Source: a virus (taxonomy: Duplodnaviria; Caudoviricetes). Taken from it: a DNA stretch of 64,000 bases. Under the pieces are notes generated by a model, which was given only the letters and a program-made list of their open reading frames with translations, had not been told where the DNA came from and ran no database searches. The DNA lies in the IMG/VR virus record IMGVR_UViG_3300025909_000005; one strand, written 5' to 3'. Positions within the stretch are counted from its first letter, which is position 1. Every line of letters starts with the position of its first letter. Positions 1 through 64,000 of this stretch are shown here, piece by piece. A program made the position numbers and the translations under genes.

Positions 1-1
1 C

Positions 2-454
2 GGCGCCGACGCCAAGGTGGCGTACGACGAGAAGGTCATGATGGGCGACGGCCTCTTTGCTGGCTTCATCGACGACGAGTCCCGCTTCCTGATCATGGAA
101 GATGCTGACGCGTTCCTGCAGTCCCGCACGGATGGCAACACGATGATGCACAAGTTCCTGAACGTCTCTGACGGCCTCATCTCCGCGGCAGACAAGAAGC
201 TGGTGTTCTCCACCAACCTCGACAAGGTCACCGACATCGACGAAGCTCTCATGCGTCCGGGTCGCTGCTTCGACGTCATCGAGTTCCGCGAGCTCACGAT
301 CGATGAGGCGAAGGCCGTCATTGCTGAGACCGGTTCTGGCAAGCTGCCTACCGACAAGGACGGCAACGTCAAGAAGAAGATCACCCTTGCCGAGATCTTC
401 TCCGTGCAACCCAGCGAAGGCAAGGTCAAGAAGGCAAGGCTTGGATTCGTATGA
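2..454 (+). CDS. AAA+ ATPase, C-terminal part (5' truncated by window)
   Basis: Frame open from nt 2; Walker B-like LIMEDAD, FSTN sensor, IDEALMRPGRCFD arginine-finger motif. Confidence 0.8.
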   Translation, partial: GADAKVAYDEKVMMGDGLFAGFIDDESRFLIMEDADAFLQSRTDGNTMMHKFLNVSDGLISAADKKLVFSTNLDKVTDIDEALMRPGRCFDVIEFRELTIDEAKAVIAETGSGKLPTDKDGNVKKKITLAEIFSVQPSEGKVKKARLGFV

Positions 455-747
455 AGATCACCACCCGTCCTGAGAGCGCCATTCACGGGAAGGGCGCCTA
501 CACGGTTCGCATGACGTACCACCAGCTCGAGCTCATCGCAGCGCTGGTGAATTCAATCCGTCTTGGGCAACACGGCAGCGTCTACAAGCGCGCGGCCTAC
601 GACCTCCATGGTCTCTTCGATGATGTTTTCGATCAGACTTTTATGGACGACGCCGTTCAAAATGTTGATATAGTGATGTCAGTCGTAGATGACCTCTGCG
701 AACCCATCGAACAATTCTCTGTTAGCGAGTTCGCAATCGAAGTATGA
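451..747 (+). CDS. hypothetical protein
   Basis: ATGA overlap with upstream stop, phage-like codon usage. Confidence 0.7.
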   Translation: MKITTRPESAIHGKGAYTVRMTYHQLELIAALVNSIRLGQHGSVYKRAAYDLHGLFDDVFDQTFMDDAVQNVDIVMSVVDDLCEPIEQFSVSEFAIEV

Positions 748-1292
748 AATCAGTCTACGCAATCGAAGGACTTGACCGTCTCGGCAAGTCGACCCTCATT
801 CGCGGCATCATGGATCGCGGTGGTTTCTACCAGACGATCCACTTCAGCAAGCCTGAAAAGCTGGCTGTCTACGAGCAAGCGAAGGACAAGAGCCCTCTCC
901 AGCTCTACCAGGAGCAGAGCTTCCGCAACTCGATGCTGCTCGCCCGTTCCGGTGCGCGGATCATCTTCGATCGCTGGCACCTCGGCGAAGCTGTCTATGC
1001 CCCACTCTACCGTGGCTATGATGGTGACTACGTCTTCAAGCAGGAGAAGATGTTCGCGATGGACGAAGTCCACTCGATTCGCCTCATCCTCCTCGTTGAA
1101 AACTTCAACTACTCGAAGCACTTCGTCTCTGATGGCGACAGCTTCGATGACACGAAGCGGAAGGCTGAGCAGGAACTTTTCTTCGATGCCATGGCAAAGT
1201 CGATCATTCCGGATCGTCGGATCGTGTGCGTTACGGCTGAGGATGGTGGCTTCCGACGCAAGGAAGACATCCTTGAGGAAGCGCTGTCGTGA
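744..1292 (+). CDS. thymidylate-kinase-like P-loop dNMP kinase
   Basis: IEGLDRLGKST P-loop; IFDRWHLGEAVY (DR motif of TMP kinases). Confidence 0.8.
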   Translation: MKSVYAIEGLDRLGKSTLIRGIMDRGGFYQTIHFSKPEKLAVYEQAKDKSPLQLYQEQSFRNSMLLARSGARIIFDRWHLGEAVYAPLYRGYDGDYVFKQEKMFAMDEVHSIRLILLVENFNYSKHFVSDGDSFDDTKRKAEQELFFDAMAKSIIPDRRIVCVTAEDGGFRRKEDILEEALS

Positions 1293-1735
1293 GCAACATC
1301 GTCATCACCTTCAAGATTGGAAATCCTGTAGAGCAGGATCTCGTGCGCAACTCGTTCAACATCGTAGTGCGCCACATGCACGGCGACATGAACGGCTACA
1401 GCAGCGAGACGCGCTACTACTCGATGCAAGAAGAAGGTGCTGAAGGTGCTGTTGAGCGGGCAAAGCGCGCCGCCTACGTTCTCATGAAGCTGCGCGATCA
1501 TCCAGGCCTGTGGGGCATGCACGAGGACACCCTCTTTCCGATAGTGAAGAAGTATGCCAAGGAAATTGGCATGAAGGGTAAGGAGCTGAAGCAGTTCTTC
1601 GATGACTTCATTCAGCCAGATGACACAGATGACTCGTACGAAGCGTACGCGCTCATCGAAAGCGTAGCCGTCTATTGGTACGACGCCTACGGTCAGCAGC
1701 ACCACGTTTCAACAACTTTCACCCAAACTTTATGA
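1289..1735 (+). CDS. hypothetical protein
   Basis: GTGA overlap, in operon. Confidence 0.7.
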   Translation: MSNIVITFKIGNPVEQDLVRNSFNIVVRHMHGDMNGYSSETRYYSMQEEGAEGAVERAKRAAYVLMKLRDHPGLWGMHEDTLFPIVKKYAKEIGMKGKELKQFFDDFIQPDDTDDSYEAYALIESVAVYWYDAYGQQHHVSTTFTQTL

Positions 1736-2106
1736 TCAAACTTGCCATTGGCGCTCCTCTGAAGGAAGTCGCATGCCACAACGTCTACAAGCTCGTCGTC
1801 GAGTTCATGCACGGTGATGCCGACGCCTACACGAAGACCGAGTACTTCTACAGTGAAGATCGGCTCGACGAGCTGACAAAGGACGTTGCCATGCTTGAGC
1901 TGTGCGAGGGCTGGAACTGGGAAGACAGGCTCGATGAATTCGCAGAGCAGGTCGGTCTGTCGAGCGATGAGCTTGAGACGTGGGAAGATAAATTTCGTGA
2001 GTGCGACGCGACGAATGACTGCAACTCGCTGGCCTCGCCTAGCGTCAGCGAGCTCACCTACTTTGGGGATGAAGGCACGGAGTACAGCGTGGACATCATC
2101 AAGTAA
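1732..2106 (+). CDS. hypothetical acidic protein
   Basis: ATG 1732 overlaps upstream TGA. Confidence 0.7.
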   Translation: MIKLAIGAPLKEVACHNVYKLVVEFMHGDADAYTKTEYFYSEDRLDELTKDVAMLELCEGWNWEDRLDEFAEQVGLSSDELETWEDKFRECDATNDCNSLASPSVSELTYFGDEGTEYSVDIIK

Positions 2107-2321
2107 TGAAGGTCGTCGCGATCTCAACCCCTGAGGAGGCGCGGGAGCGCCTCATTTCAGCTCGTGACATGGGCTACGTGACGTTCATCTACGATCACGT
2201 GGACCCAAAGCACGAGCTTCTAGAGGAAAGCTTCCTGTACGTCAGCTCAGATGATGAGCTCAAGGAAAAGCTTCACCTCCTCAAGATGGACATCAGCACA
2301 GTCGACCTGTTACGGTGGTAA
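2106..2321 (+). CDS. hypothetical protein
   Basis: TAATG coupling. Confidence 0.65.
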   Translation: MKVVAISTPEEARERLISARDMGYVTFIYDHVDPKHELLEESFLYVSSDDELKEKLHLLKMDISTVDLLRW

Positions 2322-2342
2322 CATCTTGGGGTCACTGTGTAC

Positions 2343-2348
2343 TAAAAT
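2343..2348 (+). promoter_or_regulatory. sigma70-type -10 box, predicted leaderless start
   Basis: TAAAAT-acgaat-ATG(2355). Confidence 0.55.
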
Positions 2349-2354
2349 ACGAAT

Positions 2355-2777
2355 ATGGCATACAATAACCCCACCCCTGTTGCAGTCGCTGTCATGTTTG
2401 TCGGCGATGCCCTTGAAGAGGCTCGTCTTCTTACTGTCTGCCGCAAACTAGCCCCTGTTGGTGGCTGGGCCCTGCCTGGTGGCTTCGTCGATGAAGGTGA
2501 AACTGCTGAGCGGGCGATCCAGCGAGAGGTTCTTGAGGAGTGCGGCATTCGCACGGATATCAGTCTCTGGGTGCCGATTCAGACGGAGATTACGCCGCGC
2601 AATCAGCTCCTTGTCTTCATGGAATACCTCGCACCTCTCGACGAGAATGTGTTGAGCAACTTCAATGAAAATGACGAGGTCTCTGCTCTCGGCACGTTCA
2701 ATGGTAGCACCACGCTATGCTTCCCACTGCATGACAAAGTGGCTCGTGCTGCTGTCAATTCTTTCCAAACCGCATGA
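2355..2777 (+). CDS. NUDIX hydrolase
   Basis: Nudix box GGFVDEGETAERAIQREVLEECG. Confidence 0.9.
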   Translation: MAYNNPTPVAVAVMFVGDALEEARLLTVCRKLAPVGGWALPGGFVDEGETAERAIQREVLEECGIRTDISLWVPIQTEITPRNQLLVFMEYLAPLDENVLSNFNENDEVSALGTFNGSTTLCFPLHDKVARAAVNSFQTA

Positions 2778-3301
2778 CCGCATCCACGTTCGGCGCCGCC
2801 TTTGACAAGCTGAGTCACGAGACTCAGCGTCAGTTCATCCACAACCTGAACATGAGGCGTGGCCACTACGCTGGCCTCATGGGCGGGTGTTCGACTCTCG
2901 AGTGGATCAGCCAAGTCAAGGCGGTCATTCTTGGCGACACGCCCGGCCCTGGACGTCCGAAAGACCCGAACTACCACCACACTCCCTTCTACAGCACGAA
3001 GAACTCCAGTCTCTGGATGAATGCCCAGCTCGTAGAAGCCGGCATTGACGAGCGTCGGCTTGCCTGGTTCAACACTACCCTCGCTGATGGCACCCTACTC
3101 GAGCAAGGGAAGGTGACGCAGTTCCTGCCGTTCAATCCGAAGATCATCGTGTTGGGCGGCAATGCCGAGAAGTGGGTGCGATGCGTCGCACCTACACCGG
3201 TCTACACGAAGGTGTTTCACCCAGCTTTTGCGAAGCGGTTCCATTCCAAGGAACCGTACGCGCTCATCAACGAACTTCTCTTTATCAAGGAACTGCAGTG
3301 A
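2774..3301 (+). CDS. uracil-DNA glycosylase superfamily protein (family-4-like, no Fe-S cysteines)
   Basis: ILGDTPG (motif A-like), AWFN, IIVLGGNA, VFHPAF (motif B-like). Confidence 0.65.
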   Translation: MTASTFGAAFDKLSHETQRQFIHNLNMRRGHYAGLMGGCSTLEWISQVKAVILGDTPGPGRPKDPNYHHTPFYSTKNSSLWMNAQLVEAGIDERRLAWFNTTLADGTLLEQGKVTQFLPFNPKIIVLGGNAEKWVRCVAPTPVYTKVFHPAFAKRFHSKEPYALINELLFIKELQ

Positions 3302-3444
3302 TTGCTCTTCTCATGTTTCTTTTCGGTCTGCTCCTCCTTGGAGTTGCCACTCGCATCGTGCCATCGAAGGAGATACTCTTCGTCGGTGGACTGCTGATCA
3401 TCCTCTCACCAGCTGTGTTGATCATCAACCTTCTTCACTCCTGA
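3298..3444 (+). CDS. small membrane protein
   Basis: GTGA overlap; 48 aa, two hydrophobic stretches. Confidence 0.6.
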   Translation: MIALLMFLFGLLLLGVATRIVPSKEILFVGGLLIILSPAVLIINLLHS

Positions 3445-3453
3445 AAGACCGTC

Positions 3454-3927
3454 ATGACTTGTAAGTGTGGGAACTACACTCGTTTCCTGAGCCTCGGCGG
3501 CAAGTGCAGTGACATGTGCTATACGAGGGTGCCTCACCTGAAGTACGAGAATGATGGCTACGCGCCGCCCATTCCAGGTCTGGGCGGCGGCGACTACATC
3601 GAACTTAAAGTCTGCCTCAACTGCGGTCTCTTGCAGGGCTTCAAGGCGCCGTTCTCCGACGAAGACCTGAAGGTCGCGCTCGACATCGAAGAGGACGAGG
3701 AAGAACCAGACGACAACCTCGTAGAGCTCATCGAGGCGATTGCAGCGATCGACATGCTCCGCTGGACTGGTCAAGATGTTGCCATGGTTATCAGGCAGGT
3801 CTACACCGATTTTCATGACAAGCGCCGCATCGACCTGCTAGAACACTTCCTTGGTGCCAACCTCTGGTACAAGCAAGAAATTCTCCAAGAGCTGAATGAT
3901 CGGCTCGACCTACAAAATGGCGAATGA
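3454..3927 (+). CDS. hypothetical protein, Cys-rich N-terminus
   Basis: CKC, CSDMC, CLNC motifs suggest Zn binding. Confidence 0.65.
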   Translation: MTCKCGNYTRFLSLGGKCSDMCYTRVPHLKYENDGYAPPIPGLGGGDYIELKVCLNCGLLQGFKAPFSDEDLKVALDIEEDEEEPDDNLVELIEAIAAIDMLRWTGQDVAMVIRQVYTDFHDKRRIDLLEHFLGANLWYKQEILQELNDRLDLQNGE

Positions 3928-3933
3928 CCCGGG

Positions 3934-3939
3934 CAAACT
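3934..3939 (+). promoter_or_regulatory. sigma70-type -10 box
   Basis: TATAAT in intergenic DNA upstream of an SD and ATG 3977. Confidence 0.5.
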
Positions 3940-3976
3940 CGGGTATAATCGACCATCAACTAAAGAAAGGCGCATC

Positions 3977-4162
3977 ATGCGTAGCGTATCACTTCTCGGC
4001 CTGCTCTGGCTGGTTCTCTGGATTGCCGGCATCATCGGCTGGGTCCTGAACATCATCGACATCTTCCACATGGCGCACCCGCTTGACAGCGGCTTCGGCA
4101 TCCTGCGGATCGTCGGCATCTTCGTCGCACCGCTCGGCTCAATCCTCGGTCTGTTCTTCTGA
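3977..4162 (+). CDS. small membrane protein
   Basis: AAAGG SD; two TM-like segments. Confidence 0.65.
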   Translation: MRSVSLLGLLWLVLWIAGIIGWVLNIIDIFHMAHPLDSGFGILRIVGIFVAPLGSILGLFF

Positions 4163-4163
4163 C

Positions 4164-4841
4164 GTGAAGTTCCCTGACGAGTTCCGGCTGGTCACACCAG
4201 CGAAGCACTACTTCGACGATCCAGCATACCCTGAAGCTGTCGAGTACGTTGCCGCGCGGAACGAACTCTTTGATCGCATGGTGAATGGCACGCTCTACGT
4301 GAAGTTCATCGCTGGTGACCGCAAGGGCTCGATCGCGCGGATGGTGCGTGACACGCGCTATGATAAAGATGGCGATGAATACGTGCAGCCACGTGCCTCA
4401 ATCAAGGCGCGGCGTCGTTACTGGAATGATCCAGATGAGTACGAAATCGACTGGTCATGGTTCAGTGGCATCTGCAAGTGGGACAAGCGCAAGAACAGCT
4501 GTCAACTCACGATGCCTGACGCAGATGCAGTCTTCCTGCCGAATTACAACGGACCGACCATCTACGAGATGTTTGACCGAAAGGCGGCAAAGGAAGAGCT
4601 GCTGAAGAACCCAGACCAGACGGACATCGATGGCAACGTGCTGGCGATCGGCGACAAGGTGCTGTACATCAACGCGCGGTACTACGCGGGCATGGAGCTC
4701 TGTCACGGTACTATCCAGGAGTTCAAGGTCACAGCAGACTCGAAGGGACACTCATTCACCACAGTCGTGAAGAATGACGAAGCTGACGAGGTGTCATCCA
4801 TCTCGTACCCGTGGCAAATGATCTACAAGAAAGCAACATGA
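4164..4841 (+). CDS. hypothetical protein
   Basis: GTG start after upstream stop (MKFPDEFR...); phage-like codon usage. Confidence 0.7.
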   Translation: MKFPDEFRLVTPAKHYFDDPAYPEAVEYVAARNELFDRMVNGTLYVKFIAGDRKGSIARMVRDTRYDKDGDEYVQPRASIKARRRYWNDPDEYEIDWSWFSGICKWDKRKNSCQLTMPDADAVFLPNYNGPTIYEMFDRKAAKEELLKNPDQTDIDGNVLAIGDKVLYINARYYAGMELCHGTIQEFKVTADSKGHSFTTVVKNDEADEVSSISYPWQMIYKKAT

Positions 4842-6040
4842 AAATCCTGATTACGGGCTTCAACAAGAACCAGTGCACGCGAAAGTTCTACCTTCGTCAG
4901 CAGCTGAAGGTCGTGCCTTCGCACTACTCGCTGTTCAACTGCCTCGTCGACATGGGTCACGAGGTCGAGCAGCGCCAGGTAACGCTCGGTGAAGACCTGA
5001 GTGGCTACGACGAGATCATCGTCTTCATCGCGGGGCCACGCCAGCTGGTTGCCACGACGGTCTACGAGGGGCTGTGGGCCATTTCGCAGAAGCCGGGCTG
5101 CATCCTCGCTTTCGACGACTGGCAGGTTCCTGACCTCTTCAAGGGTGTGGCAAAGTGCGACCAGAAGCCTGACGAGCTCTTCGCTCAGTTCATTCTCGAT
5201 GTCAACAAGAAGACCCTCGAGGATGTCAAGCCGTACGAGCAGCAGTTCATGCAGGCGATCAGCGTGATCACCGCGAAGCAGAACCGCATGCTCATCAGCG
5301 CGTTCCAAACCGGCCATGTGTCGGGCGACGTGCATGGACCTGAGCTGCTCTTCGACAAGATCACGTATCCAAGTGATCGTCTCTTCGTCTACAACCCGAA
5401 CCCGTACCACCGCAACCGCATGTGGAACGATGAGGCCCATGAAGGATCAGAAGACCCGACCTGGAAGCCATCGTCGCTGAGCTACACCGCTCGCCCACGT
5501 CCTCCGAAGGAGGAGCGCTTCAACTTCGCCAGTCTCGTGCAGTCGAAGACACAGAAGTGGCTCAAGAAGCAGGGCTACACGGGCAACCCGAAGAACGACG
5601 AGGAAGGTGTGATCCGCGGCAATGGTCGGTACCCTTCTGCAGGTCCCAACACGACACCATTCTGGCCCGTCGACCTCTACGGCTCCAAAGCAGAGACGCA
5701 GAAGCGGCTCACCGAGGACGAAATGGTTGGCGTCATCACCCGCGACTGGGGCTGCCTCATGCCTGGCTACGAACACGCTGGCTCTGGCTGGTGGCGTGCT
5801 CGGCCGCTGCAGTGTGCTGATGCTGACTCGATCCTGATCGGTGAGGATCGTGAGCTGCGCGTCTACTACGGCGACGACTACAAGTACTTCGGTCTTGTCG
5901 CAGCGGACCTGGTTGACATGTCTCCTCAAGACCTTCACGACTGCGCCATTCACCAGAAGATCCAGCTTTACAAGTACCATCCACTCGACAAACTTCGTCA
6001 GGTGAATGAGCTTCAGACGGTTCTGGACGCGCCAAAGTGA
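4838..6040 (+). CDS. GT-B glycosyltransferase resembling T4 DNA beta-glucosyltransferase
   Basis: MKILITG, KVVPSHYSLFNCLVDMGHEVE, DLSGYDEIIVF, ILAFDDWQVP and WWRARPLQCADADSILIG align by eye with the recalled T4 BGT segments MKIAIIN, KTVPSSETIYLFKVISEMGLNVD, DVNDYDRLIVV, YYLFTDIRLP and FITLRVWETMASDAVMLID. Confidence 0.65.
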   Translation: MKILITGFNKNQCTRKFYLRQQLKVVPSHYSLFNCLVDMGHEVEQRQVTLGEDLSGYDEIIVFIAGPRQLVATTVYEGLWAISQKPGCILAFDDWQVPDLFKGVAKCDQKPDELFAQFILDVNKKTLEDVKPYEQQFMQAISVITAKQNRMLISAFQTGHVSGDVHGPELLFDKITYPSDRLFVYNPNPYHRNRMWNDEAHEGSEDPTWKPSSLSYTARPRPPKEERFNFASLVQSKTQKWLKKQGYTGNPKNDEEGVIRGNGRYPSAGPNTTPFWPVDLYGSKAETQKRLTEDEMVGVITRDWGCLMPGYEHAGSGWWRARPLQCADADSILIGEDRELRVYYGDDYKYFGLVAADLVDMSPQDLHDCAIHQKIQLYKYHPLDKLRQVNELQTVLDAPK

Positions 6041-6046
6041 TACAAT
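6038..6046 (+). promoter_or_regulatory. extended -10 promoter, predicted leaderless start
   Basis: TGA-TACAAT-ggtagc-ATG(6053). Confidence 0.6.
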
Positions 6047-6052
6047 GGTAGC

Positions 6053-6424
6053 ATGATCGACCTAAACCTCTACCCTCCGAAAGAAGCCCAAGTGGGCGTC
6101 TATGATGGCCACTCCTACGGCGCCAAAGGCCTCCTCGACATTCACGTCGATGAGGACTCCAATGGTGTCTTCGAGGGCTCCCGCTTCAACGGTGAGATCA
6201 TCCACCTGAAGGATGGCGACGAGGAGGTCGGCACGTTCTGTGTCGGCTACCTGAGTGTCGGCCCTGGCACGTTCTGGGTCGAGGTGCCGGTCGAGGCATG
6301 CAGCATCTACAACGAAGAACAACATGACCCAACCTACCAAGCGAAGCTTTGGTTGGCGTCAGAAGAGGGAAAAGAATGGCTGAAACAACACCCACTACCG
6401 AGGCTTCCAGGGGATCCGAAGTAA
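6053..6424 (+). CDS. hypothetical protein
   Basis: ORF between the GT and the mutase. Confidence 0.65.
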   Translation: MIDLNLYPPKEAQVGVYDGHSYGAKGLLDIHVDEDSNGVFEGSRFNGEIIHLKDGDEEVGTFCVGYLSVGPGTFWVEVPVEACSIYNEEQHDPTYQAKLWLASEEGKEWLKQHPLPRLPGDPK

Positions 6425-7719
6425 GGAAGAAGGCCCTTGTCGTCGGCGCTGGCTTTGCTGGCGCCGTTGTCGCTAGAGAGCTCGCAGATACAGGTGACTG
6501 GGACGTACTCGTCATCGATGCACGCAATCACGTTGCGGGCAACGCCTTTGACTACGTGAACGAGCTGGGCATTCGCGTGCACAAGTACGGTCCCCATCTC
6601 TGGCATGGAAACTCGGACATCGCGCAGGAATGGGCGTCGCGTTTCACAGAGTGGGTTCCGTACAAGCACTACGTGACAGCTCAGCTGCCTGATGGCCAGC
6701 ACGTGCCGCTGCCAATCAACGCGAAGACGATCATGGAGGTCTTCGGCCAAGAGTTTCACAACTTCGCCATGTCGAAGCCTGAGTACTGGGCCTACCAAGA
6801 CGAGGACATTGCTGACGGCATCGGCTACCTTCCGCTCGCCTTCGAGGCGTTCATGGAGCAGCAGCGGGTCAAGTACGAGGCCGTGACAAACTCCCGTGAG
6901 CACGTCGAGTCATCGGTTGGCAAGCGACTGTGCGAGTTGTTCTTCGCGCCGTACACCAAGAAGATGTGGGGCATGGATCTCGCTGACCTTCCAACGTCGG
7001 TAGCGGCCCGCATCCCAACGAAGACCGACTCGGACAAGTACTACTTTCCGAAGGACAAGTACCAGTTCATTCCGAAGGACGGCTACACCGCACTGATCAC
7101 GAAGGCACTTGACCACCCGAACATCACGGTGAAGCTCTGCACGAAGCGCCAAGAGCTCATGCAGTACGCAGGAAGCTATGAGTACCCCTACGTTATTTCG
7201 ACGGGGTGGGACAACGTCAAGTTCGACGCCGTGTTCACGTCAGAGCCCATCGACACGTACTACAACTGCGACCTTGGTGAGCTGCCTTGGCGCTCCATCA
7301 AGTGCCACACGTACAACGTGCCAGTGCCGAAGCTACTCGACGCACCAGTGGTCAACTTCACGCACGACGGTCCACACACGCGTGCTACCGAGTGGAAGCA
7401 GATTCCAGGCCACGATTTTCCTGACTACGCGCGAGATGAATACAGCTCGAGCAAGTACTGGACGACCATCACTGTTGAAGAGCCGTGTGATTACCGCGAC
7501 AACAACATGGAGCGGTACTACCCAGTCAAGACGTCGCATGTCATTGACCCCAATCGTGAACTCTACAAGCAGTACCGTGACCGTGCCAAGAAGGACGGCA
7601 TTCACTTCATCGGCCGCTGTGGTCGCTACGTGTACACGGACATGATGCCCTGCATCAACTCGACCCTCGCTCAGGTCGGTCGTTTCTTGTCGGGTGATAC
7701 AATACCATCAGAGGACTGA
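6376..7719 (+). CDS. glf: UDP-galactopyranose mutase (FAD-dependent)
   Basis: VVGAGFAG FAD motif, AGNAFD, HKYGPH, LFFAPYTKKMWG, RIP, YQFIPKDGYT, WRS, TRATEWKQ, RYYP, GRCGRYVYTDM: the collinear set of Glf motifs. Confidence 0.9.
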   Translation: MAETTPTTEASRGSEVRKKALVVGAGFAGAVVARELADTGDWDVLVIDARNHVAGNAFDYVNELGIRVHKYGPHLWHGNSDIAQEWASRFTEWVPYKHYVTAQLPDGQHVPLPINAKTIMEVFGQEFHNFAMSKPEYWAYQDEDIADGIGYLPLAFEAFMEQQRVKYEAVTNSREHVESSVGKRLCELFFAPYTKKMWGMDLADLPTSVAARIPTKTDSDKYYFPKDKYQFIPKDGYTALITKALDHPNITVKLCTKRQELMQYAGSYEYPYVISTGWDNVKFDAVFTSEPIDTYYNCDLGELPWRSIKCHTYNVPVPKLLDAPVVNFTHDGPHTRATEWKQIPGHDFPDYARDEYSSSKYWTTITVEEPCDYRDNNMERYYPVKTSHVIDPNRELYKQYRDRAKKDGIHFIGRCGRYVYTDMMPCINSTLAQVGRFLSGDTIPSED

Positions 7720-7721
7720 AA

Positions 7722-8228
7722 ATGATGAATGACATTCCCGTTGGCTACGCACTCACGATCACCTCGTGGGAGAACGACGCCGACTGCTACAAGGACGTGA
7801 ACTTCTACGGCCTGGCCTACGAGGACGTGTGGTTCCTCATTGACCTTGCGAAGCTCTTCAAGTCGATGAACAACTACGCAGACCCAGGGTTCGGAGGCGG
7901 AGCTTGGCACTGGAAAAATGGCGAGAAGAACTACTTCAGCGACGTCTACGCTGCGATTGACGAGGTAGTTGAGAAGTACAAGGACATCAACGTCAGCTCA
8001 GAGCTCTACGGCCAGTGGTCGAATCTTCGTGCTGACGCTGAAATCGACCCAGAGTACGGAGACGACGGCTACAATCAAATGATTCAGGAACTCGTGAGCT
8101 ACCCTGAAGACGAGTACTACCGTGGGAATTACATTCGCGTGTTTGACAGCTTCAAGGTGCACTACTACAAGGCTGCTGTCGATGACTGCACAAGTGACTT
8201 CGAGGGCAAGCTGCCAGAGCCGGTATGA
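7722..8228 (+). CDS. hypothetical acidic protein
   Basis: GAGG SD; preceded by TGA-TACAAT (7695-7703). Confidence 0.7.
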   Translation: MMNDIPVGYALTITSWENDADCYKDVNFYGLAYEDVWFLIDLAKLFKSMNNYADPGFGGGAWHWKNGEKNYFSDVYAAIDEVVEKYKDINVSSELYGQWSNLRADAEIDPEYGDDGYNQMIQELVSYPEDEYYRGNYIRVFDSFKVHYYKAAVDDCTSDFEGKLPEPV

Positions 8229-8383
8229 GCAACCTTCTCTTCAACATCCGTTTTGGCTCGTACCACTGGCAGGTCCGCAGGGATCGACCATGGTTCAGCA
8301 TCAGCCATAATCCAGTGCATGATGAACGTGGACCTGGTTTCAAGTGGTTCATGGTCTACTGCTGGTTCGGAAAGCACGTGTGA
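8225..8383 (+). CDS. hypothetical 52-aa Trp-rich protein
   Basis: ATGA overlap at the start, GTGA overlap at the end; absent from ORF track. Confidence 0.55.
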   Translation: MSNLLFNIRFGSYHWQVRRDRPWFSISHNPVHDERGPGFKWFMVYCWFGKHV

Positions 8384-8703
8384 AGAGCGGGCCCAAGTAC
8401 ATTCCAGGGGAATGCAGGTGCAGCAACTGCTGCAACCCTGGCCCAAAATGGGAAGCAGAGACGCGTTGGGCCCGGAACAACCGCAAGAAGAGAATCCTCG
8501 GCATTGAGAAGAGGTACCGTGAACGAACAGCCTACCAACAACGAGCCTTCAGAAAAGAGTACCCTCCCCTCTTCGGAGAGAAGCGAAAGCTCCGCTCGGC
8601 CCCAAAGAAGGTCAAGAGGTTCTATCGCTGGCAGACCAGTCTCTGGCGATATCGACAGGCCTTTGCCGAGTCCAGAAGAAATCGCCTGGCGGAACAGGGT
8701 TGA
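8380..8703 (+). CDS. hypothetical basic protein
   Basis: GTG overlapping upstream TGA; CRCSNCC motif; very Arg/Lys-rich. Confidence 0.5.
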   Translation: MKSGPKYIPGECRCSNCCNPGPKWEAETRWARNNRKKRILGIEKRYRERTAYQQRAFRKEYPPLFGEKRKLRSAPKKVKRFYRWQTSLWRYRQAFAESRRNRLAEQG

Positions 8704-9004
8704 AGAGGATCGCTGGGCACTCTACCAAGAGCGGCCCTACGTTGATGTGGTAGCGCGTGCCAAGCTTCGAGTCCAGCACGAGGAGTGGCTAGGCAAGCCT
8801 GTCCCTGAGTTCACCGTCATTCACACAGAAGAATACACCGCAATCGAGAGTCACTCTCACGACGATGACCTCTGGCTTCGGCTGTCAGGAAATTTTCTGC
8901 CCGACCGCCGGCTCATGATCGCAACAGAAATCTGCGACCAGCTCAATCGCATTGAGCAACAGGACCTAGAAGCAGCCCTAATCAGGAAGAAGAATGCAAT
9001 TTGA
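8504..9004 (+). CDS. hypothetical protein, start uncertain (GTG 8747 or entry by frameshift near 8675)
   Basis: Codon usage looks gene-like only after about 8675. Confidence 0.45.
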   Translation: MRRGTVNEQPTNNEPSEKSTLPSSERSESSARPQRRSRGSIAGRPVSGDIDRPLPSPEEIAWRNRVEEDRWALYQERPYVDVVARAKLRVQHEEWLGKPVPEFTVIHTEEYTAIESHSHDDDLWLRLSGNFLPDRRLMIATEICDQLNRIEQQDLEAALIRKKNAI

Positions 9005-9722
9005 CAAACCCACTCTCATCACCCTCACAGCACCAACTTGTTCAGGCAAGTCGTTCCTGCTCGAGTACCTGACAGATCAGGTCACCCCATACCGTCGCAC
9101 CGTCGTGAAGGGGTTGTGCGAGCGAATCGTCAGCACCACAACTCGAAAGTCACGAGAAGGTGAAGAGGAAGGTAAGGACTACTACTTCATCAGCGAAGAG
9201 GAGTCGATTCGCATGGAGCAGGACGGGCTGTTCGCTGAGCTCATCACGTTCCGAGGCACCCGCTACGGCGTCACAAAGGTCGAGATGGCCAAGAAGATGG
9301 CCAGCGACCGTCCGCCAATCGTGATCCTTGAGCCGCAAGGTCTGAAGATCTACGAGAAGCTCTGTCAGGAGAATGGTTGGGGCATCTACAAGGTGTTCGT
9401 CAGCACGTCTGAGCCAGTGCGAATTCAGCGCCTGAATCACCGAACCTCTCTCGACATGCAGGACGTCATTCGTCGACGCCATGAGTTCCAAGGGGACGAG
9501 CTCTTCGAAGCGATCAAGAAGGTCATCTCAACGCACACGAACCGCATGGAGTCGATCATGGGTGAAGAGCGGCGCTGGCAGGGCATGAGCGTCTGGGATG
9601 CCATTATCACGGGTGAGGACCGCATGAAGGCGATCGCTGACCTCAAGCAGGGCATCGCATGGCGGAACCAGCGCACCAAGAATCCAACTCCTTTCAATGG
9701 GTACTTCAATGACATTGCTTGA
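8994..9722 (+). CDS. guanylate-kinase-like protein
   Basis: APTCSGKS P-loop; IVSTTTRKSREGEEEGKDYYFIS and RYGVT GMK signatures. Confidence 0.8.
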   Translation: MQFDKPTLITLTAPTCSGKSFLLEYLTDQVTPYRRTVVKGLCERIVSTTTRKSREGEEEGKDYYFISEEESIRMEQDGLFAELITFRGTRYGVTKVEMAKKMASDRPPIVILEPQGLKIYEKLCQENGWGIYKVFVSTSEPVRIQRLNHRTSLDMQDVIRRRHEFQGDELFEAIKKVISTHTNRMESIMGEERRWQGMSVWDAIITGEDRMKAIADLKQGIAWRNQRTKNPTPFNGYFNDIA

Positions 9723-10164
9723 AATTGTAGGCGTAGGCGTTAGCGACCTCGCGTGTCTTGGCTTTGGCGTCTGGGTCGGTGTCTACCTTGTAGGTCGCTC
9801 CATTCGGAAGCAGGCCGAGAAGCTGGTTCCTCCAAGCCTGATGGACAAGCTGCCGAGCATGGAGGAAGCGCAGGACCTCTTCAAGGACATCGACTTCAAT
9901 GACATCGCAAGTCGACTTCAGTCAGCACTTCAGCAGCCAACGGTTGTTCTAGGGCCGCAGGTACCAGCAGAGCACCCAGTCAGGCAGTTCGAGGGAGTGA
10001 TCGGTTCACGAGGGCCGAACATGATCGTGGTCGCACCGAATGGTGCTGAGTTCGCCATCACGGACGGCACTAAGGGCATGAAACCGGAGCAGCTCATATC
10101 GGGAACGAAGGTGGAAGCCCACGCAAGCGGGAACGTCCTCAAGTACGTCTTCCCGAAGAAGTAA
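9709..10164 (+). CDS. hypothetical protein with N-terminal TM
   Basis: Hydrophobic N-terminus; followed by terminator. Confidence 0.6.
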   Translation: MTLLEIVGVGVSDLACLGFGVWVGVYLVGRSIRKQAEKLVPPSLMDKLPSMEEAQDLFKDIDFNDIASRLQSALQQPTVVLGPQVPAEHPVRQFEGVIGSRGPNMIVVAPNGAEFAITDGTKGMKPEQLISGTKVEAHASGNVLKYVFPKK

Positions 10165-10168
10165 CAAG

Positions 10169-10195
10169 AAGCCCGATTCGTCGGGCTTTGTTTTG
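10169..10195 (+). terminator. rho-independent terminator
   Basis: AAGCCCGA-TTCG-TCGGGCTT then TGTTTT. Confidence 0.85.
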
Positions 10196-10205
10196 CCCGG
10201 GCCTG

Positions 10206-10234
10206 TGTACATCGAACGCTATCTGACTTACAAT
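10206..10234 (+). promoter_or_regulatory. early sigma70-type promoter
   Basis: TGTACA-N17-TACAAT directly after terminator. Confidence 0.65.
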
Positions 10235-10296
10235 TGCACTGTAAACCGCTATCTAGCCACTAATGCTATTACCCGCGCGCTGCGCATGGAGAATGT

Positions 10297-10542
10297 ATGC
10301 CCACTCTGACGAGTTCCAGTGTCACGTACGAATTCAGCCTCGAGGAACTGACGAAGCTGATCGCAGCCGACCTGATGGTTCCCATTGACGCGATCAAGAT
10401 CGACTTCGTGCAGAAGGACTTCGCTGGCTACGGCGATCGTGGTTCTGACTTCCGCACCGTGGGTTTGAAGGTAACGGTCGACAACACGAAGATCAAGAGC
10501 GAGCCGGCTTTCGCAGAACGCGGCGGCTGGAACGACAGATGA
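10297..10542 (+). CDS. hypothetical protein
   Basis: GGAG SD. Confidence 0.7.
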   Translation: MPTLTSSSVTYEFSLEELTKLIAADLMVPIDAIKIDFVQKDFAGYGDRGSDFRTVGLKVTVDNTKIKSEPAFAERGGWNDR

Positions 10543-10694
10543 AAGACTTTGGCAAGGCGTTCCTCGCGCTCATCGTGATCTGCATCGTTTTCGGATCACT
10601 TCTCCTCTTCGTCAAGCCGATCAAGGACCCATGTCCGACGGCCTACTACGTCCATGGCGGTTCACCGCAGACGTGCCCTCATTCCACCAGGTGA
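10539..10694 (+). CDS. small membrane protein
   Basis: ATGA overlap, one TM, 51 aa; absent from ORF track. Confidence 0.55.
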   Translation: MKDFGKAFLALIVICIVFGSLLLFVKPIKDPCPTAYYVHGGSPQTCPHSTR

Positions 10695-10699
10695 AAAAC

Positions 10700-11245
10700 A
10701 TGCGCCTCTACTCCTTCGTCGCCGGCCTCTACCTCTCGCAGCTGCAGCGCGGCCTGCAGACGGCTCACGTTCTCGGTGAGCTGAACAGCAAGTACGAGGA
10801 CCACGGTGCCAACCTGGCACGCATGGAAAAGCAGCAGCTCCTGCGTGAGTGGCAGCGCAAGCACAAGACAATCATCATCGCCAGTGCCATGACGGCCGGT
10901 GAAGTGCGCCGCCTACACGAAAAGCTGCTCACGATGACCGCCGACTGGCAGCCGTCTCCGATGCAGATGCCTGTCGCCATGTTCTGCGAGGACGTAGAAA
11001 GCGCAGACGGTATGGCCACTGCAGTTGGCATTGTCGTTCCTCAGCACTACTACGACGCGAAGTTCGTCAGCGGCAAGCTTGATCCTGCCGGGCTGGATTC
11101 CTACGTCTACACCGACGAGGACGGCAAGGAGGAGTACTACGTCAACTACCCGTACGAAGATGGCATGGGTATCATGAAGTGCGTCTCCCAGCTCCAGTTC
11201 GAGTTTGTAAAATTGATCAAGAGCTATCCGCTCGCCCAGAGCTGA
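10700..11245 (+). CDS. peptidyl-tRNA hydrolase PTH2-like protein
   Basis: QRGLQTAH, WQRKHKTIII, FCED and ATAVGIVVP match the PTH2 pattern (Q-x-x-H, K-x-V/I, D, T-x-V-G). Confidence 0.55.
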   Translation: MRLYSFVAGLYLSQLQRGLQTAHVLGELNSKYEDHGANLARMEKQQLLREWQRKHKTIIIASAMTAGEVRRLHEKLLTMTADWQPSPMQMPVAMFCEDVESADGMATAVGIVVPQHYYDAKFVSGKLDPAGLDSYVYTDEDGKEEYYVNYPYEDGMGIMKCVSQLQFEFVKLIKSYPLAQS

Positions 11246-11260
11246 GATTGTCGTGTCCAA

Positions 11261-11295
11261 TAAATACTCCATACTGCAGATGAGCAGTATGGAGT
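11261..11295 (+). promoter_or_regulatory. late promoter TAAATA overlapping a 12-bp hairpin that sequesters an SD
   Basis: TAAATA 11261-66; ACTCCATACTGC 11266-77 pairs perfectly with GCAGTATGGAGT 11284-95, which contains GGAG. Confidence 0.75.
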
Positions 11296-11299
11296 TGAC

Positions 11300-11485
11300 A
11301 TGACTGGAAGAGACCCTAACGACAAGGCGCCTCTGATCGCTGCCATTGTGGTGGCGGTCCTTGCATTCGCCGCGTTCCTCTTCATTGTGCACGAGGGCAG
11401 AGCTCTCTTGCCCCAGATTTCCGTAGCCCACGCTCATCTGAAGATTCAGACGCTTCACCATCCTGGTGCTAGCGCGCCAATTTAA
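11300..11485 (+). CDS. small single-TM protein
   Basis: GGAG-N5-ATG; hydrophobic LIAAIVVAVLAFAAFLFIV. Confidence 0.6.
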   Translation: MTGRDPNDKAPLIAAIVVAVLAFAAFLFIVHEGRALLPQISVAHAHLKIQTLHHPGASAPI

Positions 11486-11495
11486 GGAGAAAGCA

Positions 11496-11774
11496 ATGGA
11501 CAATTACGACCCAAATGACCCAGTAGTCCGTGAAGAGCGCACTGTTGTCACGCCAGCACCTGCGCCAATCGCACCAACCCCAGCTGCACCGACCGTCGTC
11601 ACGACTGGTTCTGGTGGCATCATCGCTGCCATCATCGTTTTCTTGGTAGTCGTGATCGGTGGTTGGATGTGGTACACGAACACCACGCCTACGCAGGCTG
11701 TTCACAAGGTAGAAACTTCGACCTCGAATGTCTACCACGACGCAACTGGCTCTGCAAAGCCAGCAAGCAACTAA
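11496..11774 (+). CDS. single-TM protein with Pro/Thr-rich N-terminus
   Basis: AAGGAG SD; central TM. Confidence 0.75.
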   Translation: MDNYDPNDPVVREERTVVTPAPAPIAPTPAAPTVVTTGSGGIIAAIIVFLVVVIGGWMWYTNTTPTQAVHKVETSTSNVYHDATGSAKPASN

Positions 11775-11787
11775 GGAGTTCTCACAC

Positions 11788-12081
11788 ATGCGTTCCCTCG
11801 TTCTCACTGCACTCGCTGCAGCATCTCTCGCTCTCGGCGGTTGCGCCGGCATGAGCAACCACGACCAGCGCGTCCTCTCGGGCGCAGCAATCGGTGGTGT
11901 CGTCGGTCACGCCGTCCTCGGCGGTACTGGTGGTGCCGTCGCCGGTGCTGTAGTTGGTGGTGTCGTCGGCGACTCTGTTGACCGCGACGCACGTGATCGC
12001 GAACAGCGCGACCGTGACTACCGCTACAACGACTGCCGTCGTTACAACAGCGAAGAGTTCTGCCGCCGCAACGTGCGCTAA
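11788..12081 (+). CDS. glycine-zipper lipoprotein
   Basis: AAGGAG SD; lipobox LALGG-C; GAAIGGVVG and GAVVGGVVG zipper motifs. Confidence 0.8.
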   Translation: MRSLVLTALAAASLALGGCAGMSNHDQRVLSGAAIGGVVGHAVLGGTGGAVAGAVVGGVVGDSVDRDARDREQRDRDYRYNDCRRYNSEEFCRRNVR

Positions 12082-12100
12082 GCAGAACCTGCTCCAAACG

Positions 12101-12125
12101 AAGCCCGCCCCGTGCGGGCTTTTTC
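12101..12125 (+). terminator. rho-independent terminator
   Basis: AAGCCCGC-CCCGT-GCGGGCTT followed by T run. Confidence 0.85.
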
Positions 12126-12128
12126 GTA

Positions 12129-12156
12129 TGTACTTCTGGGGTGAGTGTGATAAAAT
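12129..12156 (+). promoter_or_regulatory. early promoter, predicted leaderless start
   Basis: TGTACT-N16-TAAAAT-caccct-ATG(12163). Confidence 0.65.
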
Positions 12157-12162
12157 CACCCT

Positions 12163-12387
12163 ATGGTAAGCGACAAATACCGCCTTCGTCGGGCGAGGAG
12201 AGGCTTTGCCTCACGACGGCTCGAGCTCCTCGGCAAGCTGTGGATGGCAGAGAACATGCTCACGCATGCGATCATCGGTCACATGGCTGGCGATCCTAAG
12301 GGAGAAGCAAAGAAGGCCGAGGCGCGAACAGAGATCGCAACGATCGAGTCCGAGCTCAACACCATCTGCCATCCCGAAAAGCCATAA
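12163..12387 (+). CDS. hypothetical protein
   Basis: ORF directly after promoter. Confidence 0.6.
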   Translation: MVSDKYRLRRARRGFASRRLELLGKLWMAENMLTHAIIGHMAGDPKGEAKKAEARTEIATIESELNTICHPEKP

Positions 12388-12438
12388 GTAGCTGTTGCGG
12401 CGCGAGTCGCAATTCAGTTTACACGCTACATCACAGGA

Positions 12439-12447
12439 TGATATAAT
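12439..12447 (+). promoter_or_regulatory. extended -10 promoter, predicted leaderless start of topoisomerase
   Basis: TGA-TATAAT-aggctc-ATG(12454), no SD. Confidence 0.7.
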
Positions 12448-12453
12448 AGGCTC

Positions 12454-14472
12454 ATGAGCAAAACCATCGAACAGAAGTTCAAGAAGCTGTCGGAAGTCGA
12501 GCACGTTCTCGCACGTCCCGGCCGCTACATCGGCTCCATCGCGGCTCACACCGCCGTCGAATGGGTTCCGGTCCTCGACAACCCAAAGAAGATGCAGAAG
12601 AAGGAGGTCACGTACTCTCCTGGCTTCCTGAAGATCTTCGACGAAGTCATCACGAACTCGGCCGACCACTCGCGTACGGCCGAGGGCAAGCACCTCGACA
12701 TCATCCGCGTCGAAGTCGACCAAGCCAAGGGCGAAATCTCCGTGTACGACAACGGCGGTATCCCCGTCGTCAAGCACTCCGAGTACGGCCAGTGGGTTCC
12801 GGAAATGATCTTCGAACTCCGCGCGGGTTCGAACTTCAACGACGACGATCAAGCTGACCTCGCCGGCCAGAACGGTGAAGGTGCGGCTCTCACGTGCATC
12901 TTCTCAGAGTACTTCACCGTCGAAACCTGCGACGGCAAGAACCGCTTCAAGATGACCTTCACGGACAACTCGCAGACGCGTCCGGAACCGAAGATCACGG
13001 CAGTCGACTCGAAGGGCTACACGCGCATCACCTACAAGCCGGAGTTCGAACGCCTCGGTATGGAGGAGATCGATGAGGACAACTTCCTCATGCTCTACGC
13101 CCGTACGCTGGAGATCGCAGCTACGAACACGCACCTCAAGGTGTACTTCAACGGCACCCGCATCGTGACGCAGTCGTTCCGCGACTACATCGAGATGTTC
13201 GCCCCGACGCCCGAGTCCGACATCATCTTCGACTCCACGCCGTACTTCAAGGTCGGCGTGATGGAGTCGCAGGAAGGCTTCCAACACACCTCGTTCGTGA
13301 GCTGCACGCACACGAAGGTCGGTGGTACCCACGTCACGTATGTCGTCAACCAGATCGTCGACAGCGTTCGCGAGTACATCAAGAAGAAGCACAAGCTGGA
13401 GATCAAGCCGGCCGATGTCCGCAACCACATGCACCTCTTCATCGACTGCCGCATCATCAACCCGCGGTACTCGAGCCAGACGAAGGACGACCTCATCACC
13501 GAGGTCTCCGCGTACAGCGGCAAGGGCAGCATCAACGGCGGCGCCAAGCCGGAGCCGCGCACGTGGACCGTGCCTGACAAGTTCATCGCGAAGCTGCTGA
13601 AGACCAGCATCGTCCAGTCTATCCTCGACTGGGTGAAGGCGAAGGAAGAAGCTGAGCTGGCCAAGGAACTGCGCAAGGCCGGCAAGGAGCAGAAGGCGTA
13701 CGATCCCCGCAAGGTCGACAAGTTCAGCGACGCGATGGAGCGCATTCAGCGTCACAAGTGCGTGCTCTTCATTGCTGAGGGTGACAGCGCGTCCAAGTCC
13801 ATCCAAGGCGGTCGCGGCAAGAACCCGTACATCGGCTCGTTCCCGCTGAAGGGCAAGCCGCTCAACGTACGTGAGAAGGAAATCGCTCGCATCCTCGGTC
13901 TCGATCGCAAGAAGGAGATGGAGGCCAAGGGCAAGAAGGCCGAGCCCAACGAAATCCAAAAGCTGCTCACGATCATCGGTCTCGAAATCGGCCGGCCGGT
14001 CAAGTCCCTCGCAGAGCTCCGCTTCGGCAAGCTGGCGATCACGACCGACGCCGACGTCGACGGTTTCCACATCAGCGGCCTCCTCATCAACCTCATCCAC
14101 CACTTCTGGCCGGAGCTGATGAAGATGGGCTTCGTCCACATCTTCCGGACGCCGATCGTGGTCGTCACGCTGAAGGACAAGTCCAAGCTCGAGTTCTTCA
14201 CCGAGAAGGAGTTCCACGAGTGGGAGGAGAAGTCCGGCAAGAAGCTGAACGGCTGGACGAAGGCCTACTACAAGGGTCTGGCGAAGTGGGACACGGACGA
14301 GTTCGCTGAGTTCCTCAGCAACACGGACAAGTACCTCTTCAAGGTCACCATGGAAAACGCGGAAGACGACGACGCCATCGACCTCGCGTTCAACGGCCAG
14401 CGTGCCGACGACCGCAAGGAGTGGCTCGAAACGCCGGCCGACAACTTCGACGACTTCATCGTGGAGGCCTGA
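12454..14472 (+). CDS. type IIA DNA topoisomerase large subunit (GHKL ATPase + TOPRIM; T4 gp39+gp60-like)
   Basis: EHVLARPGRYIGS, FDEVITNSAD, DNGGIP, GQNGEG, AEGDSA, PLKGKPLN, TDADVDGFHI, YYKGLA. Confidence 0.95.
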   Translation: MSKTIEQKFKKLSEVEHVLARPGRYIGSIAAHTAVEWVPVLDNPKKMQKKEVTYSPGFLKIFDEVITNSADHSRTAEGKHLDIIRVEVDQAKGEISVYDNGGIPVVKHSEYGQWVPEMIFELRAGSNFNDDDQADLAGQNGEGAALTCIFSEYFTVETCDGKNRFKMTFTDNSQTRPEPKITAVDSKGYTRITYKPEFERLGMEEIDEDNFLMLYARTLEIAATNTHLKVYFNGTRIVTQSFRDYIEMFAPTPESDIIFDSTPYFKVGVMESQEGFQHTSFVSCTHTKVGGTHVTYVVNQIVDSVREYIKKKHKLEIKPADVRNHMHLFIDCRIINPRYSSQTKDDLITEVSAYSGKGSINGGAKPEPRTWTVPDKFIAKLLKTSIVQSILDWVKAKEEAELAKELRKAGKEQKAYDPRKVDKFSDAMERIQRHKCVLFIAEGDSASKSIQGGRGKNPYIGSFPLKGKPLNVREKEIARILGLDRKKEMEAKGKKAEPNEIQKLLTIIGLEIGRPVKSLAELRFGKLAITTDADVDGFHISGLLINLIHHFWPELMKMGFVHIFRTPIVVVTLKDKSKLEFFTEKEFHEWEEKSGKKLNGWTKAYYKGLAKWDTDEFAEFLSNTDKYLFKVTMENAEDDDAIDLAFNGQRADDRKEWLETPADNFDDFIVEA

Positions 14473-14759
14473 TGCCTACGAAATGGTATGATGGACACTC
14501 GTACCCGACCACCGTGTCGGACTTGCCAAAGGACGGGCCGTTCAACGCGGCTCTGTACGAGGAGTGGTACTCAAATGACGATGGCTACGGGGGTCAATCC
14601 ACGGGCTATGCGCTGAAGCTGATCGTCTTCGAAACGCCGAAGGCGATGGAGGACTGGGCCCTTCAGCAGGTCAAGTCCGACAGCCGCAAGAAGTTCCAGC
14701 TGGTTCGCATCAACCCAATTCACCTCGAGGTGAAGACGGTACTGACGATCAAGGAGTGA
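14472..14759 (+). CDS. hypothetical protein
   Basis: TGATG coupling to topoisomerase gene. Confidence 0.7.
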   Translation: MPTKWYDGHSYPTTVSDLPKDGPFNAALYEEWYSNDDGYGGQSTGYALKLIVFETPKAMEDWALQQVKSDSRKKFQLVRINPIHLEVKTVLTIKE

Positions 14760-14760
14760 G

Positions 14761-14958
14761 ATGAGCAAGCCACCGAAGCACCTCACGTGGCGCAACGTCG
14801 TCGACGCCGACAAGCAGTACTGCGGCCATCCCGACACAGCAGCCTACAAGGCATTTCACCTGGGATACCAGTACTTCGTGTGGGATGGTGACGTCTACAA
14901 GGTGGACGAAAACGCCGAAGCAGTTCCGACGGACTGGACCGTCGGTGACGTCAGTTAG
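14761..14958 (+). CDS. hypothetical protein
   Basis: GGAG SD. Confidence 0.65.
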   Translation: MSKPPKHLTWRNVVDADKQYCGHPDTAAYKAFHLGYQYFVWDGDVYKVDENAEAVPTDWTVGDVS

Positions 14959-15706
14959 CCAGCTTCTTGATCTTGCCGTTCTTCGAGTCGTCGACTGGCC
15001 AAGCGTAGATGTACGAGCCAGCGAAGTCCTTGACGAGCATGAACTCGGTGCCGAACGCCACGTAGTGGTGAATCTGCGCCTTGTAACCAGGCATGACATT
15101 GTCGAAGTCGATGTGGCCTGGACCCATGTCTTCACCGAACTTCTTCAGGTAGGCGGCCACGGCCTGCACTTCCTTCTCTGAGTTCGGCTTGCCCTGGCCA
15201 CCGAGGTTACCGATCATGGTGATCTGGTCGGTCTTCGTCTGCGTCAACGCGCCGAAGAGGGCCTTGCCGAGCTGACGAATCGCAGCAGCTGCGTTGCCAG
15301 GAAGGTTCGCGACGTGGTGCCAACGAACAGAAATCTGGCCAGCCTTCTCAAGAGCCGTCTCAAGGTGAGCAGGCAGCTTCGAAGCAGGAACGTGGACGAC
15401 GATGTCGGAGTGCTCAGTGTCGTCGAGCCCGACGGTTGGCATGTTCTTGTGGAGATTTGCGAAGTGCTTCGCTGCATCAGGGTGGACGTGAATACCGCTG
15501 GTGGCATCGTCGGTCTCAGCCTTTGATACTCCCTTTGGAGAGCCGTGCTTTGGCTTCTCAGCGTCATCTGACTTGTCATCGTCCTTCTTTGCGAGTGGCT
15601 TGTCATCGGTCTTGAAGAAGGAATCTTGGTCGAGTCCGGTCTTGTTCTTGGTTTTTGTCTTGGTCGACTTTTCGTCGTCGGCTTCGTACAGGTCGGTGAG
15701 ACGCAT
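14951..15706 (-). CDS. late charged protein, candidate internal head protein
   Basis: MRLTDLYEA... reads on the minus strand (CAT at 15704-06; the ORF track label + is wrong); AAGGA SD and TAAATA upstream. Confidence 0.75.
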   Translation of the reverse strand: MRLTDLYEADDEKSTKTKTKNKTGLDQDSFFKTDDKPLAKKDDDKSDDAEKPKHGSPKGVSKAETDDATSGIHVHPDAAKHFANLHKNMPTVGLDDTEHSDIVVHVPASKLPAHLETALEKAGQISVRWHHVANLPGNAAAAIRQLGKALFGALTQTKTDQITMIGNLGGQGKPNSEKEVQAVAAYLKKFGEDMGPGHIDFDNVMPGYKAQIHHYVAFGTEFMLVKDFAGSYIYAWPVDDSKNGKIKKLAN

Positions 15707-15731
15707 AGATATGTCCTTGCTGGAGATCGTC

Positions 15732-15737
15732 TATTTA
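15732..15737 (-). promoter_or_regulatory. late promoter TAAATA
   Basis: TATTTA on + strand, upstream of the minus-strand gene. Confidence 0.6.
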
Positions 15738-15756
15738 CGGGCTCTCAGCATCACAG

Positions 15757-15785
15757 TGTACTTCCCCGAACAACTGACTTATAAT
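15757..15785 (+). promoter_or_regulatory. early promoter, predicted leaderless start
   Basis: TGTACT-N17-TATAAT-cgttct-ATG(15792). Confidence 0.7.
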
Positions 15786-15791
15786 CGTTCT

Positions 15792-17177
15792 ATGGTAAAG
15801 CAAACCACCTCCGAATACAACGCGAACACGCGTCGTTCGATTCGAGTGAAGCACTTCATGGGTTCTGCCATGAAGTCGTTCTCGCTCTACGACAACGTGC
15901 GTTCGATTCCTGCCATTGACGGCCTCAAGCCGTCCCAGCGCAAGGCCCTCTACGGCACGCTGCAACGCGGCGAAAATGCACCGCTCCTCCAAGTCGAACG
16001 TCTCTCGGCCCACATCGCGGCCGTCACCGACTACCACCACGGCACCGGCTCCATGAGCTCGACGATCGCCGGCATGGGAGCCTACAAGTACGCTGGCTCC
16101 AACAACATGTGCCTCTTCAAGTCGAAGGGCCAGTTCGGTTCTCGTCTCACTCCTGACCCGGGCGCCGGCCGTTACATCGAAGCCCGCCTCGCTCCCGAGT
16201 TCCGTCAACTCATGCGGAAGGAAGACGACGCGATTCTCGACTACAACTTCTCCGACGGCGACCAGATCGAGCCGAAGCTGTACCTCCCCATCCTCCCGCT
16301 CATGCTCATCAACGGCAGCTCGGGTACCGGTACCGGCCACGCCAGCGAGATCAAGTCCTACCATCCCGAGCAAATCCGCGACGCGGTCGTGAAGCTGCTC
16401 GAGGGCAAGAAGCTCAAGCCGGGCACTCTCGTCCCGTGGTTCCGTGCACTCGGCGGCTACAAGGGAACCGTCGAACGCAACGCCGAGACCGGCCAGGTCG
16501 TCATGACGGGCAAGCTGCAGGTCGTCAACTCCACGACGATTCGAATTACCGAGCTGCCGGTCGGCATCTTCCTCGACCAGTACAAGGCCCACCTCGAGAA
16601 GCTGGAGGAACAGGACATCGTTTCGGACTGGGAGGACGCCTCCACCGAAGAGAGCTTCGACTTCACCGTGAAGGTGCCGCGCTCGACGACGGCCCAGTCC
16701 ATGGACTGGATCATGACGAAGTTCAAGATGATCACGCGCGACACGGAGAACTTCACCATTTGGAACAAGGAAGGACGTCTCCAGCGGTTCGAGTCCGCCG
16801 AAGCGGTGATCGAGGAGTTCGTGGCATGGCGCCTCGGCTTCTACGAAATCCGTCGGCAGAAGATGATCACCGACACGAAGGAAGCCATCCGCTTCCAGTC
16901 CGAGGTGGTTCGCTTCATCAAGTTCTACCTCGCCAACACGAAGGTGTTCAGCGGTACGGGCAAGAAGGAGCTCATCGAGCTGATGCAGAAGAACGGCTTC
17001 GACGACTACGATCGTCTGCTCGGCATGGCGATCTGGAACCTGACGAAGGACAAGATCGACGAGCTCGAGAAGAAGCTGACCGATCTGAAGGCGTACCTCA
17101 AGACGCTCGAATCCGACACCGCCGACGCCATGTACAAGCGTGAGCTGAAGGCATTCAAGTACGAGGAAACGGTATGA
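15792..17177 (+). CDS. type IIA topoisomerase breakage-reunion subunit (T4 gp52/ParC-like)
   Basis: RSIPAIDGLKPSQRK, YHHG, GQFGSR, GAGRYI (catalytic Tyr), LPILPLMLINGSSGTGTG. Confidence 0.95.
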   Translation: MVKQTTSEYNANTRRSIRVKHFMGSAMKSFSLYDNVRSIPAIDGLKPSQRKALYGTLQRGENAPLLQVERLSAHIAAVTDYHHGTGSMSSTIAGMGAYKYAGSNNMCLFKSKGQFGSRLTPDPGAGRYIEARLAPEFRQLMRKEDDAILDYNFSDGDQIEPKLYLPILPLMLINGSSGTGTGHASEIKSYHPEQIRDAVVKLLEGKKLKPGTLVPWFRALGGYKGTVERNAETGQVVMTGKLQVVNSTTIRITELPVGIFLDQYKAHLEKLEEQDIVSDWEDASTEESFDFTVKVPRSTTAQSMDWIMTKFKMITRDTENFTIWNKEGRLQRFESAEAVIEEFVAWRLGFYEIRRQKMITDTKEAIRFQSEVVRFIKFYLANTKVFSGTGKKELIELMQKNGFDDYDRLLGMAIWNLTKDKIDELEKKLTDLKAYLKTLESDTADAMYKRELKAFKYEETV

Positions 17178-17629
17178 AGCAATCCAAGCTGGGCAAGGCC
17201 CTCCAGACCCTCATGGCCTACGTGACGGTCCCGCTCCTCCTGCTGGGGTACTACTACACAGGCAACGACGGCTTCCGCTACCTCTACGGCGTGCTGACGA
17301 CGCTGCTCTTCCTCTTCTGGATCGCCACGGGTGTCGCCCTGTTCTGGGTCAGGGTCGAGACCGGCGATGAGGACTTCCTCGAAGGAATGCAGGAGGCGTT
17401 CGCGAAGTCCGAGACAGAAGGTGACAAGAGCTACCGGAAGCTGGCCTACCCTGGCCCGTACCAGTACTTCATGCGCTTTCTGTCAGTCGTGTACATCGTC
17501 GCCACGTTCTACCTCGGCATGTACATCATCGGCACCATGTACCTGCTCGCCACGTTGATTGCACTTGGGGTGGCAAGCGTCATCGGAAAACGTGCTGCTC
17601 GGTACTTCGAGGCCGCCGAGAAACCGTAA
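17174..17629 (+). CDS. multi-pass membrane protein
   Basis: About four hydrophobic segments; ATGA overlap. Confidence 0.7.
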   Translation: MKQSKLGKALQTLMAYVTVPLLLLGYYYTGNDGFRYLYGVLTTLLFLFWIATGVALFWVRVETGDEDFLEGMQEAFAKSETEGDKSYRKLAYPGPYQYFMRFLSVVYIVATFYLGMYIIGTMYLLATLIALGVASVIGKRAARYFEAAEKP

Positions 17630-17632
17630 ATA
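17627..17632 (+). promoter_or_regulatory. late promoter TAAATA
   Basis: Overlaps upstream stop, 24 nt before ATG 17657. Confidence 0.45.
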
Positions 17633-17656
17633 CATCTCAACACCCACAAGGCCAAG

Positions 17657-17911
17657 ATGTCTACGACCGGTTTTACCAACGAACGAAACCCCACGCCTGC
17701 AACTCTCACAGAAGATGAGGAGCACGTCCGTCAAGAGCTGGCTACACTGAGCCAACAAATTCACGGCATTCGAAACGAGCTCCACGTCCTGGAGCTACGT
17801 CGCGCAGTCCTTCGAAACGACTGCGATCACCGCGTTTTCAACGATACTGAGGGCTTCCCCTACGACATGCGTCACTGCGTGGTCTGTGGCTCCTCCCTCG
17901 GACAGGTCTGA
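17657..17911 (+). CDS. hypothetical protein with coiled coil and C-terminal Cys motif
   Basis: CDH...CVVC. Confidence 0.65.
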   Translation: MSTTGFTNERNPTPATLTEDEEHVRQELATLSQQIHGIRNELHVLELRRAVLRNDCDHRVFNDTEGFPYDMRHCVVCGSSLGQV

Positions 17912-17914
17912 ACC

Positions 17915-18388
17915 ATGAAGAACACCAGCATCGAAGAGCTTCTCCCTCGAGTCCGCCGTGAGGTGCTGGAACTACGTGCCTCCTACTGGGACCCTCACTT
18001 TCAGCAGGGAATCAAGGAGGGACTCTCAGGTTTCGGCCTGAGCTTCATCACCAAGCGGATCGCACGCGACACAAGCGAGCGCCACTTCCGCTACAACAAG
18101 TACACTGAGGACGGTCGCCGACAGTACAACCAATCTCAGTATACGTCAGGCAGTCACAAGGCCCTCCGCGGCCACGTGCAAAAGTGCCTGTCAATCCTTG
18201 CGCGCGAAGGCGTCATGTATGGCCGGAACCATGCAGAAGGCGGCGTCCCGCGATACGCGCACGGCGAAACGGATAAGCGATTCCGAATCCGTATCACTCA
18301 GCAGCAAGCAATCGCGCGGCTTGCCAAGATGAAAGATCCGCTCCATGACGGACTTCGAAACACTCGGGCTGGTAGGAACGCCCACTGA
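17915..18388 (+). CDS. hypothetical basic protein
   Basis: ORF in operon. Confidence 0.6.
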   Translation: MKNTSIEELLPRVRREVLELRASYWDPHFQQGIKEGLSGFGLSFITKRIARDTSERHFRYNKYTEDGRRQYNQSQYTSGSHKALRGHVQKCLSILAREGVMYGRNHAEGGVPRYAHGETDKRFRIRITQQQAIARLAKMKDPLHDGLRNTRAGRNAH

Positions 18389-19310
18389 GAAAGAGATCAC
18401 TCGAGCTTACCGCAAGCTCGCAATGAAGCACCACCCCGACCGTGGGGGCGACGCCGAAAAGTTCAAGGCTCTCAGTGTGGCCTACGAAGCAGTGAAGAAC
18501 CGCGGGTGGAGGGATTCACCCAAGCCGGCACCTTCCTCCTTCGGTCGACCACCACCGCGCCCAAGCCACAGTCGCCAGCAACAGTGGACGAAGCCTGAGC
18601 CACCAGCTGGAACATGGCGTGATCCTAACGCCAAGCCGTGGAACCAGCACTCAAAGCCGGGCTACGCCGAGCCGAGTGGCTACGCGGGCTCAGAGACGAT
18701 GGACGACATCCTTCAGCAGATGAAGACGGCCAATCGTCGCGCTAACTTCCGTGCCAATCCTCCAGCTCCACCTGAACCCGTACGCGATGGCAACGGCCAT
18801 GAGGTCGTGTATGTGCCCATTCGAGAGGCCCACAGGGGCTGTAGCATGGTCGTTCGTGGTGCCAAGACGGTCACTCTCCCCGCCGGGGTTCCTGATGGTT
18901 ACCGACTCAACGCGAATGGAAGCACCTTTGTCATTCGTCTGGACCCAGGTGAGAACTTCCACGTGAAGGGACTCGGTGACGGCAACACGATCTTCACGGC
19001 TGGCATTTCAGCTGGTGACATGGAACTGGACCTCGAGGTCGATGCCATTGACCTCATCACTGGTGCCTGGATCAAGGTGAAGGACTTCCTAGGTGAGGAG
19101 CTTGGCGTTCGCATTCCACCTGGTCACGACCCACTGATGCGCCTGAAGGTGGCGAACAAGGGCTACAACGGTTGGATGCCAGAGGAGAAGCGGCCTGGCA
19201 ACTACCGCAAGGACCTCTACATCAAAGTCAAACCTATCTTCAAAGCTCCAGCAAACATTGAGCGTGATAAAATCATAAAGCTATACAACACCATACAAGG
19301 CATCCTATGA
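18345..19310 (+). CDS. DnaJ-family co-chaperone (J-domain, Pro-rich linker, DnaJ C-terminal-like domain)
   Basis: EITRAYRKLAMKHHPDRGGDAEKFKALSVAYE with HPD motif; GDMELDLEV...RLKVANKG resembles DnaJ C-terminal domain. Confidence 0.85.
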   Translation: MTDFETLGLVGTPTEKEITRAYRKLAMKHHPDRGGDAEKFKALSVAYEAVKNRGWRDSPKPAPSSFGRPPPRPSHSRQQQWTKPEPPAGTWRDPNAKPWNQHSKPGYAEPSGYAGSETMDDILQQMKTANRRANFRANPPAPPEPVRDGNGHEVVYVPIREAHRGCSMVVRGAKTVTLPAGVPDGYRLNANGSTFVIRLDPGENFHVKGLGDGNTIFTAGISAGDMELDLEVDAIDLITGAWIKVKDFLGEELGVRIPPGHDPLMRLKVANKGYNGWMPEEKRPGNYRKDLYIKVKPIFKAPANIERDKIIKLYNTIQGIL

Positions 19311-19612
19311 AGACCCGGTCCATGCATGCAGACAAGTTCACCAGCATCCTCGTGAACTGTCTGTTCGCTGCTCTCTTTCAGCTGTTGTGGGGTCTCTTCA
19401 CAACGCTCACGCCAGGCGAGTCAGGCATCATCTTCCTGATCTTCTATGCCTGCTTCACGGCCATGGACTACGTGCGCGAGCTCAACGCGAAGCTCACGCT
19501 CAGCAACAACCTCAGTGCCCGCATTCTCGAGACTCTTGGCGACGTAGACTTCGTTGAGGAAGAGTTCGAGGAAGCAGGTGTAGAACGCGGTGAAGACGAC
19601 CTGGTGCTGTGA
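19307..19612 (+). CDS. membrane protein
   Basis: Two TM segments, acidic tail. Confidence 0.65.
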   Translation: MKTRSMHADKFTSILVNCLFAALFQLLWGLFTTLTPGESGIIFLIFYACFTAMDYVRELNAKLTLSNNLSARILETLGDVDFVEEEFEEAGVERGEDDLVL

Positions 19613-20193
19613 TGCTCGAGCTCCACGTGCCCGAGTACCAAGGCCTGCTGAAGGTCATCTCAGGTGGACAGGACGGAGCTGATGAGGGTGGTCTGATCGG
19701 TGCAAAGCTCATGGGCCTGCCAACTGGTGGTACCGCCCCGAAGAACTTTCGCACCGACCGGGGTCCGCGACCAGACCAAGCAGAGCGCTATGGACTTGTC
19801 GAACACACGTCCTATGCGTACCCTCCGAGGACACTGGTGAATGTCCGTGACAGTGATGGTACCCTCATCATTGCCTGCAACCCGAACTCACCAGGCTGCG
19901 CCCTCACGCAGAAGTACTGCAAGGAGAACGGCAAGCCCTTCAAGATTCTCAAGGCGGACCGTGACCGCAGCTGGGCTGAGGAAGATCTGTGGATGATGAA
20001 GTCCATTGAGGAAGCTGCCGAGTGGCTGAAAGAACACAACATCCGCGTCCTCAACGTTGCTGGCAACCGTGACAAGCTCGGTCCGCGTGACCGCTTCCAC
20101 GAAGTCACAGCAAAGTACATCGTGTCCTTCCTGATTGCAGAGGTCAATGACCTTCCACTGCCGAGCATGGAAGCGCTCAACGAGTTACAATAG
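19609..20193 (+). CDS. SLOG-superfamily protein (circularly permuted YpsA, 'putative molybdenum carrier' family)
   Basis: KVISGGQDGADEGGL, YPPRTLVNVRDSDGTLI, IRVLNVAGNR. Confidence 0.8.
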   Translation: MMLELHVPEYQGLLKVISGGQDGADEGGLIGAKLMGLPTGGTAPKNFRTDRGPRPDQAERYGLVEHTSYAYPPRTLVNVRDSDGTLIIACNPNSPGCALTQKYCKENGKPFKILKADRDRSWAEEDLWMMKSIEEAAEWLKEHNIRVLNVAGNRDKLGPRDRFHEVTAKYIVSFLIAEVNDLPLPSMEALNELQ

Positions 20194-20197
20194 ACAC

Positions 20198-20719
20198 ATG
20201 AAAGAAAAATCGAAGTTCCTCTCATATCTCCTGCGTCACAAGCCGGAGAAGGCCAACCTCGTCCTTGACAAGGAAGGTTGGACAGACGTCGCCACGCTCA
20301 TCAAGAACGCGAAGTTCACTCTTGCCGAACTGCAAGAGATCGTTCGCACTGACGAGAAGGGTCGCTACTCCTTCAGCCCAGACGGCACAAAGATTCGCGC
20401 AAACCAGGGCCACAGCACGAAGTCTGTGCGCATGACCTTCGACCGCGCGGTCCCTCCACCAGTCCTCTATCACGGCACGTCGATTGACAACATTGCTCGC
20501 GTGATGAAGGAGGGGTTGAAGCCAATGAACCGCCATCATGTGCACCTGTCATCCAATCGCGATACCGCGCAGGACGTGGCTGGTCGCCGGAAGGGTGAGA
20601 CGACTGTGCTTGAGATCAATACCGCGGCGATGCTCAAGGACGGCATCCAGTTCTACCGTTCCGAGAACAACGTGTGGCTTGTTGACCACGTTGACCCCAA
20701 GTACTTTGAAAGAAAATAA
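20198..20719 (+). CDS. kptA: NAD-dependent RNA 2'-phosphotransferase (Tpt1/KptA)
   Basis: SKFLSYLLRH, GRY, IRANQGHS, LYHGT, GLKPMNRHHVHLS, NNVWL. Confidence 0.92.
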   Translation: MKEKSKFLSYLLRHKPEKANLVLDKEGWTDVATLIKNAKFTLAELQEIVRTDEKGRYSFSPDGTKIRANQGHSTKSVRMTFDRAVPPPVLYHGTSIDNIARVMKEGLKPMNRHHVHLSSNRDTAQDVAGRRKGETTVLEINTAAMLKDGIQFYRSENNVWLVDHVDPKYFERK

Positions 20720-20721
20720 GA

Positions 20722-21693
20722 ATGATGATTCGTGAATTCATGGCACCTGTCGTTCCCAAGGTAGTCGACCCCGACTGCCATGAAGAAGGTCCTCGCAACT
20801 GGGAGTTCCAGTACCTTGACCTGATCGGTGACATCCTTATGAATGGTGACGACCGAGTCGATCGCACTGGTGTCGGCACGCGAGCCCTCTTCGGCCGCAC
20901 GCTTGACATTAAGCTCAAGAACGGCTTTCCAATTCCGTGGACAAAGCGCCTGGCCCTCCGTCCCGTCGTGTCTGAACTCCTCTGGTTCCTCGAAGGTTCT
21001 GGTGACGAGCGCCGTCTGGCAGAGATTCTGCACGGTACACGTGACGCAGAGAAGAAGACCATTTGGACCGCGAACGCCCAAGCCGACTACTGGAAGCCGA
21101 AGGCCAAGTTCGATGGTGACCTTGGTCGAGTCTACGGCGTGCAATGGCGCGATTGGCAGACATACACGAAGGATGATCTGAGCAATGAGTGGGTTCCTGC
21201 TATCGCTGTCGATCAGGTCGCAGAGCTCATCAAGAAGCTCAAGACGAATCCTACCGACCGTCGCATGATCATCTCTGCCTGGAACGTCGGTGAAATCGGG
21301 CAGATGGCCCTGCCGCCCTGCCACATGATGGCGCAGTTCTTCGTTGCGAACAACGAGCTCTCCTGTCAGATGTACCAGCGCTCGGTCGACTCGATGCTCG
21401 GCCTGCCCTTCAACATTGCCTCATACGCTCTCCTGACCCACATGCTGGCTCAGGTCTGTGGTCTCGGTGTTGATCGCCTGATCATGAACCTCGGTGACGT
21501 GCACATCTACAGCAATCACTTCATCGGTGCGATGGAGCAGCTCGAACGTGGCTACCAAATCCCCGAGGTCGAACCTACTCCTGTCGTGCTGAAGATGGAC
21601 GACGTGAAGAACCTCGAGGACTTCACGATGGATTCGTTCAACTTCCAGTTCTACGATCCGCTTCCTGCAATCAAAATGGACATGGCTGTATGA
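20722..21693 (+). CDS. thyA: thymidylate synthase
   Basis: ELLWFLEG, GRVYGVQWR, RRMIISAWN, LPPCH, YQRSVD, LPFNIASY, GDVHIY. Confidence 0.95.
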   Translation: MMIREFMAPVVPKVVDPDCHEEGPRNWEFQYLDLIGDILMNGDDRVDRTGVGTRALFGRTLDIKLKNGFPIPWTKRLALRPVVSELLWFLEGSGDERRLAEILHGTRDAEKKTIWTANAQADYWKPKAKFDGDLGRVYGVQWRDWQTYTKDDLSNEWVPAIAVDQVAELIKKLKTNPTDRRMIISAWNVGEIGQMALPPCHMMAQFFVANNELSCQMYQRSVDSMLGLPFNIASYALLTHMLAQVCGLGVDRLIMNLGDVHIYSNHFIGAMEQLERGYQIPEVEPTPVVLKMDDVKNLEDFTMDSFNFQFYDPLPAIKMDMAV

Positions 21694-21956
21694 TCTGGAT
21701 TCTGCTCGCCTCGGCCCTCGTTGTCTACCTAGTCTGGGATGAACTCCGACTGGAAAGACAGGACTATGAAAAGGGACAGGCCCATCCTCAGGATGGAGCC
21801 GATGAGTGGGCGAGCGGACACCGATGGAAGATCGTCCCAGAAGAACGGTCAGGCCCACCCGCCCTCTACGATGCCACGACACCGATGACCGATGCAGAGG
21901 TACTTGACATGCTTGAGAAGCACTACGGCGGTACACGAGAACATGGGACAGACTGA
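21690..21956 (+). CDS. hypothetical protein with N-terminal TM/signal
   Basis: ATGA overlap. Confidence 0.6.
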   Translation: MIWILLASALVVYLVWDELRLERQDYEKGQAHPQDGADEWASGHRWKIVPEERSGPPALYDATTPMTDAEVLDMLEKHYGGTREHGTD

Positions 21957-22297
21957 TGGGACACTACGCAGCTGAAATGGAAAGCACTCCTGATCCTGAT
22001 TGGAAAGAGAAGGAGGCAGTTCGCAAGGCAAAGGAAGCCAGGAAGTTCATCGTCGCCGATGACTGGACCATCATGAAGGTTGGGGAGTTCGACAAGAAAC
22101 ACTCAACGATCAAGATGAAGTGGGGCACGATGCCAATGAGCCCGTACATCGCACGACATGGCAAGAAGTTGTTCGACACCAAACAGGAAGCCTACGAGTA
22201 CCGCCAAAAGGAACTTGAGCTGACCATCAAGCACTACAAGAAGCACATCAAGCACCTCAAAGAGCTCCATGATCTTCCGCCACCTTCGACCGATTGA
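21956..22297 (+). CDS. hypothetical protein
   Basis: TGATG coupling. Confidence 0.65.
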   Translation: MGHYAAEMESTPDPDWKEKEAVRKAKEARKFIVADDWTIMKVGEFDKKHSTIKMKWGTMPMSPYIARHGKKLFDTKQEAYEYRQKELELTIKHYKKHIKHLKELHDLPPPSTD

Positions 22298-22706
22298 GTA
22301 CAACACTCACCGCCAAAACGTCGAGATCAAGCTGGTCTCGACGATTCCTGGCATCTGCTTCTGCGTAGAGGAAGAAGATGGAAACATCTTCTCCATCCAG
22401 GTCTACGTTTGGCGAAGTGAGTCTCCTGACGGCTACACGCAGTACCACAAGGGAATTGCGCGTCGTGAAGTGATGAAGCAGGAGAAGCACCAGCTTGATG
22501 TTCGGTGCCTGAAGGACCTCTCTGCCTGGTCCATCGCGAACGTGATGAGACACCTTCCGCAGTACGCGCACGCCATCAACCTACTTGACGTGAACCACGC
22601 GCAAGCTCTCCAAGAAGAAGCTCACGCCATCGAGATCTTCAAGGCCATGAACATCGCGCAGCGCTACGAATCACTTTCACATCGAGACTCCTATGATGAA
22701 GACTAA
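22269..22706 (+). CDS. hypothetical protein
   Basis: ORF in operon. Confidence 0.6.
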   Translation: MIFRHLRPIEYNTHRQNVEIKLVSTIPGICFCVEEEDGNIFSIQVYVWRSESPDGYTQYHKGIARREVMKQEKHQLDVRCLKDLSAWSIANVMRHLPQYAHAINLLDVNHAQALQEEAHAIEIFKAMNIAQRYESLSHRDSYDED

Positions 22707-23220
22707 CACGGGCTTCATGCTCAACGATGCCAAGAGCGGCATCATTTGCCACCAGGTGAACTGTCAAGGCGTGATGGGTTCTGGTATTGCGCTCGCGATC
22801 CGCAACAAGTGGCCCATCGTGTTTGAAGAGTACAAGAAGTACGTTGACAAGAAGTTGGCATTTGATGGATGGAGTGGTGGCGCTCCTGATGCCGACAGCC
22901 TCCTAGGTGGCTTCCTCCCAGTTCAAGTTGATGACAACCTCTGGGTCGGCAATCTCTTCTCGCAGTGCTCATACGGCCGGAACCCAGCCGCGCAGCGGTT
23001 CGGCCGCTACACCTCGTATGACGCGCTGGACATCTGTTTCAGGAACGTAGCAACATGGGCAACCGTCATGGAGGGCGATGAGGTCGTTCTTCGTGAGGTC
23101 CACTACCCGCAGATCGGTTGCGGACTGGGTGGCGGTGACTGGTCCATCGTTTCGAAGATCATCGACGTCCGGCTTGATACAATACCTCATACGTATTGGG
23201 AATACAAGAAGACCGCCTGA
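22693..23220 (+). CDS. macrodomain protein (Poa1p/TARG1-like ADP-ribose hydrolase)
   Basis: ICHQVNCQGVMGSGIA, GNLFSQ, YPQIGCGLGGGDW. Confidence 0.85.
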   Translation: MMKTNTGFMLNDAKSGIICHQVNCQGVMGSGIALAIRNKWPIVFEEYKKYVDKKLAFDGWSGGAPDADSLLGGFLPVQVDDNLWVGNLFSQCSYGRNPAAQRFGRYTSYDALDICFRNVATWATVMEGDEVVLREVHYPQIGCGLGGGDWSIVSKIIDVRLDTIPHTYWEYKKTA

Positions 23221-23275
23221 AATAACCAAAGAGGCAAAGAGTAACAAGTGCACCACACGAGATCAGCCATGAAGC

Positions 23276-24166
23276 ATGATCCCGTTCGATCCTACAGACA
23301 AGACACACAAAGACGCAGGCCGTGATTGGCTCATCAAGAACGCGAGCTTCACTCAAACGGAACCTCTCCTCGAGGCAGTTCGGGACAAGTGGTTCACGCG
23401 CGCGACGAAGGCCACCTTCAAACGCCACTACAACCGCTTCGTGAACTCGTACCCATTCGAGGCGCAGAAGATCTCAAAGTTCCGACCAGATGGTGTTGGG
23501 CCAGGAGAGATGATCGCCTGGTTCCTGTTTGACAATGTCACACTTGGTGGCAGGAACGGTGACATCGACGTGCTCGTGAACAACCGTCCATTCGCGGAGT
23601 TCAAGGCAGGCCAACTTCACAAGACGCACAACTCGGTTGACAACTTCAAGATCACCAAGGACGGGGATCCCTCAGTTGGTCAGATCATGCAAGACCTCTA
23701 CAGCTGGGCGAATGCCTACGAGGAGATGAGCGGGATGAAGATGAGGACCTCATCAATCTCTGCCAAGTTCCTCGAGGCTAACCTGAACCAGAAGATTCAG
23801 CTTCCGAAGCTGTCTCATGTTCCAGTCATGGTCCACAAGGAAAGCTTGAGCATCTGTGACCTGGATGGTGAGGTAATCTCTTCCCTTTTGGAGGTTGATC
23901 TACGCGACAGGATTGAGGATTTTGTGCTCAATTTTCCCGATCCGGCTGTAGATAATAGCATATCGACCTTCAAGAAGATTGTGACACGATGGCGAAAGCA
24001 GGCTTACAAGGACGCAGTCCAAGGCAAGAACTTCGCAGTTGTGAACAAGGATAACTTGATGATGATGTACTTCGGTCAGCTGACCGAAGGGAATATCGGG
24101 CTCTACAGAATCCACCGAAACCAACCATGGGCCCGGATTTACTTGCCATCGGCAAGGGCGACTTGA
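23276..24166 (+). CDS. putative PD-(D/E)xK nuclease-fold protein
   Basis: GVGPGE...GDIDVLVNNRPFAEFKAG gives a D-x(n)-E-x-K motif. Confidence 0.4.
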   Translation: MIPFDPTDKTHKDAGRDWLIKNASFTQTEPLLEAVRDKWFTRATKATFKRHYNRFVNSYPFEAQKISKFRPDGVGPGEMIAWFLFDNVTLGGRNGDIDVLVNNRPFAEFKAGQLHKTHNSVDNFKITKDGDPSVGQIMQDLYSWANAYEEMSGMKMRTSSISAKFLEANLNQKIQLPKLSHVPVMVHKESLSICDLDGEVISSLLEVDLRDRIEDFVLNFPDPAVDNSISTFKKIVTRWRKQAYKDAVQGKNFAVVNKDNLMMMYFGQLTEGNIGLYRIHRNQPWARIYLPSARAT

Positions 24167-24175
24167 GTAGAAAGT

Positions 24176-24358
24176 ATGGGCGAACACATCGACAACCGTG
24201 CAAAGAGCAAGAAGAAGAAGGGTTTCAACGAGAACGTTGACCCGAAACTGGCTCGTGCACGTCGTGTAACCTTCAAGAACTACCTGCGGGAGCAGGAAGA
24301 AGAGTTGCTTGAAGCAGACCTCGACACCGATCTAGACGACGAAGACGCCGACGAGTAA
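24176..24358 (+). CDS. small protein, basic N-terminus and acidic C-terminus
   Basis: Complete ORF in intergenic gap. Confidence 0.6.
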   Translation: MGEHIDNRAKSKKKKGFNENVDPKLARARRVTFKNYLREQEEELLEADLDTDLDDEDADE

Positions 24359-24382
24359 AAACCATCCTGCTACCACCTCACA

Positions 24383-24388
24383 TAAATA
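24383..24388 (+). promoter_or_regulatory. late promoter TAAATA
   Basis: cATAAATAgg, intergenic, at the head of the structural block. Confidence 0.65.
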
Positions 24389-24412
24389 GGTGGTAATCCA
24401 CAGGATGGCTAA

Positions 24413-24907
24413 ATGCTGGTCGTACCACTCAAAGGCGATAAGATCGAGACGAGGGACGGTGTCTCTTTCACCGTTCTCTCATACACCAATTACCGAGATA
24501 AGGGCCCGGCCGTTTACGTCGAGCACACTCCTGCGGTACCGTCTGACGCCGTCTATTTCTTCGACATCAGCAAGATCAACGGCAAGCCCGTTGAGTTCAT
24601 CAAGGGTGCGAAGGTCTTCAAGGCGCTTGGTCCAATCAAGCGGAAGTGGCAGCTCCCCCAACCTAACGACATCGTCACGTACCGTGGACAAGGCGGCTCA
24701 TCTGAAGCCGTTGTCAAGAGCCTGAAGCTGCACAAGCGAGGCGACCTGGCCAAGGGATTGGTCATCATGGGAACCGATCGAGACACTGATGAGCAGGTGA
24801 TGATTCGCCTTGCACAGGTAATCGACCTGAAGCGTGACATCGGAAACGATCTGTTCTCGAGGGACAAGTTCCTCGCCTACTACGCTGACTACCAAGGTGC
24901 TCGCTGA
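24413..24907 (+). CDS. hypothetical late protein
   Basis: AGGA SD, after late promoter. Confidence 0.7.
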   Translation: MLVVPLKGDKIETRDGVSFTVLSYTNYRDKGPAVYVEHTPAVPSDAVYFFDISKINGKPVEFIKGAKVFKALGPIKRKWQLPQPNDIVTYRGQGGSSEAVVKSLKLHKRGDLAKGLVIMGTDRDTDEQVMIRLAQVIDLKRDIGNDLFSRDKFLAYYADYQGAR

Positions 24908-25116
24908 TGAAATCCCTGCTCAATGAGCTCGACCAGAATGCTGGCAAGACCGCATACCAGACCTACACCATCACTCACGGCATCGAAGAGATTCGGGTGC
25001 TCGTACCGCTGACGGAGGTCAAGAACTTCGAGGTGGAGTTCAACGCCAACAAGGGCAAGTCAAAGGACGCGCTGCTTGAAATCGTCACACGCCTCAACGG
25101 CAAGATCAAGGGCTAA
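24907..25116 (+). CDS. hypothetical protein
   Basis: TGATG coupling. Confidence 0.65.
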   Translation: MKSLLNELDQNAGKTAYQTYTITHGIEEIRVLVPLTEVKNFEVEFNANKGKSKDALLEIVTRLNGKIKG

Positions 25117-25118
25117 GC

Positions 25119-25763
25119 ATGTTCATCAAGCAGCTCTTCTCAAACAATGCCGTTTCTCTGCTCAAGACGGGCATTTCACCATCTGATACGATCCTCACGG
25201 TTCTACCAGGTCACGGTGACCTGTTCCCAACTCCGCAGGCCAACGAGTACTTTGCTGTCACGCTTGAAGATCAAGCGGCCACAGTTCGTGAAATCATTCA
25301 CGTTACGGCCCGCTCTGGTGACGTCTTCACAGTTGAACGCGGTGCAGAAGGAACGGAAGCTCTTGCCTGGTCTGCAACGGCTGGCAACGATACACTCGTC
25401 GATCACCGCATCACGGCAGATACCCTCTACCGCCTTGACAACGAATACCTGAACCTTCCAGACTGGCCGAGCCTGACCTCTTACAAGGAGGCCCTTGACT
25501 ACCTCTTGAACGGTAACCCTACATCTGGTGGTCAAGCCATCGATGTGGACGTGACAACTGCGGTAGACGGCCTTGAAACGGTCGTCTCACTTCCTTCTGC
25601 CTACAAGCCAAACACGACTGCTGTCTACATTGGCGGCGTGCGGCAGAAGCGCGGAGTTGACTTCCTAGAATCTGGTCCTGCTGAACTCCGCCTGCAATTC
25701 ACTCTCACAGATGAGCAGATCGCTGAAGGGCAAAACGTAGTTGTAGATTACGTCGTTGCATAA
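25119..25763 (+). CDS. putative virion/tail-associated protein
   Basis: FSNNAVSLL...EIIHVTARSGDVFTVERGAEGT N-terminus typical of phage fibre-associated proteins. Confidence 0.6.
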   Translation: MFIKQLFSNNAVSLLKTGISPSDTILTVLPGHGDLFPTPQANEYFAVTLEDQAATVREIIHVTARSGDVFTVERGAEGTEALAWSATAGNDTLVDHRITADTLYRLDNEYLNLPDWPSLTSYKEALDYLLNGNPTSGGQAIDVDVTTAVDGLETVVSLPSAYKPNTTAVYIGGVRQKRGVDFLESGPAELRLQFTLTDEQIAEGQNVVVDYVVA

Positions 25764-25776
25764 GAGACAGATCCCA

Positions 25777-25782
25777 TAAATA
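25777..25782 (+). promoter_or_regulatory. late promoter TAAATA
   Basis: cATAAATAt, 40 nt before fibre gene. Confidence 0.65.
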
Positions 25783-25822
25783 TCGCAACGGCTCGATTCA
25801 ACTCTTACCCTAAGGTGACAAC

Positions 25823-27223
25823 ATGGCACTAACCAAGATTCGCGGTAATACACAGGTTCTTGACCTGTCGATCACCAACTCCCAAATCGCCGACAAGGAT
25901 GCAAGCAATCCAGATGGCATTCTGCTCAGCAAGATCCAGGACGGTGACCTGCTGGTCAAGTCTGACGGTTCGGTAGCCTTCACTTCCCCTGTCTCTGGCG
26001 TCACGCCAACTCAAGACGGCCAGCTCGCAACGAAGGGCTACGTCGATGGCGTTGCTCAAGGTCTTGACGTCAAGGCCTCTGTTCGAGCAGTTGCTCAAAG
26101 CAACGTCACGATGTCTGGTACGCAGACGGTCGACGGCGTTTCACTGAACGTCGGTGACCGCGTCCTCCTCGCCGGCCAAACCAACAACGTCCAGAACGGC
26201 ATCTACGTCGTTTCCGCTGGTGCTTGGACACGCTCACCAGACGCAACAACGAACGCTGACGTTACTCCAGGCCTGTTCACCTTTGTTGAAGAAGGCTCGG
26301 TCGCTCAAGGCACAGGCTGGGTTCTGACCTCGACTGGTCCAACAACCCTCGGCACGACCCCACTGCCATTCACCCAGTTCTCTTCTGCAGGTATCACGAA
26401 CCCTGGCGCAGGTCTGACAAAGACTGGCAATACGCTTGACGTCGTCTCGTCAAACGGCGGTATCGTCGTCACTGCTGACGCCATCGCGCTGACGCTGGCT
26501 GACAGCACCCTTGCAATTGACGCAGGCGGTCTGAAGCTTGCTTCACTGGCTGAAGGCAACATCCTCATCGGTAGCGCTGGCGGTGTTGCAACTGCTCAAG
26601 CTGTTTCTGGTGATGCAACCCTGGCTGCTGATGGTACTCTCACCATCGGTACCGGTGCAGTCACGAACGCAAAGCTCGCTGGCAACATCTCCCTTGACAA
26701 GCTCGCCTCTGGTACCGCTGGTCAAGTCATCGTTGCAAACGGCTCTGGCGTTCCAACGTACACGTCCCTGACTGGTGACGTCACGATCTCCAGCTCTGGC
26801 GTTACGACGATTGCCAACGACGCAGTCACTACCGTCAAGGTTCAGGACGGCGCAGTCACGCTGGCCAAGCTCGTTGCTCTCGATGACGCTAAGTTCGTCG
26901 TTGGTACTGGCGCTGGCAACGCACAGGTTGCGATCACTGGTGACGTCACTGTTTCGAACGCCGGTGTTGCCACGGTTGACAGCTCCGTTGTTGTCAAGGT
27001 TGCAGACGTTATCACTCGCGAAACGCCAACTGGCGCCGTTGATGGTACCAACCCAACGTTCGTTCTTGCCAACACGCCGAAGACGGGCACGGAACACGTG
27101 TACCTCAACGGCCTCCTGATGGATGCAGGTAGCGGTAACGACTACTCGATCGCTGGCGACACGATCACATTCACATTCAACCCACAAACGGGTGACAAGA
27201 TCCGAGTGTCCTACTTCAAGTAA
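25823..27223 (+). CDS. fibre-like virion structural protein
   Basis: LATKGYVD...GLDVKASVR...GDRVLL...QNGIYVV...W.RSPDA; Gly/Ala/Thr-rich repeats. Confidence 0.75.
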   Translation: MALTKIRGNTQVLDLSITNSQIADKDASNPDGILLSKIQDGDLLVKSDGSVAFTSPVSGVTPTQDGQLATKGYVDGVAQGLDVKASVRAVAQSNVTMSGTQTVDGVSLNVGDRVLLAGQTNNVQNGIYVVSAGAWTRSPDATTNADVTPGLFTFVEEGSVAQGTGWVLTSTGPTTLGTTPLPFTQFSSAGITNPGAGLTKTGNTLDVVSSNGGIVVTADAIALTLADSTLAIDAGGLKLASLAEGNILIGSAGGVATAQAVSGDATLAADGTLTIGTGAVTNAKLAGNISLDKLASGTAGQVIVANGSGVPTYTSLTGDVTISSSGVTTIANDAVTTVKVQDGAVTLAKLVALDDAKFVVGTGAGNAQVAITGDVTVSNAGVATVDSSVVVKVADVITRETPTGAVDGTNPTFVLANTPKTGTEHVYLNGLLMDAGSGNDYSIAGDTITFTFNPQTGDKIRVSYFK

Positions 27224-27232
27224 TCGACTTGA

Positions 27233-27259
27233 CTGGGCCGGGATTCGATCCCGGCCCAG
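27233..27259 (+). other. perfect 12-bp intergenic hairpin without U-tract
   Basis: CTGGGCCGGGAT-TCG-ATCCCGGCCCAG. Confidence 0.7.
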
Positions 27260-27285
27260 ATTCTTAGGACGCGAAAGGCTTTAGA

Positions 27286-30200
27286 GTGAGAACACAACTA
27301 CCTGGTGAACAGATCCTAGATGGCAGCGTTGATACACCGGACCTTAAGAATGGCGCAGTCACAGATGTAAAGCTCAGTGACACTGGTGTCGCCGCTAGCA
27401 CCTTCACCAGCGTTACGGTGAATGCGAAGGGACGCGTCACCGCAGGCACGAATCCAACCACGCTCGCTGGATACGGCATCACAGACGCCGTTTCATCAAC
27501 TGATGCTGCCTCTTTCCCGATCATTCTCACGTCGCCTATCGCAGGCTTCACGGCTGGTCGTGTTCTCATGGGCACCACCAATCAGATCGTGCTCACGGAT
27601 GACGGCACGAACCTAACCGTCTCAATTGCAGACAACGCAGTTCTTCCTGGAACTGGCGCGGTCACTGTTCCATCTGGCACGACTGTTCAGCGTCCAACCG
27701 GCGCTGCTGGTCAGCTACGCTACAACACCACAATTCCTGCGCTCGAGGCCTACGTTGGTACTCGTGCATGGCAGCAGCTTGTTCTGGATGATGATCCTCG
27801 TCTTCAGAGCGACGCCTTTGTCAAGGTTGTTGACAAGACTCCAGTCGGTTCCCAGTACAGCTCCATCGCGGCAGCTTGCGCGGCAATCACGACAGCTTCT
27901 GAATCTCAGCCATGGATCGTTCGAGTTGGTCCTGGCCGCTATGTTGAGCCACAAATCGATGTTCCACCATGGGTCACGGTTGTGGGTCAAGCTGGCGCAG
28001 AATACGCAATCATCGTCACTCCTGACGATGGCACCCACCCCGTCTTCACGCTCGCCGAGAACTCTGGCGTTGCATCGCTGACCGTCTTCGATGCCACTGG
28101 CACAGATCAGGCTGGTTTCCAGATTCACAACTGCGGTTACTACGTCCTCCTGCACAAGGTGTCGATGACGAACGTCTCCGTTGGCTGGGACCTCGTTGCC
28201 GATTCTGTTGACTCGACGGTCTACTTCGAGTACTGCGACTGGGCAAGCAATGACGCGACCCAGGTTGGCCTGAAGATGTCTTCTGCCAATGGCTTCTCGC
28301 TGTACCTCAACGCAGAAAATTTCTACACCTACGGTCTCGCTGCAAACGCTACCTCAAGCATGATTCTGACAGGCAACAAGACTGTCCTGAACATGCAGGC
28401 CTTCGGTCTCGAAGGTGCTGACGGTACAGGTACCGCCCTGGTCGTTGAAGATGGCGCGCAAGTTGATGCCAAGGCCGGCCACATGTTTGGTTGGGACACT
28501 GCTGTCCACATTCCAAACACGGGCACTGCGCCGACGGTCAACATCTTGGCCGTTGACTTTTCGAACAACACAACGTGGGACCTCTTCACTGAGCACCCAT
28601 CTGCAATCGGTACCCTCAACGGCGGTACTGCTGATCGACTGAAGGTCAACGCCTCGGCGTCTCCTCTGTTCACGGCTGCCTACGCAGACGTGCTGCACAA
28701 CGAGTACGCGCAGACTGGCGACTTCTTCCTTGGTGACGATCAAAGCACGCTCACGAACATCTCACCTGCTATCTTCGAAAGCGGTGCAGTTGGTGTTCTG
28801 AATGGTGGTGCAATCTCGGTTGGCGCGGCTTCGGCGTCTGTTGACATCAGCGCCGGCTACGGTTACCTCCGCGATCCAACGACTCAGAAGCTGAAGCTCA
28901 TTACGTGGACTGCACAGACCAGCTTCCCGCTGATTGACAACTCACCGAACACAATTTGGGTTGACACGACTGGCACCTTCCACGCCACTCTCACGGACCC
29001 AGATGCGTACGAGAACATCATTCTTGGTGGTGCACTCTCCTTTGGTGGTTCGGTTGGCTTTATCGCGCGCACTGCTCTGCAGGCAGACAACGCTGCCACC
29101 CACCTTGACGACTTCCTTCGCGCTGCCTTTGGTACGATCTTTGTCTCGGGTTCGATGGTCTCTGAGAACGCGACGACGCCGTTCGCTCTCGATGTTTCGT
29201 CAGGCGTGTACTACTACTCGCGCATCAAGTTCTCGCCAAGCGGTGGAACTGGCGTCATGTTCCTCGAGTTCCAACCAGATGGAACATTCGCGCCCGCAAC
29301 AACGATCAACCACACGCAGTACAACAACGCAGGCACTCTGACGTCCCTCGCCGCAGGTACGTTCACAAAGCACGCGCTGTACCTGTTCGAAGACGGCGCT
29401 GACGAGACCTACGGCTTCGTGTTTGGTGACACGCAGTACGCCACCCTGAATGACGCCGTTGCTGGTCCTCTCCCAATCCCGCCATCGTTCTTCGTTCCAC
29501 CTGTCGTTGTCATCGCTGCGATTATCGTCCAGCAGGGTGCTACCCACATCTCGGAAATCCTTGATGAGCGTCCACGTCTTGGCTTCGTTGCAAGCGCGAC
29601 CTCTACGACCAGCGACCACGGTAACCTGACTGGTCTGCTTGACGACGACCACCCTCAGTACCTGCTAGCGAGCGGCGCTCGCTCCATGACGGGCAACCTT
29701 GACCTTGGTGGCTTCAGCCTAACGAGTGTCAACTTGGTTGACGGTGTTGACGTGTCGGCCCATGCTTCACGCCACCTGCCAAACGGTGCTGACCCAATCA
29801 CAACTGGTCCAGGCATCTCGGTCTCGGCCACGAGCACGAACTCCACAGGTACCGCGAACAGTCTCTCGCGAGCCGACCACGGCCACGCACTGGTTCTTGA
29901 CGCTGACCTGAATGCTCTTGCTGCGCTGACGACAACTGGTCTTGCAGCTCGTACCGCTGCTGATACCTGGACAACTCGTACCCTCACCGGCACCGCCGGT
30001 CAAATCGTCGTGACGAACGGCAGTGGCGCTGCTGGAAATCCAACGCTCACGCTTGACACCGTCGGCACGGCAGGCACATACGAATCCGTTACGACTGACA
30101 TCTACGGTCGCGTTACATCTGGCATCACTACTTCGTCGTACACTCTGGATTGGTCAAGGCTCGTCAACACGCCAACGACGCTGTCCGCCTACGGCATCAC

Positions 30201-32823
30201 GGACGCCCAGCCAGTTGACTCTGACCTGACTGCAATTGCTGGTCTTGGCACTGCTGGTTTCATCATCCGGACGGGTGCAGGTACGGCCGTTACACGTTCA
30301 CTCACCGCCCCAGCTGCCGGTCTCACGATCACGAATCCTGATGGCGTCTCTGCTGCTCCAGTCTTTGCGCTCGCAAACGACCTGGCCGCGCTGGAAGGAC
30401 TTGCCTCCACGGGTATCGCTGTTCGCACCGGCACCGACACGTGGGCACAGCGCACGATAGTTGCGCCTGCCGCGGGCATCACGATCACCAACGGCTCTGG
30501 TGCTGCTGGCAACCCTACTCTTGCGCTCGCAAACGACCTCGCAGCCCTCGAAGGACTCGCAGCGACCGGCTTTGCAGCTCGCACCGCAACTGACACGTGG
30601 ACGCAGCGCTCGATCACGGGCACCTCTGGTCGAATCTCTGTCACGAACGGCGACGGCGTTGCAGGCGCGCCAACCCTTGACCTCGTCGCAACTGGCACCG
30701 CGGGCTCCTACGGCATGGTCACGACCGATGCCTACGGTCGTGTAACAGCTGGTACCACCAATGACATCGCTCACGGCGGCACGAATCTAACGACACTTGG
30801 CTCTGCCAACCAGGTGCTTGGCGTAAACGCTGGAGCGACTGCTCTCGAGTACAAGACACTCACCCAGGGTACCGGCATCTCGATCACTAACGGTGCCGGC
30901 ACTGTTACAATCACCGCTACTGCAAATGGCACTGTCACCTCGGTAAACCTCACAGCTCCTGCTGCAGGTATTTCGGTTTCGGGCGGCCCAATCACGTCTT
31001 CTGGTTCCATCACGCTCGCACTCGCAAATGATCTTGCAGCGGTTGAAGGACTGGCAGGTACGGGCTTTGCAGTTCGTACTGCTGCTGACACCTGGACAAC
31101 CCGTAGCCTGACAGCTGGTTCCGGCATCGCAATCTCGAATGCTGACGGCGTTTCCGCTGCGCCAACGATCTCACTCTCAACTACTGGCACGGCTGGCACG
31201 TACGCAGTTGTAACGACGGACTCGTTCGGTCGAGTCACCTCGGGCACGACGACGCAGGCCTGGTCGACCATCACAGGCGCACCTACCACCATCTCGGGCT
31301 ACGGCATCACCGATGCCCAACCGCTTGATGCTGACCTAACAGCAATTGCTGCCTTCGCCTCGACGGGCTTTGCAGTTCGCACGGCCGCGGATACGTGGGC
31401 ACAACGCACGCTGACCGCTGGTTCCTCTAAGATCGCGATCACGAATGGTGCTGGTATCGCCGGCAATCCAACGATTGACGTCACTGAAGCGAACCTGACC
31501 ATCTCGAACATGGGCGGCACGCTTGCACTCACCCATGGCGGTACGGGTCTCACTGCTGGTGGCACGGCAAACCAAGTTCTTGGCATGAACGCCGCTGCAA
31601 CGGCACTCGAGTACAAGACAGTTACGGCTGGCACAAACGTCTCAGTTACGCAGGGTGTCGGCACAATCACGATCAACGCCACGGGTTCGGTTTCGTCGGT
31701 GAACATCACGCAGCCAGCGGCAGGCATCACCACTTCTGGCGGTCCGATCACGTCGACTGGCTCGATCACCCTCGCTCTGGCAAACGACCTTGCGGCTCTT
31801 GAAGGCCTCGGTTCCACGGGCTTTGCAGTTCGCACCGCCGCCGACACATGGGCTCAACGTTCCATCGCAGTTGGCTCTGGTCTCTCTGTTACGAACGGTG
31901 ACGGCGTTGCTGGCAACCCAACGATCAGCCTGTCTGGCACGAACTCCTCAGCATCTGGTGTCCTGTCTTCTTGGACGCTTGTTTCAGGAACTCGCTACTA
32001 CGCTGACTTCGCTCACAACCTGGCAACGAACAACGTCGTCATCACGCTGTACGACACGTCTGACAACTCAGTCGTTACGGCTGACTCGGTCGTTCTGACG
32101 AACACGAACACGGTTCGCGTCACCGTTGTTGGCAACACCCGCACCCTGCGCATCGTCGTTGTGGCAAACGGTCTTGCGATCAACACGGCTACCCAGTCAG
32201 CTGGCACGATCACGACCGCCCTCTCAGGTGTCAACGTCTCGACGGCCGCCTCTCGACTGAACTTCCAAGGTCAGGCAGTCTCGGTCTCTGATGCTGGCTC
32301 AGGCACGACCAACGTTACGATCGGCGCCCGCTTCTCGTACTTCGCCGCGTCGCTTGATTCGCCAATCAACTCCGACTGGGCAGTGAACGCGCTGGCACCA
32401 ACAGTCACTGACCCAACGTACCCATCCCTGACGGTTCGCCAGTTCAGCAACACGACCGAACAAGGCGTCGGCCTGCTGCTTTCTATTCCGGCTGGTGCAA
32501 CGACTGCAACCTTCCGCTTCCGTGGTCGTGCAGGTGCTGCTCCGGCCTCCGCCTCGGTTGCAGGCATGCGCATCTACCAACGTCTCATCCCTTCAGGTTC
32601 CGCTGTCGGTGCTTGGTCGGCTGTCCACGAAATCGGTGAAATCCCACTGCCAGTCACGACGCAGTACTTCCAGTATGCAACCTACACGATCTCACTTGCA
32701 ACGCTTGGCATGACCGCCAACAACATGTATCAAGTCGAACTCACGCGCCGCGTCTCTGGAACAACGGGTACAAACCTTGCTGCAAACTTCCTGCTGGCGG
32801 AAGTGACAGTGGAGCTCTCGTAA
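27286..32823 (+). CDS. long tail fibre (1845 aa) with beta-helix-like region and internal repeats
   Basis: GTG start; [11 protein letters not shown]...[10 protein letters not shown] pectin-lyase-fold-like cap; Thr/Gly/Ala-rich repeats. Confidence 0.8.
29890..31870 (+). repeat. seven degenerate ~32-aa repeats within the fibre
   Basis: (LAN/LDA/VDS)DL(A/T/N)A(L/I/V)xxLxxTG(F/I/L)AxRTxxDTWxxR recurs seven times; GTAGxYxxVTTDxxGRVTxG recurs three times here. Confidence 0.8.
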
Positions 32824-33515
32824 TGGCAGTGGTCTGCAATGCAACCGACTCTCACCTTACGTCAAACGTTGCAGGTCTTCCAAGCGCAGGCAGTCCAATT
32901 AGCTTGACGACCTGGATGTCAGGAATCTGGTCAACCGCAACGACCGCCGCGAAGTCGTTTGTAGGCGTGTACGGCCCCGCTACACCCACAACGGCGATTC
33001 AAATTGGCTCACGCACGACGAACGGTACATGCCAGGTCTGGACGTGGGGCGGCGGCGCCATGGTCGCTACACCTGCAATCATGGTCGACAACCAACTGAC
33101 GTTCATTGCCTATACCTATGACGGCACGAACCACAATGTCTACATCAACGGTGTGAATCAAGGAACGTCGACAACGGCTCTGCTTCCAGGTCAGTACACG
33201 ACGTTCTACATCAACGGCTACCCGACCGGGCTGACGAATGAAACTTCCACTCACACGGTTGAAAGCGTTTCGCTCTACAACCGAACTCTGAGTGCAGATG
33301 AAATCATGACGATGTACAACTCACGTGGATTCCGCCACAGCATCGTAAATGGCCTGCTCTCACACTACGAGTTCGATGAGGCCGGTGCTGGTGCAACCGC
33401 CAGCACCATCATCGACCTTGCTTCTACGCCAAGCAACTTGACATGGGCCGGTGCTGGCACGGTCATGACCTATACATACTCTAATGGCGATACTTCTTTG
33501 AGGCCTGTTCTCTAA
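32823..33515 (+). CDS. LamG/concanavalin-A-like lectin-domain virion protein
   Basis: ISLTTWM...FIAYTYDGTNHNVYING...VSLYNRTLSADEI. Confidence 0.8.
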   Translation: MAVVCNATDSHLTSNVAGLPSAGSPISLTTWMSGIWSTATTAAKSFVGVYGPATPTTAIQIGSRTTNGTCQVWTWGGGAMVATPAIMVDNQLTFIAYTYDGTNHNVYINGVNQGTSTTALLPGQYTTFYINGYPTGLTNETSTHTVESVSLYNRTLSADEIMTMYNSRGFRHSIVNGLLSHYEFDEAGAGATASTIIDLASTPSNLTWAGAGTVMTYTYSNGDTSLRPVL

Positions 33516-34303
33516 TGTCAACACATCTTGGTAAAATCTCGTTCCTTGACACCCCTGATGTCAACGGCGATCTCGTGCTCACGAGCACGACAGGTGTCGC
33601 GGCAGGTGGCGTTACTGGCACGTCGAACGCGATCACTGTCACCGGAACAACCAGCCCGATCATCGACATTGCCGACAACCCAATCATTGGTGGCACGGCT
33701 GGCATCTCGATTCCAAGCGGCACGACAGCTCAACGCTCAGGCACTCCCTCGATCGGCACGCTTCGCTTCAACACGTCTCTTGGCATCACAGAAATCTACA
33801 CTGGTAGCTCTTGGGTTCCAGAAGGCAAAGTTCTTCAATCCGTAGCCGGCAGTGTTGGTTCATTTTCCACGACAGCGGTACCCCCTAAGACATCTACATC
33901 CATTCCTTTGACAACCGATGGTGGCGTAACAATCTTTACGCAGGCATTTACACCAATCTCTGCATCATCTAGCATCGTCGTTCAGTTTGCTCTTACAGGT
34001 TATCTTGCTGTTTCAGGTCGAGCAATGTACAGTGCAGTATTTGCTGGCTCCACGTGCATTGGCATGACAACCGTTTCAACTCCAGCTGTCGGCGGAACCC
34101 TCGGCATCGGCACTGTGCCGCTCACGATGCAGTGTGTTTACCAGCCTGGCAACACGACAGCTATCACCTTTACAGGTCGAGTGGGCCACTTGAACGGCAC
34201 CGCCGGCAACACAACAACAGTAGGTGTCAACAACGTCGGTACATCTGGTAATTACGGTGGCGCAGCAAATACTGAATATCGTATCTTGGAGATCCTCTCA
34301 TGA
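33515..34303 (+). CDS. short fibre / receptor-binding-like protein
   Basis: IPSGTTAQRSG...GTLRFNT shared with the long fibre N-terminus; divergent C-terminus. Confidence 0.65.
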   Translation: MSTHLGKISFLDTPDVNGDLVLTSTTGVAAGGVTGTSNAITVTGTTSPIIDIADNPIIGGTAGISIPSGTTAQRSGTPSIGTLRFNTSLGITEIYTGSSWVPEGKVLQSVAGSVGSFSTTAVPPKTSTSIPLTTDGGVTIFTQAFTPISASSSIVVQFALTGYLAVSGRAMYSAVFAGSTCIGMTTVSTPAVGGTLGIGTVPLTMQCVYQPGNTTAITFTGRVGHLNGTAGNTTTVGVNNVGTSGNYGGAANTEYRILEILS

Positions 34304-34836
34304 TCACGCTTCCAAACTACATTGACGTACTTGAGGAAAAATATCCGAATCTCAGTGTCACGATTACGGGTGATCCGACAATTTATGGGAACTTGGTTCT
34401 GGTAGATCCGACACAAACCTTGCCTGATCAGCAGACGCTAGACGCAGATCTCCATTCTCTTCTGCAGACTCGCGTCTGGGAAGCCATCAAGGATCTTCGT
34501 GACTACAAGACGCAGAACGGCGGTTCGCACGTTGGCAACTACTGGTATCACTCAGATCAAGCATCTAGAACACAACAAATAGCTCTCGTCATTCTGGGAG
34601 CAAACATTCCCTCTGGCCTGATGTGGAAGACGATGTCTGGTCAATTCGTAAACATGACGCCAACACTTGCCTCACAGGTTTTTGCGGGTGCTGTCACGCT
34701 CGATCAAACAGCTTTTGGCGTGGCAGAGCAACATCGCCAAGCGATGCTTGCATCTGCTGATCCGGCAAACTATGACTTCACTACTGGTTGGCCGCAAACC
34801 TACGATGAAGCCAAGGCGGCTGGCCAAACCCTTTAA
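34300..34836 (+). CDS. DUF4376-like tail fibre assembly protein
   Basis: VWEAIKDLRDYKTQNGG...WYHSDQASR...WKTMSGQFV...DFTTGWP pattern. Confidence 0.6.
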   Translation: MITLPNYIDVLEEKYPNLSVTITGDPTIYGNLVLVDPTQTLPDQQTLDADLHSLLQTRVWEAIKDLRDYKTQNGGSHVGNYWYHSDQASRTQQIALVILGANIPSGLMWKTMSGQFVNMTPTLASQVFAGAVTLDQTAFGVAEQHRQAMLASADPANYDFTTGWPQTYDEAKAAGQTL

Positions 34837-34845
34837 AAGGAACAC

Positions 34846-35391
34846 ATGCAAATCCTCGTAAGCCCAACACCATTTGATTTTGATGTCTCAAGCATCTCTT
34901 TGATGGGAACTGCTGACTTTGCTTCAGTCTATGAAATTGGAGCACCAATTAACGATGGCGATCCTCTTCCTCCAATGACTGGCTCCCCTGTGTTTGAAGG
35001 TGCGAGTGGCTATCTTGTTGAAGGAACAGACTACACCGTGACAGGTGGGACTTTCAACCTCCTAACACCGCAAACTAATGTTGGCATTTTGTATGTGTCG
35101 GATACCATGCCAACACCCCCAACATCTGTTGACATTGAATTTGAAATTCAATCAACGGATTTTGATGGTGACGTCGGCACCACCTTTTATCTAACAAAGA
35201 CCTTCACTATCATCGACTCTGGCAAGTTGAGTCTGTTCAATCTGCCAGTTTACTACGTCAAGGACTCATTCTCACTCGCAGATCTTGGTGTTACATCACT
35301 GACCATTCCTACAGGCGGAAGCTATCTCATCTCGCAAAACACAATGAGTGTAGTGTCAGTGCTGTCATACGTGATTGGTGATCCTGTCTAA
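34846..35391 (+). CDS. hypothetical acidic protein (low GC)
   Basis: AAGGA SD. Confidence 0.7.
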   Translation: MQILVSPTPFDFDVSSISLMGTADFASVYEIGAPINDGDPLPPMTGSPVFEGASGYLVEGTDYTVTGGTFNLLTPQTNVGILYVSDTMPTPPTSVDIEFEIQSTDFDGDVGTTFYLTKTFTIIDSGKLSLFNLPVYYVKDSFSLADLGVTSLTIPTGGSYLISQNTMSVVSVLSYVIGDPV

Positions 35392-35822
35392 TGTCCATCA
35401 ACTTCTGTACTCTCGCTGCGACGACAGTCAACACCTTCTGCGGAAACCAGAGGGCGAAGATTCTCGCGCGCTTGATTACGGAAGCAGGCCATGACATCGT
35501 TGTACCACCAGCACCGCCTCCAATTGGTCACGGCGCGTCTGGTGGTATCGACTTCGTTCCAGCAACTGGCTTCAACCTCCCAACCACGCGTGCTCCGCTG
35601 CCAACGTGGCGTCGCCCTGATGAAGACAAGTTCCAGCAGCCGCTTGAGTCCACTGTCATCTCTGTTTCGGTCAGCGATGCCCTCGGCTTCTCTGGCACAG
35701 ACACGATCCACCTCGACAACCGTCTCGACTTCGTTACTGTCACTGACCTTGAAATTCAACCTTTCGGCCGCGTCCCAGCGTCTGAGGAGGTCACTGTAAA
35801 TATCTCAGAAATGGAGATGTAA
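35391..35822 (+). CDS. hypothetical late protein
   Basis: TAATG coupling. Confidence 0.65.
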   Translation: MSINFCTLAATTVNTFCGNQRAKILARLITEAGHDIVVPPAPPPIGHGASGGIDFVPATGFNLPTTRAPLPTWRRPDEDKFQQPLESTVISVSVSDALGFSGTDTIHLDNRLDFVTVTDLEIQPFGRVPASEEVTVNISEMEM

Positions 35823-35824
35823 CC

Positions 35825-36679
35825 ATGCTGCAAATCGGTCAAGCAAACGAAGTCAAGTTCAACGTCAACGTGAGCGGCACCTCCACGACTCCCTCTGTCA
35901 AGCTCATCATCGGTGCTGGCCAGACAGAGCTTGGTTTCAAGGCCGAACCAGTCCTGAATGAACCGAACCGTTGGTTCTCTGAGGTCAAGATCCCTGAGAA
36001 CTTCCAGCCAGGTTCCTACGACTTCCGAGTCGAGGTCCTCCTGAACAATCGCCTCTTCGTACCTGTCAAGAACAAGGTCATGATCGAGAGCCCGACGCCT
36101 GCCGCCGCCACTGAGGAGCAGATCCCTGCGAAGCCAGCAACTCCAACGCAAACGCCAGATCAGACCCACGAGTGGGAAGGTGAAGGCGGTGCACTGCCAG
36201 CTACCAAGGAAATTCCGAAGCCACTGCCACCAGAGCACGTCAATCCACCGACCACGCCCGCTCCGAAGCAGAGCCTGCTCAAGACCTTTGAGAAGGCCGA
36301 CAAGGTCGTCATTCCAGATCCTCGCCGTCTTGACAAGGTGAAGTTCAACACACCATACGCTGAGACCGGTCAAGATGGTTTCCAGCAGCGCCCAGAGCCG
36401 ACTTTCAATGGGCGCAAGACGTCTGATGGTAACGTCAAGCCACCAAAGAAGAAGTACAGCGTCAAGACACCGCTGCCAAAGCCAGGCGTAACACAGACGA
36501 CACCTCTGCCACAGAAGATCAACATGTTGAAGTCTGTGACTCAGGAATCCGCAGCGAAGTTTGACAAGGACCTCGTTGAATCTGGCACGTACGAATCTCC
36601 AGTTCGCGCCACCACATCCATCAATATCACACCAAAGATTCCTGTGACCCTTAAGAAGGGCGAGGTAGTATACGAATGA
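35825..36679 (+). CDS. hypothetical late protein (beta-rich N-domain, Pro-rich tail)
   Basis: TAAATA at 35797-802, GGAG SD. Confidence 0.7.
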   Translation: MLQIGQANEVKFNVNVSGTSTTPSVKLIIGAGQTELGFKAEPVLNEPNRWFSEVKIPENFQPGSYDFRVEVLLNNRLFVPVKNKVMIESPTPAAATEEQIPAKPATPTQTPDQTHEWEGEGGALPATKEIPKPLPPEHVNPPTTPAPKQSLLKTFEKADKVVIPDPRRLDKVKFNTPYAETGQDGFQQRPEPTFNGRKTSDGNVKPPKKKYSVKTPLPKPGVTQTTPLPQKINMLKSVTQESAAKFDKDLVESGTYESPVRATTSINITPKIPVTLKKGEVVYE

Positions 36680-36825
36680 AGACCTATAGCGACCACGTTG
36701 TAACCAAGGAAGAGCTCAACGCCTTCAAGAAAGAGCAAGAAGACACCAACTACACCCTGAAGGGAATGCTGCTTGCGTCCTTCGTGGTCAATGTCGTTCT
36801 CTCAATCGCGCTCTACCTGCACTGA
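36676..36825 (+). CDS. 49-aa protein with C-terminal TM
   Basis: ATGA overlap; absent from ORF track. Confidence 0.55.
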   Translation: MKTYSDHVVTKEELNAFKKEQEDTNYTLKGMLLASFVVNVVLSIALYLH

Positions 36826-36840
36826 GCTGCACCGGCGACT

Positions 36841-36846
36841 TATAAT
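36841..36846 (+). promoter_or_regulatory. -10 box, predicted leaderless start
   Basis: TATAAT-cgccgt-ATG(36853). Confidence 0.6.
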
Positions 36847-36852
36847 CGCCGT

Positions 36853-37170
36853 ATGCGCAAGCTCCTCTTCTATACCCTCCTCCTGCCGATCACCCTCATC
36901 ATGGTGGCCTATGAGCTTCTGCTCTGGCCGATCACGGTGATCCTTTGCCTGCGCGAGGTGCTCTACGCCCTCAGCTCCAGGTTTGAGCACTGGGCCTACA
37001 GGGTGCCGAAGGAGTACTTCATCAACTCGCCGTACAAGCGGACCCTCCGCCAGATCTTTGAAGATTCCTGGTCTGGAGTGAGTTGGGGCATCCTCAATAA
37101 CCGCACCCACTCGGACTACGTTCGAAACGGTGGTGATGCACGAAAGTTGACGCAGAGCGACATTCTTTGA
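36853..37170 (+). CDS. hypothetical membrane protein
   Basis: N-terminal hydrophobic segment. Confidence 0.6.
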   Translation: MRKLLFYTLLLPITLIMVAYELLLWPITVILCLREVLYALSSRFEHWAYRVPKEYFINSPYKRTLRQIFEDSWSGVSWGILNNRTHSDYVRNGGDARKLTQSDIL

Positions 37171-37195
37171 CACGTCTCGCCAGACGTGATATAAT
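37167..37195 (+). promoter_or_regulatory. consensus sigma70 promoter, predicted leaderless start
   Basis: TTGACA-N17-TATAAT-gggctc-ATG(37202). Confidence 0.85.
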
Positions 37196-37201
37196 GGGCT
37201 C

Positions 37202-37618
37202 ATGAAACACCCTCAAGCCCACATCATCGAGGCGTACGCAGACACCGCGTACCTCTTCCCCTCGCTCGCAGCCCGCGCGTTGTGGGTGGAAAGCAAGCAC
37301 TTCCCCGGCGTCTGGGATCGTACTCACATCGAGTACGTGATCACCCATCCTGAGGGGAACTACGCCATCGGCGAGCGCCCCGCGTCGAAGGAGAAGCCTG
37401 TTCAGCTCAAGCCTGGGCAGACCGTCTACATCAGCGTGCCGTCCGTCGGCAACTTCGTCTTCAACCCTGACGAGTGGAAGCTCATGTCGACGATGTCGCG
37501 TGATCAGCTTCTCATGAAGATTGAGCACGACTTCGGCGGTGACTCGTACTTCGACCACGACCACGCCGAAATCACCGCTGACTACATCCTCCATCGTTTC
37601 CTGAAGGACTCGAAGTGA
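37202..37618 (+). CDS. hypothetical protein
   Basis: First gene of the RNA ligase operon. Confidence 0.7.
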   Translation: MKHPQAHIIEAYADTAYLFPSLAARALWVESKHFPGVWDRTHIEYVITHPEGNYAIGERPASKEKPVQLKPGQTVYISVPSVGNFVFNPDEWKLMSTMSRDQLLMKIEHDFGGDSYFDHDHAEITADYILHRFLKDSK

Positions 37619-38805
37619 ACTTCCCGAACATCAGCACCCTGAACGACCTCGTGCCGTTCATCGAATCGAACCCGCAGTTCCGCATCCAGAAGCAGCCGAA
37701 CGGCTTCACGGTCGTTTGCTACATGCTGCAGGACGAGGACACGTTCATCGGCGAGAACGAGGCCTACGCGAAGGAGTGCCGTGGCATCACCTTCGATCGT
37801 GAAGGCAACATCGCGTCGCGCACGCTCCACAAGTTCCAAAACGTCGGCGAGAACGAGCAGACGCAGGAGCACCTGATTCCGTGGCATGACATCGTGCGTG
37901 TCATGGACAAGCGCGACGGCTCGATGATCACCTTCGTGGAGATCGACGGCAAGATCGTCGGCAAGACGAAGAAGACGTTCACATCGGCCGAGGCCATCGC
38001 CGCCACCGAGTTCCTGTACAAGGACCCGGAACGCGTGGAGTGGGTGCGACGCAGCCTGCAGTCGGGCATGACGCCGACCTTCGAGTGGACATCGCCGCGC
38101 TTCCCGATCGTGCTGACGTACGACAAGGACGAGCTGACGCTCCTGCAGGTTCGCGACAACGTGACCGGTGAATACGACATGGACCTCATCTGGTGGGGCG
38201 TTCGAGAGGACTGCAAGAGCATGTGCCCGTTCCCGGTCATCGAGAACATCATCGACCAGTTCACGTGGAAGATGGGCGGCAACGGCGAGGGTCCGTACAC
38301 GGAGGAGTTCGACTTCCCGCGAATGAAGGCGCTGCAGCTCACGAAGACCGGCGTCGAAGGCTGGATCGTGCAGGCGAAGAACGGTGAGATGTGGAAGGTG
38401 AAGACCAAGTGGTACTGCGACCTCCACCACTCGGTGACGTTCACGCGCTGGCGTGACGTGGCCCGCACGGTGCTCGAGGACAAGTCGGACGACCTGAAGG
38501 GCGCCTTCGCCATGACGGGTCGCTCGATCGAGCCGATCCTTGAGGTCGAGCGTCAGATCAAGGAGAAGATCGCCAAGGTGCGTACACGCGTCGAGGAGTT
38601 CGTCGAGATGGGTCGCGTGGCGAACCGTACGCCGAAGGACATGGCACTGGCGCTGAAGGGCGACGCCCACTTCGGTCTGATCATGCGGCTCTTCCGTGGT
38701 CAGGAGATCAACTGGATGGACTGGTTCCTGAAGGAGCACATCAATGACTTCGGTCTTGAGGTGATCCCGACGTCGGTCCAGAACGAGGACACGGAGGCCA
38801 TGTGA
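37615..38805 (+). CDS. RNA ligase, T4 Rnl1-like
   Basis: ECRGITF, RTLHKFQNVGE, motif I KRDGS, TFEW, EGWIV, KVKTKWY. Confidence 0.9.
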   Translation: MNFPNISTLNDLVPFIESNPQFRIQKQPNGFTVVCYMLQDEDTFIGENEAYAKECRGITFDREGNIASRTLHKFQNVGENEQTQEHLIPWHDIVRVMDKRDGSMITFVEIDGKIVGKTKKTFTSAEAIAATEFLYKDPERVEWVRRSLQSGMTPTFEWTSPRFPIVLTYDKDELTLLQVRDNVTGEYDMDLIWWGVREDCKSMCPFPVIENIIDQFTWKMGGNGEGPYTEEFDFPRMKALQLTKTGVEGWIVQAKNGEMWKVKTKWYCDLHHSVTFTRWRDVARTVLEDKSDDLKGAFAMTGRSIEPILEVERQIKEKIAKVRTRVEEFVEMGRVANRTPKDMALALKGDAHFGLIMRLFRGQEINWMDWFLKEHINDFGLEVIPTSVQNEDTEAM

Positions 38806-39440
38806 CCGAAGAACGCCATGGTGGAGGTGCTGACGACCAGATGGGTCGCGGCATCTTCATGGTCGTCATCCTGCCCATGCTTCTTATGGGCGCCTTGTCC
38901 TTCTGGCTGGCGATGCGAGCAACCATGGCAGGCGGTAAGTGGTGGCTCGTTCGGCTTCTGGCCTGGCCAGGTGCCTTCCTCGCCACCCAGTTCCTAGGAG
39001 CGTGGATATTGGCGATCAGTGGCTTCATCATTGTCTTCTTCAACCACGACCTAGGGAACTTCCTCTTCGCTAACTCCCTACAGCTCTCAATGTACCCGCT
39101 CATGGTACACGTTCTAGGCTGGCACGATGTCTGGTTCAGTGCAGGTCTAGACCCGATCTGGATCGTCGTCTGGCAGTTCTCGCTCTGGTACATCATGGGC
39201 CGGCACATGCTGAGGGCCTGGACCATTGGAATCTACGACCTGGGTTTCGTCAGGCGGTGCCAAGCTAAGGATGCATCTCCGGGACTTGCGCGCGGAATGC
39301 GCTTAAAACTTGATCGCGGGTATGCAAAAGCGAACGCTTTCTACGCCAAACGTGAGTCAATTCCACTGTTTTCCGCGCTGTTCGTGGCAGCCTGTGGGGA
39401 GAACCCGGTCGATTACTACGAATGCCGCATGAGCCTCTAA
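38802..39440 (+). CDS. multi-pass membrane protein
   Basis: Four to five TM-like segments. Confidence 0.65.
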   Translation: MTEERHGGGADDQMGRGIFMVVILPMLLMGALSFWLAMRATMAGGKWWLVRLLAWPGAFLATQFLGAWILAISGFIIVFFNHDLGNFLFANSLQLSMYPLMVHVLGWHDVWFSAGLDPIWIVVWQFSLWYIMGRHMLRAWTIGIYDLGFVRRCQAKDASPGLARGMRLKLDRGYAKANAFYAKRESIPLFSALFVAACGENPVDYYECRMSL

Positions 39441-39443
39441 ATA
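39438..39443 (+). promoter_or_regulatory. late promoter TAAATA
   Basis: 31 nt before clpP start. Confidence 0.55.
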
Positions 39444-39474
39444 GGACCATACGATCCTATAGGAGAGCTCGAGA

Positions 39475-40122
39475 ATGCGCAAACGTGAACTGATGGGTGA
39501 GAGCGAAGACCTCGCAATCCCCTACGAGATGATCACCCTTCAGTCCCTCGGAGCCTACATGCTCTTCGGCGGGATTGACCAGCAGACGTCCTATGAGACC
39601 TGCGAGTTCATCATCAAGGCGAACCTGATTCAGCAGTCGCGCAACCCACTCAACCTGATCATCAACTCAGAGGGTGGGCACGTCACAGATGGCTTCGCCA
39701 TCATCGACGTCATGGAAACCTCCCGGCTTCCAGTTCAGACCATCGGTACTGGCATGATCGCCTCGATGGCCCTTCTCATTCTCTCAGCTGGCTCCAAGGG
39801 GAACCGCGTGATCACGAAGAACACCGAGATCATGGCCCACCAGTGGTACGGCGGCATGGAAGGAAAGTTCCATGAACTCATGGCCGTAACGAACGAGCAC
39901 CTTCGACTGAAGGAAACGTTCATCACTCACTTCAAGCGCCACTCGAAGATGAACGAGAAGCAGATCGTTGACATCCTCTTCTCGCCATCGGATCGCTGGC
40001 TCACTCCTCAGGAGTGCAAGAAGTACGGCCTCTGCGACAAGGTGACTGAGTTCATTGAGATTCAAGACCCAGTCAAGCCAAAGCGCGTCAGGACTTCCCG
40101 GCGTAGCGCGCCTGGAGCATGA
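39475..40122 (+). CDS. clpP: ClpP-family serine protease subunit
   Basis: INSEGG, GMIASMA (Ser), IMAHQ (His), DRWLTPQE (Asp), YGLCD. Confidence 0.88.
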   Translation: MRKRELMGESEDLAIPYEMITLQSLGAYMLFGGIDQQTSYETCEFIIKANLIQQSRNPLNLIINSEGGHVTDGFAIIDVMETSRLPVQTIGTGMIASMALLILSAGSKGNRVITKNTEIMAHQWYGGMEGKFHELMAVTNEHLRLKETFITHFKRHSKMNEKQIVDILFSPSDRWLTPQECKKYGLCDKVTEFIEIQDPVKPKRVRTSRRSAPGA

Positions 40123-40324
40123 GCTCCAGTTTCTGAAGACCTTCGTTGAGGGCCTTCGAGATTGCAGGGTTCTTTGCGAAGGCCCAAGCCTTCTCTTGCA
40201 GCTGTGACTTCACGTCGATGAGCTCGTTAGTGGTGAGCTGGTGCCATGTATCACGTGGTGGAATTGGCTTCTGCGCCTGATCGAGGAAGAACTCACCTTC
40301 ACCTGGCTGTAGACCTGTATCCAT
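40088..40324 (-). CDS. hypothetical late protein
   Basis: AAGGAG SD and TAAATA (40351-56) on minus strand. Confidence 0.7.
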   Translation of the reverse strand: MDTGLQPGEGEFFLDQAQKPIPPRDTWHQLTTNELIDVKSQLQEKAWAFAKNPAISKALNEGLQKLELMLQARYAGKS

Positions 40325-40424
40325 TTACATCTCCTTGTTGACGATGTTACTATTTACTAAGCGCAGAACACAAGCAGAACGTGGACCACAGATAAATAGG
40401 ACATGATCACCAGCTGAGACTAGA

Positions 40425-40793
40425 ATGAAGCTACACCGCGCAATCATCTCCGAAATGACGGGCCCAATCCCTTACGAGCTCACGCTCGGAGAGATCATCT
40501 CTGCTGGCGACACAACAGACAATTACCAGGTTTACGTACTTTCACTCCTATCCGGCTTCTTCGCGTCTGGCCAAAACTTCGCCACGCTGACAGCAGACGG
40601 ACTAGCACCCCTCTCTTCTGACGCGACCTCGACCCGCGCCATAGAGTCCATCAAGAGCCTATCCCCCTCCGACAAGGTGAAGTTGGCAACGTACCTCCTC
40701 GATTGCATCGCGGCAGGCTACTCAGCCCTCCACAACACGTACATGAGCTCCTCTGATTGGATCACTCTCATCCTTCGTGGCAACAACGTATGA
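40425..40793 (+). CDS. hypothetical late protein
   Basis: TAAATA at 40393-98. Confidence 0.65.
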   Translation: MKLHRAIISEMTGPIPYELTLGEIISAGDTTDNYQVYVLSLLSGFFASGQNFATLTADGLAPLSSDATSTRAIESIKSLSPSDKVKLATYLLDCIAAGYSALHNTYMSSSDWITLILRGNNV

Positions 40794-40836
40794 CACGATG
40801 AGGTGAGCTCTGTCATCCCATTTCCAGGAGGATCTA

Positions 40837-41622
40837 ATGGGAAGAAAACTCGCTTTGGCAAAACAGAAGTACCCGCAACCCGTCAACCCTGAAGGAACCC
40901 ACGCCATTCACCTCAAGTTCCGCCCAACTCCAAAGAGCGAATCCCAACGCTTCTACATGGAGTCTCTGCAAAACGCAAAGTTGACGATCGGTACTGGCCC
41001 AGCCGGTTCAGGCAAATCGTTCCTCTCGATGGCAGTCGCCGTCGAAAAGCTTCTCAACGGTGAAGTATCGAAGGTCGTGATCACGCGCCCTATCGTAGAA
41101 GCCGGCGAATCCCTTGGCTTCCTGCCAGGCACCTTCGAAGAGAAGATCTCACCCTACCTCCTCCCTCTCCTTGATGCACTGAATGATCTCGTTGGTCCGA
41201 CGATGGCGAAGAAGCTCCTCGACGGTGGCAAGATTGAATTTGCGCCTCTCGCGTACATGCGCGGTCGCACGTTCAACAACAGCTACTGCATCTTGGACGA
41301 AGCGCAGAACACGACCGTCGAGCAGATGAAGCTGTTCGTCACGCGTATCGGCGAGTACTCGCAGTTCGCTGTCAACGGTGACGCATCACAGACCGACCTC
41401 CGTGGAGTGCCTGAGAATGGCCTCGACTGGGTGGCTCGCAAACTGCGTGGCTGCTCCTCTGAGATCAACGTGATTGAGTTCACGAACTCGGACGTCGTTC
41501 GTTCGGCAATCGTGAAGACCATTCTGCATCACCTCGAATCTCCTGAGCCGCGTGCCCAAGAGAAACGCCGTGGTGGCACTCGTCATGAGTTCACCGCTCC
41601 CGCAGTTCTGCAATCAGCCTAA
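40837..41622 (+). CDS. phoH: PhoH-family ATPase
   Basis: GPAGSGKS, ITRP.VE, LGFLPG, PLAYMRGRTF, DEAQN, GDASQTD. Confidence 0.95.
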   Translation: MGRKLALAKQKYPQPVNPEGTHAIHLKFRPTPKSESQRFYMESLQNAKLTIGTGPAGSGKSFLSMAVAVEKLLNGEVSKVVITRPIVEAGESLGFLPGTFEEKISPYLLPLLDALNDLVGPTMAKKLLDGGKIEFAPLAYMRGRTFNNSYCILDEAQNTTVEQMKLFVTRIGEYSQFAVNGDASQTDLRGVPENGLDWVARKLRGCSSEINVIEFTNSDVVRSAIVKTILHHLESPEPRAQEKRRGGTRHEFTAPAVLQSA

Positions 41623-41637
41623 CTTCCACAGCATAAT

Positions 41638-41659
41638 CAACGGGCCTTCGGGCCCGTTG
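41638..41659 (+). terminator. 9-bp hairpin with cUUCGg loop (terminator or stabiliser)
   Basis: CAACGGGCC-TTCG-GGCCCGTTG; weak U-tract. Confidence 0.65.
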
Positions 41660-41748
41660 TGGGGTCCAGCACTAAATAGAAGCAAGCAAGGAACACCCAT
41701 ACAGACAGCCGGGCGGGTGCTCCTCAACTTACCCGGCAGGAGATCCTC

Positions 41749-43314
41749 ATGTACTTGCTCTACTGGACCAGCCCTTCCATTCCTTCGAAGGCTGCGCCCC
41801 TCACGGTGCCCGTCGGTACCGTCGTTTCGAACCTCGCACCGATCAGCCTGACCGGTAAGGGTGCTGCCAGCTACGGTATCATCCAGCAGCAGAACCTGCT
41901 GCACATGCTCGAGAACTTCGCGAGCCCAACTGCACCAGATAACCCAACAATCGGCCTTGAGTGGTACGACAGCGTCAACAACATCCTCAAGGTCTGCGTC
42001 GACGTTTCTCCAACTGTCAAGTGGAAGTCCCTTGGCGGCGTTCAAGTTACGAATCCTGGTGATCCATCTCCAACGCCTGCTGCCCTTGGTGACCTCTGGT
42101 TCTCCCGCACTGGCACCGCCTCGGGCGTGCTCTACCTCTACACTGGCCTTGGTCGCTACCCAGAAAACGCTGGCGCGATCGGTGGCTGGGAACAGATTTG
42201 GCCACAAGTTGAAACAGTTGCAGGTCGTGAAGAGTACAACACCCTCTACGGCATGCTCAACTCGATCATCGGGGATCCAGCAACTGCTGGCGGCTCAGGT
42301 GCTCTCGGCAAGATCGTGGGTGTCAATAACCTCCTGTCGCTTGATGCATCGAAGCAGGCCGCCTTCAATGCTTTGTCGCCGAAGGATCCAAGCGTCCTCG
42401 TTCCGACAACTGACTCAACAAGCGAGCTGCTCGTAGACACGAACTCGAACGACTGGGACCTGCTCCTCGCAGCAGCGAAGTATGCCGTCAGCCGCCTCGA
42501 GCTGCCCGTCGGCTACGCAAGCGACATCTCACCGGTTCCTTTCGTCAGCGACGGTCTTCCTCCTCCAACGACCCTCACCGCGCTGTCGACTTCTGACATT
42601 CGCTACCCATCTCTCGAGCGTCGCTCAAACCGTCGCTTTGGCATCGTGACACTGCTCCGTACGTTCCAAGAAACCGCGAACGTGCTGAATACTGCAGTGA
42701 CGAACCGTTTCTCGCTCAAGGGTATCAACGGTGCTGGTGGCACGAACACCGCCTTCGACTCCTCTGTCACCACGACGACGTATGTCACGGTGTCTGGAGC
42801 TGCAGCAAACTCAACCACTGCCAACGTCACGCTGAAGTTCTCGTTTGCGTCCAACAGCGATCTCGTTGCTTTCTTGGCTGCAGGCTCGGCAATCCAGGTG
42901 GAGATGACTGACACTGGTGGCTCCCTGACGGGTGACACGAACATGAAGGCGCTCTACGACCAGCGTGGCGTACTGCGCCTGACTGGTGACAAGATTCGCA
43001 CCTTCTCCTCCACTCTGCCAACGTCTCAGTCCGCTGCGATCGTTCAGAGCGGCATCCTGAACTCTGGCACGGTCTCGTACACGATCAATGGCGCGACCTA
43101 CACGTTGACGACTTCGTACACCGCGGGCGCCTCCTTCTTCACCGTCGCCATCACAAGCACGTCGACTGGCGCAATGAACGGCACGATCGCCTTCACCTTC
43201 AAGGTCATCCGCGACACTTCGACGTACGGCTCCAGCCAGGCGATCTACCCGAATGTTTCAACCTACACGACAGCAGCTGTGACCTCCAAGTCAGCTTTCC
43301 TCGTCGCACCGTAA
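41749..43314 (+). CDS. virion structural protein (tail/baseplate-associated)
   Basis: TAAATA at 41673-78; GKGAASYG...NLLHMLENFA..P.NPTIGLEWYD motif of large-phage tail proteins. Confidence 0.7.
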   Translation: MYLLYWTSPSIPSKAAPLTVPVGTVVSNLAPISLTGKGAASYGIIQQQNLLHMLENFASPTAPDNPTIGLEWYDSVNNILKVCVDVSPTVKWKSLGGVQVTNPGDPSPTPAALGDLWFSRTGTASGVLYLYTGLGRYPENAGAIGGWEQIWPQVETVAGREEYNTLYGMLNSIIGDPATAGGSGALGKIVGVNNLLSLDASKQAAFNALSPKDPSVLVPTTDSTSELLVDTNSNDWDLLLAAAKYAVSRLELPVGYASDISPVPFVSDGLPPPTTLTALSTSDIRYPSLERRSNRRFGIVTLLRTFQETANVLNTAVTNRFSLKGINGAGGTNTAFDSSVTTTTYVTVSGAAANSTTANVTLKFSFASNSDLVAFLAAGSAIQVEMTDTGGSLTGDTNMKALYDQRGVLRLTGDKIRTFSSTLPTSQSAAIVQSGILNSGTVSYTINGATYTLTTSYTAGASFFTVAITSTSTGAMNGTIAFTFKVIRDTSTYGSSQAIYPNVSTYTTAAVTSKSAFLVAP

Positions 43315-43337
43315 AAGGTTCAATCAGCTTTTCAAAT

Positions 43338-43366
43338 TGTACATTTTCACCACGTGGAACTATAAT
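43338..43366 (+). promoter_or_regulatory. early promoter
   Basis: TGTACA-N17-TATAAT. Confidence 0.75.
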
Positions 43367-43417
43367 TGTTACATGTCAGCCGCCTGGTAGCTGACTTGTT
43401 AACGGAGATCCACACAC

Positions 43418-43681
43418 ATGAACCCCACCAGGTCACCCCTCATTCTCGCTGGCCAACTCTACTACAATGGCCAGGTGAATGAATACCTGATCGTCACAAG
43501 CAACAATCGAGGCCAAGTTTCCTACGAAGGCGTAGGTTTCAAAGGACAGGCAGAGGACATCACCTTCATCGAACGGTTTCAACCAGTGAACCCGAACGAT
43601 GTCGATGAACAAGAGCTCTCAGGGCTCCTCGCCTTCTGCCCACCAGGAACGACACCGCAGGTAGGATACATCCTCGACTAA
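43418..43681 (+). CDS. hypothetical protein
   Basis: GGAG SD. Confidence 0.7.
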   Translation: MNPTRSPLILAGQLYYNGQVNEYLIVTSNNRGQVSYEGVGFKGQAEDITFIERFQPVNPNDVDEQELSGLLAFCPPGTTPQVGYILD

Positions 43682-43693
43682 GGAGAGTGTGTC

Positions 43694-44161
43694 ATGAAGA
43701 TCGTTAGCCGCATGAATCCCGAAGAACGCCAAATCGAGCGCCTTCAAGAAATCATTGAGGCCGCCACTGGCGGTGCAATTGGACCAGACGGTGAGTACGA
43801 ACTCGCCGACGATCTTCATGGACTTGTCACACAAGTTGACACGGCCTGTGCTTCCTTGATGGAGGCGAACGCCAAGCTTGAGCGCAGGATCAATCGGCTG
43901 CTCAACGAGAAGCACCACCTGAACCTCAAGCTTGCTGAGGCCAATGACTTCCTTCAGCCAATCCGCAACGGCGTGTCCTACGACGAACACCTCGACGAGG
44001 CCACTGCCGAGCTGATGCAGGCGTTTCTCGCTTCAGGCGCCGCGTCTGATACCTTCGATGGAGAGATCACCTTCGACTCGGAGGTGGTCTTCAGTCGCGC
44101 GGACCTGAAACCCATTCTCAAGCACGCCATCGAGGCGTGGCTGAACTCAAAGACTCTCTAA
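43694..44161 (+). CDS. hypothetical coiled-coil protein
   Basis: AGGAG SD. Confidence 0.75.
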   Translation: MKIVSRMNPEERQIERLQEIIEAATGGAIGPDGEYELADDLHGLVTQVDTACASLMEANAKLERRINRLLNEKHHLNLKLAEANDFLQPIRNGVSYDEHLDEATAELMQAFLASGAASDTFDGEITFDSEVVFSRADLKPILKHAIEAWLNSKTL

Positions 44162-44553
44162 TGCATTGGGTTGTTCTAGAACAGATCATCACCTCGAACT
44201 ACCCGCCGGTGGTGCGTGACGCAGCCATCAAGCTGGCTGATGCGACCTACACGGACGTGGGAACGTTCCTGAGCGAGCTCAGCACACAGGACCTGCATGA
44301 GCTCATGGGCTACTGCAACCGCATTGCAGTGAAGACCGACATGGACTTTGAGTACGACTCAATCGTCATTCTTGGCGAGATGCTGGCTCAGGCTGAAGGC
44401 GTCGTCCTCGAGGACATGTCTGTCGAACGGTCTGCCAACCTCATCATCCTCCTCAACTTCGAGGACATGGCGCGTCGAGGCATCATCGACTTCAACCGAG
44501 AGAAGGCCACCCTTGCAGGTGAACTTCCTCCTGACATTGCGAAAATAAAGTGA
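44161..44553 (+). CDS. hypothetical protein
   Basis: TAATG coupling at 44161. Confidence 0.7.
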   Translation: MHWVVLEQIITSNYPPVVRDAAIKLADATYTDVGTFLSELSTQDLHELMGYCNRIAVKTDMDFEYDSIVILGEMLAQAEGVVLEDMSVERSANLIILLNFEDMARRGIIDFNREKATLAGELPPDIAKIK

Positions 44554-44571
44554 GAAAATGAGGTTGGGGAG

Positions 44572-44599
44572 TGTACACCAACCGCCAAAGCGTTATAAT
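44572..44599 (+). promoter_or_regulatory. early promoter
   Basis: TGTACA-N16-TATAAT-GATTCATC. Confidence 0.75.
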
Positions 44600-44671
44600 G
44601 ATTCATCATCAACAAACAGCCGTTAGTTGGTGAAACAACCGCAAATCATCAACTCTTTGGAGAATTTTCCC

Positions 44672-45019
44672 ATGGCAAAGACCAGCAAGAAGGCCGACGT
44701 GTCGGCAACCGAATCCGCCGTCGCGACCGTCAAGGCTGCGAAGACCGCCGTCGAGAAGGCCGCCCGCAAGCGCTTCAGCTTCGGCCCGGTGTGGAACCAG
44801 GCCGTGATCGCCGGCACCGTCAAGGACACCGAGAAGCTCGTCGCGCAAGGCGTCAAGCTGAAGCTCGGCACCAAGGACGAGCTCGCCGCTCTGTCGCACG
44901 ACTCCATCATGGCCAAGGTCGCCGCCGCCCTCGAAGCTGGCATCACCGGCGACGAGAAGACGGAAGACACGACCGCTGCTTCCACCGAGACGGCCGGCGC
45001 CGAAACCGCCGAGGCCTGA
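44672..45019 (+). CDS. Ala/Lys/Thr-rich small protein
   Basis: GGAG SD; strongly biased codons. Confidence 0.8.
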   Translation: MAKTSKKADVSATESAVATVKAAKTAVEKAARKRFSFGPVWNQAVIAGTVKDTEKLVAQGVKLKLGTKDELAALSHDSIMAKVAAALEAGITGDEKTEDTTAASTETAGAETAEA

Positions 45020-45031
45020 TCCCCGCTGACC

Positions 45032-45085
45032 GCACCACCCGGGCCTACTTGATTCGTCAAGCCCATCTACCCGACCGGGTGGTGC
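45032..45085 (+). other. intergenic structured RNA element
   Basis: GCACCACCCGG(45032-42)/CCGGGTGGTGC(45075-85) enclosing CTTGA-TTCG-TCAAG. Confidence 0.6.
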
Positions 45086-45098
45086 CTCAAGGATTCCC

Positions 45099-45356
45099 AT
45101 GCGCACGATCACCGTGTTCATCCGAGCGCGAGACATCCCGCTCGGAAAGTTCGTTCAGCGCTCCATGGGCGGTGAAGAATTCCGCCTGACAGACGCCATC
45201 CGCATCGGTGACGTAGAAGTCCCAGCGCCCGCTGGTTCTGTCTTCCTCGTGCCGAAGAACGCTGGCAACATCCTCACCGCCAGCGAACAAGACGGCTTCA
45301 TCGTCGAGCTGACGGAGCTGGAAGTTTCCAACTACTTCGAGAGCTTCGAAGCATGA
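45099..45356 (+). CDS. hypothetical protein
   Basis: AAGGA SD. Confidence 0.7.
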   Translation: MRTITVFIRARDIPLGKFVQRSMGGEEFRLTDAIRIGDVEVPAPAGSVFLVPKNAGNILTASEQDGFIVELTELEVSNYFESFEA

Positions 45357-45703
45357 GCGTCAGGCCCCTCCTCGCTGACAAGGATCGATCACCCGACGGC
45401 TGCTACGTCGTCTACTGGGTGTCGTCCAGCAACCGCCTGATTCAAGAGCATCAGTGGTGGCGTCGCACGAAGTTGGGGCAGAATGACGCACGCATGCGGC
45501 AGTTCGACAGCTACGGCGCAGCCGTCAAGTTCCATTCGAAGCTCGTGAAGCTTCGTGACGAAGGTGGCGCCTACCTCGCCCGCACCGTCCTCCACGTTTC
45601 CCCACCCGTTCCGGCCACACCAATGCCGAAACCTGAACCCGTTCCTGATGGCATGATTCGCTGGCCTGATGGCTCAGTGACATGGGATCCGGAACTCGAA
45701 TGA
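45353..45703 (+). CDS. hypothetical protein
   Basis: ATGA overlap. Confidence 0.65.
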   Translation: MSVRPLLADKDRSPDGCYVVYWVSSSNRLIQEHQWWRRTKLGQNDARMRQFDSYGAAVKFHSKLVKLRDEGGAYLARTVLHVSPPVPATPMPKPEPVPDGMIRWPDGSVTWDPELE

Positions 45704-45710
45704 AAGAAAA

Positions 45711-46202
45711 ATGAAGCACCTCATCGCCCTCGCCCTCGTGGCCACCTCTGGCCTCGCCGCTGCGTCGACGCAAGACCCGACTGTTTCTCTCTCCACCGGC
45801 TACATCGCCGGCGTGACGAGGGGCGCGGTCTCGTACGACTTCAACGAACACCACTTCAACCGCTACTTCTCGGTCGTCCCGGAAGCAACGCTCGGCTACA
45901 TGCGCGACAACGCCACCGACAACCACAGCTGGGAAGTCAACATCAATCCCCAGTTCCGCGGCTACGTGACACCGAACCTGTACGCTGAACTCGGCGTCGG
46001 CATCGCCTACTTCAACAACCCGGCCTTCGCCTCGCCGTCGATCAACACGCGGTTCCAGTTCTCGGACATCGCAGGCGTCGGCTACAAGCTCTCGTCCAAG
46101 ACGGCCGTCGGTGTGCGCTACGAGCACTTCAGCAACGCTGACATCCGCAAGCCGAACCCTGGCGTGCAGGCACTCGAGCTGATCGTCACGAAGAAGTTCT
46201 GA
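45711..46202 (+). CDS. pagL: PagL-family lipid A 3-O-deacylase (outer-membrane beta-barrel)
   Basis: Signal peptide MKHLIALALVATSGLAAA; YAELGVGIAY, RFQFSDIAGVGY, RYEHFSNA.IRKPNPG with catalytic H-x-S; terminal Phe. Confidence 0.82.
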   Translation: MKHLIALALVATSGLAAASTQDPTVSLSTGYIAGVTRGAVSYDFNEHHFNRYFSVVPEATLGYMRDNATDNHSWEVNINPQFRGYVTPNLYAELGVGIAYFNNPAFASPSINTRFQFSDIAGVGYKLSSKTAVGVRYEHFSNADIRKPNPGVQALELIVTKKF

Positions 46203-46396
46203 TGGACATTGCCTTCCATCTCTACTGGTGGATCATCCCTGCAGTCCTTGCAGGGATCGGTGCCATCGTGTTCGCGGCCATTGGAGGGGAGCCGTTTGGC
46301 AGCCCCGGGCCCGACGTAGAGTGGCAGGCCATTCGCGCAGGTCTCTTTTGGTGGGTGCCTGCTCTCTGCATCTGCCTAGGACACTGGCTGCAATGA
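46202..46396 (+). CDS. small membrane protein
   Basis: TGATG coupling; two TMs. Confidence 0.65.
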   Translation: MDIAFHLYWWIIPAVLAGIGAIVFAAIGGEPFGSPGPDVEWQAIRAGLFWWVPALCICLGHWLQ

Positions 46397-46557
46397 CGTT
46401 CACAATCCACATTCTCTGGTGGTACATCCCAGCCGCCATCGCTGCGATCGGTTTGTTGTTCGTACCGTTCGCCCCTGGTGGCATTCTCGTCTCCATCGTC
46501 CTCTGGATCGTCGCCGTTGCGATGGTCATTGGGCACTACACGGCGTTCATGTCATGA
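46393..46557 (+). CDS. small membrane protein, N-terminus similar to the preceding gene
   Basis: FTIHILWWYIPAAIAAIG versus IAFHLYWWIIPAVLAGIG. Confidence 0.65.
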   Translation: MTFTIHILWWYIPAAIAAIGLLFVPFAPGGILVSIVLWIVAVAMVIGHYTAFMS

Positions 46558-46742
46558 TCATCCTGCTCATCCAAACTGTCGCGTACGACGAAGTTGGTCG
46601 CGTCATCACGTCGAACGCAATCGTGCACCAGACTGACCCACGAACTGCAACGCTGATGCAGCGCAATGCTGCCGAGCTCGACCGCACCCGATTTCCTCGC
46701 GTCGATGTCACCATCATGGAACTTGCAGACACGAATCGCTAG
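46554..46742 (+). CDS. hypothetical protein
   Basis: ATGA overlap. Confidence 0.55.
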   Translation: MIILLIQTVAYDEVGRVITSNAIVHQTDPRTATLMQRNAAELDRTRFPRVDVTIMELADTNR

Positions 46743-46770
46743 TGTACTTTCGGATTGAGCGTGGTATAAT
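46743..46770 (+). promoter_or_regulatory. early promoter
   Basis: TGTACT-N16-TATAAT with TG extension. Confidence 0.75.
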
Positions 46771-46797
46771 CGACTCCTCACCTAAGGAAAAGTACGA

Positions 46798-48258
46798 ATG
46801 AACCTCGCGACCCTCTGCCACGACGAAGCAACTTCCACCTGGTACGCCACCTTCAATGGTGAGACGGTGATGAGCTCAGTCGGTGGCGAGTCATCACGGA
46901 AGTACATCATCGAGCGCATCACGCAAGGCAAGTCTGCCAAGTGTCGCAAGCTCGGCATCGTCGGCTTCGACAACGTGCGCGAAGCCTTCGCACCCAACCC
47001 CCTCGCCAAGTCCGTCAGCCAAGCGTACGTTGAGCCTGTGAAGGCGAACAACGAGCTCTCCGTGCAGGAGCGCTACGACCTCCTCGACGAGTGTGTCGAA
47101 ATCGTGCTGCAAGGCCACGTGACCTCGCTCATCATCACCGGCCTCGGTGGTCTGGGCAAGACGTACCACACGAAGGCGAAGATCAAGGAACACAACCTCG
47201 TCTCGGTCGATGAAGCCAAGCTCATCGAGGAGACCCTCTCCGAAGAAGACCGCGACATCATCGAGCGCATCGAGCTGAAGATGGCCCAGTGCAAGTACAT
47301 CGCCGAGGCCTTCTACAAGACGCACGACAGGGACGCCAAGCCGCTGAAGAAGGCGAAGTCGAAGGAGGACGATGACGAACCCGAAGAGGAGCTCGAACTT
47401 GAGCTGAACTTCGGCAAGGTTAGCTACGACCTCCAGAAGTCCGACGACATCAAGGACCGCCGTTGTGCCGGCCAGTACTACCCGGGCACCCACGCCTACC
47501 GCTTCAACCTCACGCTGGCAAAGGAGAACCTCGACGACTTCATCGAGATCGTCGTGCCTCATGAGATCGCCCACCAAATCGACCACATCCTGCACCCGAA
47601 GGAGTCCGCGAAGGCGCCTCATGGCAAGAACTGGCAGACTGTCATGACGAAGTGCTTCAAGATTCCGGGCGACCGCTACCACACATACGATATTTCCACG
47701 GTCAAGAATACGCCTGAGCTGAAGGGCGACTACCACTACATGAAAGGCTACTCGTCGGCGAAGGGTCTCTACCGCACGCTGTACGAGAACCGGAAGAAGC
47801 TGGTAGTGTTCGACGACTGCGATGCGGCGTGGAAGAACGAAGTCGGCGCGAACATCCTCAAGGCCGCGCTTGACACCGACGAAGACCGCTGGGTCACGTG
47901 GAACGTCGAGCAGAACATGAACGACGATCTGCCGACGAGCTTCCTGTTCGAAGGCCGAGTCATCTTCATCTCTAACGTCCGGTCGCAGGACTTCCCTCAG
48001 CCGCTTGTCTCACGCGCCCTCCGCGCTGACATCGAGCTCACGACCGAGGAGACTTTCGAACGCATGCGTCAGCTCCTCTCGAGCGAGAGCTTCGCACCCG
48101 GCATCTCGATGGAGGTCAAGCAAATGGGCTACGACTTCCTCTACGAGAACCGAGACCGGGCGGCGGAGCTGACGACTCGCTCGCTGCTCAACGTCATCAA
48201 GGTCGCCAACACAGGCTCGAAGCTGTGGAAGCGGATCGCTCTCTCGAACATTCAATAA
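46798..48258 (+). CDS. AAA-type P-loop ATPase with inserted SprT-like metalloprotease domain
   Basis: Walker A GLGGLGKT; RCAGQ...PHEIAHQ...HGKNWQ (SprT); Walker B LVVFDDCD; NILKAALDT. Confidence 0.75.
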   Translation: MNLATLCHDEATSTWYATFNGETVMSSVGGESSRKYIIERITQGKSAKCRKLGIVGFDNVREAFAPNPLAKSVSQAYVEPVKANNELSVQERYDLLDECVEIVLQGHVTSLIITGLGGLGKTYHTKAKIKEHNLVSVDEAKLIEETLSEEDRDIIERIELKMAQCKYIAEAFYKTHDRDAKPLKKAKSKEDDDEPEEELELELNFGKVSYDLQKSDDIKDRRCAGQYYPGTHAYRFNLTLAKENLDDFIEIVVPHEIAHQIDHILHPKESAKAPHGKNWQTVMTKCFKIPGDRYHTYDISTVKNTPELKGDYHYMKGYSSAKGLYRTLYENRKKLVVFDDCDAAWKNEVGANILKAALDTDEDRWVTWNVEQNMNDDLPTSFLFEGRVIFISNVRSQDFPQPLVSRALRADIELTTEETFERMRQLLSSESFAPGISMEVKQMGYDFLYENRDRAAELTTRSLLNVIKVANTGSKLWKRIALSNIQ

Positions 48259-48264
48259 GGTCAC

Positions 48265-48423
48265 ATGGAAGGTTTCTACACCATCATTGTCGGCATCTGC
48301 GCTGTCCTTGGCACGATGGCGTGGGGTCCGGCAGGCATCCTCTTCGGAGCTCTCATTGGCGTGGTCCTCTGCACGCTGTGCTGGTGTCTGCTCTGGTGGC
48401 TCATCTACTTTCGAAAGCACTGA
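48265..48423 (+). CDS. small membrane protein
   Basis: AAGG SD; hydrophobic 52 aa; absent from ORF track. Confidence 0.6.
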   Translation: MEGFYTIIVGICAVLGTMAWGPAGILFGALIGVVLCTLCWCLLWWLIYFRKH

Positions 48424-48591
48424 ATGGAACCAATCAGCTTGCCTGCCAATCCCGCTGACGGCCAAGTCGCGGTAGTTGATGGGAAGAAGTACGTGTGGCG
48501 CGACCGTTACACGTCGTGGTTCTTCATCGATGAGCCACCCGAACTGCCGGTTCCTCCGTTGCTTCGAATCCCGTTACCAAGAGAGGTGTAA
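48424..48591 (+). CDS. hypothetical 55-aa protein
   Basis: ATG abuts upstream stop. Confidence 0.5.
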   Translation: MEPISLPANPADGQVAVVDGKKYVWRDRYTSWFFIDEPPELPVPPLLRIPLPREV

Positions 48592-48606
48592 CAGTTGATG
48601 GAGATG

Positions 48607-48634
48607 TGTACATCTGGAGAGATGTGCTTATAAT
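48607..48634 (+). promoter_or_regulatory. early promoter
   Basis: TGTACA-N16-TATAAT-GAATTCATC. Confidence 0.75.
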
Positions 48635-48667
48635 GAATTCATCAACCAAACAACCTGGTTCCCCAAC

Positions 48668-49099
48668 ATGACCAAGCCGATCAAGCAAACCGCTCGCCAA
48701 ACCTACGAAATCCTGGAAAAGCTGCGGAAGATGCAGGCAGCGAATCCCACCGTCGAACGCGCCGCCCAAATCGAGAAGATGAAGATCGTCGCGGACTCGC
48801 TGATGGACAGCGAAATGGCTGCGAAGCTCAAATCCTTCGAAGCCAAGCACCAAGGCGCCGACTGGTGGCAGATCATGGAGGCCAACTACCCCGTGATCAA
48901 GGACGAAGCCCGCAACTCGTGGGTCGTCACCAGCAAGGCCCGCGAATGGGAAAACGCCCCCGAGTGGGAGTTCCACTACAAGTACGACGCGTTGGCAAAG
49001 GTTCAGCAGCTCGTGCGTTGGATCGCTGATGGCCGCCGCCGCGGCTTCGGCGATGTCGAAACCGATCTGGAGAAGTTCCATGCCAAATTCGCAGCCTGA
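48668..49099 (+). CDS. hypothetical early protein
   Basis: Strong codon bias, directly after promoter. Confidence 0.75.
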   Translation: MTKPIKQTARQTYEILEKLRKMQAANPTVERAAQIEKMKIVADSLMDSEMAAKLKSFEAKHQGADWWQIMEANYPVIKDEARNSWVVTSKAREWENAPEWEFHYKYDALAKVQQLVRWIADGRRRGFGDVETDLEKFHAKFAA

Positions 49100-49199
49100 A
49101 GGCGACAAGGACGACAGCGTCTGTCCTGAGCTTTCGGTCGGACAACTGATCCTAATCGCAATCGTGGGGGCAGTCGTCTTCGCACTGTTTGCGCATTGA
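49080..49199 (+). CDS. 39-aa protein with C-terminal TM
   Basis: Fills gap; overlaps next start (TTGA). Confidence 0.4.
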   Translation: MPNSQPEGDKDDSVCPELSVGQLILIAIVGAVVFALFAH

Positions 49200-49366
49200 T
49201 CAGCTTCACAACTTTCCTGGCATACGTGATCGTGTGCCTTCTCTGCTCGATCGCCACCATGATCGGGCTTTTCCTGTTGACCTTCTTCGGTGTCATCGTG
49301 CTCCTGTGGTTCGAGTCCCGTCGAGAAATAAGAGAGCGATACGACGATGATGCTCATCACCACTGA
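49196..49366 (+). CDS. small membrane protein
   Basis: TTG overlapping TGA; long hydrophobic run. Confidence 0.5.
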   Translation: MISFTTFLAYVIVCLLCSIATMIGLFLLTFFGVIVLLWFESRREIRERYDDDAHHH

Positions 49367-49718
49367 ATTGATGGAGGTCGAGTGCCTCCTGTGGTACGAT
49401 GGTCCCCTCATGTCCCACTATCAGCAGGGAGATGACCACTTCATCTCCCTCTGGGTGGACACCGAGGAGCTCAGCGATGACCCGCCAGTCTATCATGACC
49501 TTGCGTTGATGATTCGCGCGCCACTCGAATCGATCGAGCTGCTGAAGACCAACAAGCTCTTCGTGCGTGACTTCGAGGAGCACCACGCCCTCGAGATGGC
49601 AATCTACGACTACGACAAGTTCGAAGGCGAGGGCGACCCTGCCGACTTCGCAATGATGGTGGAACAGAACTGGGCTGCCTCGCCCGGCTACTACCTTCAC
49701 TACGTTCCAAAAGAGTAG
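49347..49718 (+). CDS. hypothetical acidic protein
   Basis: ORF with phage-like codon usage. Confidence 0.65.
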   Translation: MMLITTELMEVECLLWYDGPLMSHYQQGDDHFISLWVDTEELSDDPPVYHDLALMIRAPLESIELLKTNKLFVRDFEEHHALEMAIYDYDKFEGEGDPADFAMMVEQNWAASPGYYLHYVPKE

Positions 49719-49746
49719 TGTACACCTGCGCGCGTCTTGATATAAT
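49719..49746 (+). promoter_or_regulatory. early promoter
   Basis: TGTACA-N16-TATAAT-GGATTCATC. Confidence 0.75.
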
Positions 49747-49771
49747 GGATTCATCGCAACGGAGTCCATCC

Positions 49772-50083
49772 ATGAACACCTTCATCGGCACCACGATCTC
49801 GACCTCCCGCTTCACCTTCTCGCCCAAGAGCGGTGAGTTCGTCACCGAAGCATCGGACCTCCACGGCATCCCCACCTTCATGTCGCAGCTCTACGCCGAC
49901 TCCGGCGAGATCGGCTTCCGCATGGAGAACCACCAGACGGGTCGCTCTGTCGACTTTGTCATCTCCGACCAGCGCCGCAACGCCGAACAGGAACTGCAGT
50001 ACTGGGAATTCAAGCCGTCGGCGGCGGACCTCGCCTTCGATCGCAACCTGGCCGACATTCGTGTCGTCATCTTCAATGACTGA
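49772..50083 (+). CDS. hypothetical early protein
   Basis: GGAG SD. Confidence 0.75.
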   Translation: MNTFIGTTISTSRFTFSPKSGEFVTEASDLHGIPTFMSQLYADSGEIGFRMENHQTGRSVDFVISDQRRNAEQELQYWEFKPSAADLAFDRNLADIRVVIFND

Positions 50084-50438
50084 AAGCGAAGACAAACCCA
50101 CGTGCATGCCGCCGTATGCGCCACCGCCGACGATCATGCCGGCGCACCTCGTGCGCAGCGTGGACTACGCCAACAACGGACTCCTCTGGATCATCGACCG
50201 TGGCTTCGGCGGGATCGATGAGCTGAAGCTCGTCATGCCCGAGTACAAGGAGCCGGTCCTGTTCCACCACGTGGAAGATCACGCGCCGAATGGGGCGCCG
50301 TGCCGCGAGTTCAAGAACGAGGAAGGCAACCTGACCTTCCGTGTGTACAACTGGGGCTTCGGCCCGGTTGACCTCAAGAAGGACCTGACGCGACTGCCGT
50401 CGATCCCGAACGACGGGGTCTCCGAATGGCTGAAGTGA
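50076..50438 (+). CDS. hypothetical protein
   Basis: ATG overlapping upstream end. Confidence 0.65.
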   Translation: MTESEDKPTCMPPYAPPPTIMPAHLVRSVDYANNGLLWIIDRGFGGIDELKLVMPEYKEPVLFHHVEDHAPNGAPCREFKNEEGNLTFRVYNWGFGPVDLKKDLTRLPSIPNDGVSEWLK

Positions 50439-50692
50439 TTCGGCTGTGGGGTCACCTGCGTCGCATTAGTCTCCTTGACGTCATTTCACTCGGTGGGGCC
50501 GTCATTGGTTCGCTGTTGCTCGCCTCGAACACACAGTACTCCAAGTGGGGCTACATCTTCTACATGGGTGGCACGTTCGCCTCTATCTGGATCATGCTTC
50601 ACTCGAACGTGAGTCGCTCTCAGGTCATCATCAACTTCTGGTTCATAGGCATGAACACGCTTGGTATCGTGCGCTGGTTCGGCATTCTGTGA
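50426..50692 (+). CDS. small multi-pass membrane protein
   Basis: Three TM-like segments. Confidence 0.65.
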   Translation: MAEVIRLWGHLRRISLLDVISLGGAVIGSLLLASNTQYSKWGYIFYMGGTFASIWIMLHSNVSRSQVIINFWFIGMNTLGIVRWFGIL

Positions 50693-50714
50693 ACACGCAG
50701 GATAGCCTCCGGCT

Positions 50715-50720
50715 TATAAT
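50715..50720 (+). promoter_or_regulatory. -10 box, predicted leaderless start
   Basis: GTGAACACG-N17-TATAAT-gaacc-ATG(50726). Confidence 0.6.
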
Positions 50721-50725
50721 GAACC

Positions 50726-50911
50726 ATGAATAAGCCGAAGAGATTCAACTTTTGGACATGGAAGGTCGCCTTCACCACGGGCGTGTGCTTCGTGTTCCTT
50801 GCCGGCTACCTTGGTGAGGAGGGCCATCCAGGCCTCACCATGGCCGCTGCCACGACGGCGTTTCTCTTCTTTACATTGACCTTCGCGCTAGCGCTGGCCA
50901 GCGATGACTGA
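50726..50911 (+). CDS. small membrane protein
   Basis: Two TMs. Confidence 0.65.
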   Translation: MNKPKRFNFWTWKVAFTTGVCFVFLAGYLGEEGHPGLTMAAATTAFLFFTLTFALALASDD

Positions 50912-51125
50912 CCTGCTCGACACCACCCCATGCAAACTGCACCAGTACTGGCCAGTTCGCTGGTTTCTGGGCGGTTGGTGGCTCATGATGAAGGACGATG
51001 AGAAGTGGTACCCAGCGCACCGCGTCAACCTCTACGAGGGAGAGAGCGGGTCGTTCTTCCTGACACGGGCGACGACGATCAACCTCAAAGACCCGCGAAT
51101 TCTGAGAATCGAGAAACTGAGATGA
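50904..51125 (+). CDS. hypothetical protein
   Basis: Overlapping start. Confidence 0.6.
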   Translation: MTDLLDTTPCKLHQYWPVRWFLGGWWLMMKDDEKWYPAHRVNLYEGESGSFFLTRATTINLKDPRILRIEKLR

Positions 51126-51313
51126 AGTTCACGCGGATCATGAGCGCTGACGAAGAGCACATCACCTTCGTGATCGATGGTGAAATTGCGAGCAGGACCT
51201 CCTACGACGAGGTTGGCTCAGAGGGCATGCGCTCGATGAGCAAGATGTTCGAGGCGATGGCCAAGATGCTTGGCGAAAAAGTCGTTGACGAATTCGAAGA
51301 TTGGGAGGAGTGA
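51122..51313 (+). CDS. hypothetical protein
   Basis: ATGA overlap at 51122. Confidence 0.65.
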   Translation: MKFTRIMSADEEHITFVIDGEIASRTSYDEVGSEGMRSMSKMFEAMAKMLGEKVVDEFEDWEE

Positions 51314-51549
51314 TGGCATTTCTTTGGATCGCAATCTACGTCCTGATCTTCGGCACGGCGCTCTCGCTCATCGTCTCAGGCGGCATCTTCCTCCTCATCT
51401 GGTGGGAGGCGCGCTCGCGCGCCAGAACTTCACGAAGCTGGGGTCTCACGCGTATGGAGACCTGGCTCATGAGCACCGTTGGTTTCCTCTTCACTGCCCT
51501 CGGAATCGGTCTAATCGGCTACGGGGTCTACCTCATCTTCTCGAAATGA
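51313..51549 (+). CDS. small membrane protein
   Basis: TGATG coupling; two TMs. Confidence 0.65.
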   Translation: MAFLWIAIYVLIFGTALSLIVSGGIFLLIWWEARSRARTSRSWGLTRMETWLMSTVGFLFTALGIGLIGYGVYLIFSK

Positions 51550-51713
51550 AATACGCACTCATCTCCATTCTCTCGATCCTCTGCGCCTTCTTCATCATCG
51601 GCGTGGTAGTGAAGCTGTCCATCCTAGTCGCTGAGATTATCGTCCTTGCGCTGTCCATCGGCGCCATCTACCTCGTCATCAAGCTGATGAACAAGCCTGA
51701 CAAGGCGAAGTGA
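51546..51713 (+). CDS. small membrane protein
   Basis: ATGA overlap; two TMs. Confidence 0.6.
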   Translation: MKYALISILSILCAFFIIGVVVKLSILVAEIIVLALSIGAIYLVIKLMNKPDKAK

Positions 51714-51952
51714 TGGTTGACAATCTCACCAAGCTAAAGGGCAACACGGTCAAAATGGCCACTCCAGTTCTGGAGTGGGATGACCCAAAGAAGGGCCCAA
51801 AGTCAGAGTTTTCGATGCTCACGCACGACACGGCGGGGCAGGGCTGGATCTTCACGGTGATCGCGGAGCTTGACAAGAACGGGAAGCCAGTTCTCAAGAT
51901 CAAGCGCTCCAAAGAGAAATTCATTCCCTTGATCCAGCCTGTTCGATTCTGA
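51710..51952 (+). CDS. hypothetical protein
   Basis: GTGA overlap. Confidence 0.6.
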   Translation: MMVDNLTKLKGNTVKMATPVLEWDDPKKGPKSEFSMLTHDTAGQGWIFTVIAELDKNGKPVLKIKRSKEKFIPLIQPVRF

Positions 51953-51999
51953 GTGGTTCCTCTCTGCAGGCGTAAATACCTGCAGACAAGGAGACTCAC

Positions 52000-52407
52000 A
52001 TGAACAATACCCAACCGCACGAGGTGCTGATCGATCAGGCAAACCGTGCAGCGATTCAGATGATGAGAGGTGTCGGTGACCTGATCGAGATTGCAGGCGC
52101 CTACATGGAACAGGGGGAAGTCGTCACCGAAAGTGACGCCATCAAGCGTGAAGGTATCACGTCCGCTGTTGAAGAACTTGCCCGCCTGACAAAGCTCCTC
52201 GGAGCTGAAGTCGTGCGTTGGAAGAAGGAAGAGCCACGGATTATCAGCCGCTCCGGTATTGAGGGCGATATCCTGAATGAGCTCATGGCGAACGTGGAAT
52301 CATCCCTGATGTTCTTCATCATGGAGAACCAGGACCTCGGAAACTTCAATCGTGATGAGATGAAGGCCGCGTACTCCGACCTCGTAAGGTGTAACCAACT
52401 CCTCTGA
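52000..52407 (+). CDS. hypothetical late protein
   Basis: TAAATA 51973-78, AAGGAG SD. Confidence 0.75.
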   Translation: MNNTQPHEVLIDQANRAAIQMMRGVGDLIEIAGAYMEQGEVVTESDAIKREGITSAVEELARLTKLLGAEVVRWKKEEPRIISRSGIEGDILNELMANVESSLMFFIMENQDLGNFNRDEMKAAYSDLVRCNQLL

Positions 52408-52444
52408 GTGTTTACGCTGCGAGGAATCAGGAGTATAATGAACC

Positions 52445-52582
52445 ATGTTCAGAAAAACCTTCGCCATCACCTTCTTCGTGCCATGCCTGCTCTGCCGCTG
52501 CGTCGTTGACGCGGGTAGGGCGATGAAGGAGGCCGCTCGAATGGAACTTCGAGGGCTCAAGCGTATCCTTCGTGGATTCTGA
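52445..52582 (+). CDS. 45-aa protein, predicted leaderless
   Basis: TATAAT(52434-39)-gaacc-ATG; absent from ORF track. Confidence 0.5.
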   Translation: MFRKTFAITFFVPCLLCRCVVDAGRAMKEAARMELRGLKRILRGF

Positions 52583-52775
52583 GAAGAAGGCTTCGGCCCT
52601 CGAGTCAGTCGTAACGAACGCGATCGGGTTCGCGTACACCGTTGCGCTCTCCATGATCTTCTCAGATCAGGACTTCTGGAAGAGCGCAGAGTTCAGCTCG
52701 TTTATTCTCGTGCTGAACATCATTCGTTCGTTCGTTGTGAGCGTGATCTTCAAGAAGATCCGCGGTAAGGATTAG
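52572..52775 (+). CDS. small membrane protein
   Basis: Two TM-like segments. Confidence 0.55.
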   Translation: MDSEKKASALESVVTNAIGFAYTVALSMIFSDQDFWKSAEFSSFILVLNIIRSFVVSVIFKKIRGKD

Positions 52776-53287
52776 TCGGCTAGGTAGCCGCCCTTGGCGC
52801 TGAACTCACCCATCTTTTCGTCGCCGTCGAAGGCGGCCCAAGTTTCGTCGCCATCTTCCTTGTTGCCAGCAATCTTCTTGACCTGGAAACCGGCTGCCTT
52901 GGCCTGCGTTGTCCACGTCTGCTGATCACCTGGCTCGAATGTTTGGCGGTCCTCACGCATCGTGCGGTGCTGGGCGTAGTCGTCGCGCTCCTTACCGTTG
53001 AGGCTTGGATAGCCACCCTGTGGGTAACCCTTGTCGTTGCCCCTCTCTGTGCGTTCCTTGGCCTTCAACCATTCTTCGTCGCGCTTCTTCTTGAGAGCAT
53101 TGCGACGATCTTCATCCGCCTTCTTCTTGTCAGCAAGCTTCTGCTGAGCAAGGGTGAGCTTCTCCTTCTTGCCTTCCTTGTCTTCGGACCTGCCGAAGAT
53201 CTTGCCGAAGACCTCGTCGATCTTTTCTGCCGAAGCGTCGACGGTGTTGTCGATGAAGGCGTTGAACTGCTTGAAGGAGACGGTCAT
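52772..53287 (-). CDS. late highly charged protein, candidate internal head protein
   Basis: MTVSFKQF N-terminus; TATAAATA at 53320-27 on minus strand. Confidence 0.75.
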   Translation of the reverse strand: MTVSFKQFNAFIDNTVDASAEKIDEVFGKIFGRSEDKEGKKEKLTLAQQKLADKKKADEDRRNALKKKRDEEWLKAKERTERGNDKGYPQGGYPSLNGKERDDYAQHRTMREDRQTFEPGDQQTWTTQAKAAGFQVKKIAGNKEDGDETWAAFDGDEKMGEFSAKGGYLAD

Positions 53288-53319
53288 TGGGATCCCAGTG
53301 TGTGGATTCTAGATGCGGG

Positions 53320-53327
53320 TATTTATA
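53320..53327 (-). promoter_or_regulatory. T4-consensus late promoter TATAAATA
   Basis: Exact T4 late -10 consensus, 32 nt before ATG. Confidence 0.7.
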
Positions 53328-53403
53328 TCGGTCCTGAACAATCAAGTGACCCGAGTGATCAAAATGTTACAATCAGCCATCAAGACGAACAACCGGAGGA
53401 TAA

Positions 53404-54060
53404 ATGGCACGTAAATCAAAGGACCTGGCAATCGAGCTCTTGAGCCACTCGATGCTTTCAAGTGGACTCTTCAGCGAGGGCGCGGTCAAGCTGGTTCAAG
53501 ATTGCAAGGTGACGAAGGACGAAATCGACTCGGCTCTTCGAACCGCCTGGTCAGACCTACTTCCTGACCCCCATCCTGTAAAGGACCGCTACGTCATCGG
53601 CTTCATCTTCGACGAGGAACGCAAGCACGTTCTCCTGGTCTGGAAGAACCGTCCGGCATGGCAGAATGGGAAGCTCAACGCCCCAGGTGGCAAGGTCGAG
53701 GAAAACGAATCGGCACTTCTCGCAGTTCAACGTGAGATCGCGGAAGAGACAGGCATCAAGACCGACTTCCACCACTGGCGCTACGTTGGTCGCCGCTTCC
53801 GTGCAGCAATGTCTCCGAAGCAGGACTTCTCGTACAGCCTCCAGATGTTCGTTACCGAGGTTCCGCTCGTGGACATGAAGGCAGCACAAGAGTGGCAGAC
53901 CGATGAGGAGGTCGTGGCCCTGCCACTGAACATGGAGATCATCAAGCGCCGCGGCGTACCGTCCCTGGTCTGGGCCACAGACGCAGCGCTCGCGGCTCTC
54001 GACACCGGCCTGATCATCGAGGTTGAGGATCCGGCAATCTTCCCAGAGGATGACCAGTGA
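53404..54060 (+). CDS. NUDIX hydrolase (MutT-like)
   Basis: NAPGGKVEENESALLAVQREIAEETG; GGAGG SD; TACAAT upstream. Confidence 0.88.
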   Translation: MARKSKDLAIELLSHSMLSSGLFSEGAVKLVQDCKVTKDEIDSALRTAWSDLLPDPHPVKDRYVIGFIFDEERKHVLLVWKNRPAWQNGKLNAPGGKVEENESALLAVQREIAEETGIKTDFHHWRYVGRRFRAAMSPKQDFSYSLQMFVTEVPLVDMKAAQEWQTDEEVVALPLNMEIIKRRGVPSLVWATDAALAALDTGLIIEVEDPAIFPEDDQ

Positions 54061-54410
54061 AAGAACGAACCCTCATCAAGGTCGTCGCCACCATCATCAC
54101 CGGCATCGGGAATGGCAGGATGAAGACCGAGCTGGGGCGTGGCATTGTACCGCTCAAGCGCGGTGTTTCTCTACTCGACTTCATCTCCGCCTTCTTGATC
54201 GAACGTGACGTCTCGGCTACCCTTGTGCAACGCGAGGAGAACCTGTGGGCCACCGCGCCCATCATGTCACTGAACACCGAGCCAAGGCAGGTGATGACCT
54301 TCCACTTCATGACCTTTCCAGTGTCAGAGCTCGGCTACTATGCCAAGGACCTGACCAAGGCGGAGCTTGAACGTGACATGAAGCAACTCAAGAGGTTGAT
54401 CAATGGCTGA
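54057..54410 (+). CDS. hypothetical protein
   Basis: GTGA overlap. Confidence 0.6.
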   Translation: MKERTLIKVVATIITGIGNGRMKTELGRGIVPLKRGVSLLDFISAFLIERDVSATLVQREENLWATAPIMSLNTEPRQVMTFHFMTFPVSELGYYAKDLTKAELERDMKQLKRLING

Positions 54411-55011
54411 CGTAATCGGGCTGAGCGGCCCACAAGGTGGCGGTAAGACCACGCTTCTCAACGGCCTTGCAGGCGAGAACATTATCGTGGATGACTTCAA
54501 GGTATCCCGTGCGGTTCAGGCTCAGCTCGGCTGGTCAACTCTCGAGAACGTGCTGGAAGATCCAGTCACGATGAAGCAGTTCCAAACTGCCATTCTCGAG
54601 CAGAAGATCGCGCGCGAGAAAGAGAACAAGCTGCGTGAAGATGTCAAGTACATCTTGACAGAGCGAACGTTTGCTGACATCGCCGCCTACACACAGCTCT
54701 GGTGCTGGGAGCTCGCACATCAGAACAAGTGGTCGATCGCGGATGCCGTTGACTTCTCGCTTGGCTTCATTCAAGAATGTGCACGCGCTCAACACATCTA
54801 CTCAGGCAACATCTACCTTCCATCCATGCCGCACGTTCAGTGGCAGGCCGACCCGCACCGCGCCAAGCAGGAGCACACGCAGTTCATTACGGATGAGCTC
54901 GAGGGCTTCTTTGCGCGCAAGCACCCAGAGAACGTTCCTGTCTTCAGGATCACTGAGGGCTCCGTGCAGGGTAGAATTGATCAAGTGAACAAATGGCTGT
55001 CGACCCTCTAA
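54403..55011 (+). CDS. P-loop kinase-like protein (NadR/AAA_28-like)
   Basis: GPQGGGKTT; ILTERTFADIAAY. Confidence 0.7.
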   Translation: MADVIGLSGPQGGGKTTLLNGLAGENIIVDDFKVSRAVQAQLGWSTLENVLEDPVTMKQFQTAILEQKIAREKENKLREDVKYILTERTFADIAAYTQLWCWELAHQNKWSIADAVDFSLGFIQECARAQHIYSGNIYLPSMPHVQWQADPHRAKQEHTQFITDELEGFFARKHPENVPVFRITEGSVQGRIDQVNKWLSTL

Positions 55012-55196
55012 CGGCATACGCGGAAGGGATCAAGGCAGGCCACAAGTCGTTTCGCGAAGGTGAGCATGTTGAGAACCCCTATGAACGCCACAGTCCTGAA
55101 TGGCACGCCTTTGAAGAGGGAGCCTGCCATGGCTGGGGTGACGCGTACTATTACGAGTACCAGATCGACGATGATGAACAACCTTGGGGTGGATGA
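54993..55196 (+). CDS. hypothetical protein
   Basis: AYAEG...NPY...EW..FEEG pattern common in phage small proteins. Confidence 0.6.
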   Translation: MAVDPLTAYAEGIKAGHKSFREGEHVENPYERHSPEWHAFEEGACHGWGDAYYYEYQIDDDEQPWGG

Positions 55197-55561
55197 TGTG
55201 GCCAAGGCCTGAAGACTACACACGGTTCAAGAACTTGGAACCCATTGAAGATCTCCCTGGCTGCTATCAGCTGAAGCCTGAAGGTGAGCGAACTGGCGAG
55301 CCCATGTCTCCTGAGCGGCGTGAGAAGATCAATGCAGCCATTGCCAAGTTTCAGACTGACACGAACAAACTGTTAGAAGAGCTTCGTCCCAAGTGGGCAG
55401 AAGAAGCCCGCATGTTGGCCGAGCACCGCGCGCGTATCGCTGAAGGGCGACGTAGAGTCGAGGAAAGAATCGAACGCGAGCTTGCAGAAGAACGAGAACA
55501 GGCCAGGTGGGAGAAGCTTTCTCTCTGGCAGAAATTCAAGGAATGGTGGAAATCCGCATGA
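55193..55561 (+). CDS. hypothetical coiled-coil protein
   Basis: ATGA overlap. Confidence 0.65.
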   Translation: MMWPRPEDYTRFKNLEPIEDLPGCYQLKPEGERTGEPMSPERREKINAAIAKFQTDTNKLLEELRPKWAEEARMLAEHRARIAEGRRRVEERIERELAEEREQARWEKLSLWQKFKEWWKSA

Positions 55562-56169
55562 CAAGAAAGACAACATACACGCGAGCCCACCCGGGCAAGT
55601 TCGGGCTGGCGATCGACTGGGAGACCAGCGGTTCCAACTTCGGCGGGGACTCCTCGAAGGACTACCAGGGGCTGGCCTTCGGCGCGATCATCTTCGACAC
55701 CACGACCTTCGAACCGGTTGCTGAGCTCTACCGCGAGCTGCACTTCGATGACAAGAAGTACAAGTGGTCAGACGAAGCCGAGAAGATCCATGGCCTATCG
55801 CGTGAGCACCTGAAGGAACATGGTGTTCCTCGTGAGGAGGCGCTCGTTGACCTCCTTGAGCTCGTGATGCAGTACATCGGCACCGAGTCCAAGATCATGT
55901 TCCTTGGCCACAACGTGGACTTTGACATCGACTTCACGGTTCAACTGGCTAACGATCATGGCATCGAGCTGCAGATCCACCACGTCAAGCTCGAGACGTC
56001 AGGCACGGCCTTCATTCTGGCTGGTGTCTATCGTTCGAACGACGTGTTTGAGGCATTCCTCGGTGAGGTACGTGAAGGCAAGCACAACGCTCTTCAAGAT
56101 GCCCACATGGCCCTAGAGGTCGTGCGCAACATGAAGGCGATCTTCGCGGTCGGTTTGGAGAACGGCTGA
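55558..56169 (+). CDS. DEDDh 3'-5' exonuclease (DnaQ-like)
   Basis: IDWETSG, GHNVDFD, HNALQDA. Confidence 0.85.
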   Translation: MTRKTTYTRAHPGKFGLAIDWETSGSNFGGDSSKDYQGLAFGAIIFDTTTFEPVAELYRELHFDDKKYKWSDEAEKIHGLSREHLKEHGVPREEALVDLLELVMQYIGTESKIMFLGHNVDFDIDFTVQLANDHGIELQIHHVKLETSGTAFILAGVYRSNDVFEAFLGEVREGKHNALQDAHMALEVVRNMKAIFAVGLENG

Positions 56170-56255
56170 TGCTTCACGTAACTCTGCTCCTCATTTTCGT
56201 TTTCCTTGCTGGCGTGATTGTTGGCATGGGTATTCTTCAGATCCTCGACAAATGA
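56169..56255 (+). CDS. 28-aa TM peptide
   Basis: TGATG and ATGA coupling on both sides. Confidence 0.5.
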   Translation: MLHVTLLLIFVFLAGVIVGMGILQILDK

Positions 56256-56473
56256 ACGCGCTGAACAAACTCCTCACTACGATCAGTGAGGCGCCCGAGT
56301 CCCAGATCCACCCTGAAATCTGCAAGAAGATCAAGGGCCTGATTGGTTGCCCACCTGAAATCGTTGCCTTCAACCTGAAGGAGATTCGCGACCAGTGCGT
56401 TGCTGAGGCTCTCGCTTCAGGCTTCGCGCTGAACGTCATCAGCGAGACCATCAACATCGCAGAGACCCAGTGA
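56252..56473 (+). CDS. hypothetical protein
   Basis: ATGA overlap. Confidence 0.65.
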   Translation: MNALNKLLTTISEAPESQIHPEICKKIKGLIGCPPEIVAFNLKEIRDQCVAEALASGFALNVISETINIAETQ

Positions 56474-56562
56474 TCTACGACATCATCATTCTCTGCTTCG
56501 AGTCCTTCATGGCCGGTCTTCTCGTGGGGATCGGCGTCACCTACTGGCTTCTACGACCATGA
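56470..56562 (+). CDS. 30-aa TM peptide
   Basis: GTGA and ATGA coupling on both sides. Confidence 0.5.
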   Translation: MIYDIIILCFESFMAGLLVGIGVTYWLLRP

Positions 56563-57086
56563 AACTCATCACAGCACCTGAAGACATCCACAAGTACCGA
56601 GTTACACGCAGTGGGTGGGACGTTCAGCCACGGCCAACTCTCTTTCTTGGCGGCTCTATTGAGCAGGGCAAGGCAGAGTTCTGGCAGGACGCCGTCGCTG
56701 AATCGTTGAAGGACGAGAGCATTCTCCTCTTCAACCCACGTCGGCAGGAATGGGATGAACTTGCAGACGAGAAGTTCATTCGTGCTCAGATCCGTTGGGA
56801 ACTAGCTGCTCTTGAAGAGAGCGACGCAGTCCTGATCTACCTTCAGCCTGGCACCCTCTCGCCGATTAGTATGCTCGAGTTTGGCTTGTATGCCCGGGCT
56901 CCACGACGGAAGCTCGTAGTCGTCTGCCCTCCAGGTTTCTGGCGCAGAACGAACATCGAGGAGACTGCAGCTCGCTTCGGCATTCCACTCTACGACACGA
57001 TCGATGAAGGTGTGAAGAAGGCGGCAGAGCTGGCGAAGATCAACTACATCCATGACAACGACTGGGCTGGCCCGCTCTATGACTGA
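56559..57086 (+). CDS. nucleoside 2-deoxyribosyltransferase-like protein
   Basis: LFLGGSI, WQ, FNPRR, QIRWEL, SPISMLEFGL. Confidence 0.78.
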   Translation: MKLITAPEDIHKYRVTRSGWDVQPRPTLFLGGSIEQGKAEFWQDAVAESLKDESILLFNPRRQEWDELADEKFIRAQIRWELAALEESDAVLIYLQPGTLSPISMLEFGLYARAPRRKLVVVCPPGFWRRTNIEETAARFGIPLYDTIDEGVKKAAELAKINYIHDNDWAGPLYD

Positions 57087-57267
57087 CGACACCCCAACTG
57101 ACACCTACATCTACGATGACCTCGAGGTGAAGACGACGGGCCGTACCGCGTCGAAGGACCTGCCTGGTGGAAAGAAGGCGGTGATGCACGAAATCACCCC
57201 GCTTGACCAAGATCAAGGCACATGGAAGAAGTGGGTCAACCTGGCTGCGCTGTTCCGAATTCAGTGA
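57079..57267 (+). CDS. hypothetical protein
   Basis: ATG overlapping upstream end. Confidence 0.6.
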   Translation: MTDDTPTDTYIYDDLEVKTTGRTASKDLPGGKKAVMHEITPLDQDQGTWKKWVNLAALFRIQ

Positions 57268-57301
57268 ACACGGCCATGGTAGAGTGGCTTATAATGGGGG
57301 T

Positions 57302-57538
57302 ATGACACGTTATACCAACCTCACAGCCGTCCAGTTGTTCATGTTGGCGATCCTCATGTCGCTTCTAACCGCAGTCTTGGTGTCCATAAATACCTGGTAC
57401 ATGGACTACCGAATGCTGCCCATGGTCTACAAGGACGCCGCTGGTACCTGCCTCAAGGTCGAAAACCTCGAGAACGGCCAGGCCTTCAACTGCAATGACG
57501 TCAACGTAACCCTGAGGCGGTACAAAACCGCCAAGTGA
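57302..57538 (+). CDS. membrane-anchored small protein, predicted leaderless
   Basis: GTGAACACG-N17-TATAAT(57290-95)-gggggt-ATG. Confidence 0.65.
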   Translation: MTRYTNLTAVQLFMLAILMSLLTAVLVSINTWYMDYRMLPMVYKDAAGTCLKVENLENGQAFNCNDVNVTLRRYKTAK

Positions 57539-58668
57539 AAAAGTACCTTCGACTTACCTGCACCATCTGCAAGCGCAGCATCGACAAGCTCGTCGATCTG
57601 ACGCACTACGCGCCTGACGAATGCACGATCACCCTCAACTGCGAGGGTCGCCTGCTTCCGATCGAGTACCGCTCGAACGCGGAGATTGCCGTCGCGCCAG
57701 CCCTCGGTGTCACCGACTGGCGTCCACGCGGCACGAAGGTCTTCAACTCACCGACGGACACGAATCCAAACCTGATCGCACTGGAGACGGGAACTCTCAA
57801 GCAGCTTACGCTGGGCGTAGCTCTTGCCTCTGATCCTGGTGAAGGTGCCACACACAACGTGACCTTCTCAGTTCGCGCTGACACACCGAAGGCCTATCGT
57901 CAGTATGTCTACCGCATGGACCAGTCGTTCGACTCAGTCGCTGGCGTTGAGAGCGGGCTGGAGAAGAAGTCACTGCGGTTCACCGCCTACGGCGCCAACC
58001 CAGACCTGGTCGAGGTCTACGTCAACGGCGTGAAGCGCGCTGAAGGCACAGGACCCGACGACTACCAGGTGTACAACGGTTCGAACGGCATCCTGCCAAA
58101 CACAATCAAGTTCAACTCCTCGATCGTTCAGGCAGGCATCACACAGGTCGACGTCATCGTCTCAAAGGAGCAGGCGTCGAACGACGTTACGCTCACGTTC
58201 ACTCGCAACGCGCTCGATGAATCGCGTGTAGGAACCGGCGCCTACGAGAACGTCTCGTACGTCGATCGCTTCGATGAAACGCTGGCAGCTCCGCACCAGC
58301 GCCGCTACTACCTCTTCCACCTTGACCTAGACACGGCAACCCAACTGTCGCTGAACTCCATTCTCGTTTCACCGTCGACGAACACCGATGCGATCTTCCT
58401 GCTGGCACGCTCACCGTACAGCACGCTCGATCGTTACACGGACCTCGTCGTTGAGCTGTCAGGCATGGATGAGGAACGCGACTACATCAAGTTCTATGCC
58501 GTGAACTCCGTCACCACTGCTCGCGTCACACAAACCGCGATCTCAACGATCTACCCACCGCTGACACTCGGCAAGTTCGTTGTCGAGAAGACGATCAAGA
58601 CCCAACTCCCAGGAGTTACGGAGCAGATCACCATCGACGGTGCGGTCATCACAGGACCAGACGCATGA
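57535..58668 (+). CDS. putative virion structural protein
   Basis: TAAATA at 57387-92; N-terminal CxxC...C..C; VEVYVNGV beta-sandwich-like segment. Confidence 0.6.
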   Translation: MKKYLRLTCTICKRSIDKLVDLTHYAPDECTITLNCEGRLLPIEYRSNAEIAVAPALGVTDWRPRGTKVFNSPTDTNPNLIALETGTLKQLTLGVALASDPGEGATHNVTFSVRADTPKAYRQYVYRMDQSFDSVAGVESGLEKKSLRFTAYGANPDLVEVYVNGVKRAEGTGPDDYQVYNGSNGILPNTIKFNSSIVQAGITQVDVIVSKEQASNDVTLTFTRNALDESRVGTGAYENVSYVDRFDETLAAPHQRRYYLFHLDLDTATQLSLNSILVSPSTNTDAIFLLARSPYSTLDRYTDLVVELSGMDEERDYIKFYAVNSVTTARVTQTAISTIYPPLTLGKFVVEKTIKTQLPGVTEQITIDGAVITGPDA

Positions 58669-59120
58669 TCAATCCCCCAACCGACTGCTTCTTTGTCATT
58701 CAGCTTCACGGTGAAGCTGCTGAGTACGTGGCTAGCACGCTCTCGGAAAGCACGCTCTCTGACATTCGCGAAGCCGTCATGATCTCTGAGGACTTCTCCA
58801 ACGACATCGCAGCGGAGGTCAGCATGGACAACGCCGTGCTGAATGTCAAGAACTCCCTGATGGGTGAAGTTGAGGAGCTGATCACGATGAATCCTCTTTA
58901 CATTCCCTCTGGTCCCGACGCCATTCGTGACGTGCTTGACGGCGACTTCAAGTCGGACACGTTGAAGTTCACCGGCATGGATGGCAACCCCTTCACGCTC
59001 AAGACGACCAGCCTGACGTCGAACGACCAGGGCGTGCTTGAGGCCAAGGTTGCCTGCAAGCCGTTCGAGCTGCCGTCCTACGAGGACATCATTGCTGGTC
59101 AAACGAAGGGGCTCAACTGA
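58665..59120 (+). CDS. hypothetical protein
   Basis: ATGA overlap. Confidence 0.7.
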   Translation: MINPPTDCFFVIQLHGEAAEYVASTLSESTLSDIREAVMISEDFSNDIAAEVSMDNAVLNVKNSLMGEVEELITMNPLYIPSGPDAIRDVLDGDFKSDTLKFTGMDGNPFTLKTTSLTSNDQGVLEAKVACKPFELPSYEDIIAGQTKGLN

Positions 59121-59512
59121 TGGACATCACGCAGTTCGACTTCGCGTACAACGCGACGATCAAGATCAGTGAGGTTGGTGCTTCAAAGGCGCTGGCCCTG
59201 TTCCCTGGCGTGACGGATGTTTCGCTGAACTCTCGCACCTTCTCCACCTACGTCGAGTGCGCCAACAGCGTCAAGCACCTGATGGAAGACGTGGCACGAG
59301 CCGCAAGCAATGAAACAATCGAGTTCGCTGTCACCAGCGAGATTAACCCAGCCCACACAGGTGTTGAGACCCGCTCAAAGGACTGGGCTGACGATGAGGT
59401 CGCGCGCCTCTGGCTCTTTGACAAGAGCTTCGAAGGAAAGCTGGCAATTCACGCGGTTGGTCAAGCTCGCATCTTCGCGATGGACAAGATCGACAGCGTA
59501 ACGATCAACTGA
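59120..59512 (+). CDS. hypothetical protein
   Basis: TGATG coupling. Confidence 0.7.
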   Translation: MDITQFDFAYNATIKISEVGASKALALFPGVTDVSLNSRTFSTYVECANSVKHLMEDVARAASNETIEFAVTSEINPAHTGVETRSKDWADDEVARLWLFDKSFEGKLAIHAVGQARIFAMDKIDSVTIN

Positions 59513-59701
59513 TCATTCTTGCGAGTTGTAGATCTCGTCAGAGACCGCCTCTTCACGGGCCCAGGCGATGAGCTCATCGAGCTGCTTCCGTCGCTCCAGG
59601 CTGTCTCCACAGATTGCGTCGTAAAGCTCTTCCATCTGCTTGACTTCGGCTGCCTTCGTCTTCCAGAAAGCGAGCGCGTGGACAGGGTGCATGCCTTGCA
59701 T
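59513..59701 (-). CDS. hypothetical protein
   Basis: MQGMHPVH..., TGATG-coupled to the upstream minus-strand gene. Confidence 0.6.
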   Translation of the reverse strand: MQGMHPVHALAFWKTKAAEVKQMEELYDAICGDSLERRKQLDELIAWAREEAVSDEIYNSQE

Positions 59702-59850
59702 CAGAAACTCCAAAGAACCGAAGTATGTTCCAGACCGCCGCACACGATGTAGTGTTGCGCGACCTGAGTGTGCGAGATCCGATCCCACCAGGCTTCGCGC
59801 CAGGCTTCTTCACAGGAGATTCGCGCTTGCTGGATGAGGGTTTCGTTCAT
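59701..59850 (-). CDS. 49-aa protein, predicted leaderless
   Basis: Minus strand TATAAT(59861-56)-gaatc-ATG; MNETLIQQAR...; absent from ORF track. Confidence 0.55.
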   Translation of the reverse strand: MNETLIQQARISCEEAWREAWWDRISHTQVAQHYIVCGGLEHTSVLWSF

Positions 59851-59925
59851 GATTCATTATACACACTTTCCACAGGTTTGTGTCATGGTACAATGTAACA
59901 ATCAACCAGCCAACAAGAGGACAAA

Positions 59926-60258
59926 ATGGCAAAAGACCTGACTGGACAGTCAACCAAGTTCCGTGAAATCAAGGAAATCATGGAGCAGCCTTCGATGAAG
60001 GCACTCCTTAGCTCCTTCGTCGATGAAGCGGTCAAGTGCAAGCACAAGATCTCTCACGAACAGGAGAGCATCAAGGGACTGCGTGACAACGCCCTCGATC
60101 AGCTGGGTCTCAAGCCAGCGGTGTTCAATGCGTATGTCGCGATGGTCTACAACAACGACTACGTCCAGCGCAAGGACAAGCTCGAAGAGCTCATCGACCT
60201 CTGTGACTACGTCATGGAAGAGAACAACCTACTACCTGGCCCGCGTGCCGACGACTGA
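59926..60258 (+). CDS. T4 DsbA-like dsDNA-binding protein
   Basis: LSSFVDEAVKCKHKISHEQESIKGLRDNALDQLGLKPAVFN parallels recalled T4 DsbA LAKFIKEASDHKLKISGYNELIKDIRIRAKDELGVDGKMFN. Confidence 0.7.
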   Translation: MAKDLTGQSTKFREIKEIMEQPSMKALLSSFVDEAVKCKHKISHEQESIKGLRDNALDQLGLKPAVFNAYVAMVYNNDYVQRKDKLEELIDLCDYVMEENNLLPGPRADD

Positions 60259-60266
60259 GGAATCAC

Positions 60267-60557
60267 ATGACTGACAAGACTGCAATCGAAGCCAAGATCC
60301 GTGGCGCCATTCCATACATCATGCAGGCCATCGATGACGTGCGTGAACAGAATCCAGGAACGACCATCAAGCTGATGGTGGCAGCTGAGAATCCAGATGG
60401 GTCGGGCAAGGTGGCCTTCCGCATGGACACGGCTGAGTTCATGGAGGACATTGCCAAGCTCGTCGGCTACGAGCGTCCCTCTATCGAGGAAAAGGCCCGC
60501 TTCTTTGTTGAGAAGCACGGTCTAACCGTCGTTCGCGCAGAAGATCTCGATGCCTAA
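60267..60557 (+). CDS. hypothetical protein
   Basis: GAGG SD. Confidence 0.7.
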   Translation: MTDKTAIEAKIRGAIPYIMQAIDDVREQNPGTTIKLMVAAENPDGSGKVAFRMDTAEFMEDIAKLVGYERPSIEEKARFFVEKHGLTVVRAEDLDA

Positions 60558-60741
60558 GGAGCTGAGCGGACGCGCGTTCCGCTACCTGCACTGCCAGCAC
60601 AGGAACATGCAGTCCTTCACGGAGTGCTGCCTCGACTGCGGCGAGAACATCTGGACCACGGTGGCAGAGATTGAGAGGCAGGAGCAGCAGAAGCAGGAAC
60701 AGGTAGACGAACGAGCAGGGTGGAATGATGGACCGTGGTGA
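60550..60741 (+). CDS. small Zn-ribbon-like protein
   Basis: CQH...CCLDC. Confidence 0.6.
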   Translation: MPKELSGRAFRYLHCQHRNMQSFTECCLDCGENIWTTVAEIERQEQQKQEQVDERAGWNDGPW

Positions 60742-61033
60742 AATCGTTGAACGCGTCATGCGCCTCGGAGCATATCGCGACCACACTTTCCAGGAACTTT
60801 GGACCATAGCTGAGAGGCAGCTCGCTGCTCGTCCAAAGGATGACGACGTCGTGCCAATCTACAAGAATCTTGAGGATTGGTTTACAGGTTCGACATTCCA
60901 CTACGCTTTCACGTACATCAGTAACAAGCTCACTGTGATTCGGATCGATGATCCAAGTCATGCAAAGCTCGTCTCTTGGAGACGAGGACTAACGATTTGG
61001 CCCGTGGTTGAACTCGCGCGCAAACGGTCGTAA
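60725..61033 (+). CDS. hypothetical protein
   Basis: ORF in operon. Confidence 0.6.
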   Translation: MMDRGEIVERVMRLGAYRDHTFQELWTIAERQLAARPKDDDVVPIYKNLEDWFTGSTFHYAFTYISNKLTVIRIDDPSHAKLVSWRRGLTIWPVVELARKRS

Positions 61034-61101
61034 ATACACACGTGCGAGAAGCACGTTCAAGCATGGTCGCAGCGCCTTAAAAGGCTGCACACTGGAGAAG
61101 A

Positions 61102-63945
61102 ATGACACAAGCCAACTACGTAGGATCCTACTACGATTGGGACACGGATGCGGTGATGATCTGGGAACGCGATGAGAATGGTGTTCGCTCGGTCAAGCCC
61201 TACTACGCTCCCTACTATTTCTACGTCCCTGATGAAGACGGTGAGTACACCGCGATCGACCGCCGCAAGCTGAAGAAGCTGGTGTTCGACAACAAGGACG
61301 AGTTCAACCAAGCCACGAAGCAGTACGATCGCCGTGATCGCTACGAGAGCGACATCGCCCCGATGTTTCGCGTGCTCATGGACGAGTACTACGATCTCCC
61401 AACCCCCGTCGTCCACTACGCGTTCCTCGACATTGAGGTCGACTACAACTCGAAGCTCGGCTTCTCATCACCTGAGAACCCATACGCGCCCATCAACGCC
61501 ATCACGATCTACCAGTCGTGGTCGAAGCGCTACATCACGTACGCGGTCCCGCCGAAGAAGTGGAAGGGTGGTGAGACGTTCAGTGCCGACATCGCGAAGC
61601 TCTGGGAAGAGCACAAGCTTGGCTTCAAGCCAGAGGTCGTGCTGTGTGAAGACGAGGCGCAGCTCCTAACGTACATGATCCGAGACATTCAAGACTCGGA
61701 CATCATCTCAGGCTGGAACTCAGAGTTCTTCGACCTTCCGTACATCATGAAGCGGCTCGAGATCGTGCTGCCGAAGCTGATGCACAAGATGAACTTCATT
61801 GGCTGCCGCCCTGCTCGCATGTCAACGGTTGAGAGGTTTGGTTCCCCGCAGATCGTCTACGCGCTCAATGGCCGTACCCACCTCGACTACCTGGACCTCT
61901 TCAAGAAGTTCACGTTCGAAGGTCGTACGTCCTACTCCCTCGCGAACATCGCAGGTGACGAGCTCGATATCCCGAAGCTGCACTACGATGGCACCCTCGA
62001 GCAGCTCTACAACCGTGACTTTGCCCACTTCGTGGCGTACAACGCCCGAGACGTTGAAGTTCTGGTGAAGCTCGACGACAAGTTCAAGTTCATCGCCCTC
62101 GTGAACCAGATGGCCCACGAGAACACCGTTCCGTTTGCAGCAATGCTGGGCACGGTGCGCTACGTTGAAACGGGCATCACGAATCGTGCCCACTACGTTC
62201 ACGGTCTCCGCGTTCCAGACAAGATGATTCTGAACGACGGCATTCCTGTTGAAGGTGCCCTTGTCCTCTCACCGAAGGTTGGTCTCCACGACTGGCTCGG
62301 TTCGGTCGACATCAACTCGCTGTACCCATCCGTCATTCGAGCACTCAACATCTCGCCTGAGATGTTCCGTGGTCAGTTCGAACGTGAAGGTGACGCGTGG
62401 CGCGGCATCATGGAGATGTCTGAAGAGACGTTCAACTTCGTCTCTCGTGACGGTGAACCGCTGTCCATGACGGGCGAAGAGTGGTGGATGTGGCTCATCG
62501 AGCGCAAGTACGTCATCACCGCGTTCGGCACCGTCTTCGATCAGAGCCAGGGTCTCGGCATCGTCCCAGAAGCTATCGCCTTCTGGTACTCGGAACGTAA
62601 GCGTCTTCAAGCAGAAAAGAAGAAGTACCAGGTCCTGCTCAAGGAGTGTACCGACGACGTAGAGAAGTCTCGTCTGAAGAAGCTCGTCGAGCACTACGAC
62701 CTGCTCCAGCTCACGAAGAAGATTCAGCTGAACTCCACCTACGGTGCTCTGCTGTCTCCACACTTCCGCCTGGGTCGCAAGGAAATGGGTGCGTCTGTTA
62801 CAGCTTGCGGTCGTCAGATCACGACGAACATGATGCAGTGGATTGGCGAGCTTGTCACAGGCCAGCCAACGAAGATCATTCGCACCATGCTCGTTGACCC
62901 GTACAACCCGAAAGCGGGCTACCGGTCAACAATCGACGGCAAGGAGATCACGCAGGAGCAACGGTACGAGGAAGTCGTGGTGAAGGGTGGGGCTCGAGCT
63001 CTCGCCATCATCAAGCCGAAGAAGACTGCGGGCTCAGCGCACGACGATGAAGGTCAACACAACGACCACAACGGTGTTCTCTACGAGTCCAACAACCCGG
63101 TCATTCTGCTCTCTGACACTGACTCATGCTACTTCAAGACGCAGGCACCCACGAAGCAGGAGGCGATCGAGGTCGCTGATGCTGTGGCCGAGGAGGTGAA
63201 CGACATGTTCCCTGCTGCCATGCGAAAGTGGTTCAACTGCCAGCCAGGCCATGATGACCTCATCAAGGCAGGCCGTGAAATCGTTGGCTCACGTGGCCTC
63301 TTCCTGAACGCGAAGAAGAAGTACACCATCAAGGTGATGAACCTCGATGGCTTCGACATCGAGGGCGGCAAGCTCAAGACCGTCGGTTCGGAGATGAAGA
63401 AGGCCGATACACCGAAGGTCATTCAAGACTTCCTGAAGACGATGATGGACATCATCCTAGACGGTGGCACGTACGCTGACGTCGAGAAGTATGTCAATGA
63501 GCAGCGAGGAGTTCTCATCACGAAGATCGAGAACCCAGTCGCACTCGGTACCGCGAAGTCAATCAACAACCTCGACTCGCTCTACGCCGAATGGCAGAGG
63601 ACTGAGAAGATCGGCAAGGGAAAGGTGACACTCCCAGGCCACGTACGAGCCGCCATCAACTACAACGAGATGGTGCAGAAGTTTAACACGGGTGAGAAGC
63701 TCATGCGAGCTGGTGACAAGGGTCTCGTGTTCTACCTGAAGCCGAACGACTTTAAGCTCAAGTCGATCGCCTTCCCCGCGGACATCGACCGCTTCCCTGA
63801 CTGGTTCACGGAGAACTTCCGGCTGGACAAGCCACTGACAGAGCAGAAGATGATTGACAACAAGCTTGAAGGAACGTTTGAGGCACTCAATTGGGAGATC
63901 CCTACGCCACAGAAGACGTTCGTTAAGAAGATGCTGGAGTTTTAA
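61102..63945 (+). CDS. family B DNA polymerase (T4 gp43-like)
   Basis: ExoI LDIEVD, ExoII GWNSEFFDLPY, ExoIII YNARDV, DINSLYPS, KKIQLNSTYG, SDTDS, KKKY. Confidence 0.95.
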   Translation: MTQANYVGSYYDWDTDAVMIWERDENGVRSVKPYYAPYYFYVPDEDGEYTAIDRRKLKKLVFDNKDEFNQATKQYDRRDRYESDIAPMFRVLMDEYYDLPTPVVHYAFLDIEVDYNSKLGFSSPENPYAPINAITIYQSWSKRYITYAVPPKKWKGGETFSADIAKLWEEHKLGFKPEVVLCEDEAQLLTYMIRDIQDSDIISGWNSEFFDLPYIMKRLEIVLPKLMHKMNFIGCRPARMSTVERFGSPQIVYALNGRTHLDYLDLFKKFTFEGRTSYSLANIAGDELDIPKLHYDGTLEQLYNRDFAHFVAYNARDVEVLVKLDDKFKFIALVNQMAHENTVPFAAMLGTVRYVETGITNRAHYVHGLRVPDKMILNDGIPVEGALVLSPKVGLHDWLGSVDINSLYPSVIRALNISPEMFRGQFEREGDAWRGIMEMSEETFNFVSRDGEPLSMTGEEWWMWLIERKYVITAFGTVFDQSQGLGIVPEAIAFWYSERKRLQAEKKKYQVLLKECTDDVEKSRLKKLVEHYDLLQLTKKIQLNSTYGALLSPHFRLGRKEMGASVTACGRQITTNMMQWIGELVTGQPTKIIRTMLVDPYNPKAGYRSTIDGKEITQEQRYEEVVVKGGARALAIIKPKKTAGSAHDDEGQHNDHNGVLYESNNPVILLSDTDSCYFKTQAPTKQEAIEVADAVAEEVNDMFPAAMRKWFNCQPGHDDLIKAGREIVGSRGLFLNAKKKYTIKVMNLDGFDIEGGKLKTVGSEMKKADTPKVIQDFLKTMMDIILDGGTYADVEKYVNEQRGVLITKIENPVALGTAKSINNLDSLYAEWQRTEKIGKGKVTLPGHVRAAINYNEMVQKFNTGEKLMRAGDKGLVFYLKPNDFKLKSIAFPADIDRFPDWFTENFRLDKPLTEQKMIDNKLEGTFEALNWEIPTPQKTFVKKMLEF

Positions 63946-63946
63946 A

Positions 63947-64000
63947 ATGAAGATCACCACTCGTAACAAGAAGAAGCCAGAAGCCCCAAAGAACTGGCCA
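63947..64000 (+). CDS. start of a gene (3' truncated by window)
   Basis: GGAG SD, ATG, frame open to window end. Confidence 0.5.
   Translation, partial: MKITTRNKKKPEAPKNWP

Follow-up and report, generated by a model that had tools for sequence, protein, structure and literature searches.

Results

ATG codons directly behind -10 hexamers

Twelve genes in a 64-kb stretch of DNA from an uncultured giant soil phage, including those of both topoisomerase subunits, begin where their promoters should start RNA, which makes it probable that they are translated without a ribosome-binding leader. The underlying pattern, an ATG placed 5 or 6 nt behind a -10 hexamer, is real and lies far above chance in this stretch, which was analysed at its full length and is called the window here.

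At all 13 sites the hexamer is TATAAT, TACAAT or TAAAAT. With both spacings pooled, the 64 kb hold 13 instances of TA(T/C/A)AAT with an ATG 5 or 6 nt behind it, where about 0.5 would be expected. Sequence shuffles of the 64-kb window gave an expectation of 0.28 for TAHAAT-N6-ATG (10 matches observed) and 0.25 for TAHAAT-N5-ATG (3 observed), and the observed N5 and N6 counts were not attained in any of 100 shuffles. When distances of 0-30 nt after TAHAAT were scanned, ATG peaked at N6 (10) and N5 (3), with 0-3 occurrences elsewhere and none at N7. The window has 34 TAHAAT hexamers, of which 13 are followed by an ATG thus spaced; the only other start codon at N5-6 over all these hexamers is one GTG, with no TTG. 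The base at -1 is a pyrimidine at 13 of 13 sites (p = 2e-4). The dinucleotide AT at +1/+2 (N5-6) stands behind 21 of the 34 hexamers and is apparently a property of the promoter family, and in 13 of these 21 the third base is G, where 28% would be expected (p = 0.001). Rechecking upheld hexamer, spacing and ATG at each of the 11 sites listed in the preliminary description, as well as the strands of the N5 sites (50726 and 52445 plus, 59850 minus), and two sites absent from that list were added, 20198 (Tpt1/KptA) and 43373.

Genes behind the boxes

Plausible ORFs of 45-672 aa are opened by 12 of the 13 ATGs, and in nine of the 12 an in-frame stop lies 6-30 nt upstream without an earlier start. 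The thirteenth ATG, 43373, follows TATAAT-N6 (43361..43390, plus strand) and opens a 5-codon ORF only, within the leader of an SD-led gene at 43418. All genes described below are on the plus strand unless stated otherwise.

The topoisomerase II large subunit (672 aa, 12418..14472) is preceded by TTTACA, 18 nt, TGaTATAAT (11/12 consensus) and N6 before ATG 12454, and alignments with its homologs begin at residue 1-3. The medium subunit (gp52-like, 461 aa, 15756..17177) follows GTGTAC, 18 nt, TATAAT at 15780-15785 and N6, with its ATG at 15792. Pfam confirmed the topoisomerase identity that had been proposed for both subunits. Just ahead of this region, a 74-aa protein (12128..12387) has an ATGTAC -35, 17 nt, TGaTAAAAT (-10 at 12151-12156) and N6 before ATG 12163, and an intrinsic terminator with a 7-bp G+C stem and a T run (12103..12125, plus strand; -16.3 kcal/mol, z = -3.8) adjoins its promoter. 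Since the terminator directly precedes the promoter, supply of this gene by read-through is unlikely.

A NUDIX hydrolase (140 aa, 2343..2777; TAAAAT at 2343-2348, N6, ATG 2355) has the weakest promoter context of the set, with a poor -35, and its site is overlapped by a GTGTAC-N18-TACAAT promoter at 2337-2366; its N-terminus agrees with that of the ortholog in the related contig G003. The RNA 2'-phosphotransferase Tpt1/KptA (173 aa, 20186..20719) follows TACAAT, N6 and ATG 20198. Pfam domains and homologs extend to the N-terminus in the NUDIX hydrolase, both topoisomerase subunits and Tpt1, so downstream starts are excluded for these proteins. A 138-aa protein (37167..37618), the first of an operon containing a T4 Rnl1-type RNA ligase, is preceded by TTGACA, 17 nt, TGaTATAAT (12/12 consensus) and N6 before ATG 37202, and its two homologs are full-length and likewise 138 aa long.

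Among the remaining genes, a 123-aa protein of no known family (6041..6424; TGaTACAAT with its -10 at 6041-6046, N6, ATG 6053) has an in-frame stop 15 nt upstream. Three predicted membrane proteins follow TATAAT: one of 105 aa (36841..37170, N6, ATG 36853), one of 61 aa (50715..50911, N5, ATG 50726) and one of 78 aa (57290..57538, N6, ATG 57302), behind which the next gene begins at an overlapping GTGA. A 45-aa ORF (52411..52582) is preceded by TTTACG, 17 nt, TATAAT and N5 before ATG 52445. On the minus strand, a 49-aa ORF (59701..59861; TATAAT at 59861-59856, N5, ATG 59850) couples a second minus-strand gene through a TGATG overlap, and its promoter stands back to back with a plus-strand promoter at 59889. 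The smallest ORFs (52445, 59850 and 50726) are very short and have low coding scores.

Promoter architecture, Shine-Dalgarno sequences and 5' structure

By this arrangement, 12 of the window's 23 sigma70-type promoters, or about half, are predicted to be leaderless. Spacers between the -10 box and the start codon are bimodal, one class measuring 5-6 nt and the other, in which an SD is present, 18-72 nt, with none of 7-17 nt. Within the window, the two promoters closest to the sigma70 consensus, at 11/12 and 12/12 and each with an extended TG, belong to the leaderless group. A canonical -35 is found at three sites (12418, 37167 and 52411) and a GTGTAC-like -35 or an extended TG at four further sites; the remaining sites have either a poor or atypical -35 without extended TG (2343, 20186 and 36841) or a long 19-nt spacer between -35 and -10 (50715, 57290 and 59861). 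Six leadered promoters of the TATAAT family carry ATC at N5-6, the same position as the ATG. The TAAATA late-type promoters of the window all have SD leaders, whereas the leaderless genes use the TATAAT type; the genes had been called early, but what this shows is their promoter type, not their timing.

The median SD duplex energy was -2.3 kcal/mol for the 12 genes, compared with -4.0 to -5.55 for the others and -2.4 at random positions (p = 0.013). An SD motif is missing before 11 of the 12 candidates; AGGAG lies 11 nt before ATG 52445, and GGGGG abuts ATG 57302. The preliminary description, which had seen no recognisable SD at its 11 sites, is therefore consistent with the background-level duplex energy but needs qualification at these two. 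The contrast that it drew with genes further from promoters, described as having clear SDs, is weaker than it implied, as a strong SD precedes only 29-40% of the other window genes.

All 12 candidates start with ATG, as do 69 of the 86 other genes (Fisher p = 0.09). AUG is the strongly preferred start of leaderless mRNAs in E. coli and Caulobacter, and additional initiator tRNA promotes this mode of translation (PMC9031893). The first 36 nt of the candidates are weakly structured, with a median of -1.75 kcal/mol compared with -3.9 in other genes (p = 0.004) and -6.4 in random segments (p = 3e-6).

No RNA data set was listed for positions 50400-60300. When positions 2000-21999 were compared with three DNA runs and the one RNA library that has sequence words in common with the topoisomerase region, a few contigs of 151-289 nt at a depth of 2-3 were recovered, at which starts are not resolvable. 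One metatranscriptome contig of 151 nt (2297-2447) spans the proposed start at 2355, so that some RNA, or contaminating DNA, runs through this site.

Conservation in related phages

At the topoisomerase medium-subunit gene, a -10 box lies N5-7 before the first ATG in 13 phage lineages, whose proteins are 42-70% identical to that of the window and whose G+C is 0.38-0.60, and the box is kept while the flanks diverge. In seven other lineages the same gene has a promoter and an SD leader. The large-subunit gene is also leaderless by sequence pattern in four relatives (L005, L006, L114 and L116), and the Tpt1 ortholog in G002 shows the leaderless arrangement too (TGcTAAAAT-N6-ATG). Counts of the pattern and of a reversed-pattern control were 8/0, 9/1, 12/0 and 15/1 in four related contigs, and in the two contigs sampled for this the matches mostly open long ORFs. 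The 36841 promoter is invariant in close relatives, which are uninformative on selection because the DNA of the 36853-37202 region is ~98% identical.

No orthologs of the 37202 and 6053 proteins were found in ten related contigs, and no near DNA match to the window was found among sequenced phages. In the cultured distant relatives XacN1, RsoM2USA and X1, the arrangement is absent at the topoisomerase large-subunit gene; XacN1 as a whole shows a modest enrichment of the pattern (23 vs 8), partly due to its terminal repeat.

Relatives in which the topoisomerase gene is of the leaderless type have a higher G+C than the others (0.52 vs 0.39; p = 0.009, phylogeny ignored), which gives a weak hint towards the earlier suggestion of a host rich in leaderless transcripts. 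Naming the host through UDP-galactopyranose mutase was rejected as too weak, the homologs being only ~40% identical and mostly alphaproteobacterial.

Discussion

A predicted leaderless mode of expression and its alternatives

We consider it likely that the sigma70-type promoters of these genes start RNA at the A of the ATG and that the resulting leaderless mRNAs are initiated as such. The host RNA polymerase, carrying a sigma70-type factor, would start transcription on this A, or within 1-2 nt of it, and the mRNA would then lack both a 5' leader and an SD sequence. The ribosome, mainly as 70S, would bind the 5'-terminal AUG of the first cistron, and downstream cistrons, which mostly overlap the preceding stop, would be translated by coupling. 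Direct 70S loading of leaderless mRNAs is characteristically kasugamycin-resistant and antagonised by IF3. SD-led genes of the TATAAT family would share the RNA start, with AUC as the first three bases of the transcript and a C/A-rich leader of 12-66 nt behind it. Small changes could thus carry a gene from one state to the other, and in related phages both are found for the same gene. The SD-independent initiation suggested in the preliminary description is favoured by spacing, the pyrimidine at -1 and purine at +1, exclusive use of ATG, background-level SD energy, unstructured 5' ends, the terminator and conservation, while the exact RNA 5' ends, deduced from the spacing of the -10 box and the bases at -1 and +1, and the mode of ribosome loading are inferred. 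The reading also assumes a host that is competent in leaderless translation.

The hexamers might instead be weak or unused promoters, serving as A/T-rich, unstructured, S1-friendly elements ahead of start codons in read-through transcripts that are translated by coupling or by SD-independent internal initiation. The window is mostly one long co-directional gene array, and SD-poor initiation is common in it, as the low share of strong SDs among the other genes indicates; the RNA-library contig across 2355 fits read-through as well, and a read-through transcript could use the AGGAG upstream of 52445. However, an enhancer needs no exact N5-6 spacing, -1 pyrimidine, extended TG or -35 at 17-18 nt, the terminator stands ahead of the 12163 promoter, behind six hexamers of this family a leader begins at the identical position, and the box is conserved where its flanks have diverged. 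We therefore regard read-through as an unlikely explanation.

Somewhat less likely still is a reading in which the promoters are genuine while translation does not begin at some of the ATGs at +1, the true start lying downstream or no gene being present. As AT at +1/+2 is typical of the promoter family, with 21 of 34 hexamers, a single base change turns the default into an ATG at this position; moreover, 43373 opens just 5 codons ahead of an SD-led gene, and the coding scores of 52445 and 59850 are low. Against this stand the excess of G after AT, the ORFs behind all but one of the ATGs, domains or orthologs that extend to the N-terminus in five annotated proteins, and the TGATG coupling of 59850 to its downstream gene. 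Chance co-occurrence of A/T-rich hexamers with start codons is scarcely conceivable: only the small size of a few ORFs speaks for it, and it is refuted by the shuffles together with the recurrence of the arrangement at orthologous genes in many phages.

Going beyond leaderless initiation as such, it is rather improbable that this is a translational class deliberately kept in the giant-phage clade, more than a consequence of compact layout and with an anti-defence role. If it were, a 5'-terminal AUG would be the point of entry to the replication and RNA-repair operons, which could then still be translated while host defence, stress or the phage's own shutoff impairs SD-dependent initiation, and switching between leaderless and SD-led states among relatives would track host translation biology.

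The leaderless transcripts predicted in the window form a defined set that is open to testing, and the arrangement is conserved at topoisomerase genes across many related phages. Because the same gene is found leaderless and SD-led, the clade forms a natural series on the choice of initiation mode. When these genomes are annotated, the lack of an SD should not count against a start codon that lies directly behind a -10 box.

Comparison with known systems

The lambda cI mRNA from PRM starts on the A of its AUG, needs a 5'-terminal AUG and is loaded by 70S ribosomes (reviewed in PMC9031893). The back-to-back promoters at 59850/59889, where the minority strand carries a small leaderless gene, resemble this case, but lambda has a single regulatory leaderless gene, whereas the phage window holds a dozen candidates in 64 kb that include replication enzymes. 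phiKZ and AR9 are likewise giant phages with many promoters, and in these two with mapped 5' ends there is no leaderless expression: dRNA-seq detected no leaderless transcript in phiKZ, and the 5' UTRs of AR9 are 26-491 nt long. Unlike the phage described here, with its sigma70-like and T4-late-like promoters, both have their own RNA polymerases.

In Deinococcus, experiments have shown that a -10 motif situated 6-7 bp ahead of an ORF marks leaderless genes and serves as the -10 element of their promoters (PMC12340547). The leaderless genes of Deinococcus-Thermus resemble the present set in their TANNNT-type -10 at 6-7 bp before the start, the lack of an SD and the existence of a separate GGAG-led class (PMC12340547). 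They make up one third of all genes there, compared with the 12 of 23 sigma70-type promoters here, and the phage boxes differ in being near-consensus TATAAT, often with a -35 and an extended TG.

A similar -10-adjacent leaderless pattern occurs in Actinobacteria; the host of the phage need not belong to either of these phyla. For the large, lytic Thermus thermophilus phages phiYS40 (in a 2007 study) and P23-45 (in a later transcription study), many host-RNA-polymerase transcripts from extended -10 type promoters are reportedly leaderless, and these are said to be of the middle and late classes. A passage in PMC4842269 refers to 'promoters of leaderless bacteriophage genes' with TGnTA, citing the phiYS40 study. 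In contrast to these phages, to which it bears no sequence relationship, the window has its leaderless genes behind TATAAT and only SD-led genes behind the TAAATA late type. If our reading is correct, large-scale leaderless expression extends beyond Thermus phages and actinobacteriophages. This mode of translation, described before in Deinococcus, actinobacteria and Thermus phages, is probably used heavily by this phage and conserved in its relatives.

Promoter boxes directly ahead of start codons

In the window, the -10 hexamer TAHAAT (TATAAT, TACAAT or TAAAAT) is followed by ATG after 6 nt at ten places and after 5 nt at three, against 0.28 and 0.25 expected from shuffled sequence, and no shuffle matched either count. 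ATG occupies this position behind 13 of the 34 TAHAAT hexamers, with GTG there once and TTG never; across spacings of 0-30 nt it was counted ten times at 6 nt, three times at 5 nt, never at 7 nt and 0-3 times at every other distance. All eleven genes listed in the preliminary description as starting 5-6 nt after a -10 box were found as described (2355, 6053, 12163, 12454, 15792, 36853, 37202, 50726, 52445 and 57302 on the plus strand, 59850 on the minus strand), and sites at 20198 (Tpt1/KptA) and 43373 were additional. The spacing histogram that it had proposed genome-wide, made here for the window, was bimodal, with 12 genes and a mini-ORF at 5-6 nt, 11 promoters at 18-72 nt and none at 7-17 nt.

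The two best sigma70-consensus matches of the window, TTTACA-18-TGaTATAAT at 12418 (11/12) and TTGACA-17-TGaTATAAT at 37167 (12/12), both on the plus strand, lie 6 nt upstream of an ATG; other promoters carry a GTGTAC-like hexamer 17-18 nt ahead of the -10 box, and some have just the -10 box. At 13/13 sites the base at +1 is A, preceded by a pyrimidine (p=2e-4), the combination at which bacterial RNA polymerase usually prefers to start. Six more promoters of the family carry ATC at the same 5-6-nt position, followed by a C/A-rich leader and a Shine-Dalgarno (SD) sequence, which supports the A as the start point of the whole family. An intrinsic terminator (12103-12125) lies immediately upstream of the gene 12163 promoter.

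GTGTAC (17-18 nt) or TGTACA (16-17 nt) upstream of TATAAT forms a class consistently unlike TTGACA (10206, 15756, 43338, 44572, 46743, 48607 and 49719), and the -35 element of the 36841 promoter reads CTGCAC in the window and CTGTAC in close relatives. The leadered promoters share a C/A-rich initial transcribed sequence starting with ATCAAC or ATCATCAAC (3950-3976, 44600-44671, 48635-48667, 53374-53403 and 59895-59925), which may be an unstructured translation enhancer. At 2337-2366, GTGTAC-N18-TACAAT forms a second promoter overlapping the 2343 box, whose RNA would begin ~18 nt within the NUDIX ORF. On the two sides of the TATAAT box that serves 36853 lies a near-palindrome, CGGCGAC..TCGCCG (36834-36852), a possible operator or, in read-through RNA, a possible hairpin. 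At 59848-59926, two promoters stand back to back with ~30 bp between them, TATAAT on the minus side serving a predicted leaderless two-gene operon (49 aa and ~62 aa) and TACAAT on the plus side an SD-led gene, a geometry reminiscent of a phage regulatory switch region. Fourteen TAAATA boxes (plus strand, 11261, 17627, 24383, 25777, 35797, 39438, 40393, 41673, 51973, 57387 and 61031; minus strand, 53325, 40356 and 15737) resemble a class of late promoters of the T4 type, since most lie 20-45 nt upstream of SD-led genes; except for a 4-codon ORF at 40393, no leaderless gene follows a TAAATA box in the window.

Gene starts and translation features

ORFs of 45-672 aa open at 12 of the 13 ATGs, and nine of them have an in-frame stop 6-30 nt upstream without an earlier start. 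True starts at downstream codons, an alternative raised in the preliminary description, are countered by the aligned N-termini of three proteins: those of NUDIX (2355-2777) and Tpt1/KptA (20198-20719) are common to their orthologs, and the topoisomerase II large subunit (12454) aligns with phage homologs from residue 1-3. Pfam matches begin at residue 8 in NUDIX, 4 in Tpt1 and 37 in the medium subunit (15792), and Pfam identifies both topoisomerase subunits, confirming their earlier assignment. The 37202 protein (138 aa) has two homologs, both full-length at 138 aa. At its end, the 59850 ORF (49 aa) overlaps a second gene through the sequence TGATG. Coding scores are low for this ORF and for 52445 (45 aa), the two least certain genes of the set. 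The ATG at 43373, at the +1 of the promoter in 43361-43420, opens only a five-codon ORF (MSAAW) within the leader of an SD-led gene at 43418; it may be a leaderless mini-ORF ahead of that gene, or else a by-product of the AT start consensus of the promoter.

Anti-SD pairing, taken as the best duplex within 18 nt upstream of the start, had a median of -2.3 kcal/mol in the 12 genes versus -2.4 at random positions, and was stronger in other genes (-4.0 with the longest start, -5.55 with the best start; p=0.013). As a group the 12 genes thus pair at random background, in line with the proposed lack of an SD, although 52445 has AGGAG 11 nt before its ATG; SD use in the window is moderate overall, so that weak pairing is supporting, not decisive. 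All 12 genes start with ATG, versus 69/86 others (Fisher p=0.09), and over their first 36 nt the predicted transcripts (median -1.75 kcal/mol) fold more weakly than other gene starts (-3.9, p=0.004) and random segments (-6.4, p=3e-6). These start-codon and folding features match what leaderless translation is known to require, an AUG at the 5' terminus and weak structure (review PMC9031893).

The one RNA library yielded a few short contigs. Since one of these (2297-2447) spans the start proposed for 2355, some RNA reading through that site, or contaminating DNA, is present. Considering the spacing, the -1/+1 bases, folding and the relatives, leaderless expression through SD-independent initiation, as predicted earlier, is the best explanation of the promoter-ATG layout, and a probable one; that transcription starts on these ATGs, and how ribosomes load, we infer from sequence.

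Predicted leaderless and leadered states among relatives

Among IMG/VR contigs whose topoisomerase genes are related to those of the window, a TATAAT-like box stands 5-7 nt before the first ATG of the medium-subunit gene in 13 lineages (the window, L004, L005, L006, L007, L009, L032, L035, L036, L041, L042, L043 and L050), at 42-70% protein identity to the window's subunit and local G+C of 0.38-0.60; in seven other lineages a visible TATAAT box precedes a ~20-40-nt leader with an SD. The large-subunit gene likewise occurs in both states, leaderless in layout in L005, L006, L114 and L116 and leadered in L004, L115 and L117. In L009 (3956-4000), its promoter +1 ATG is in frame with an SD-led ATG 24 nt downstream, and a longer leaderless form and an SD-led form are both possible. 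The Tpt1 ortholog in the relative G002 has TGcTAAAAT-N6-ATG, and the NUDIX ortholog in G003 an AGGAG leader.

Genome-wide, the pattern outnumbered its reversed control in four related contigs (8/0, 9/1, 12/0 and 15/1); in contigs of lower G+C it was weaker or missing. In the two contigs sampled, 7/12 and 7/8 matches open ORFs of 65 aa or more. Higher G+C goes with the leaderless state (0.52 vs 0.39, p=0.009, a statistic that ignores kinship). The window's density, 13 sites per 64 kb, is above that of every relative examined.

Gene content and affiliation

The window has 55-59% G+C, nearly every gene on the plus strand and no tRNA genes in its 64 kb. No near DNA relative was found among sequenced phages, and near-identical DNA came only from rhizosphere and soil metagenomes; the longest contig carrying a window protein is 376,619 bp. 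The topoisomerase large subunit has 44-47% identity with counterparts in giant Xanthomonas, Ralstonia and Stenotrophomonas phages. Besides both topoisomerase subunits, Pfam identifies thymidylate synthase, UDP-galactopyranose mutase, a SprT-like protein, a family B DNA polymerase and a cluster of RNA-repair/turnover genes, comprising Tpt1/KptA, a T4 Rnl1-type RNA ligase (37615-38805) and two NUDIX hydrolases (2355-2777 and 53404-54060). A ClpP-like protein (39475-40122, 215 aa) was assigned by the precomputed Pfam match of its counterpart in the syntenic close relative L118, ~98% identical across 426 aligned bases.

Comparison with known leaderless systems

Searches of the literature turned up no description of leaderless expression for this group of phages. 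The added interest lies in its heavy use, at about half of the window's TATAAT-type promoters, and in the switching between leaderless and SD-led states among relatives; resistance to translation shutoff has been proposed as a purpose. Giant phages phiKZ and AR9 are without leaderless transcripts, unlike the prediction here, and for a single leaderless gene the classic example is lambda cI (PMC9031893). Thermus phage phiYS40, according to work cited in PMC4842269, makes leaderless transcripts from extended -10 promoters. In Deinococcus-Thermus, a -10 box 6-7 bp ahead of the ORF is the leaderless-gene signature, with promoter function proven experimentally (PMC12340547), and the window sites carry the same signature. 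Comparison with these systems makes the leaderless reading a well-supported further case of a known phenomenon.

What the first reader, a model, noticed from the sequence alone, without database searches (positions are those of the whole stretch)
4838..7719. Candidate phage DNA furanosylation system: T4-BGT-like glycosyltransferase next to UDP-galactopyranose mutase
Seen: a 400-aa GT-B protein whose N- and C-terminal motifs track T4 DNA beta-glucosyltransferase, separated by one short ORF from an intact Glf with all key motifs. Established: BGT transfers glucose from UDP-Glc to 5-hydroxymethylcytosine in DNA; Glf converts UDP-galactopyranose to UDP-galactofuranose and can accept UDP-L-arabinopyranose; some T4-like phages carry arabinosylated cytosines. 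Inference: the phage makes a UDP-furanose donor and attaches Galf or Araf to a hydroxylated base, shielding DNA from restriction and CRISPR. I know of no characterised galactofuranosylated DNA base. The acceptor-base synthase is not in this window.
Basis: partly seen in the sequence, partly recalled or inferred. Interest (0 to 1): 0.88.

Follow-up and report, generated by a model that had tools for sequence, protein, structure and literature searches.

The report
Predicted galactofuranosyl-hydroxymethylcytosine DNA modification module
A jumbo phage carries a T4-beta-glucosyltransferase-like enzyme next to a sugar-ring-contracting enzyme (Glf), a pair that across many phages always travels with an enzyme that makes hydroxymethylated cytosine, so it most likely coats the phage DNA with a five-membered-ring galactose; this chemistry has not been shown for hydroxymethylcytosine, although a similar idea is already in print for another phage base.

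Summary

GT and Glf are adjacent in 31 of 36 informative related loci, down to 27% GT identity. These include the cultured Aeromonas phage 25 group and Erwinia phage FBB1. All 32 informative metagenomic loci carry a thymidylate-synthase paralog with the T4 gp42 signature (Cys...MRSND...ND) near the GT. The window's own genome has one (P0253) about 4.1 kb before the window start. In phage C48C1 a TET/JBP dioxygenase takes that place, in a TET-GT-Glf operon.

The predicted acceptor is therefore 5-hydroxymethylcytosine, not 5-hydroxycytosine (validated synthases read MRSQN). The predicted donor is UDP-galactofuranose.

Not new in kind: beta-GT-like phage GT-B enzymes on 5hmC are published (bioRxiv 2023.12.21.572611), and phage Glf feeding DNA galactosylation is proposed for Rhizobium phage RL38J1 (NAR 2026). 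Galf on 5hmC with this unnamed GT family (723 homologs) appears undescribed. The chemistry is untested. Another first-stage note of this scan flagged the same stretch.

The parts
2..454 (+). 3' part of a 466-aa AAA+ ATPase gene that starts before the window. It is a conserved neighbour upstream of the kinase in the window's clade.
   Evidence: The open 5' frame matches 370-aa ORFs at 55-69% identity in L003-L005, L009 and L011. The gene map of a contig with the identical GT calls it PF00004 AAA, 466 aa.
744..1292 (+). Thymidylate-kinase-like P-loop nucleotide kinase (182 aa). It is the candidate kinase for the modified dCMP.
   Evidence: Weak PF02223 hit (E 0.002). It is conserved 0.6-3.5 kb upstream of the GT in all 9 close relatives at 51-62% identity. 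BLASTP against RB69p045, the kinase of the RB69 arabinosyl-5hoC cluster, gives E 4e-5, and the two proteins have the same length.
2355..2777 (+). NUDIX hydrolase. A role in the nucleotide or sugar-nucleotide pool is possible. It is not conserved in relatives.
   Evidence: PF00293 E 5e-14. No match in related loci.
4083..4841 (+). Unknown protein directly upstream of the GT, with stop and start overlapping.
   Evidence: PHROG 24641, unknown function, E 1e-67. Weak DUF7205. Not conserved next to the GT in relatives.
4838..6040 (+). GT-B glycosyltransferase of an unnamed phage family. It is the predicted DNA 5hmC furanosyltransferase.
   Evidence: It has 723 homologs at E<=1e-5, all annotated hypothetical and none with a Pfam domain. 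PHROG 14998, unknown function. Invariant residues include D93, D94 and W95 after strand 4 of the N-domain, and H313, G315, S316, G317, W318, W319, R320, R322 and Q325 in the C-domain.
6053..6424 (+). 123-aa lineage-specific ORF between GT and Glf, function unknown. It overlaps the Glf start by 49 nt.
   Evidence: Gene-like codon-position GC. Called as a gene on an identical contig. No Pfam or PHROG hit. No homolog in 38 related loci.
6376..7719 (+). UDP-galactopyranose mutase (Glf, 447 aa), the predicted supplier of UDP-galactofuranose.
   Evidence: PF03275 157.5 bits, PF13450. PDB UGMs at E 2.5e-60 to 7e-32, with substrate-binding residues conserved. SD GAGGG before ATG 6376.
7722..8228 (+). 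Unknown 168-aa protein directly downstream of Glf.
   Evidence: PHROG 2290, unknown function, E 8e-22. No Pfam hit.
8994..9722 (+). Guanylate-kinase-like nucleotide kinase (242 aa), conserved just downstream of Glf in the clade.
   Evidence: PF00625 E 8.5e-15. PHROG 1815 guanylate kinase. PDB guanylate kinases at E 1e-11. Present 0-1.2 kb after Glf in 8 of the 9 relatives at 41-51% identity; L008's contig ends at the GT.
20722..21693 (+). Canonical thymidylate synthase. It is not the acceptor-base synthase and is listed only to exclude it.
   Evidence: PF00303 295 bits. The motifs ALPPCH, QRSVD and FNIAS correspond to E. coli L143, C146, D169 and N177, all retained.

Best explanation
The GT and Glf are the last two steps of a cytosine hypermodification pathway of a roughly 377-kb jumbo phage.

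(1) A gp42-type thymidylate-synthase paralog (P0253) is encoded about 4.1 kb before the window start. It converts dCMP to 5-hydroxymethyl-dCMP.

(2) Phage nucleotide kinases (744-1292, possibly also 8994-9722) and host NDP kinase raise it to the triphosphate. The phage family-B polymerase then incorporates it.

(3) Glf (6376-7719) contracts host UDP-galactopyranose to UDP-alpha-D-galactofuranose.

(4) The BGT-like GT-B enzyme (4838-6040) flips out 5hmC in duplex DNA and transfers galactofuranose to the hydroxymethyl oxygen. If it inverts like BGT, the product is 5-(beta-D-galactofuranosyloxymethyl)cytosine.

The bulky and unusual sugar would block restriction endonucleases and Cas nucleases. 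It would also evade type IV enzymes tuned to glucosyl-hmC.

Shown here: the gene identities, the GT-B fold, intact active-site motifs in Glf and in the TS paralog, and the conserved linkage of the three functions.

Inferred: DNA as the acceptor, the identity and ring form of the sugar, the anomeric configuration, the extent of substitution and the defence-evasion role.
For: - Module conservation. Glf lies directly beside the GT in 31 of 38 loci, or 31 of 36 where the flank is present, across GT identities from 77% down to 27%.
- Independent re-pairing. In L006 and L007 the GT is 71-72% identical to the window's, but Glf is only 41% identical and about 100 aa shorter, and the TS paralog belongs to another subtype.
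- Link to base synthesis, metagenomic loci. All 32 IMG/VR loci with upstream sequence carry a TS paralog within about 1-7.6 kb of the GT start. All 32 read MRSND...(N/G)D with a catalytic Cys. That is the T4 gp42 signature.
- Link to base synthesis, own genome. A contig with the identical GT has a 336-aa PF00303 gene 10 kb upstream. P0253 (336 aa) sits on a 376,619-nt contig, the same as P0001. It reads DVPCTL...NMRSNDIIRGFTND. It is 29% identical to T4 gp42 (E 6e-20) and 21% identical to RB69 gp48 (E 2e-8).
- Cultured phages. Aeromonas phage 25 and Erwinia FBB1 carry gp42-type genes elsewhere in their genomes.
- A second route to 5hmC. Phage C48C1 has no TS homolog. It encodes a TET/JBP oxygenase (PF12851, E 3e-17) whose gene overlaps the GT start, followed by Glf.
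- Other members of the GT family sit in DNA-modification clusters. The Morganella Rgz1 homolog lies inside an RB69-like arabinosyl cluster with an MRSQN synthase. L033-L038 have the order TS, dCMP deaminase, GT8, GT, C5-methylase-like, and L033 adds an NDP-sugar epimerase.
- Fold. T4 BGT is the top PDB match, at the same Foldseek E range as the phage GT-B enzymes shown experimentally to glycosylate 5hmC DNA (bioRxiv 10.1101/2023.12.21.572611).
- Precedent for a phage Glf feeding DNA glycosylation: PMC13326640.
Against: - No chemistry exists for this phage or for any phage with this module.
- The GT has no Pfam or PDB sequence match. Its structural lead for BGT over SenB, PimA and other GT-B enzymes is under 1 Z unit. 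The AlphaFold Swiss-Prot search returned only generic lipid, polysaccharide and small-molecule GT-B enzymes.
- I could not superpose the catalytic Asp or examine a DNA-binding groove.
- The MRSND signature separates hydroxymethylase-type enzymes from 5hoC synthases, but it does not by itself exclude a dCMP methylase.
- The TS paralog is 10 kb from the GT in this genome, with a helicase and two AAA ATPases between them. In T4-like phages it sits far from the module.
- Many related loci are near-duplicates, so the number of independent lineages is about seven, not 38.
- I could not read the DNA that encodes P0253. Its placement rests on matching protein length, contig length and gene map. An exact look-up of P0253 returned nothing.
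- Glf enzymes can act on other UDP-sugars.
Confidence: 0.6

Rival explanations
1. DNA 5hmC is glycosylated by this GT, but the sugar is not galactofuranose. Two versions are possible. Glf may act as a UDP-arabinopyranose or UDP-GalNAc mutase, giving an Araf or GalNAcf adduct. Or the GT may use an ordinary pyranose donor, while Glf serves a second transferase or drains host UDP-Gal.
For: Distant GT homologs (24% identity) sit in arabinofuranosyl clusters, so the family may accept pentofuranoses. Some bacterial Glf enzymes accept other UDP-sugars (established knowledge; not tested here). No residue-level specificity test was possible.
Against: All galactose- and diphosphate-binding residues of characterised UGMs are conserved. 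Phages that arabinosylate encode a separate Ara5P isomerase, kinase and uridylyltransferase route and no Glf. That route is absent around this GT. The tight and repeatedly re-formed GT-Glf adjacency argues that the Glf product is the GT's donor.
Confidence: 0.15
2. The GT-Glf pair does not touch DNA. Instead it adds galactofuranose to a host envelope glycan (LPS or capsule, for superinfection exclusion), to a virion protein or to a small molecule. Its linkage to nucleotide-metabolism genes would then only reflect early-gene clustering.
For: Galf is a classical cell-envelope sugar. An earlier phage genome paper read a phage Glf as a host cell-wall gene (PMC6630229). Structural neighbours include PimA, WaaG, BshA and SenB, which act on lipids or small molecules. 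The window also carries envelope-related genes such as a PagL-like protein.
Against: The GT has no membrane segment in the model. The link to a hydroxymethyl- or hydroxy-pyrimidine synthase holds in every lineage checked, including an overlapping TET-GT-Glf operon in a phage with no TS homolog. In the Glf-less clade the GT's neighbours are a dCMP deaminase and a C5-methylase-like gene. Comparable beta-GT-like phage GT-B enzymes were shown to act on 5hmC DNA.
Confidence: 0.12
3. The acceptor is 5-hydroxycytosine, with an ether-linked sugar as in RB69, DLP3 and RL38J1, rather than 5-hydroxymethylcytosine.
For: The closest published phage-Glf case (RL38J1) uses 5hoC. The GT family also occurs in a 5hoC-type cluster.
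Against: The diagnostic D169N change is absent. P0253 and all 32 linked paralogs read MRSND like T4 gp42, while the validated RB69 gp48 and RL38J1 gp216, and Rgz1 gp33, read MRSQN. P0253 is closer to gp42 than to RB69 gp48. The TET/JBP variant in C48C1 makes hydroxymethyl, not hydroxy, groups (family knowledge).
Confidence: 0.05

Closest known systems
T4 hmC glucosylation (gp42 dCMP hydroxymethylase + beta-glucosyltransferase, PDB 1J39/1QKJ)
   Same: Pre-replicative 5hm-dCMP synthesis by a TS paralog with the same Cys...MRSND...ND signature. A post-replicative GT-B transferase whose nearest solved structure is BGT. Weak N-terminal sequence similarity (hhalign E 2.7e-4).
   Different: No PF09198 or PDB sequence match, and 12-13% identity in structural alignments. 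The donor is tailored by a phage Glf instead of taken as host UDP-glucose. The GT is 400 aa against 351 aa and carries a low-confidence insertion at residues 195-222. The host phage is a jumbo phage distantly related to Xanthomonas and Ralstonia jumbo phages.
Rhizobium phage RL38J1 / Pootjesviridae galactosyl-(glucosyl)n-5-hydroxycytosine pathway (PMC13326640, 2026)
   Same: A phage-encoded Glf is proposed to make UDP-Galf for DNA cytosine glycosylation. The pathway also has a TS paralog, a thymidylate-kinase-like kinase and a GT-B transferase.
   Different: The base there is 5hoC (MRSQN synthase), here 5hmC-type (MRSND). The RL38J1 GTs are not detectable homologs of this GT (no RL38J1 hit). 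In RL38J1 Glf is about 60 kb from the GT and synthase genes, while here it is the GT's immediate neighbour. The window Glf is only 29% identical to RL38J1 Glf.
Phage 5mYOX/ThyS-associated GT-B DNA glycosyltransferases (bioRxiv 10.1101/2023.12.21.572611)
   Same: GT-B enzymes with a beta-GT-like predicted fold at Foldseek E 1e-5 to 1e-7. They sit beside TET-type or TS-type base synthases and beside sugar-nucleotide enzymes that define the glycan. They were shown to modify 5hmC in DNA.
   Different: The sugars shown there are heptose, Kdo and others. The paper's main text mentions neither mutase nor furanose. Whether this GT family is among the 25,000 contigs they mined could not be checked.
RB69/DLP3 arabinofuranosyl-5hoC clusters (PMC13326640; PMC6024577)
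   Same: A furanose sugar on C5-substituted cytosine. A homologous kinase (RB69p045 against window 744-1292, E 4e-5). A distant member of this GT family sits in the equivalent cluster of Morganella phage Rgz1.
   Different: The donor there is made de novo from ribulose-5-P by an isomerase, phosphatase, kinase and uridylyltransferase, not by a mutase. RB69p046:47 shows no similarity to this GT (hhalign probability below 1%). The base is 5hoC.

Membership tests
T4 DNA beta-glucosyltransferase family (Pfam PF09198 / CAZy GT63) | Sequence match to the family profile | tested here: not met
   No Pfam family at E<=0.1. No PDB chain at E<=10 with the single sequence or with a 24-sequence profile. hhalign against T4 BGT aligns only residues 1-67, E 2.7e-4, probability 42%.
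T4 DNA beta-glucosyltransferase family (Pfam PF09198 / CAZy GT63) | GT-B fold most similar to BGT | tested here: met
T4 DNA beta-glucosyltransferase family (Pfam PF09198 / CAZy GT63) | Catalytic base equivalent to Asp100 and the UDP-binding Arg/Glu pair of the C-domain | tested here: inconclusive
   Invariant D93 and D94 follow strand 89-93 of the N-domain, and invariant R320, R322 and Q325 lie in the C-domain. No residue-level superposition was available. The BLASTP C-terminal alignment has E 0.2.
T4 DNA beta-glucosyltransferase family (Pfam PF09198 / CAZy GT63) | Transfers sugar to 5hmC in duplex DNA | not testable with these tools
   Needs an enzyme assay or virion DNA mass spectrometry.
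UDP-galactopyranose mutase (Glf/UGM, PF03275) | Profile match above the curated cut-off, with an N-terminal FAD-binding GxGxxG | tested here: met
   PF03275 157.5 bits (cut-off 26.3). PF13450 53.7 bits. VVGAGFAG motif.
UDP-galactopyranose mutase (Glf/UGM, PF03275) | Substrate-binding residues (Klebsiella UGM Y155, W160, R174, Y185, R280, Y314, Y349) | tested here: met
   All are conserved in the phmmer alignment to 1WAM and 3HDQ. Residue numbers were counted from the printed alignment.
UDP-galactopyranose mutase (Glf/UGM, PF03275) | Interconverts UDP-Galp and UDP-Galf | not testable with these tools
   Needs an enzyme assay. Specificity against UDP-Arap or UDP-GalNAc is unknown.
gp42-type dCMP hydroxymethylase (TS paralog) as acceptor-base synthase | Catalytic Cys, Asp at the E. 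coli N177 position (cytosine specificity), an acidic residue at the L143 position, and D169 retained | tested here: met
   P0253 reads NKDVPCTL...NMRSNDIIRGFTND. T4 gp42 reads SDFMCTN...NMRSNDVVFGFRND. The gene lies outside the window; its placement is inferred.
5-hydroxy-dCMP synthase pathway (RB69/DLP3/RL38J1 type) | D169N signature (MRSQN) in the TS paralog | tested here: not met
   P0253 and 32 of 32 linked paralogs read MRSND. RB69 gp48, RL38J1 gp216 and Rgz1 gp33 read MRSQN.
Phage ThyS/5mYOX-linked GT-B DNA hypermodification gene clusters | A GT-B gene clustered with a TS paralog or TET/JBP and with a sugar-nucleotide enzyme | tested here: met
   In this genome the order is TS paralog, then 10 kb, then GT, a 123-aa ORF, Glf.
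Phage ThyS/5mYOX-linked GT-B DNA hypermodification gene clusters | Glycosylated base detected in DNA | not testable with these tools
   No chemistry is available for any phage with this module in the searched literature.

The most novel reading that the evidence does not exclude
This unnamed GT-B family (723 homologs, PHROG 14998) may be a dedicated DNA furanosyltransferase family. With Glf it would make 5-(galactofuranosyloxymethyl)cytosine, a DNA base not yet described. That base would be widespread in environmental jumbo phages and present in cultured Aeromonas (25, Aes508, phiAS4) and Erwinia (FBB1) T4-like phages. Distant members would add arabinofuranose in RB69-like clusters.
Probability: 0.45. 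Interest if true: 0.75.

Novelty: new variant of a known kind. Interest (0 to 1): 0.62.

Why it matters
If the prediction holds, it adds a new sugar and ring form to the known hydroxymethylcytosine modifications. It also gives a name and a function to a large family of "hypothetical" phage proteins.

It would explain a gene pair that phage genome papers have read as host cell-wall metabolism. The glycan on phage DNA decides which restriction, type IV and CRISPR defences work, so it matters for host-range prediction and phage engineering. A Galf-specific DNA transferase could also become a tool for labelling 5hmC.

The idea can be tested at once on phages already in culture. It does not open a new principle: glycosylated C5-substituted cytosines, beta-GT-like phage transferases and a phage Glf feeding DNA galactosylation are all in the recent literature.

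Tried and rejected
1. Finding the window's own contig. Megablast of 4000-9000 against phage records found no match. An exact 42-mer found nothing in viral, metagenome or genome contigs. No whole genome is held for the window. Exact-protein look-ups of the kinase and of P0253 returned nothing. The look-up of the GT gave a gene map but no DNA. I therefore never read the upstream DNA. The TS paralog sequence came indirectly, through cluster membership.

2. Window ThyA (20722-21693) as the base synthase. Rejected: it has canonical TS motifs.

3. Homology of the GT to the RB69 arabinosyltransferase p046:47. hhalign probability was below 1%. Homology to the 348-aa ORF after the GT in Aeromonas phage 25 was likewise below 1%.

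4. Profile search of the GT family against PDB sequences found nothing at E<=10.

5. AlphaFold Swiss-Prot fold search returned only generic GT-B enzymes, with no viral entries listed. It did not help to discriminate.

6. The small ORF 6053-6424 as a conserved pathway component. Rejected: no homolog in any related locus.

7. Promoter and terminator scan of 3800-10400 gave nothing above the shuffled expectation inside the module. The genes look co-transcribed.

8. Literature searches for galactofuranose on hmC, or for Glf in Aeromonas T4-like phages, found no paper. Iyer et al. 2013 (PMC3763556) is not held, so I could not check whether it mentions this pair.

9. No complex prediction was run. 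The tools offered cannot dock DNA.

Full report
**What is in the sequence**

The stretch 4838-7719 holds three co-directional ORFs with no promoter- or terminator-like site above chance between them.

- ORF 4838-6040 encodes 400 aa. Its ATG is the true start, because 23 homologs align from MKILITG onward.
- ORF 6053-6424 encodes 123 aa. It has gene-like codon-position GC but no homolog in any related locus.
- The third ORF is best started at ATG 6376, behind a GAGGG Shine-Dalgarno, giving 447 aa.

The third protein is an unambiguous UDP-galactopyranose mutase. PF03275 scores 157.5 bits against a cut-off of 26.3, and there is an NAD_binding_8 FAD domain. Solved UGMs match at E 2.5e-60 to 7e-32. 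The alignment keeps GxGxxG and the equivalents of Klebsiella UGM Y155, W160, R174, Y185, R280, Y314 and Y349.

**The transferase**

The 400-aa protein has no Pfam family at E<=0.1, only PHROG 14998 "unknown function". It has no PDB sequence match, even with a 24-sequence profile.

An AlphaFold2 model built on that alignment is confident (pLDDT 83.2, pTM 0.83). It shows two Rossmann-like halves, that is, a GT-B fold.

- Foldseek against the PDB puts T4 DNA beta-glucosyltransferase first, second and third (1J39, 1QKJ, 1NZD; E 1.9e-6 to 4.2e-6).

BGT is therefore the nominal best match but does not stand apart. Profile-to-sequence comparison with T4 BGT, taken from the T4 record, aligns only the N-terminal 67 residues (34% identity, E 2.7e-4, probability 42%). 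The C-terminal resemblance is not significant.

The protein works like a BGT-type GT-B, but it cannot be filed in the BGT family.

**The pair is a conserved module**

tblastn of the GT against 50,697 phage records finds 34 records. In the 19 Aeromonas T4-like records, the two Stenotrophomonas phage IME13 records, Erwinia phage FBB1 and phage C48C1, the Glf hit lies within about 50-150 nt of the GT hit. In Aeromonas phage 25 the pair is annotated "not conserved in 44RR2.8t" and sits as an insertion between motA and asiA.

A scan of IMG/VR gave 36 further loci with GT identity of 34-77%. Counting all 38 loci, Glf is adjacent in 31. Two of the remaining seven (L008, L036) end right after the GT, so the count is 31 of 36 informative loci.

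Several loci are near-duplicates. The independent evidence is better counted as about seven lineages.

The pairing has also been re-formed. L006 and L007 keep a GT 71-72% identical to the window's, but their Glf is only 41% identical and about 100 aa shorter, and their TS paralog is of another subtype. That is what one expects if selection acts on the pair as a functional unit.

**Link to a modified base**

The window's own TS homolog (20722-21693) is a canonical thymidylate synthase. ALPPCH, QRSVD and FNIAS retain E. coli L143, C146, D169 and N177.

Five large relatives each have two TS homologs: one canonical and one divergent, the latter 4-7 kb upstream of the GT. Across the IMG/VR loci, 32 of 36 have such a paralog in the fetched flank. 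The four without it begin less than 410 nt before the GT. All 32 read MRSND...G..(N/G)D after a catalytic Cys.

T4 gp42, read from the T4 record, is SDFMCTN...NMRSNDVVFGFRND. The experimentally validated 5-hydroxy-dCMP synthases RB69 gp48 and RL38J1 gp216 read MRSQN. This is the D169N signature defined in PMC13326640.

For the window's own genome, a contig carrying the identical GT has a 336-aa PF00303 gene 10 kb upstream. A second AAA ATPase, a 154-aa ORF, a helicase, the AAA ATPase whose 3' end opens the window, and the kinase lie in between. The GT protein is on record on a 376,619-nt contig. So is a 336-aa TS paralog, P0253.

P0253 reads NKDVPCTL...NMRSNDIIRGFTND. It is closer to T4 gp42 (29% identity, E 6e-20) than to RB69 gp48 (21%, E 2e-8). 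This agrees with an earlier first-stage note that read the same motif 4,142 nt before the window. I could not read that DNA myself.

**Independent routes to the same chemistry**

Phage C48C1 has no TS homolog anywhere in its 156 kb. The gene whose stop overlaps the GT start is a TET/JBP 2OG-Fe(II) oxygenase (PF12851, E 3.3e-17), giving a TET-GT-Glf operon. Phage TET enzymes make 5hmC on DNA (PMC8256090, listed).

More distant GT homologs lie in other DNA-modification clusters.

- The 24%-identical homolog in Morganella phage Rgz1 sits between an arabinose-5-phosphate isomerase and an NDP-sugar synthesis gene, in an RB69-like cluster whose TS paralog reads MRSQN.
- In the Glf-less clade L033-L038 the order is hm-type TS, dCMP deaminase, GT8, this GT, then a C5-methylase-like gene. 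L033 adds an NAD-dependent sugar epimerase.

In every setting the GT is embedded in cytosine-modification genes, and its variable neighbour is a sugar-nucleotide enzyme. Glf is best read as the donor-tailoring step.

**Mechanism proposed**

1. dCMP is hydroxymethylated by P0253.
2. The thymidylate-kinase-like protein (744-1292) phosphorylates it, possibly together with the guanylate-kinase-like protein (8994-9722). The first is conserved upstream of the GT in all nine close relatives and is weakly homologous to the kinase of the RB69 cluster (E 4e-5). The second is conserved just after Glf.
3. The modified nucleotide is incorporated at replication.
4. Glf converts host UDP-Galp to UDP-Galf.
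5. The GT transfers Galf to the 5hmC hydroxyl in DNA.

Steps 1 and 4 rest on intact family motifs. Steps 2, 3 and 5, the ring form, the anomer and the degree of substitution are inferences.

Galf is preferred over Araf for two reasons. The galactose-binding residues of UGM are intact. Phages known to arabinosylate use a dedicated UDP-Araf pathway that is absent here.

**Comparison with the literature**

- PMC13326640 (NAR 2026) shows arabinofuranosyl-5hoC in RB69 and DLP3. It recalls that RL38J1 DNA carries galactose-first hexosides on 5hoC, and it proposes that the RL38J1 Glf makes UDP-Galf.
- bioRxiv 10.1101/2023.12.21.572611 shows that phage GT-B enzymes with beta-GT-like predicted folds (Foldseek E 1e-5 to 1e-7), encoded beside TET-type or TS-type enzymes, install diverse sugars on 5hmC. 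Its main text mentions neither mutase nor furanose.
- Searches for galactofuranose with hydroxymethylcytosine or hypermodification, and for Glf with hydroxymethylase or with Aeromonas T4-like phages, returned only the NAR paper or nothing.
- An older genome paper read a phage Glf as a host cell-wall function.

The system is thus a new variant of a known kind. It is a 5hmC pathway with a Glf-tailored donor and a GT family of 723 unnamed homologs.

**Caveats**

- There is no chemistry for any phage with this module.
- The structural preference for BGT is within the tie margin.
- There is no residue-level check of the catalytic Asp or of a DNA groove.
- The motif does not exclude a dCMP methylase.
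- The loci are partly redundant.
- The placement of P0253 is indirect.

I put 0.6 on the full statement. DNA glycosylation alone would be about 0.8.

Noticed in passing
window 19609-23220: A circularly permuted YpsA/SLOG protein (PF12694, E 7e-31) is directly followed by an RNA 2'-phosphotransferase Tpt1/KptA (PF01885, E 2e-50). A macro-domain protein lies 2 kb further on (PF01661). Together they look like an NAD/ADP-ribose or RNA-repair module. An RNA ligase (PF09511) is at 37615-38805.
   Followed up: no
window 56559-57086: A nucleoside 2-deoxyribosyltransferase-like protein (PF15891, E 2e-25). Members of this superfamily include hydroxymethyl-CMP N-glycosidases that partner MilA-type hydroxymethylases, and MilA is the best PDB match of the relatives' TS paralog. 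A role in pool editing for the modified cytosine is conceivable.
   Followed up: no
window 45711-46202: A PagL-like lipid A 3-O-deacylase / outer-membrane beta-barrel protein (PF09411, E 1e-20) encoded by the phage. This points to a Gram-negative host and possibly to envelope remodelling.
   Followed up: no
window 27286-32823 and 32823-35391: An 1845-aa ORF with no Pfam match, followed by a concanavalin/laminin-G-like protein (PF13385) and a DUF4376 protein. These are probably tail-fibre or host-recognition genes.
   Followed up: no
window 12454-17177, 18345-19310, 39475-41622, 46798-48258, 61102-63945: Split type II topoisomerase (large and medium subunits), a DnaJ-like chaperone, ClpP protease, PhoH, a SprT-like metalloprotease domain protein and a family-B DNA polymerase. 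The topoisomerase is at most 47% identical to those of Xanthomonas phages X1, BUDD and XacN1 and Ralstonia RsoM2USA, so the phage is a distant, uncultured jumbo relative.
   Followed up: partly
L002 (Phage C48C1, OQ984149.1) 8586-12033: A TET/JBP oxygenase, this GT family and Glf form an overlapping three-gene operon in a phage that has no thymidylate-synthase homolog. All three genes are annotated as hypothetical in the record.
   Followed up: partly
L061 (Morganella phage Rgz1, OK499989.1) 6372-13703: An RB69-like arabinosylation cluster that contains a distant member of this GT family (gp40) next to the arabinose-5-phosphate isomerase. This suggests the family may be specialised for furanosyl donors.
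   Followed up: partly
L006, L007, L008 (IMG/VR relatives): The GT clade is the same (69-72% identity), but the TS paralog is of the T4-like DFMCTN subtype, and in L006 and L007 the Glf is a short 343-aa form only 41% identical (L008's contig ends at the GT). This is evidence of modular exchange of the partner genes around a conserved GT.
   Followed up: partly

Follow-up and report, generated by a model that had tools for sequence, protein, structure and literature searches.

The window, the whole 64-kb stretch of phage DNA that was analysed, encodes at 45711-46202 on the + strand a predicted outer-membrane beta-barrel of the PagL family, a gene that is under purifying selection in an apparently virulent phage. 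The results suggest that the product is an active lipid A 3-O-deacylase that would be placed in the outer membrane of the host early in infection, a reading based on the sequence and the modelled fold to which a probability of roughly 0.6 is assigned.

Family assignment and predicted active site

The ORF has an ATG start and a TGA stop, and encodes 163 residues. The deduced protein matched the PagL profile of Pfam (PF09411) with a score of 74.6 bits versus the curated cut-off of 23 (E 1.1e-20). The generic OMP_b-brl model of Pfam gave 24.2 bits, under its own cut-off of 28.7, there was no Pfam match to LpxR (PF09982), and none of the NCBIfam models fired on the protein. The PHROGs family phrog_15758, for which the function is unannotated, spans the protein end to end (residues 1-160, E 1.1e-10) and, therefore, PagL-like proteins are already present in the phage protein library without a label. 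A search of the full library returned 467 relatives at E ≤ 1e-3. The sole real sequence match obtained with phmmer among solved structures was PagL of P. aeruginosa (2ERV, E 3e-9), a characterised enzyme to which the deduced protein is only 21-24% identical.

The phmmer alignment placed His139, Ser141, Asn142, Asn149 and Gln153 of the deduced protein opposite His126, Ser128, Asn129, Asn136 and Glu140 of 2ERV. The predicted catalytic base (His139), nucleophile (Ser141) and oxyanion-hole Asn (Asn142) are encoded by the codons at 46125-46136 (+) within an H-F-S-N-A motif read directly at 46125-46139, and the codons for Asn149-Pro-Gly-Val-Gln153 are located at 46155-46169 (+). His139, Ser141, Asn142 and Asn149 were unchanged in 100 aligned relatives, and across 152 aligned sequences the His and Ser were essentially invariant and both Asn residues invariant. 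Conserved Asn residues, including that of the oxyanion hole, have been described for the active site of PagL (PMC4402001), and the His and Ser are essential in PagL of Salmonella (PMC4958258). The near-invariant non-catalytic positions of the family were also all present (Gly30, Gly95, Gly97, Phe117, Gly122, Arg136, Pro148 and Gly151).

Inspection of the N-terminal sequence revealed a putative Sec-type signal peptide of approximately residues 1-19 (45711-45767, +), which begins with basic residues (MKH), continues through a hydrophobic core of 15 residues and closes with a cleavage-type Ala-Ala-Ala-Ser sequence; no lipobox Cys is present in the leader. The C-terminal residue is Phe163. An earlier note on this DNA had proposed a PagL with a signal peptide, amphipathic beta-strands, an HFSNA catalytic motif, a terminal Phe and a Gln, in the segment PNPGVQ, at the usual acidic position of the triad; each of these features was recovered in the present analysis, the Gln being Gln153 (CAG, 46167-46169). 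Overall, membership of the predicted product in the PagL family was confirmed by the profile, the fold, the H-x-S-N motif, the conserved Asn and the features for export and at the C-terminus.

Predicted fold

The AlphaFold model, built with 100 relatives, had a mean pLDDT of 94.2 and contained eight strands between residues 24 and 162. A leader helix (residues 2-16, pLDDT 67-76) consistent with the putative signal peptide was followed by a linker, and the first strand begins at residue 24. Foldseek ranked 2ERV first with TM scores of 0.73-0.81 and rmsd of 2.5-2.8 Å, and the TM scores for OmpA, OmpX and Ail were at most 0.57. The same structure was ranked first by VIA, with a Z score of 21.5 and an rmsd of 1.7 Å over 141 of 150 residues; the runners-up were OprF (Z 17.0) and OmpA (Z 16.4), followed by Ail and OmpX. 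The match to mature PagL begins at residue 23 of the window protein.

The third position of the catalytic triad

The literal acidic residue at the third triad position of the solved enzyme, Glu140 in 2ERV, is absent from the window protein, which has Gln153 instead. The corresponding column of the 152 aligned sequences contained Asp (68), Asn (59), Glu (12), Thr (5), Gln (3) and Ser (3). A set of 165 rows, comprised of the aligned library relatives together with named bacterial loci and metagenome loci, contained Asn (68), Asp (63), Glu (24) and Gln (6), and the tree of these 165 rows required at least 20 changes from acid to amide or back. Asp and Asn alternate among closely related chromosomal copies from the Alcaligenaceae, and Asn was the most frequent residue at this position in the chromosomal PagLs of the same set. 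Judged from these alignments, conservation in the PagL family does not extend to the third triad residue and, therefore, an acidic residue does not define membership, a result that is relevant to descriptions of the enzyme family. All six Gln residues belong to one sub-lineage consisting of the window protein, its near-identical metagenome copies and P0002, in which the Gln is retained at 45% sequence identity. Since the position varies across the family, Gln153 is weak evidence of inactivity, and we read this residue as a tolerated, maintained variant rather than a lesion. A search of the full-text literature for PagL and Glu140 returned no relevant paper, and we know of no Gln-bearing PagL that has been assayed.

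The phage and the gene string containing PagL

The window is one long array of genes on the + strand with a GC content of approximately 56%. T4-type replication genes fill the window, which encodes both subunits of topoisomerase II, thymidylate synthase, RNA ligase A, ClpP, PhoH and a family B DNA polymerase as well as large structural proteins; no tRNA genes were found in the 64 kb. The DNA polymerase shares 47% identity with its counterpart in RsoM2USA, a Ralstonia phage of 344 kb, approximately 33% with the polymerases of Xanthomonas and Stenotrophomonas jumbo phages, and 73-74% with that of the IMG/VR genome G001 (349,660 bp, 97% complete by CheckV). No tyrosine or serine recombinase was found in the near-complete G001, which is in line with a virulent lifestyle and agrees with the earlier note, in which no sign of lysogeny had been seen in the window. 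The window belongs to a T4-related jumbo phage that is apparently virulent. Megablast of 12 kb of the window against GenBank phages revealed no close relative, and tblastn with PagL queries (the window protein, the L002 type, the bacterial-like P0020 and P0024 of the second phage clade described below) found no PagL in 50,697 GenBank phage records. Thus, at the sensitivity of tblastn and megablast, those records contain neither the window phage nor these PagL clades. RsoM2USA, the closest isolated relative, has no PagL and the gene is therefore dispensable for such phages; LpxR was found neither in G001 nor in RsoM2USA.

PagL is part of a tightly packed string of genes extending from 44672 to 48258. 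The string is headed by a sigma-70-like, promoter-like site at 44572-44599 (+) that was identified by its match to the consensus (TGTACA, 16 nt, TATAAT). Four sites in which TGTACA and TATAAT are separated by 16-17 nt are present on the + strand, at 43338, 44572, 48607 and 49719, versus 0 expected in 100 shuffles. The four sites have further bases in common downstream of the -10 element, and we infer from these sequences that they function as promoters. The first ORF of the string (44672-45019, +), with an ATG within a frame that opens with TTG at 44627, encodes an Ala/Lys-rich protein of no known family that is 57% identical to L001 7660-7860 and is conserved upstream of PagL in G001. An 85-aa ORF (45099-45356, +) and a 116-aa ORF (45353-45703, +) follow, the stop of the latter lying 7 nt ahead of the PagL start. 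The PagL stop overlaps the start (TGATG) of an ORF encoding a 64-aa protein with two transmembrane segments (46202-46396, +), the stop of which is overlapped by the start of a further two-transmembrane protein of 54 aa (46393-46557, +) that is a weak paralogue of the first (31% identity, E 1e-6 within the window). The location of PagL among small membrane proteins, as described in the earlier note, is borne out by these two ORFs directly downstream, which are not conserved beside PagL in G001. The ORFs at 43694-45703 and 46202-46557 had no match in Pfam or PHROGs and, therefore, offer no functional clue. A SprT-like domain inside a PHROG 1250 ATPase (46798-48258, +; 59% identity to L001 8658-10280) is conserved and anchors the PagL slot on its downstream side. 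The string likely ends at a terminator-like hairpin with a T-rich tail (48491-48514, +), also a consensus match of a kind that was no commoner in the window than in shuffles.

The + strand lacks the T4-type late motif TATAAATA, and TAAATA does not occur on this strand between 41673 and 51973. Since a sigma-70-like, promoter-like site precedes the string and late-type motifs are missing nearby, PagL is probably produced early, and we infer early-type transcription by the host polymerase. The early region proposed in the earlier note is thus supported by the promoter-like site and the lack of late motifs, a support that is indirect and derived from consensus sequences.

PagL occupies the same slot in G001 as in the window, flanked on one side by the homologue of the 44672 ORF and on the other by the SprT-containing ATPase, and the local gene order of the two matches. 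The PagL proteins of the window and G001 are 33% identical versus 41-86% for the flanking genes that are shared, a difference suggesting either faster evolution of PagL than of its neighbours or exchange within the slot. The low identity may reflect a relaxed or altered function, or replacement of the gene, and not simple conservation.

Selection and phylogeny

Three JGI environmental metagenome contigs (L088-L090), the sole further sources of this gene recovered, encode PagL proteins with 96-99% identity to that of the window in the same gene order, and all of these copies are intact with the active-site residues kept. PagL is under purifying selection: the pN/pS between the window and the metagenome copies was 0.11 and 0.32 in the two informative pairs, the third pair differing at three sites only. 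The GC3 of the PagL ORF was 0.88, the same as that of the RnlA and topoisomerase genes of the phage; PagL is not a recent import.

Phylogenetic trees of 118 and 165 rows were constructed with LG+G4 and SH-aLRT support. The window PagL paired with P0002 (support 94-96) in a clade of 14 rows (clade A, support 89) that includes the G001 copy together with six metagenome proteins, the lengths of which are 144-172 aa. The phage nature of clade A is read from the genomic contexts of the window lineage and G001, a set of contexts that excludes P0002, P0004, P0006, P0008, P0010, P0017 and P0028. A scan of IMG/VR with the clade A alignment returned G001 as the sole hit. None of the 80 best bacterial-genome loci, which are mostly from Burkholderiales with 30-40% identity, fell inside clade A. 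Phylogeny against host pagL was a check suggested in the earlier note; the trees separate the clade of the window from those 80 loci. A second clade of 14 rows (clade B, support 91) is also without bacterial-genome rows. PagL of an IMG/VR contig from clade B adjoins genes of several phage families, among them an RtcB ligase (phrog_1075), and a further clade B contig has PagL inside an array of seven tRNA genes that is accompanied by an HNH-like ORF. The two PagL clades are thus found in jumbo phages, including that of the window, and on contigs with RtcB or a tRNA array, respectively. Library relatives outside both phage clades were mostly longer, approximately 170-250 aa. Overall, the trees point to the existence of phage-borne PagL lineages. 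The phage clade attaches to a large group rich in Burkholderiales and is nested in no single bacterial family; therefore, the donor cannot be named, and a recent transfer from a named host family was rejected.

Proposed function

Since the pagL of the phage is intact and selected, the phage probably edits the outer membrane of its host early in infection. The protein would be exported by Sec and then inserted by BAM into the outer membrane of the host, where Ser141 would attack the ester linking the 3-hydroxyacyl chain to position 3 of outer-leaflet lipid A. In this reaction His139 would activate Ser141, Gln153 would orient His139, a role usually filled by Asp, Asn or Glu, and Asn142 would stabilise the oxyanion. 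Synthesis of PagL would begin early in infection, and the enzyme would be active during the latent period. E. coli K-12 is without pagL, and a shift in the mass of lipid A is a standard read-out.

An active esterase could instead be directed to another lipid of the outer leaflet, such as a mislocalised phospholipid or a glycolipid peculiar to the host, or to a different acyl position, in which case the specificity of the phage clade would have drifted. Such a drift would fit a protein in which the catalytic set is intact and the remainder is so distant from the characterised enzyme, a phage clade that is compact and apart from the bacterial-genome copies, and a PagL that diverges faster than the neighbouring genes. 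However, the near-invariant non-catalytic positions of the family are all kept and the fold matches that of PagL over the whole mature protein at 1.7 Å, results that make another substrate unlikely. To our knowledge, no member of the PagL family has another substrate. Quite unlikely, too, is a triad broken by Gln153, leaving a weakened or dead enzyme that is kept as a structural protein of the outer membrane for receptor masking, crowding or LPS binding. Gln replaces the acidic residue of the solved enzyme and is rare (6 of 165 rows, all in the sub-lineage of the window), and non-enzymatic eight-stranded barrels do occur in phages, as indicated by BFVD matches. Nonetheless, neither the window lineage nor the two phage clades show any change of His, Ser or either Asn, which is unexpected for a pseudo-enzyme, an amide (Asn) is the most common residue at this position in chromosomal PagLs, and purifying selection is evident.

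The earlier note had named as the refuting alternative a barrel of the Ail/Lom type without activity; such a protein would be an adhesion or serum-resistance barrel of the Ail, Lom or OmpX type. The general shape of an eight-stranded barrel is alike and both Ail and OmpX were among the fold matches, but their Z scores were 10.4-11.4 versus 21.5 for PagL and their TM scores at most 0.48 versus 0.73-0.81. Moreover, Pfam gave PagL rather than that family, the generic barrel model stayed under its cut-off, and the H-x-S-N motif of a hydrolase is present. An Ail/Lom-type identity was therefore not supported and was rejected as extremely improbable. Bacterial contamination or a chimera was also rejected, on the basis of the shared gene order, the selection and the GC3. 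The broader proposal that PagL is not a phage gene, being either mis-assembled bacterial DNA or a passenger acquired recently and without a selected role, draws on the finding that the closest named relatives, at 30-40% identity, are encoded on Burkholderiales chromosomes. It is very improbable, as the gene order is the same in the window, in the three independent metagenome contigs and, for the flanks, in G001, PagL is fitted between its neighbours with a 7-nt gap upstream and an overlap downstream, the GC3 equals that of phage genes with pN/pS well below 1, and the clade has no bacterial-genome row.

By analogy, several benefits of an active PagL to the phage may be considered. The preferred one, held tentatively, is exclusion or receptor editing, in which under-acylated LPS would alter packing and shed vesicles with the result that later phages adsorb or inject poorly. 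Active PagL increased the release of vesicles in Salmonella, unlike a His/Ser double mutant, with no envelope stress, and the vesicles accumulated deacylated lipid A (PMC4958258). Changes in lipid A acylation altered the entry of phage PP7 into P. aeruginosa (PMC10783630). It is possible, although doubtful, that the outer membrane would be weakened in advance of lysis, and there is a somewhat slighter chance that the infected cell would be shielded from agents that target LPS; a benefit of some other kind appears unlikely. Dampened TLR4 signalling is unlikely as a selective force on the phage since it is known only from environmental metagenomes.

Full-text searches of the literature revealed no paper in which a phage genome or a jumbo phage is connected with PagL or a lipid A 3-O-deacylase; a match to PA_GL1 was dismissed, this being the name of a phage and not the PagL enzyme. 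The deployment of PagL by phages is thus apparently undescribed in print, and the statement in the earlier note that the gene is unexpected for a lytic phage holds against the searchable literature. With considerable reservation, it may be proposed that the phage-specific PagL lineages are early enzymatic editors of the outer membrane used by virulent phages, the infected cell, with an acyl chain removed from its LPS anchor, becoming refractory to phages that arrive later or shedding decoy vesicles. Possible consequences would include superinfection exclusion, vesicle shedding, an outer-membrane step of lysis and an altered sensitivity to LPS-targeting agents. Since PHROG 15758 is listed with unknown function, a demonstrated activity would annotate many phage genes together.

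Comparison with known systems

PagL of P. aeruginosa is an eight-stranded barrel of the outer membrane with 150 residues, similar to the approximately 145 residues of the mature window protein, and the two proteins agree in the location of the His-x-Ser-Asn motif and of the second invariant Asn. The two proteins differ in sequence, with approximately 21% identity over the structure, and at the third triad position, where the window protein has Gln153 and the P. aeruginosa enzyme Glu140. The window protein is encoded by a virus, and its gene is apparently transcribed from a phage promoter and not as part of a host stress regulon. The nearest named cellular relatives are the chromosomal PagLs of Burkholderiales (Bordetella, Achromobacter, Pusillimonas, Cupriavidus and Lampropedia; 30-40% identity), many of which also have an amide (Asn) at the third triad position. 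These PagLs fall in separate clades, however, and none is found in the 14-row clade of the window and G001.

The nearest precedent is LpxR, also a lipid A deacylase of the outer membrane borne on phage DNA, which adjoins the antiterminator Q in prophages of pathogenic E. coli (PF09982; bioRxiv 10.64898/2026.05.13.724894) and for which regulation has been noted (PMC7649339). In contrast to the window protein, LpxR is of an unrelated family, removes the 3'-acyloxyacyl group and is carried by temperate lambdoid prophages as a gene that benefits the lysogen. Lom of phage lambda and the Ail/OmpX proteins resemble the window PagL as small phage-encoded eight-stranded barrels of the outer membrane, but have no catalytic motif, align with Z of approximately 11 versus 21.5 and are expressed from prophages.

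Imm and Sp of T4 and Llp of T5 are early superinfection-exclusion proteins of virulent phages that are directed to the envelope, the role ranked first for the window PagL. They have no relation to it in sequence or fold, and they block injection or mask a protein receptor with no enzymatic change of lipid. Known changes of the envelope by phages are mainly at two levels, the O-antigen sugars, modified by temperate phages, and the protein receptors. If the proposed function is correct, PagL would be a lipid-level counterpart of O-antigen seroconversion, which has not been described for virulent phages, and the trimming of lipid A by a virulent jumbo phage would add to those two a third level, that of the lipid anchor.

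Divergence of PagL and its flanking genes

The predicted PagL of the window (45711-46202, + strand) is only 33% identical to its counterpart at 7860-8348 of L001, the PagL locus of the related jumbo phage G001. The PagL neighbours shared by the two phages are 41-86% identical and the polymerase is 74% identical. The low identity of PagL may reflect either fast evolution of a surface-exposed protein or, alternatively, allele exchange inside a fixed slot.

Translationally coupled to PagL of the window are two weakly paralogous mini-proteins of 64 and 54 aa, each with two transmembrane segments (46202-46557, + strand). In L090, a metagenome contig with near-identical PagL, an extra small transmembrane ORF of ~48 aa is located at about 2884-3030 between PagL and the first two-transmembrane ORF, and in G001 the mini-proteins are replaced by a 122-aa soluble ORF. 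Since the three carry different ORFs 3' of PagL, the downstream slot is variable.

The Ala/Lys/Glu-rich 115-aa ORF at 44672-45019 (+ strand), shared with G001 (57% identity), has a very high GC3 of 0.89 and a conserved core, K-R-F-S-F-G-P-V-W, and revealed no match in Pfam or PHROG. Upstream of the PagL region, the gene for a ClpP-family protease of 215 aa is near that for PhoH, a protein of 261 aa (39475-41622, + strand), both well conserved in G001 with identities of 71% and 86% respectively.

Promoter-like sites and a giant, probably structural ORF

The + strand of the window contains four sites composed of TGTACA, a spacer of 16-17 nt and TATAAT (43338-43366, 44572-44599, 48607-48634 and 49719-49746) versus 0 expected by chance. 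Bases 3' of the -10 element are also shared among them, with the pattern TATAATG..T..TCATC..CAA. The family looks like the early promoter type of the phage.

Seven distinct segments of the 1845-aa ORF at 27286-32823 (+ strand) matched phrog_697, a structural-protein family, results suggesting a giant virion protein with internal repeats.

Contexts of clade-B PagL

PagL of clade B, a second clade of 14 rows with no bacterial-genome row, was found directly after a phage RtcB-type RNA ligase (phrog_1075) at 6806-10027 of L002, a 13-kb IMG/VR contig, followed by a 78-aa transmembrane/coiled-coil ORF and a 417-aa membrane-anchored protein (phrog_11908). In contig L091 (1-2684), seven tRNA genes (one for Gln and two each for Ile, His and Thr) form an array that encloses a 158-aa clade-B PagL, accompanied by an HNH-like ORF, a layout typical of large virulent phages.
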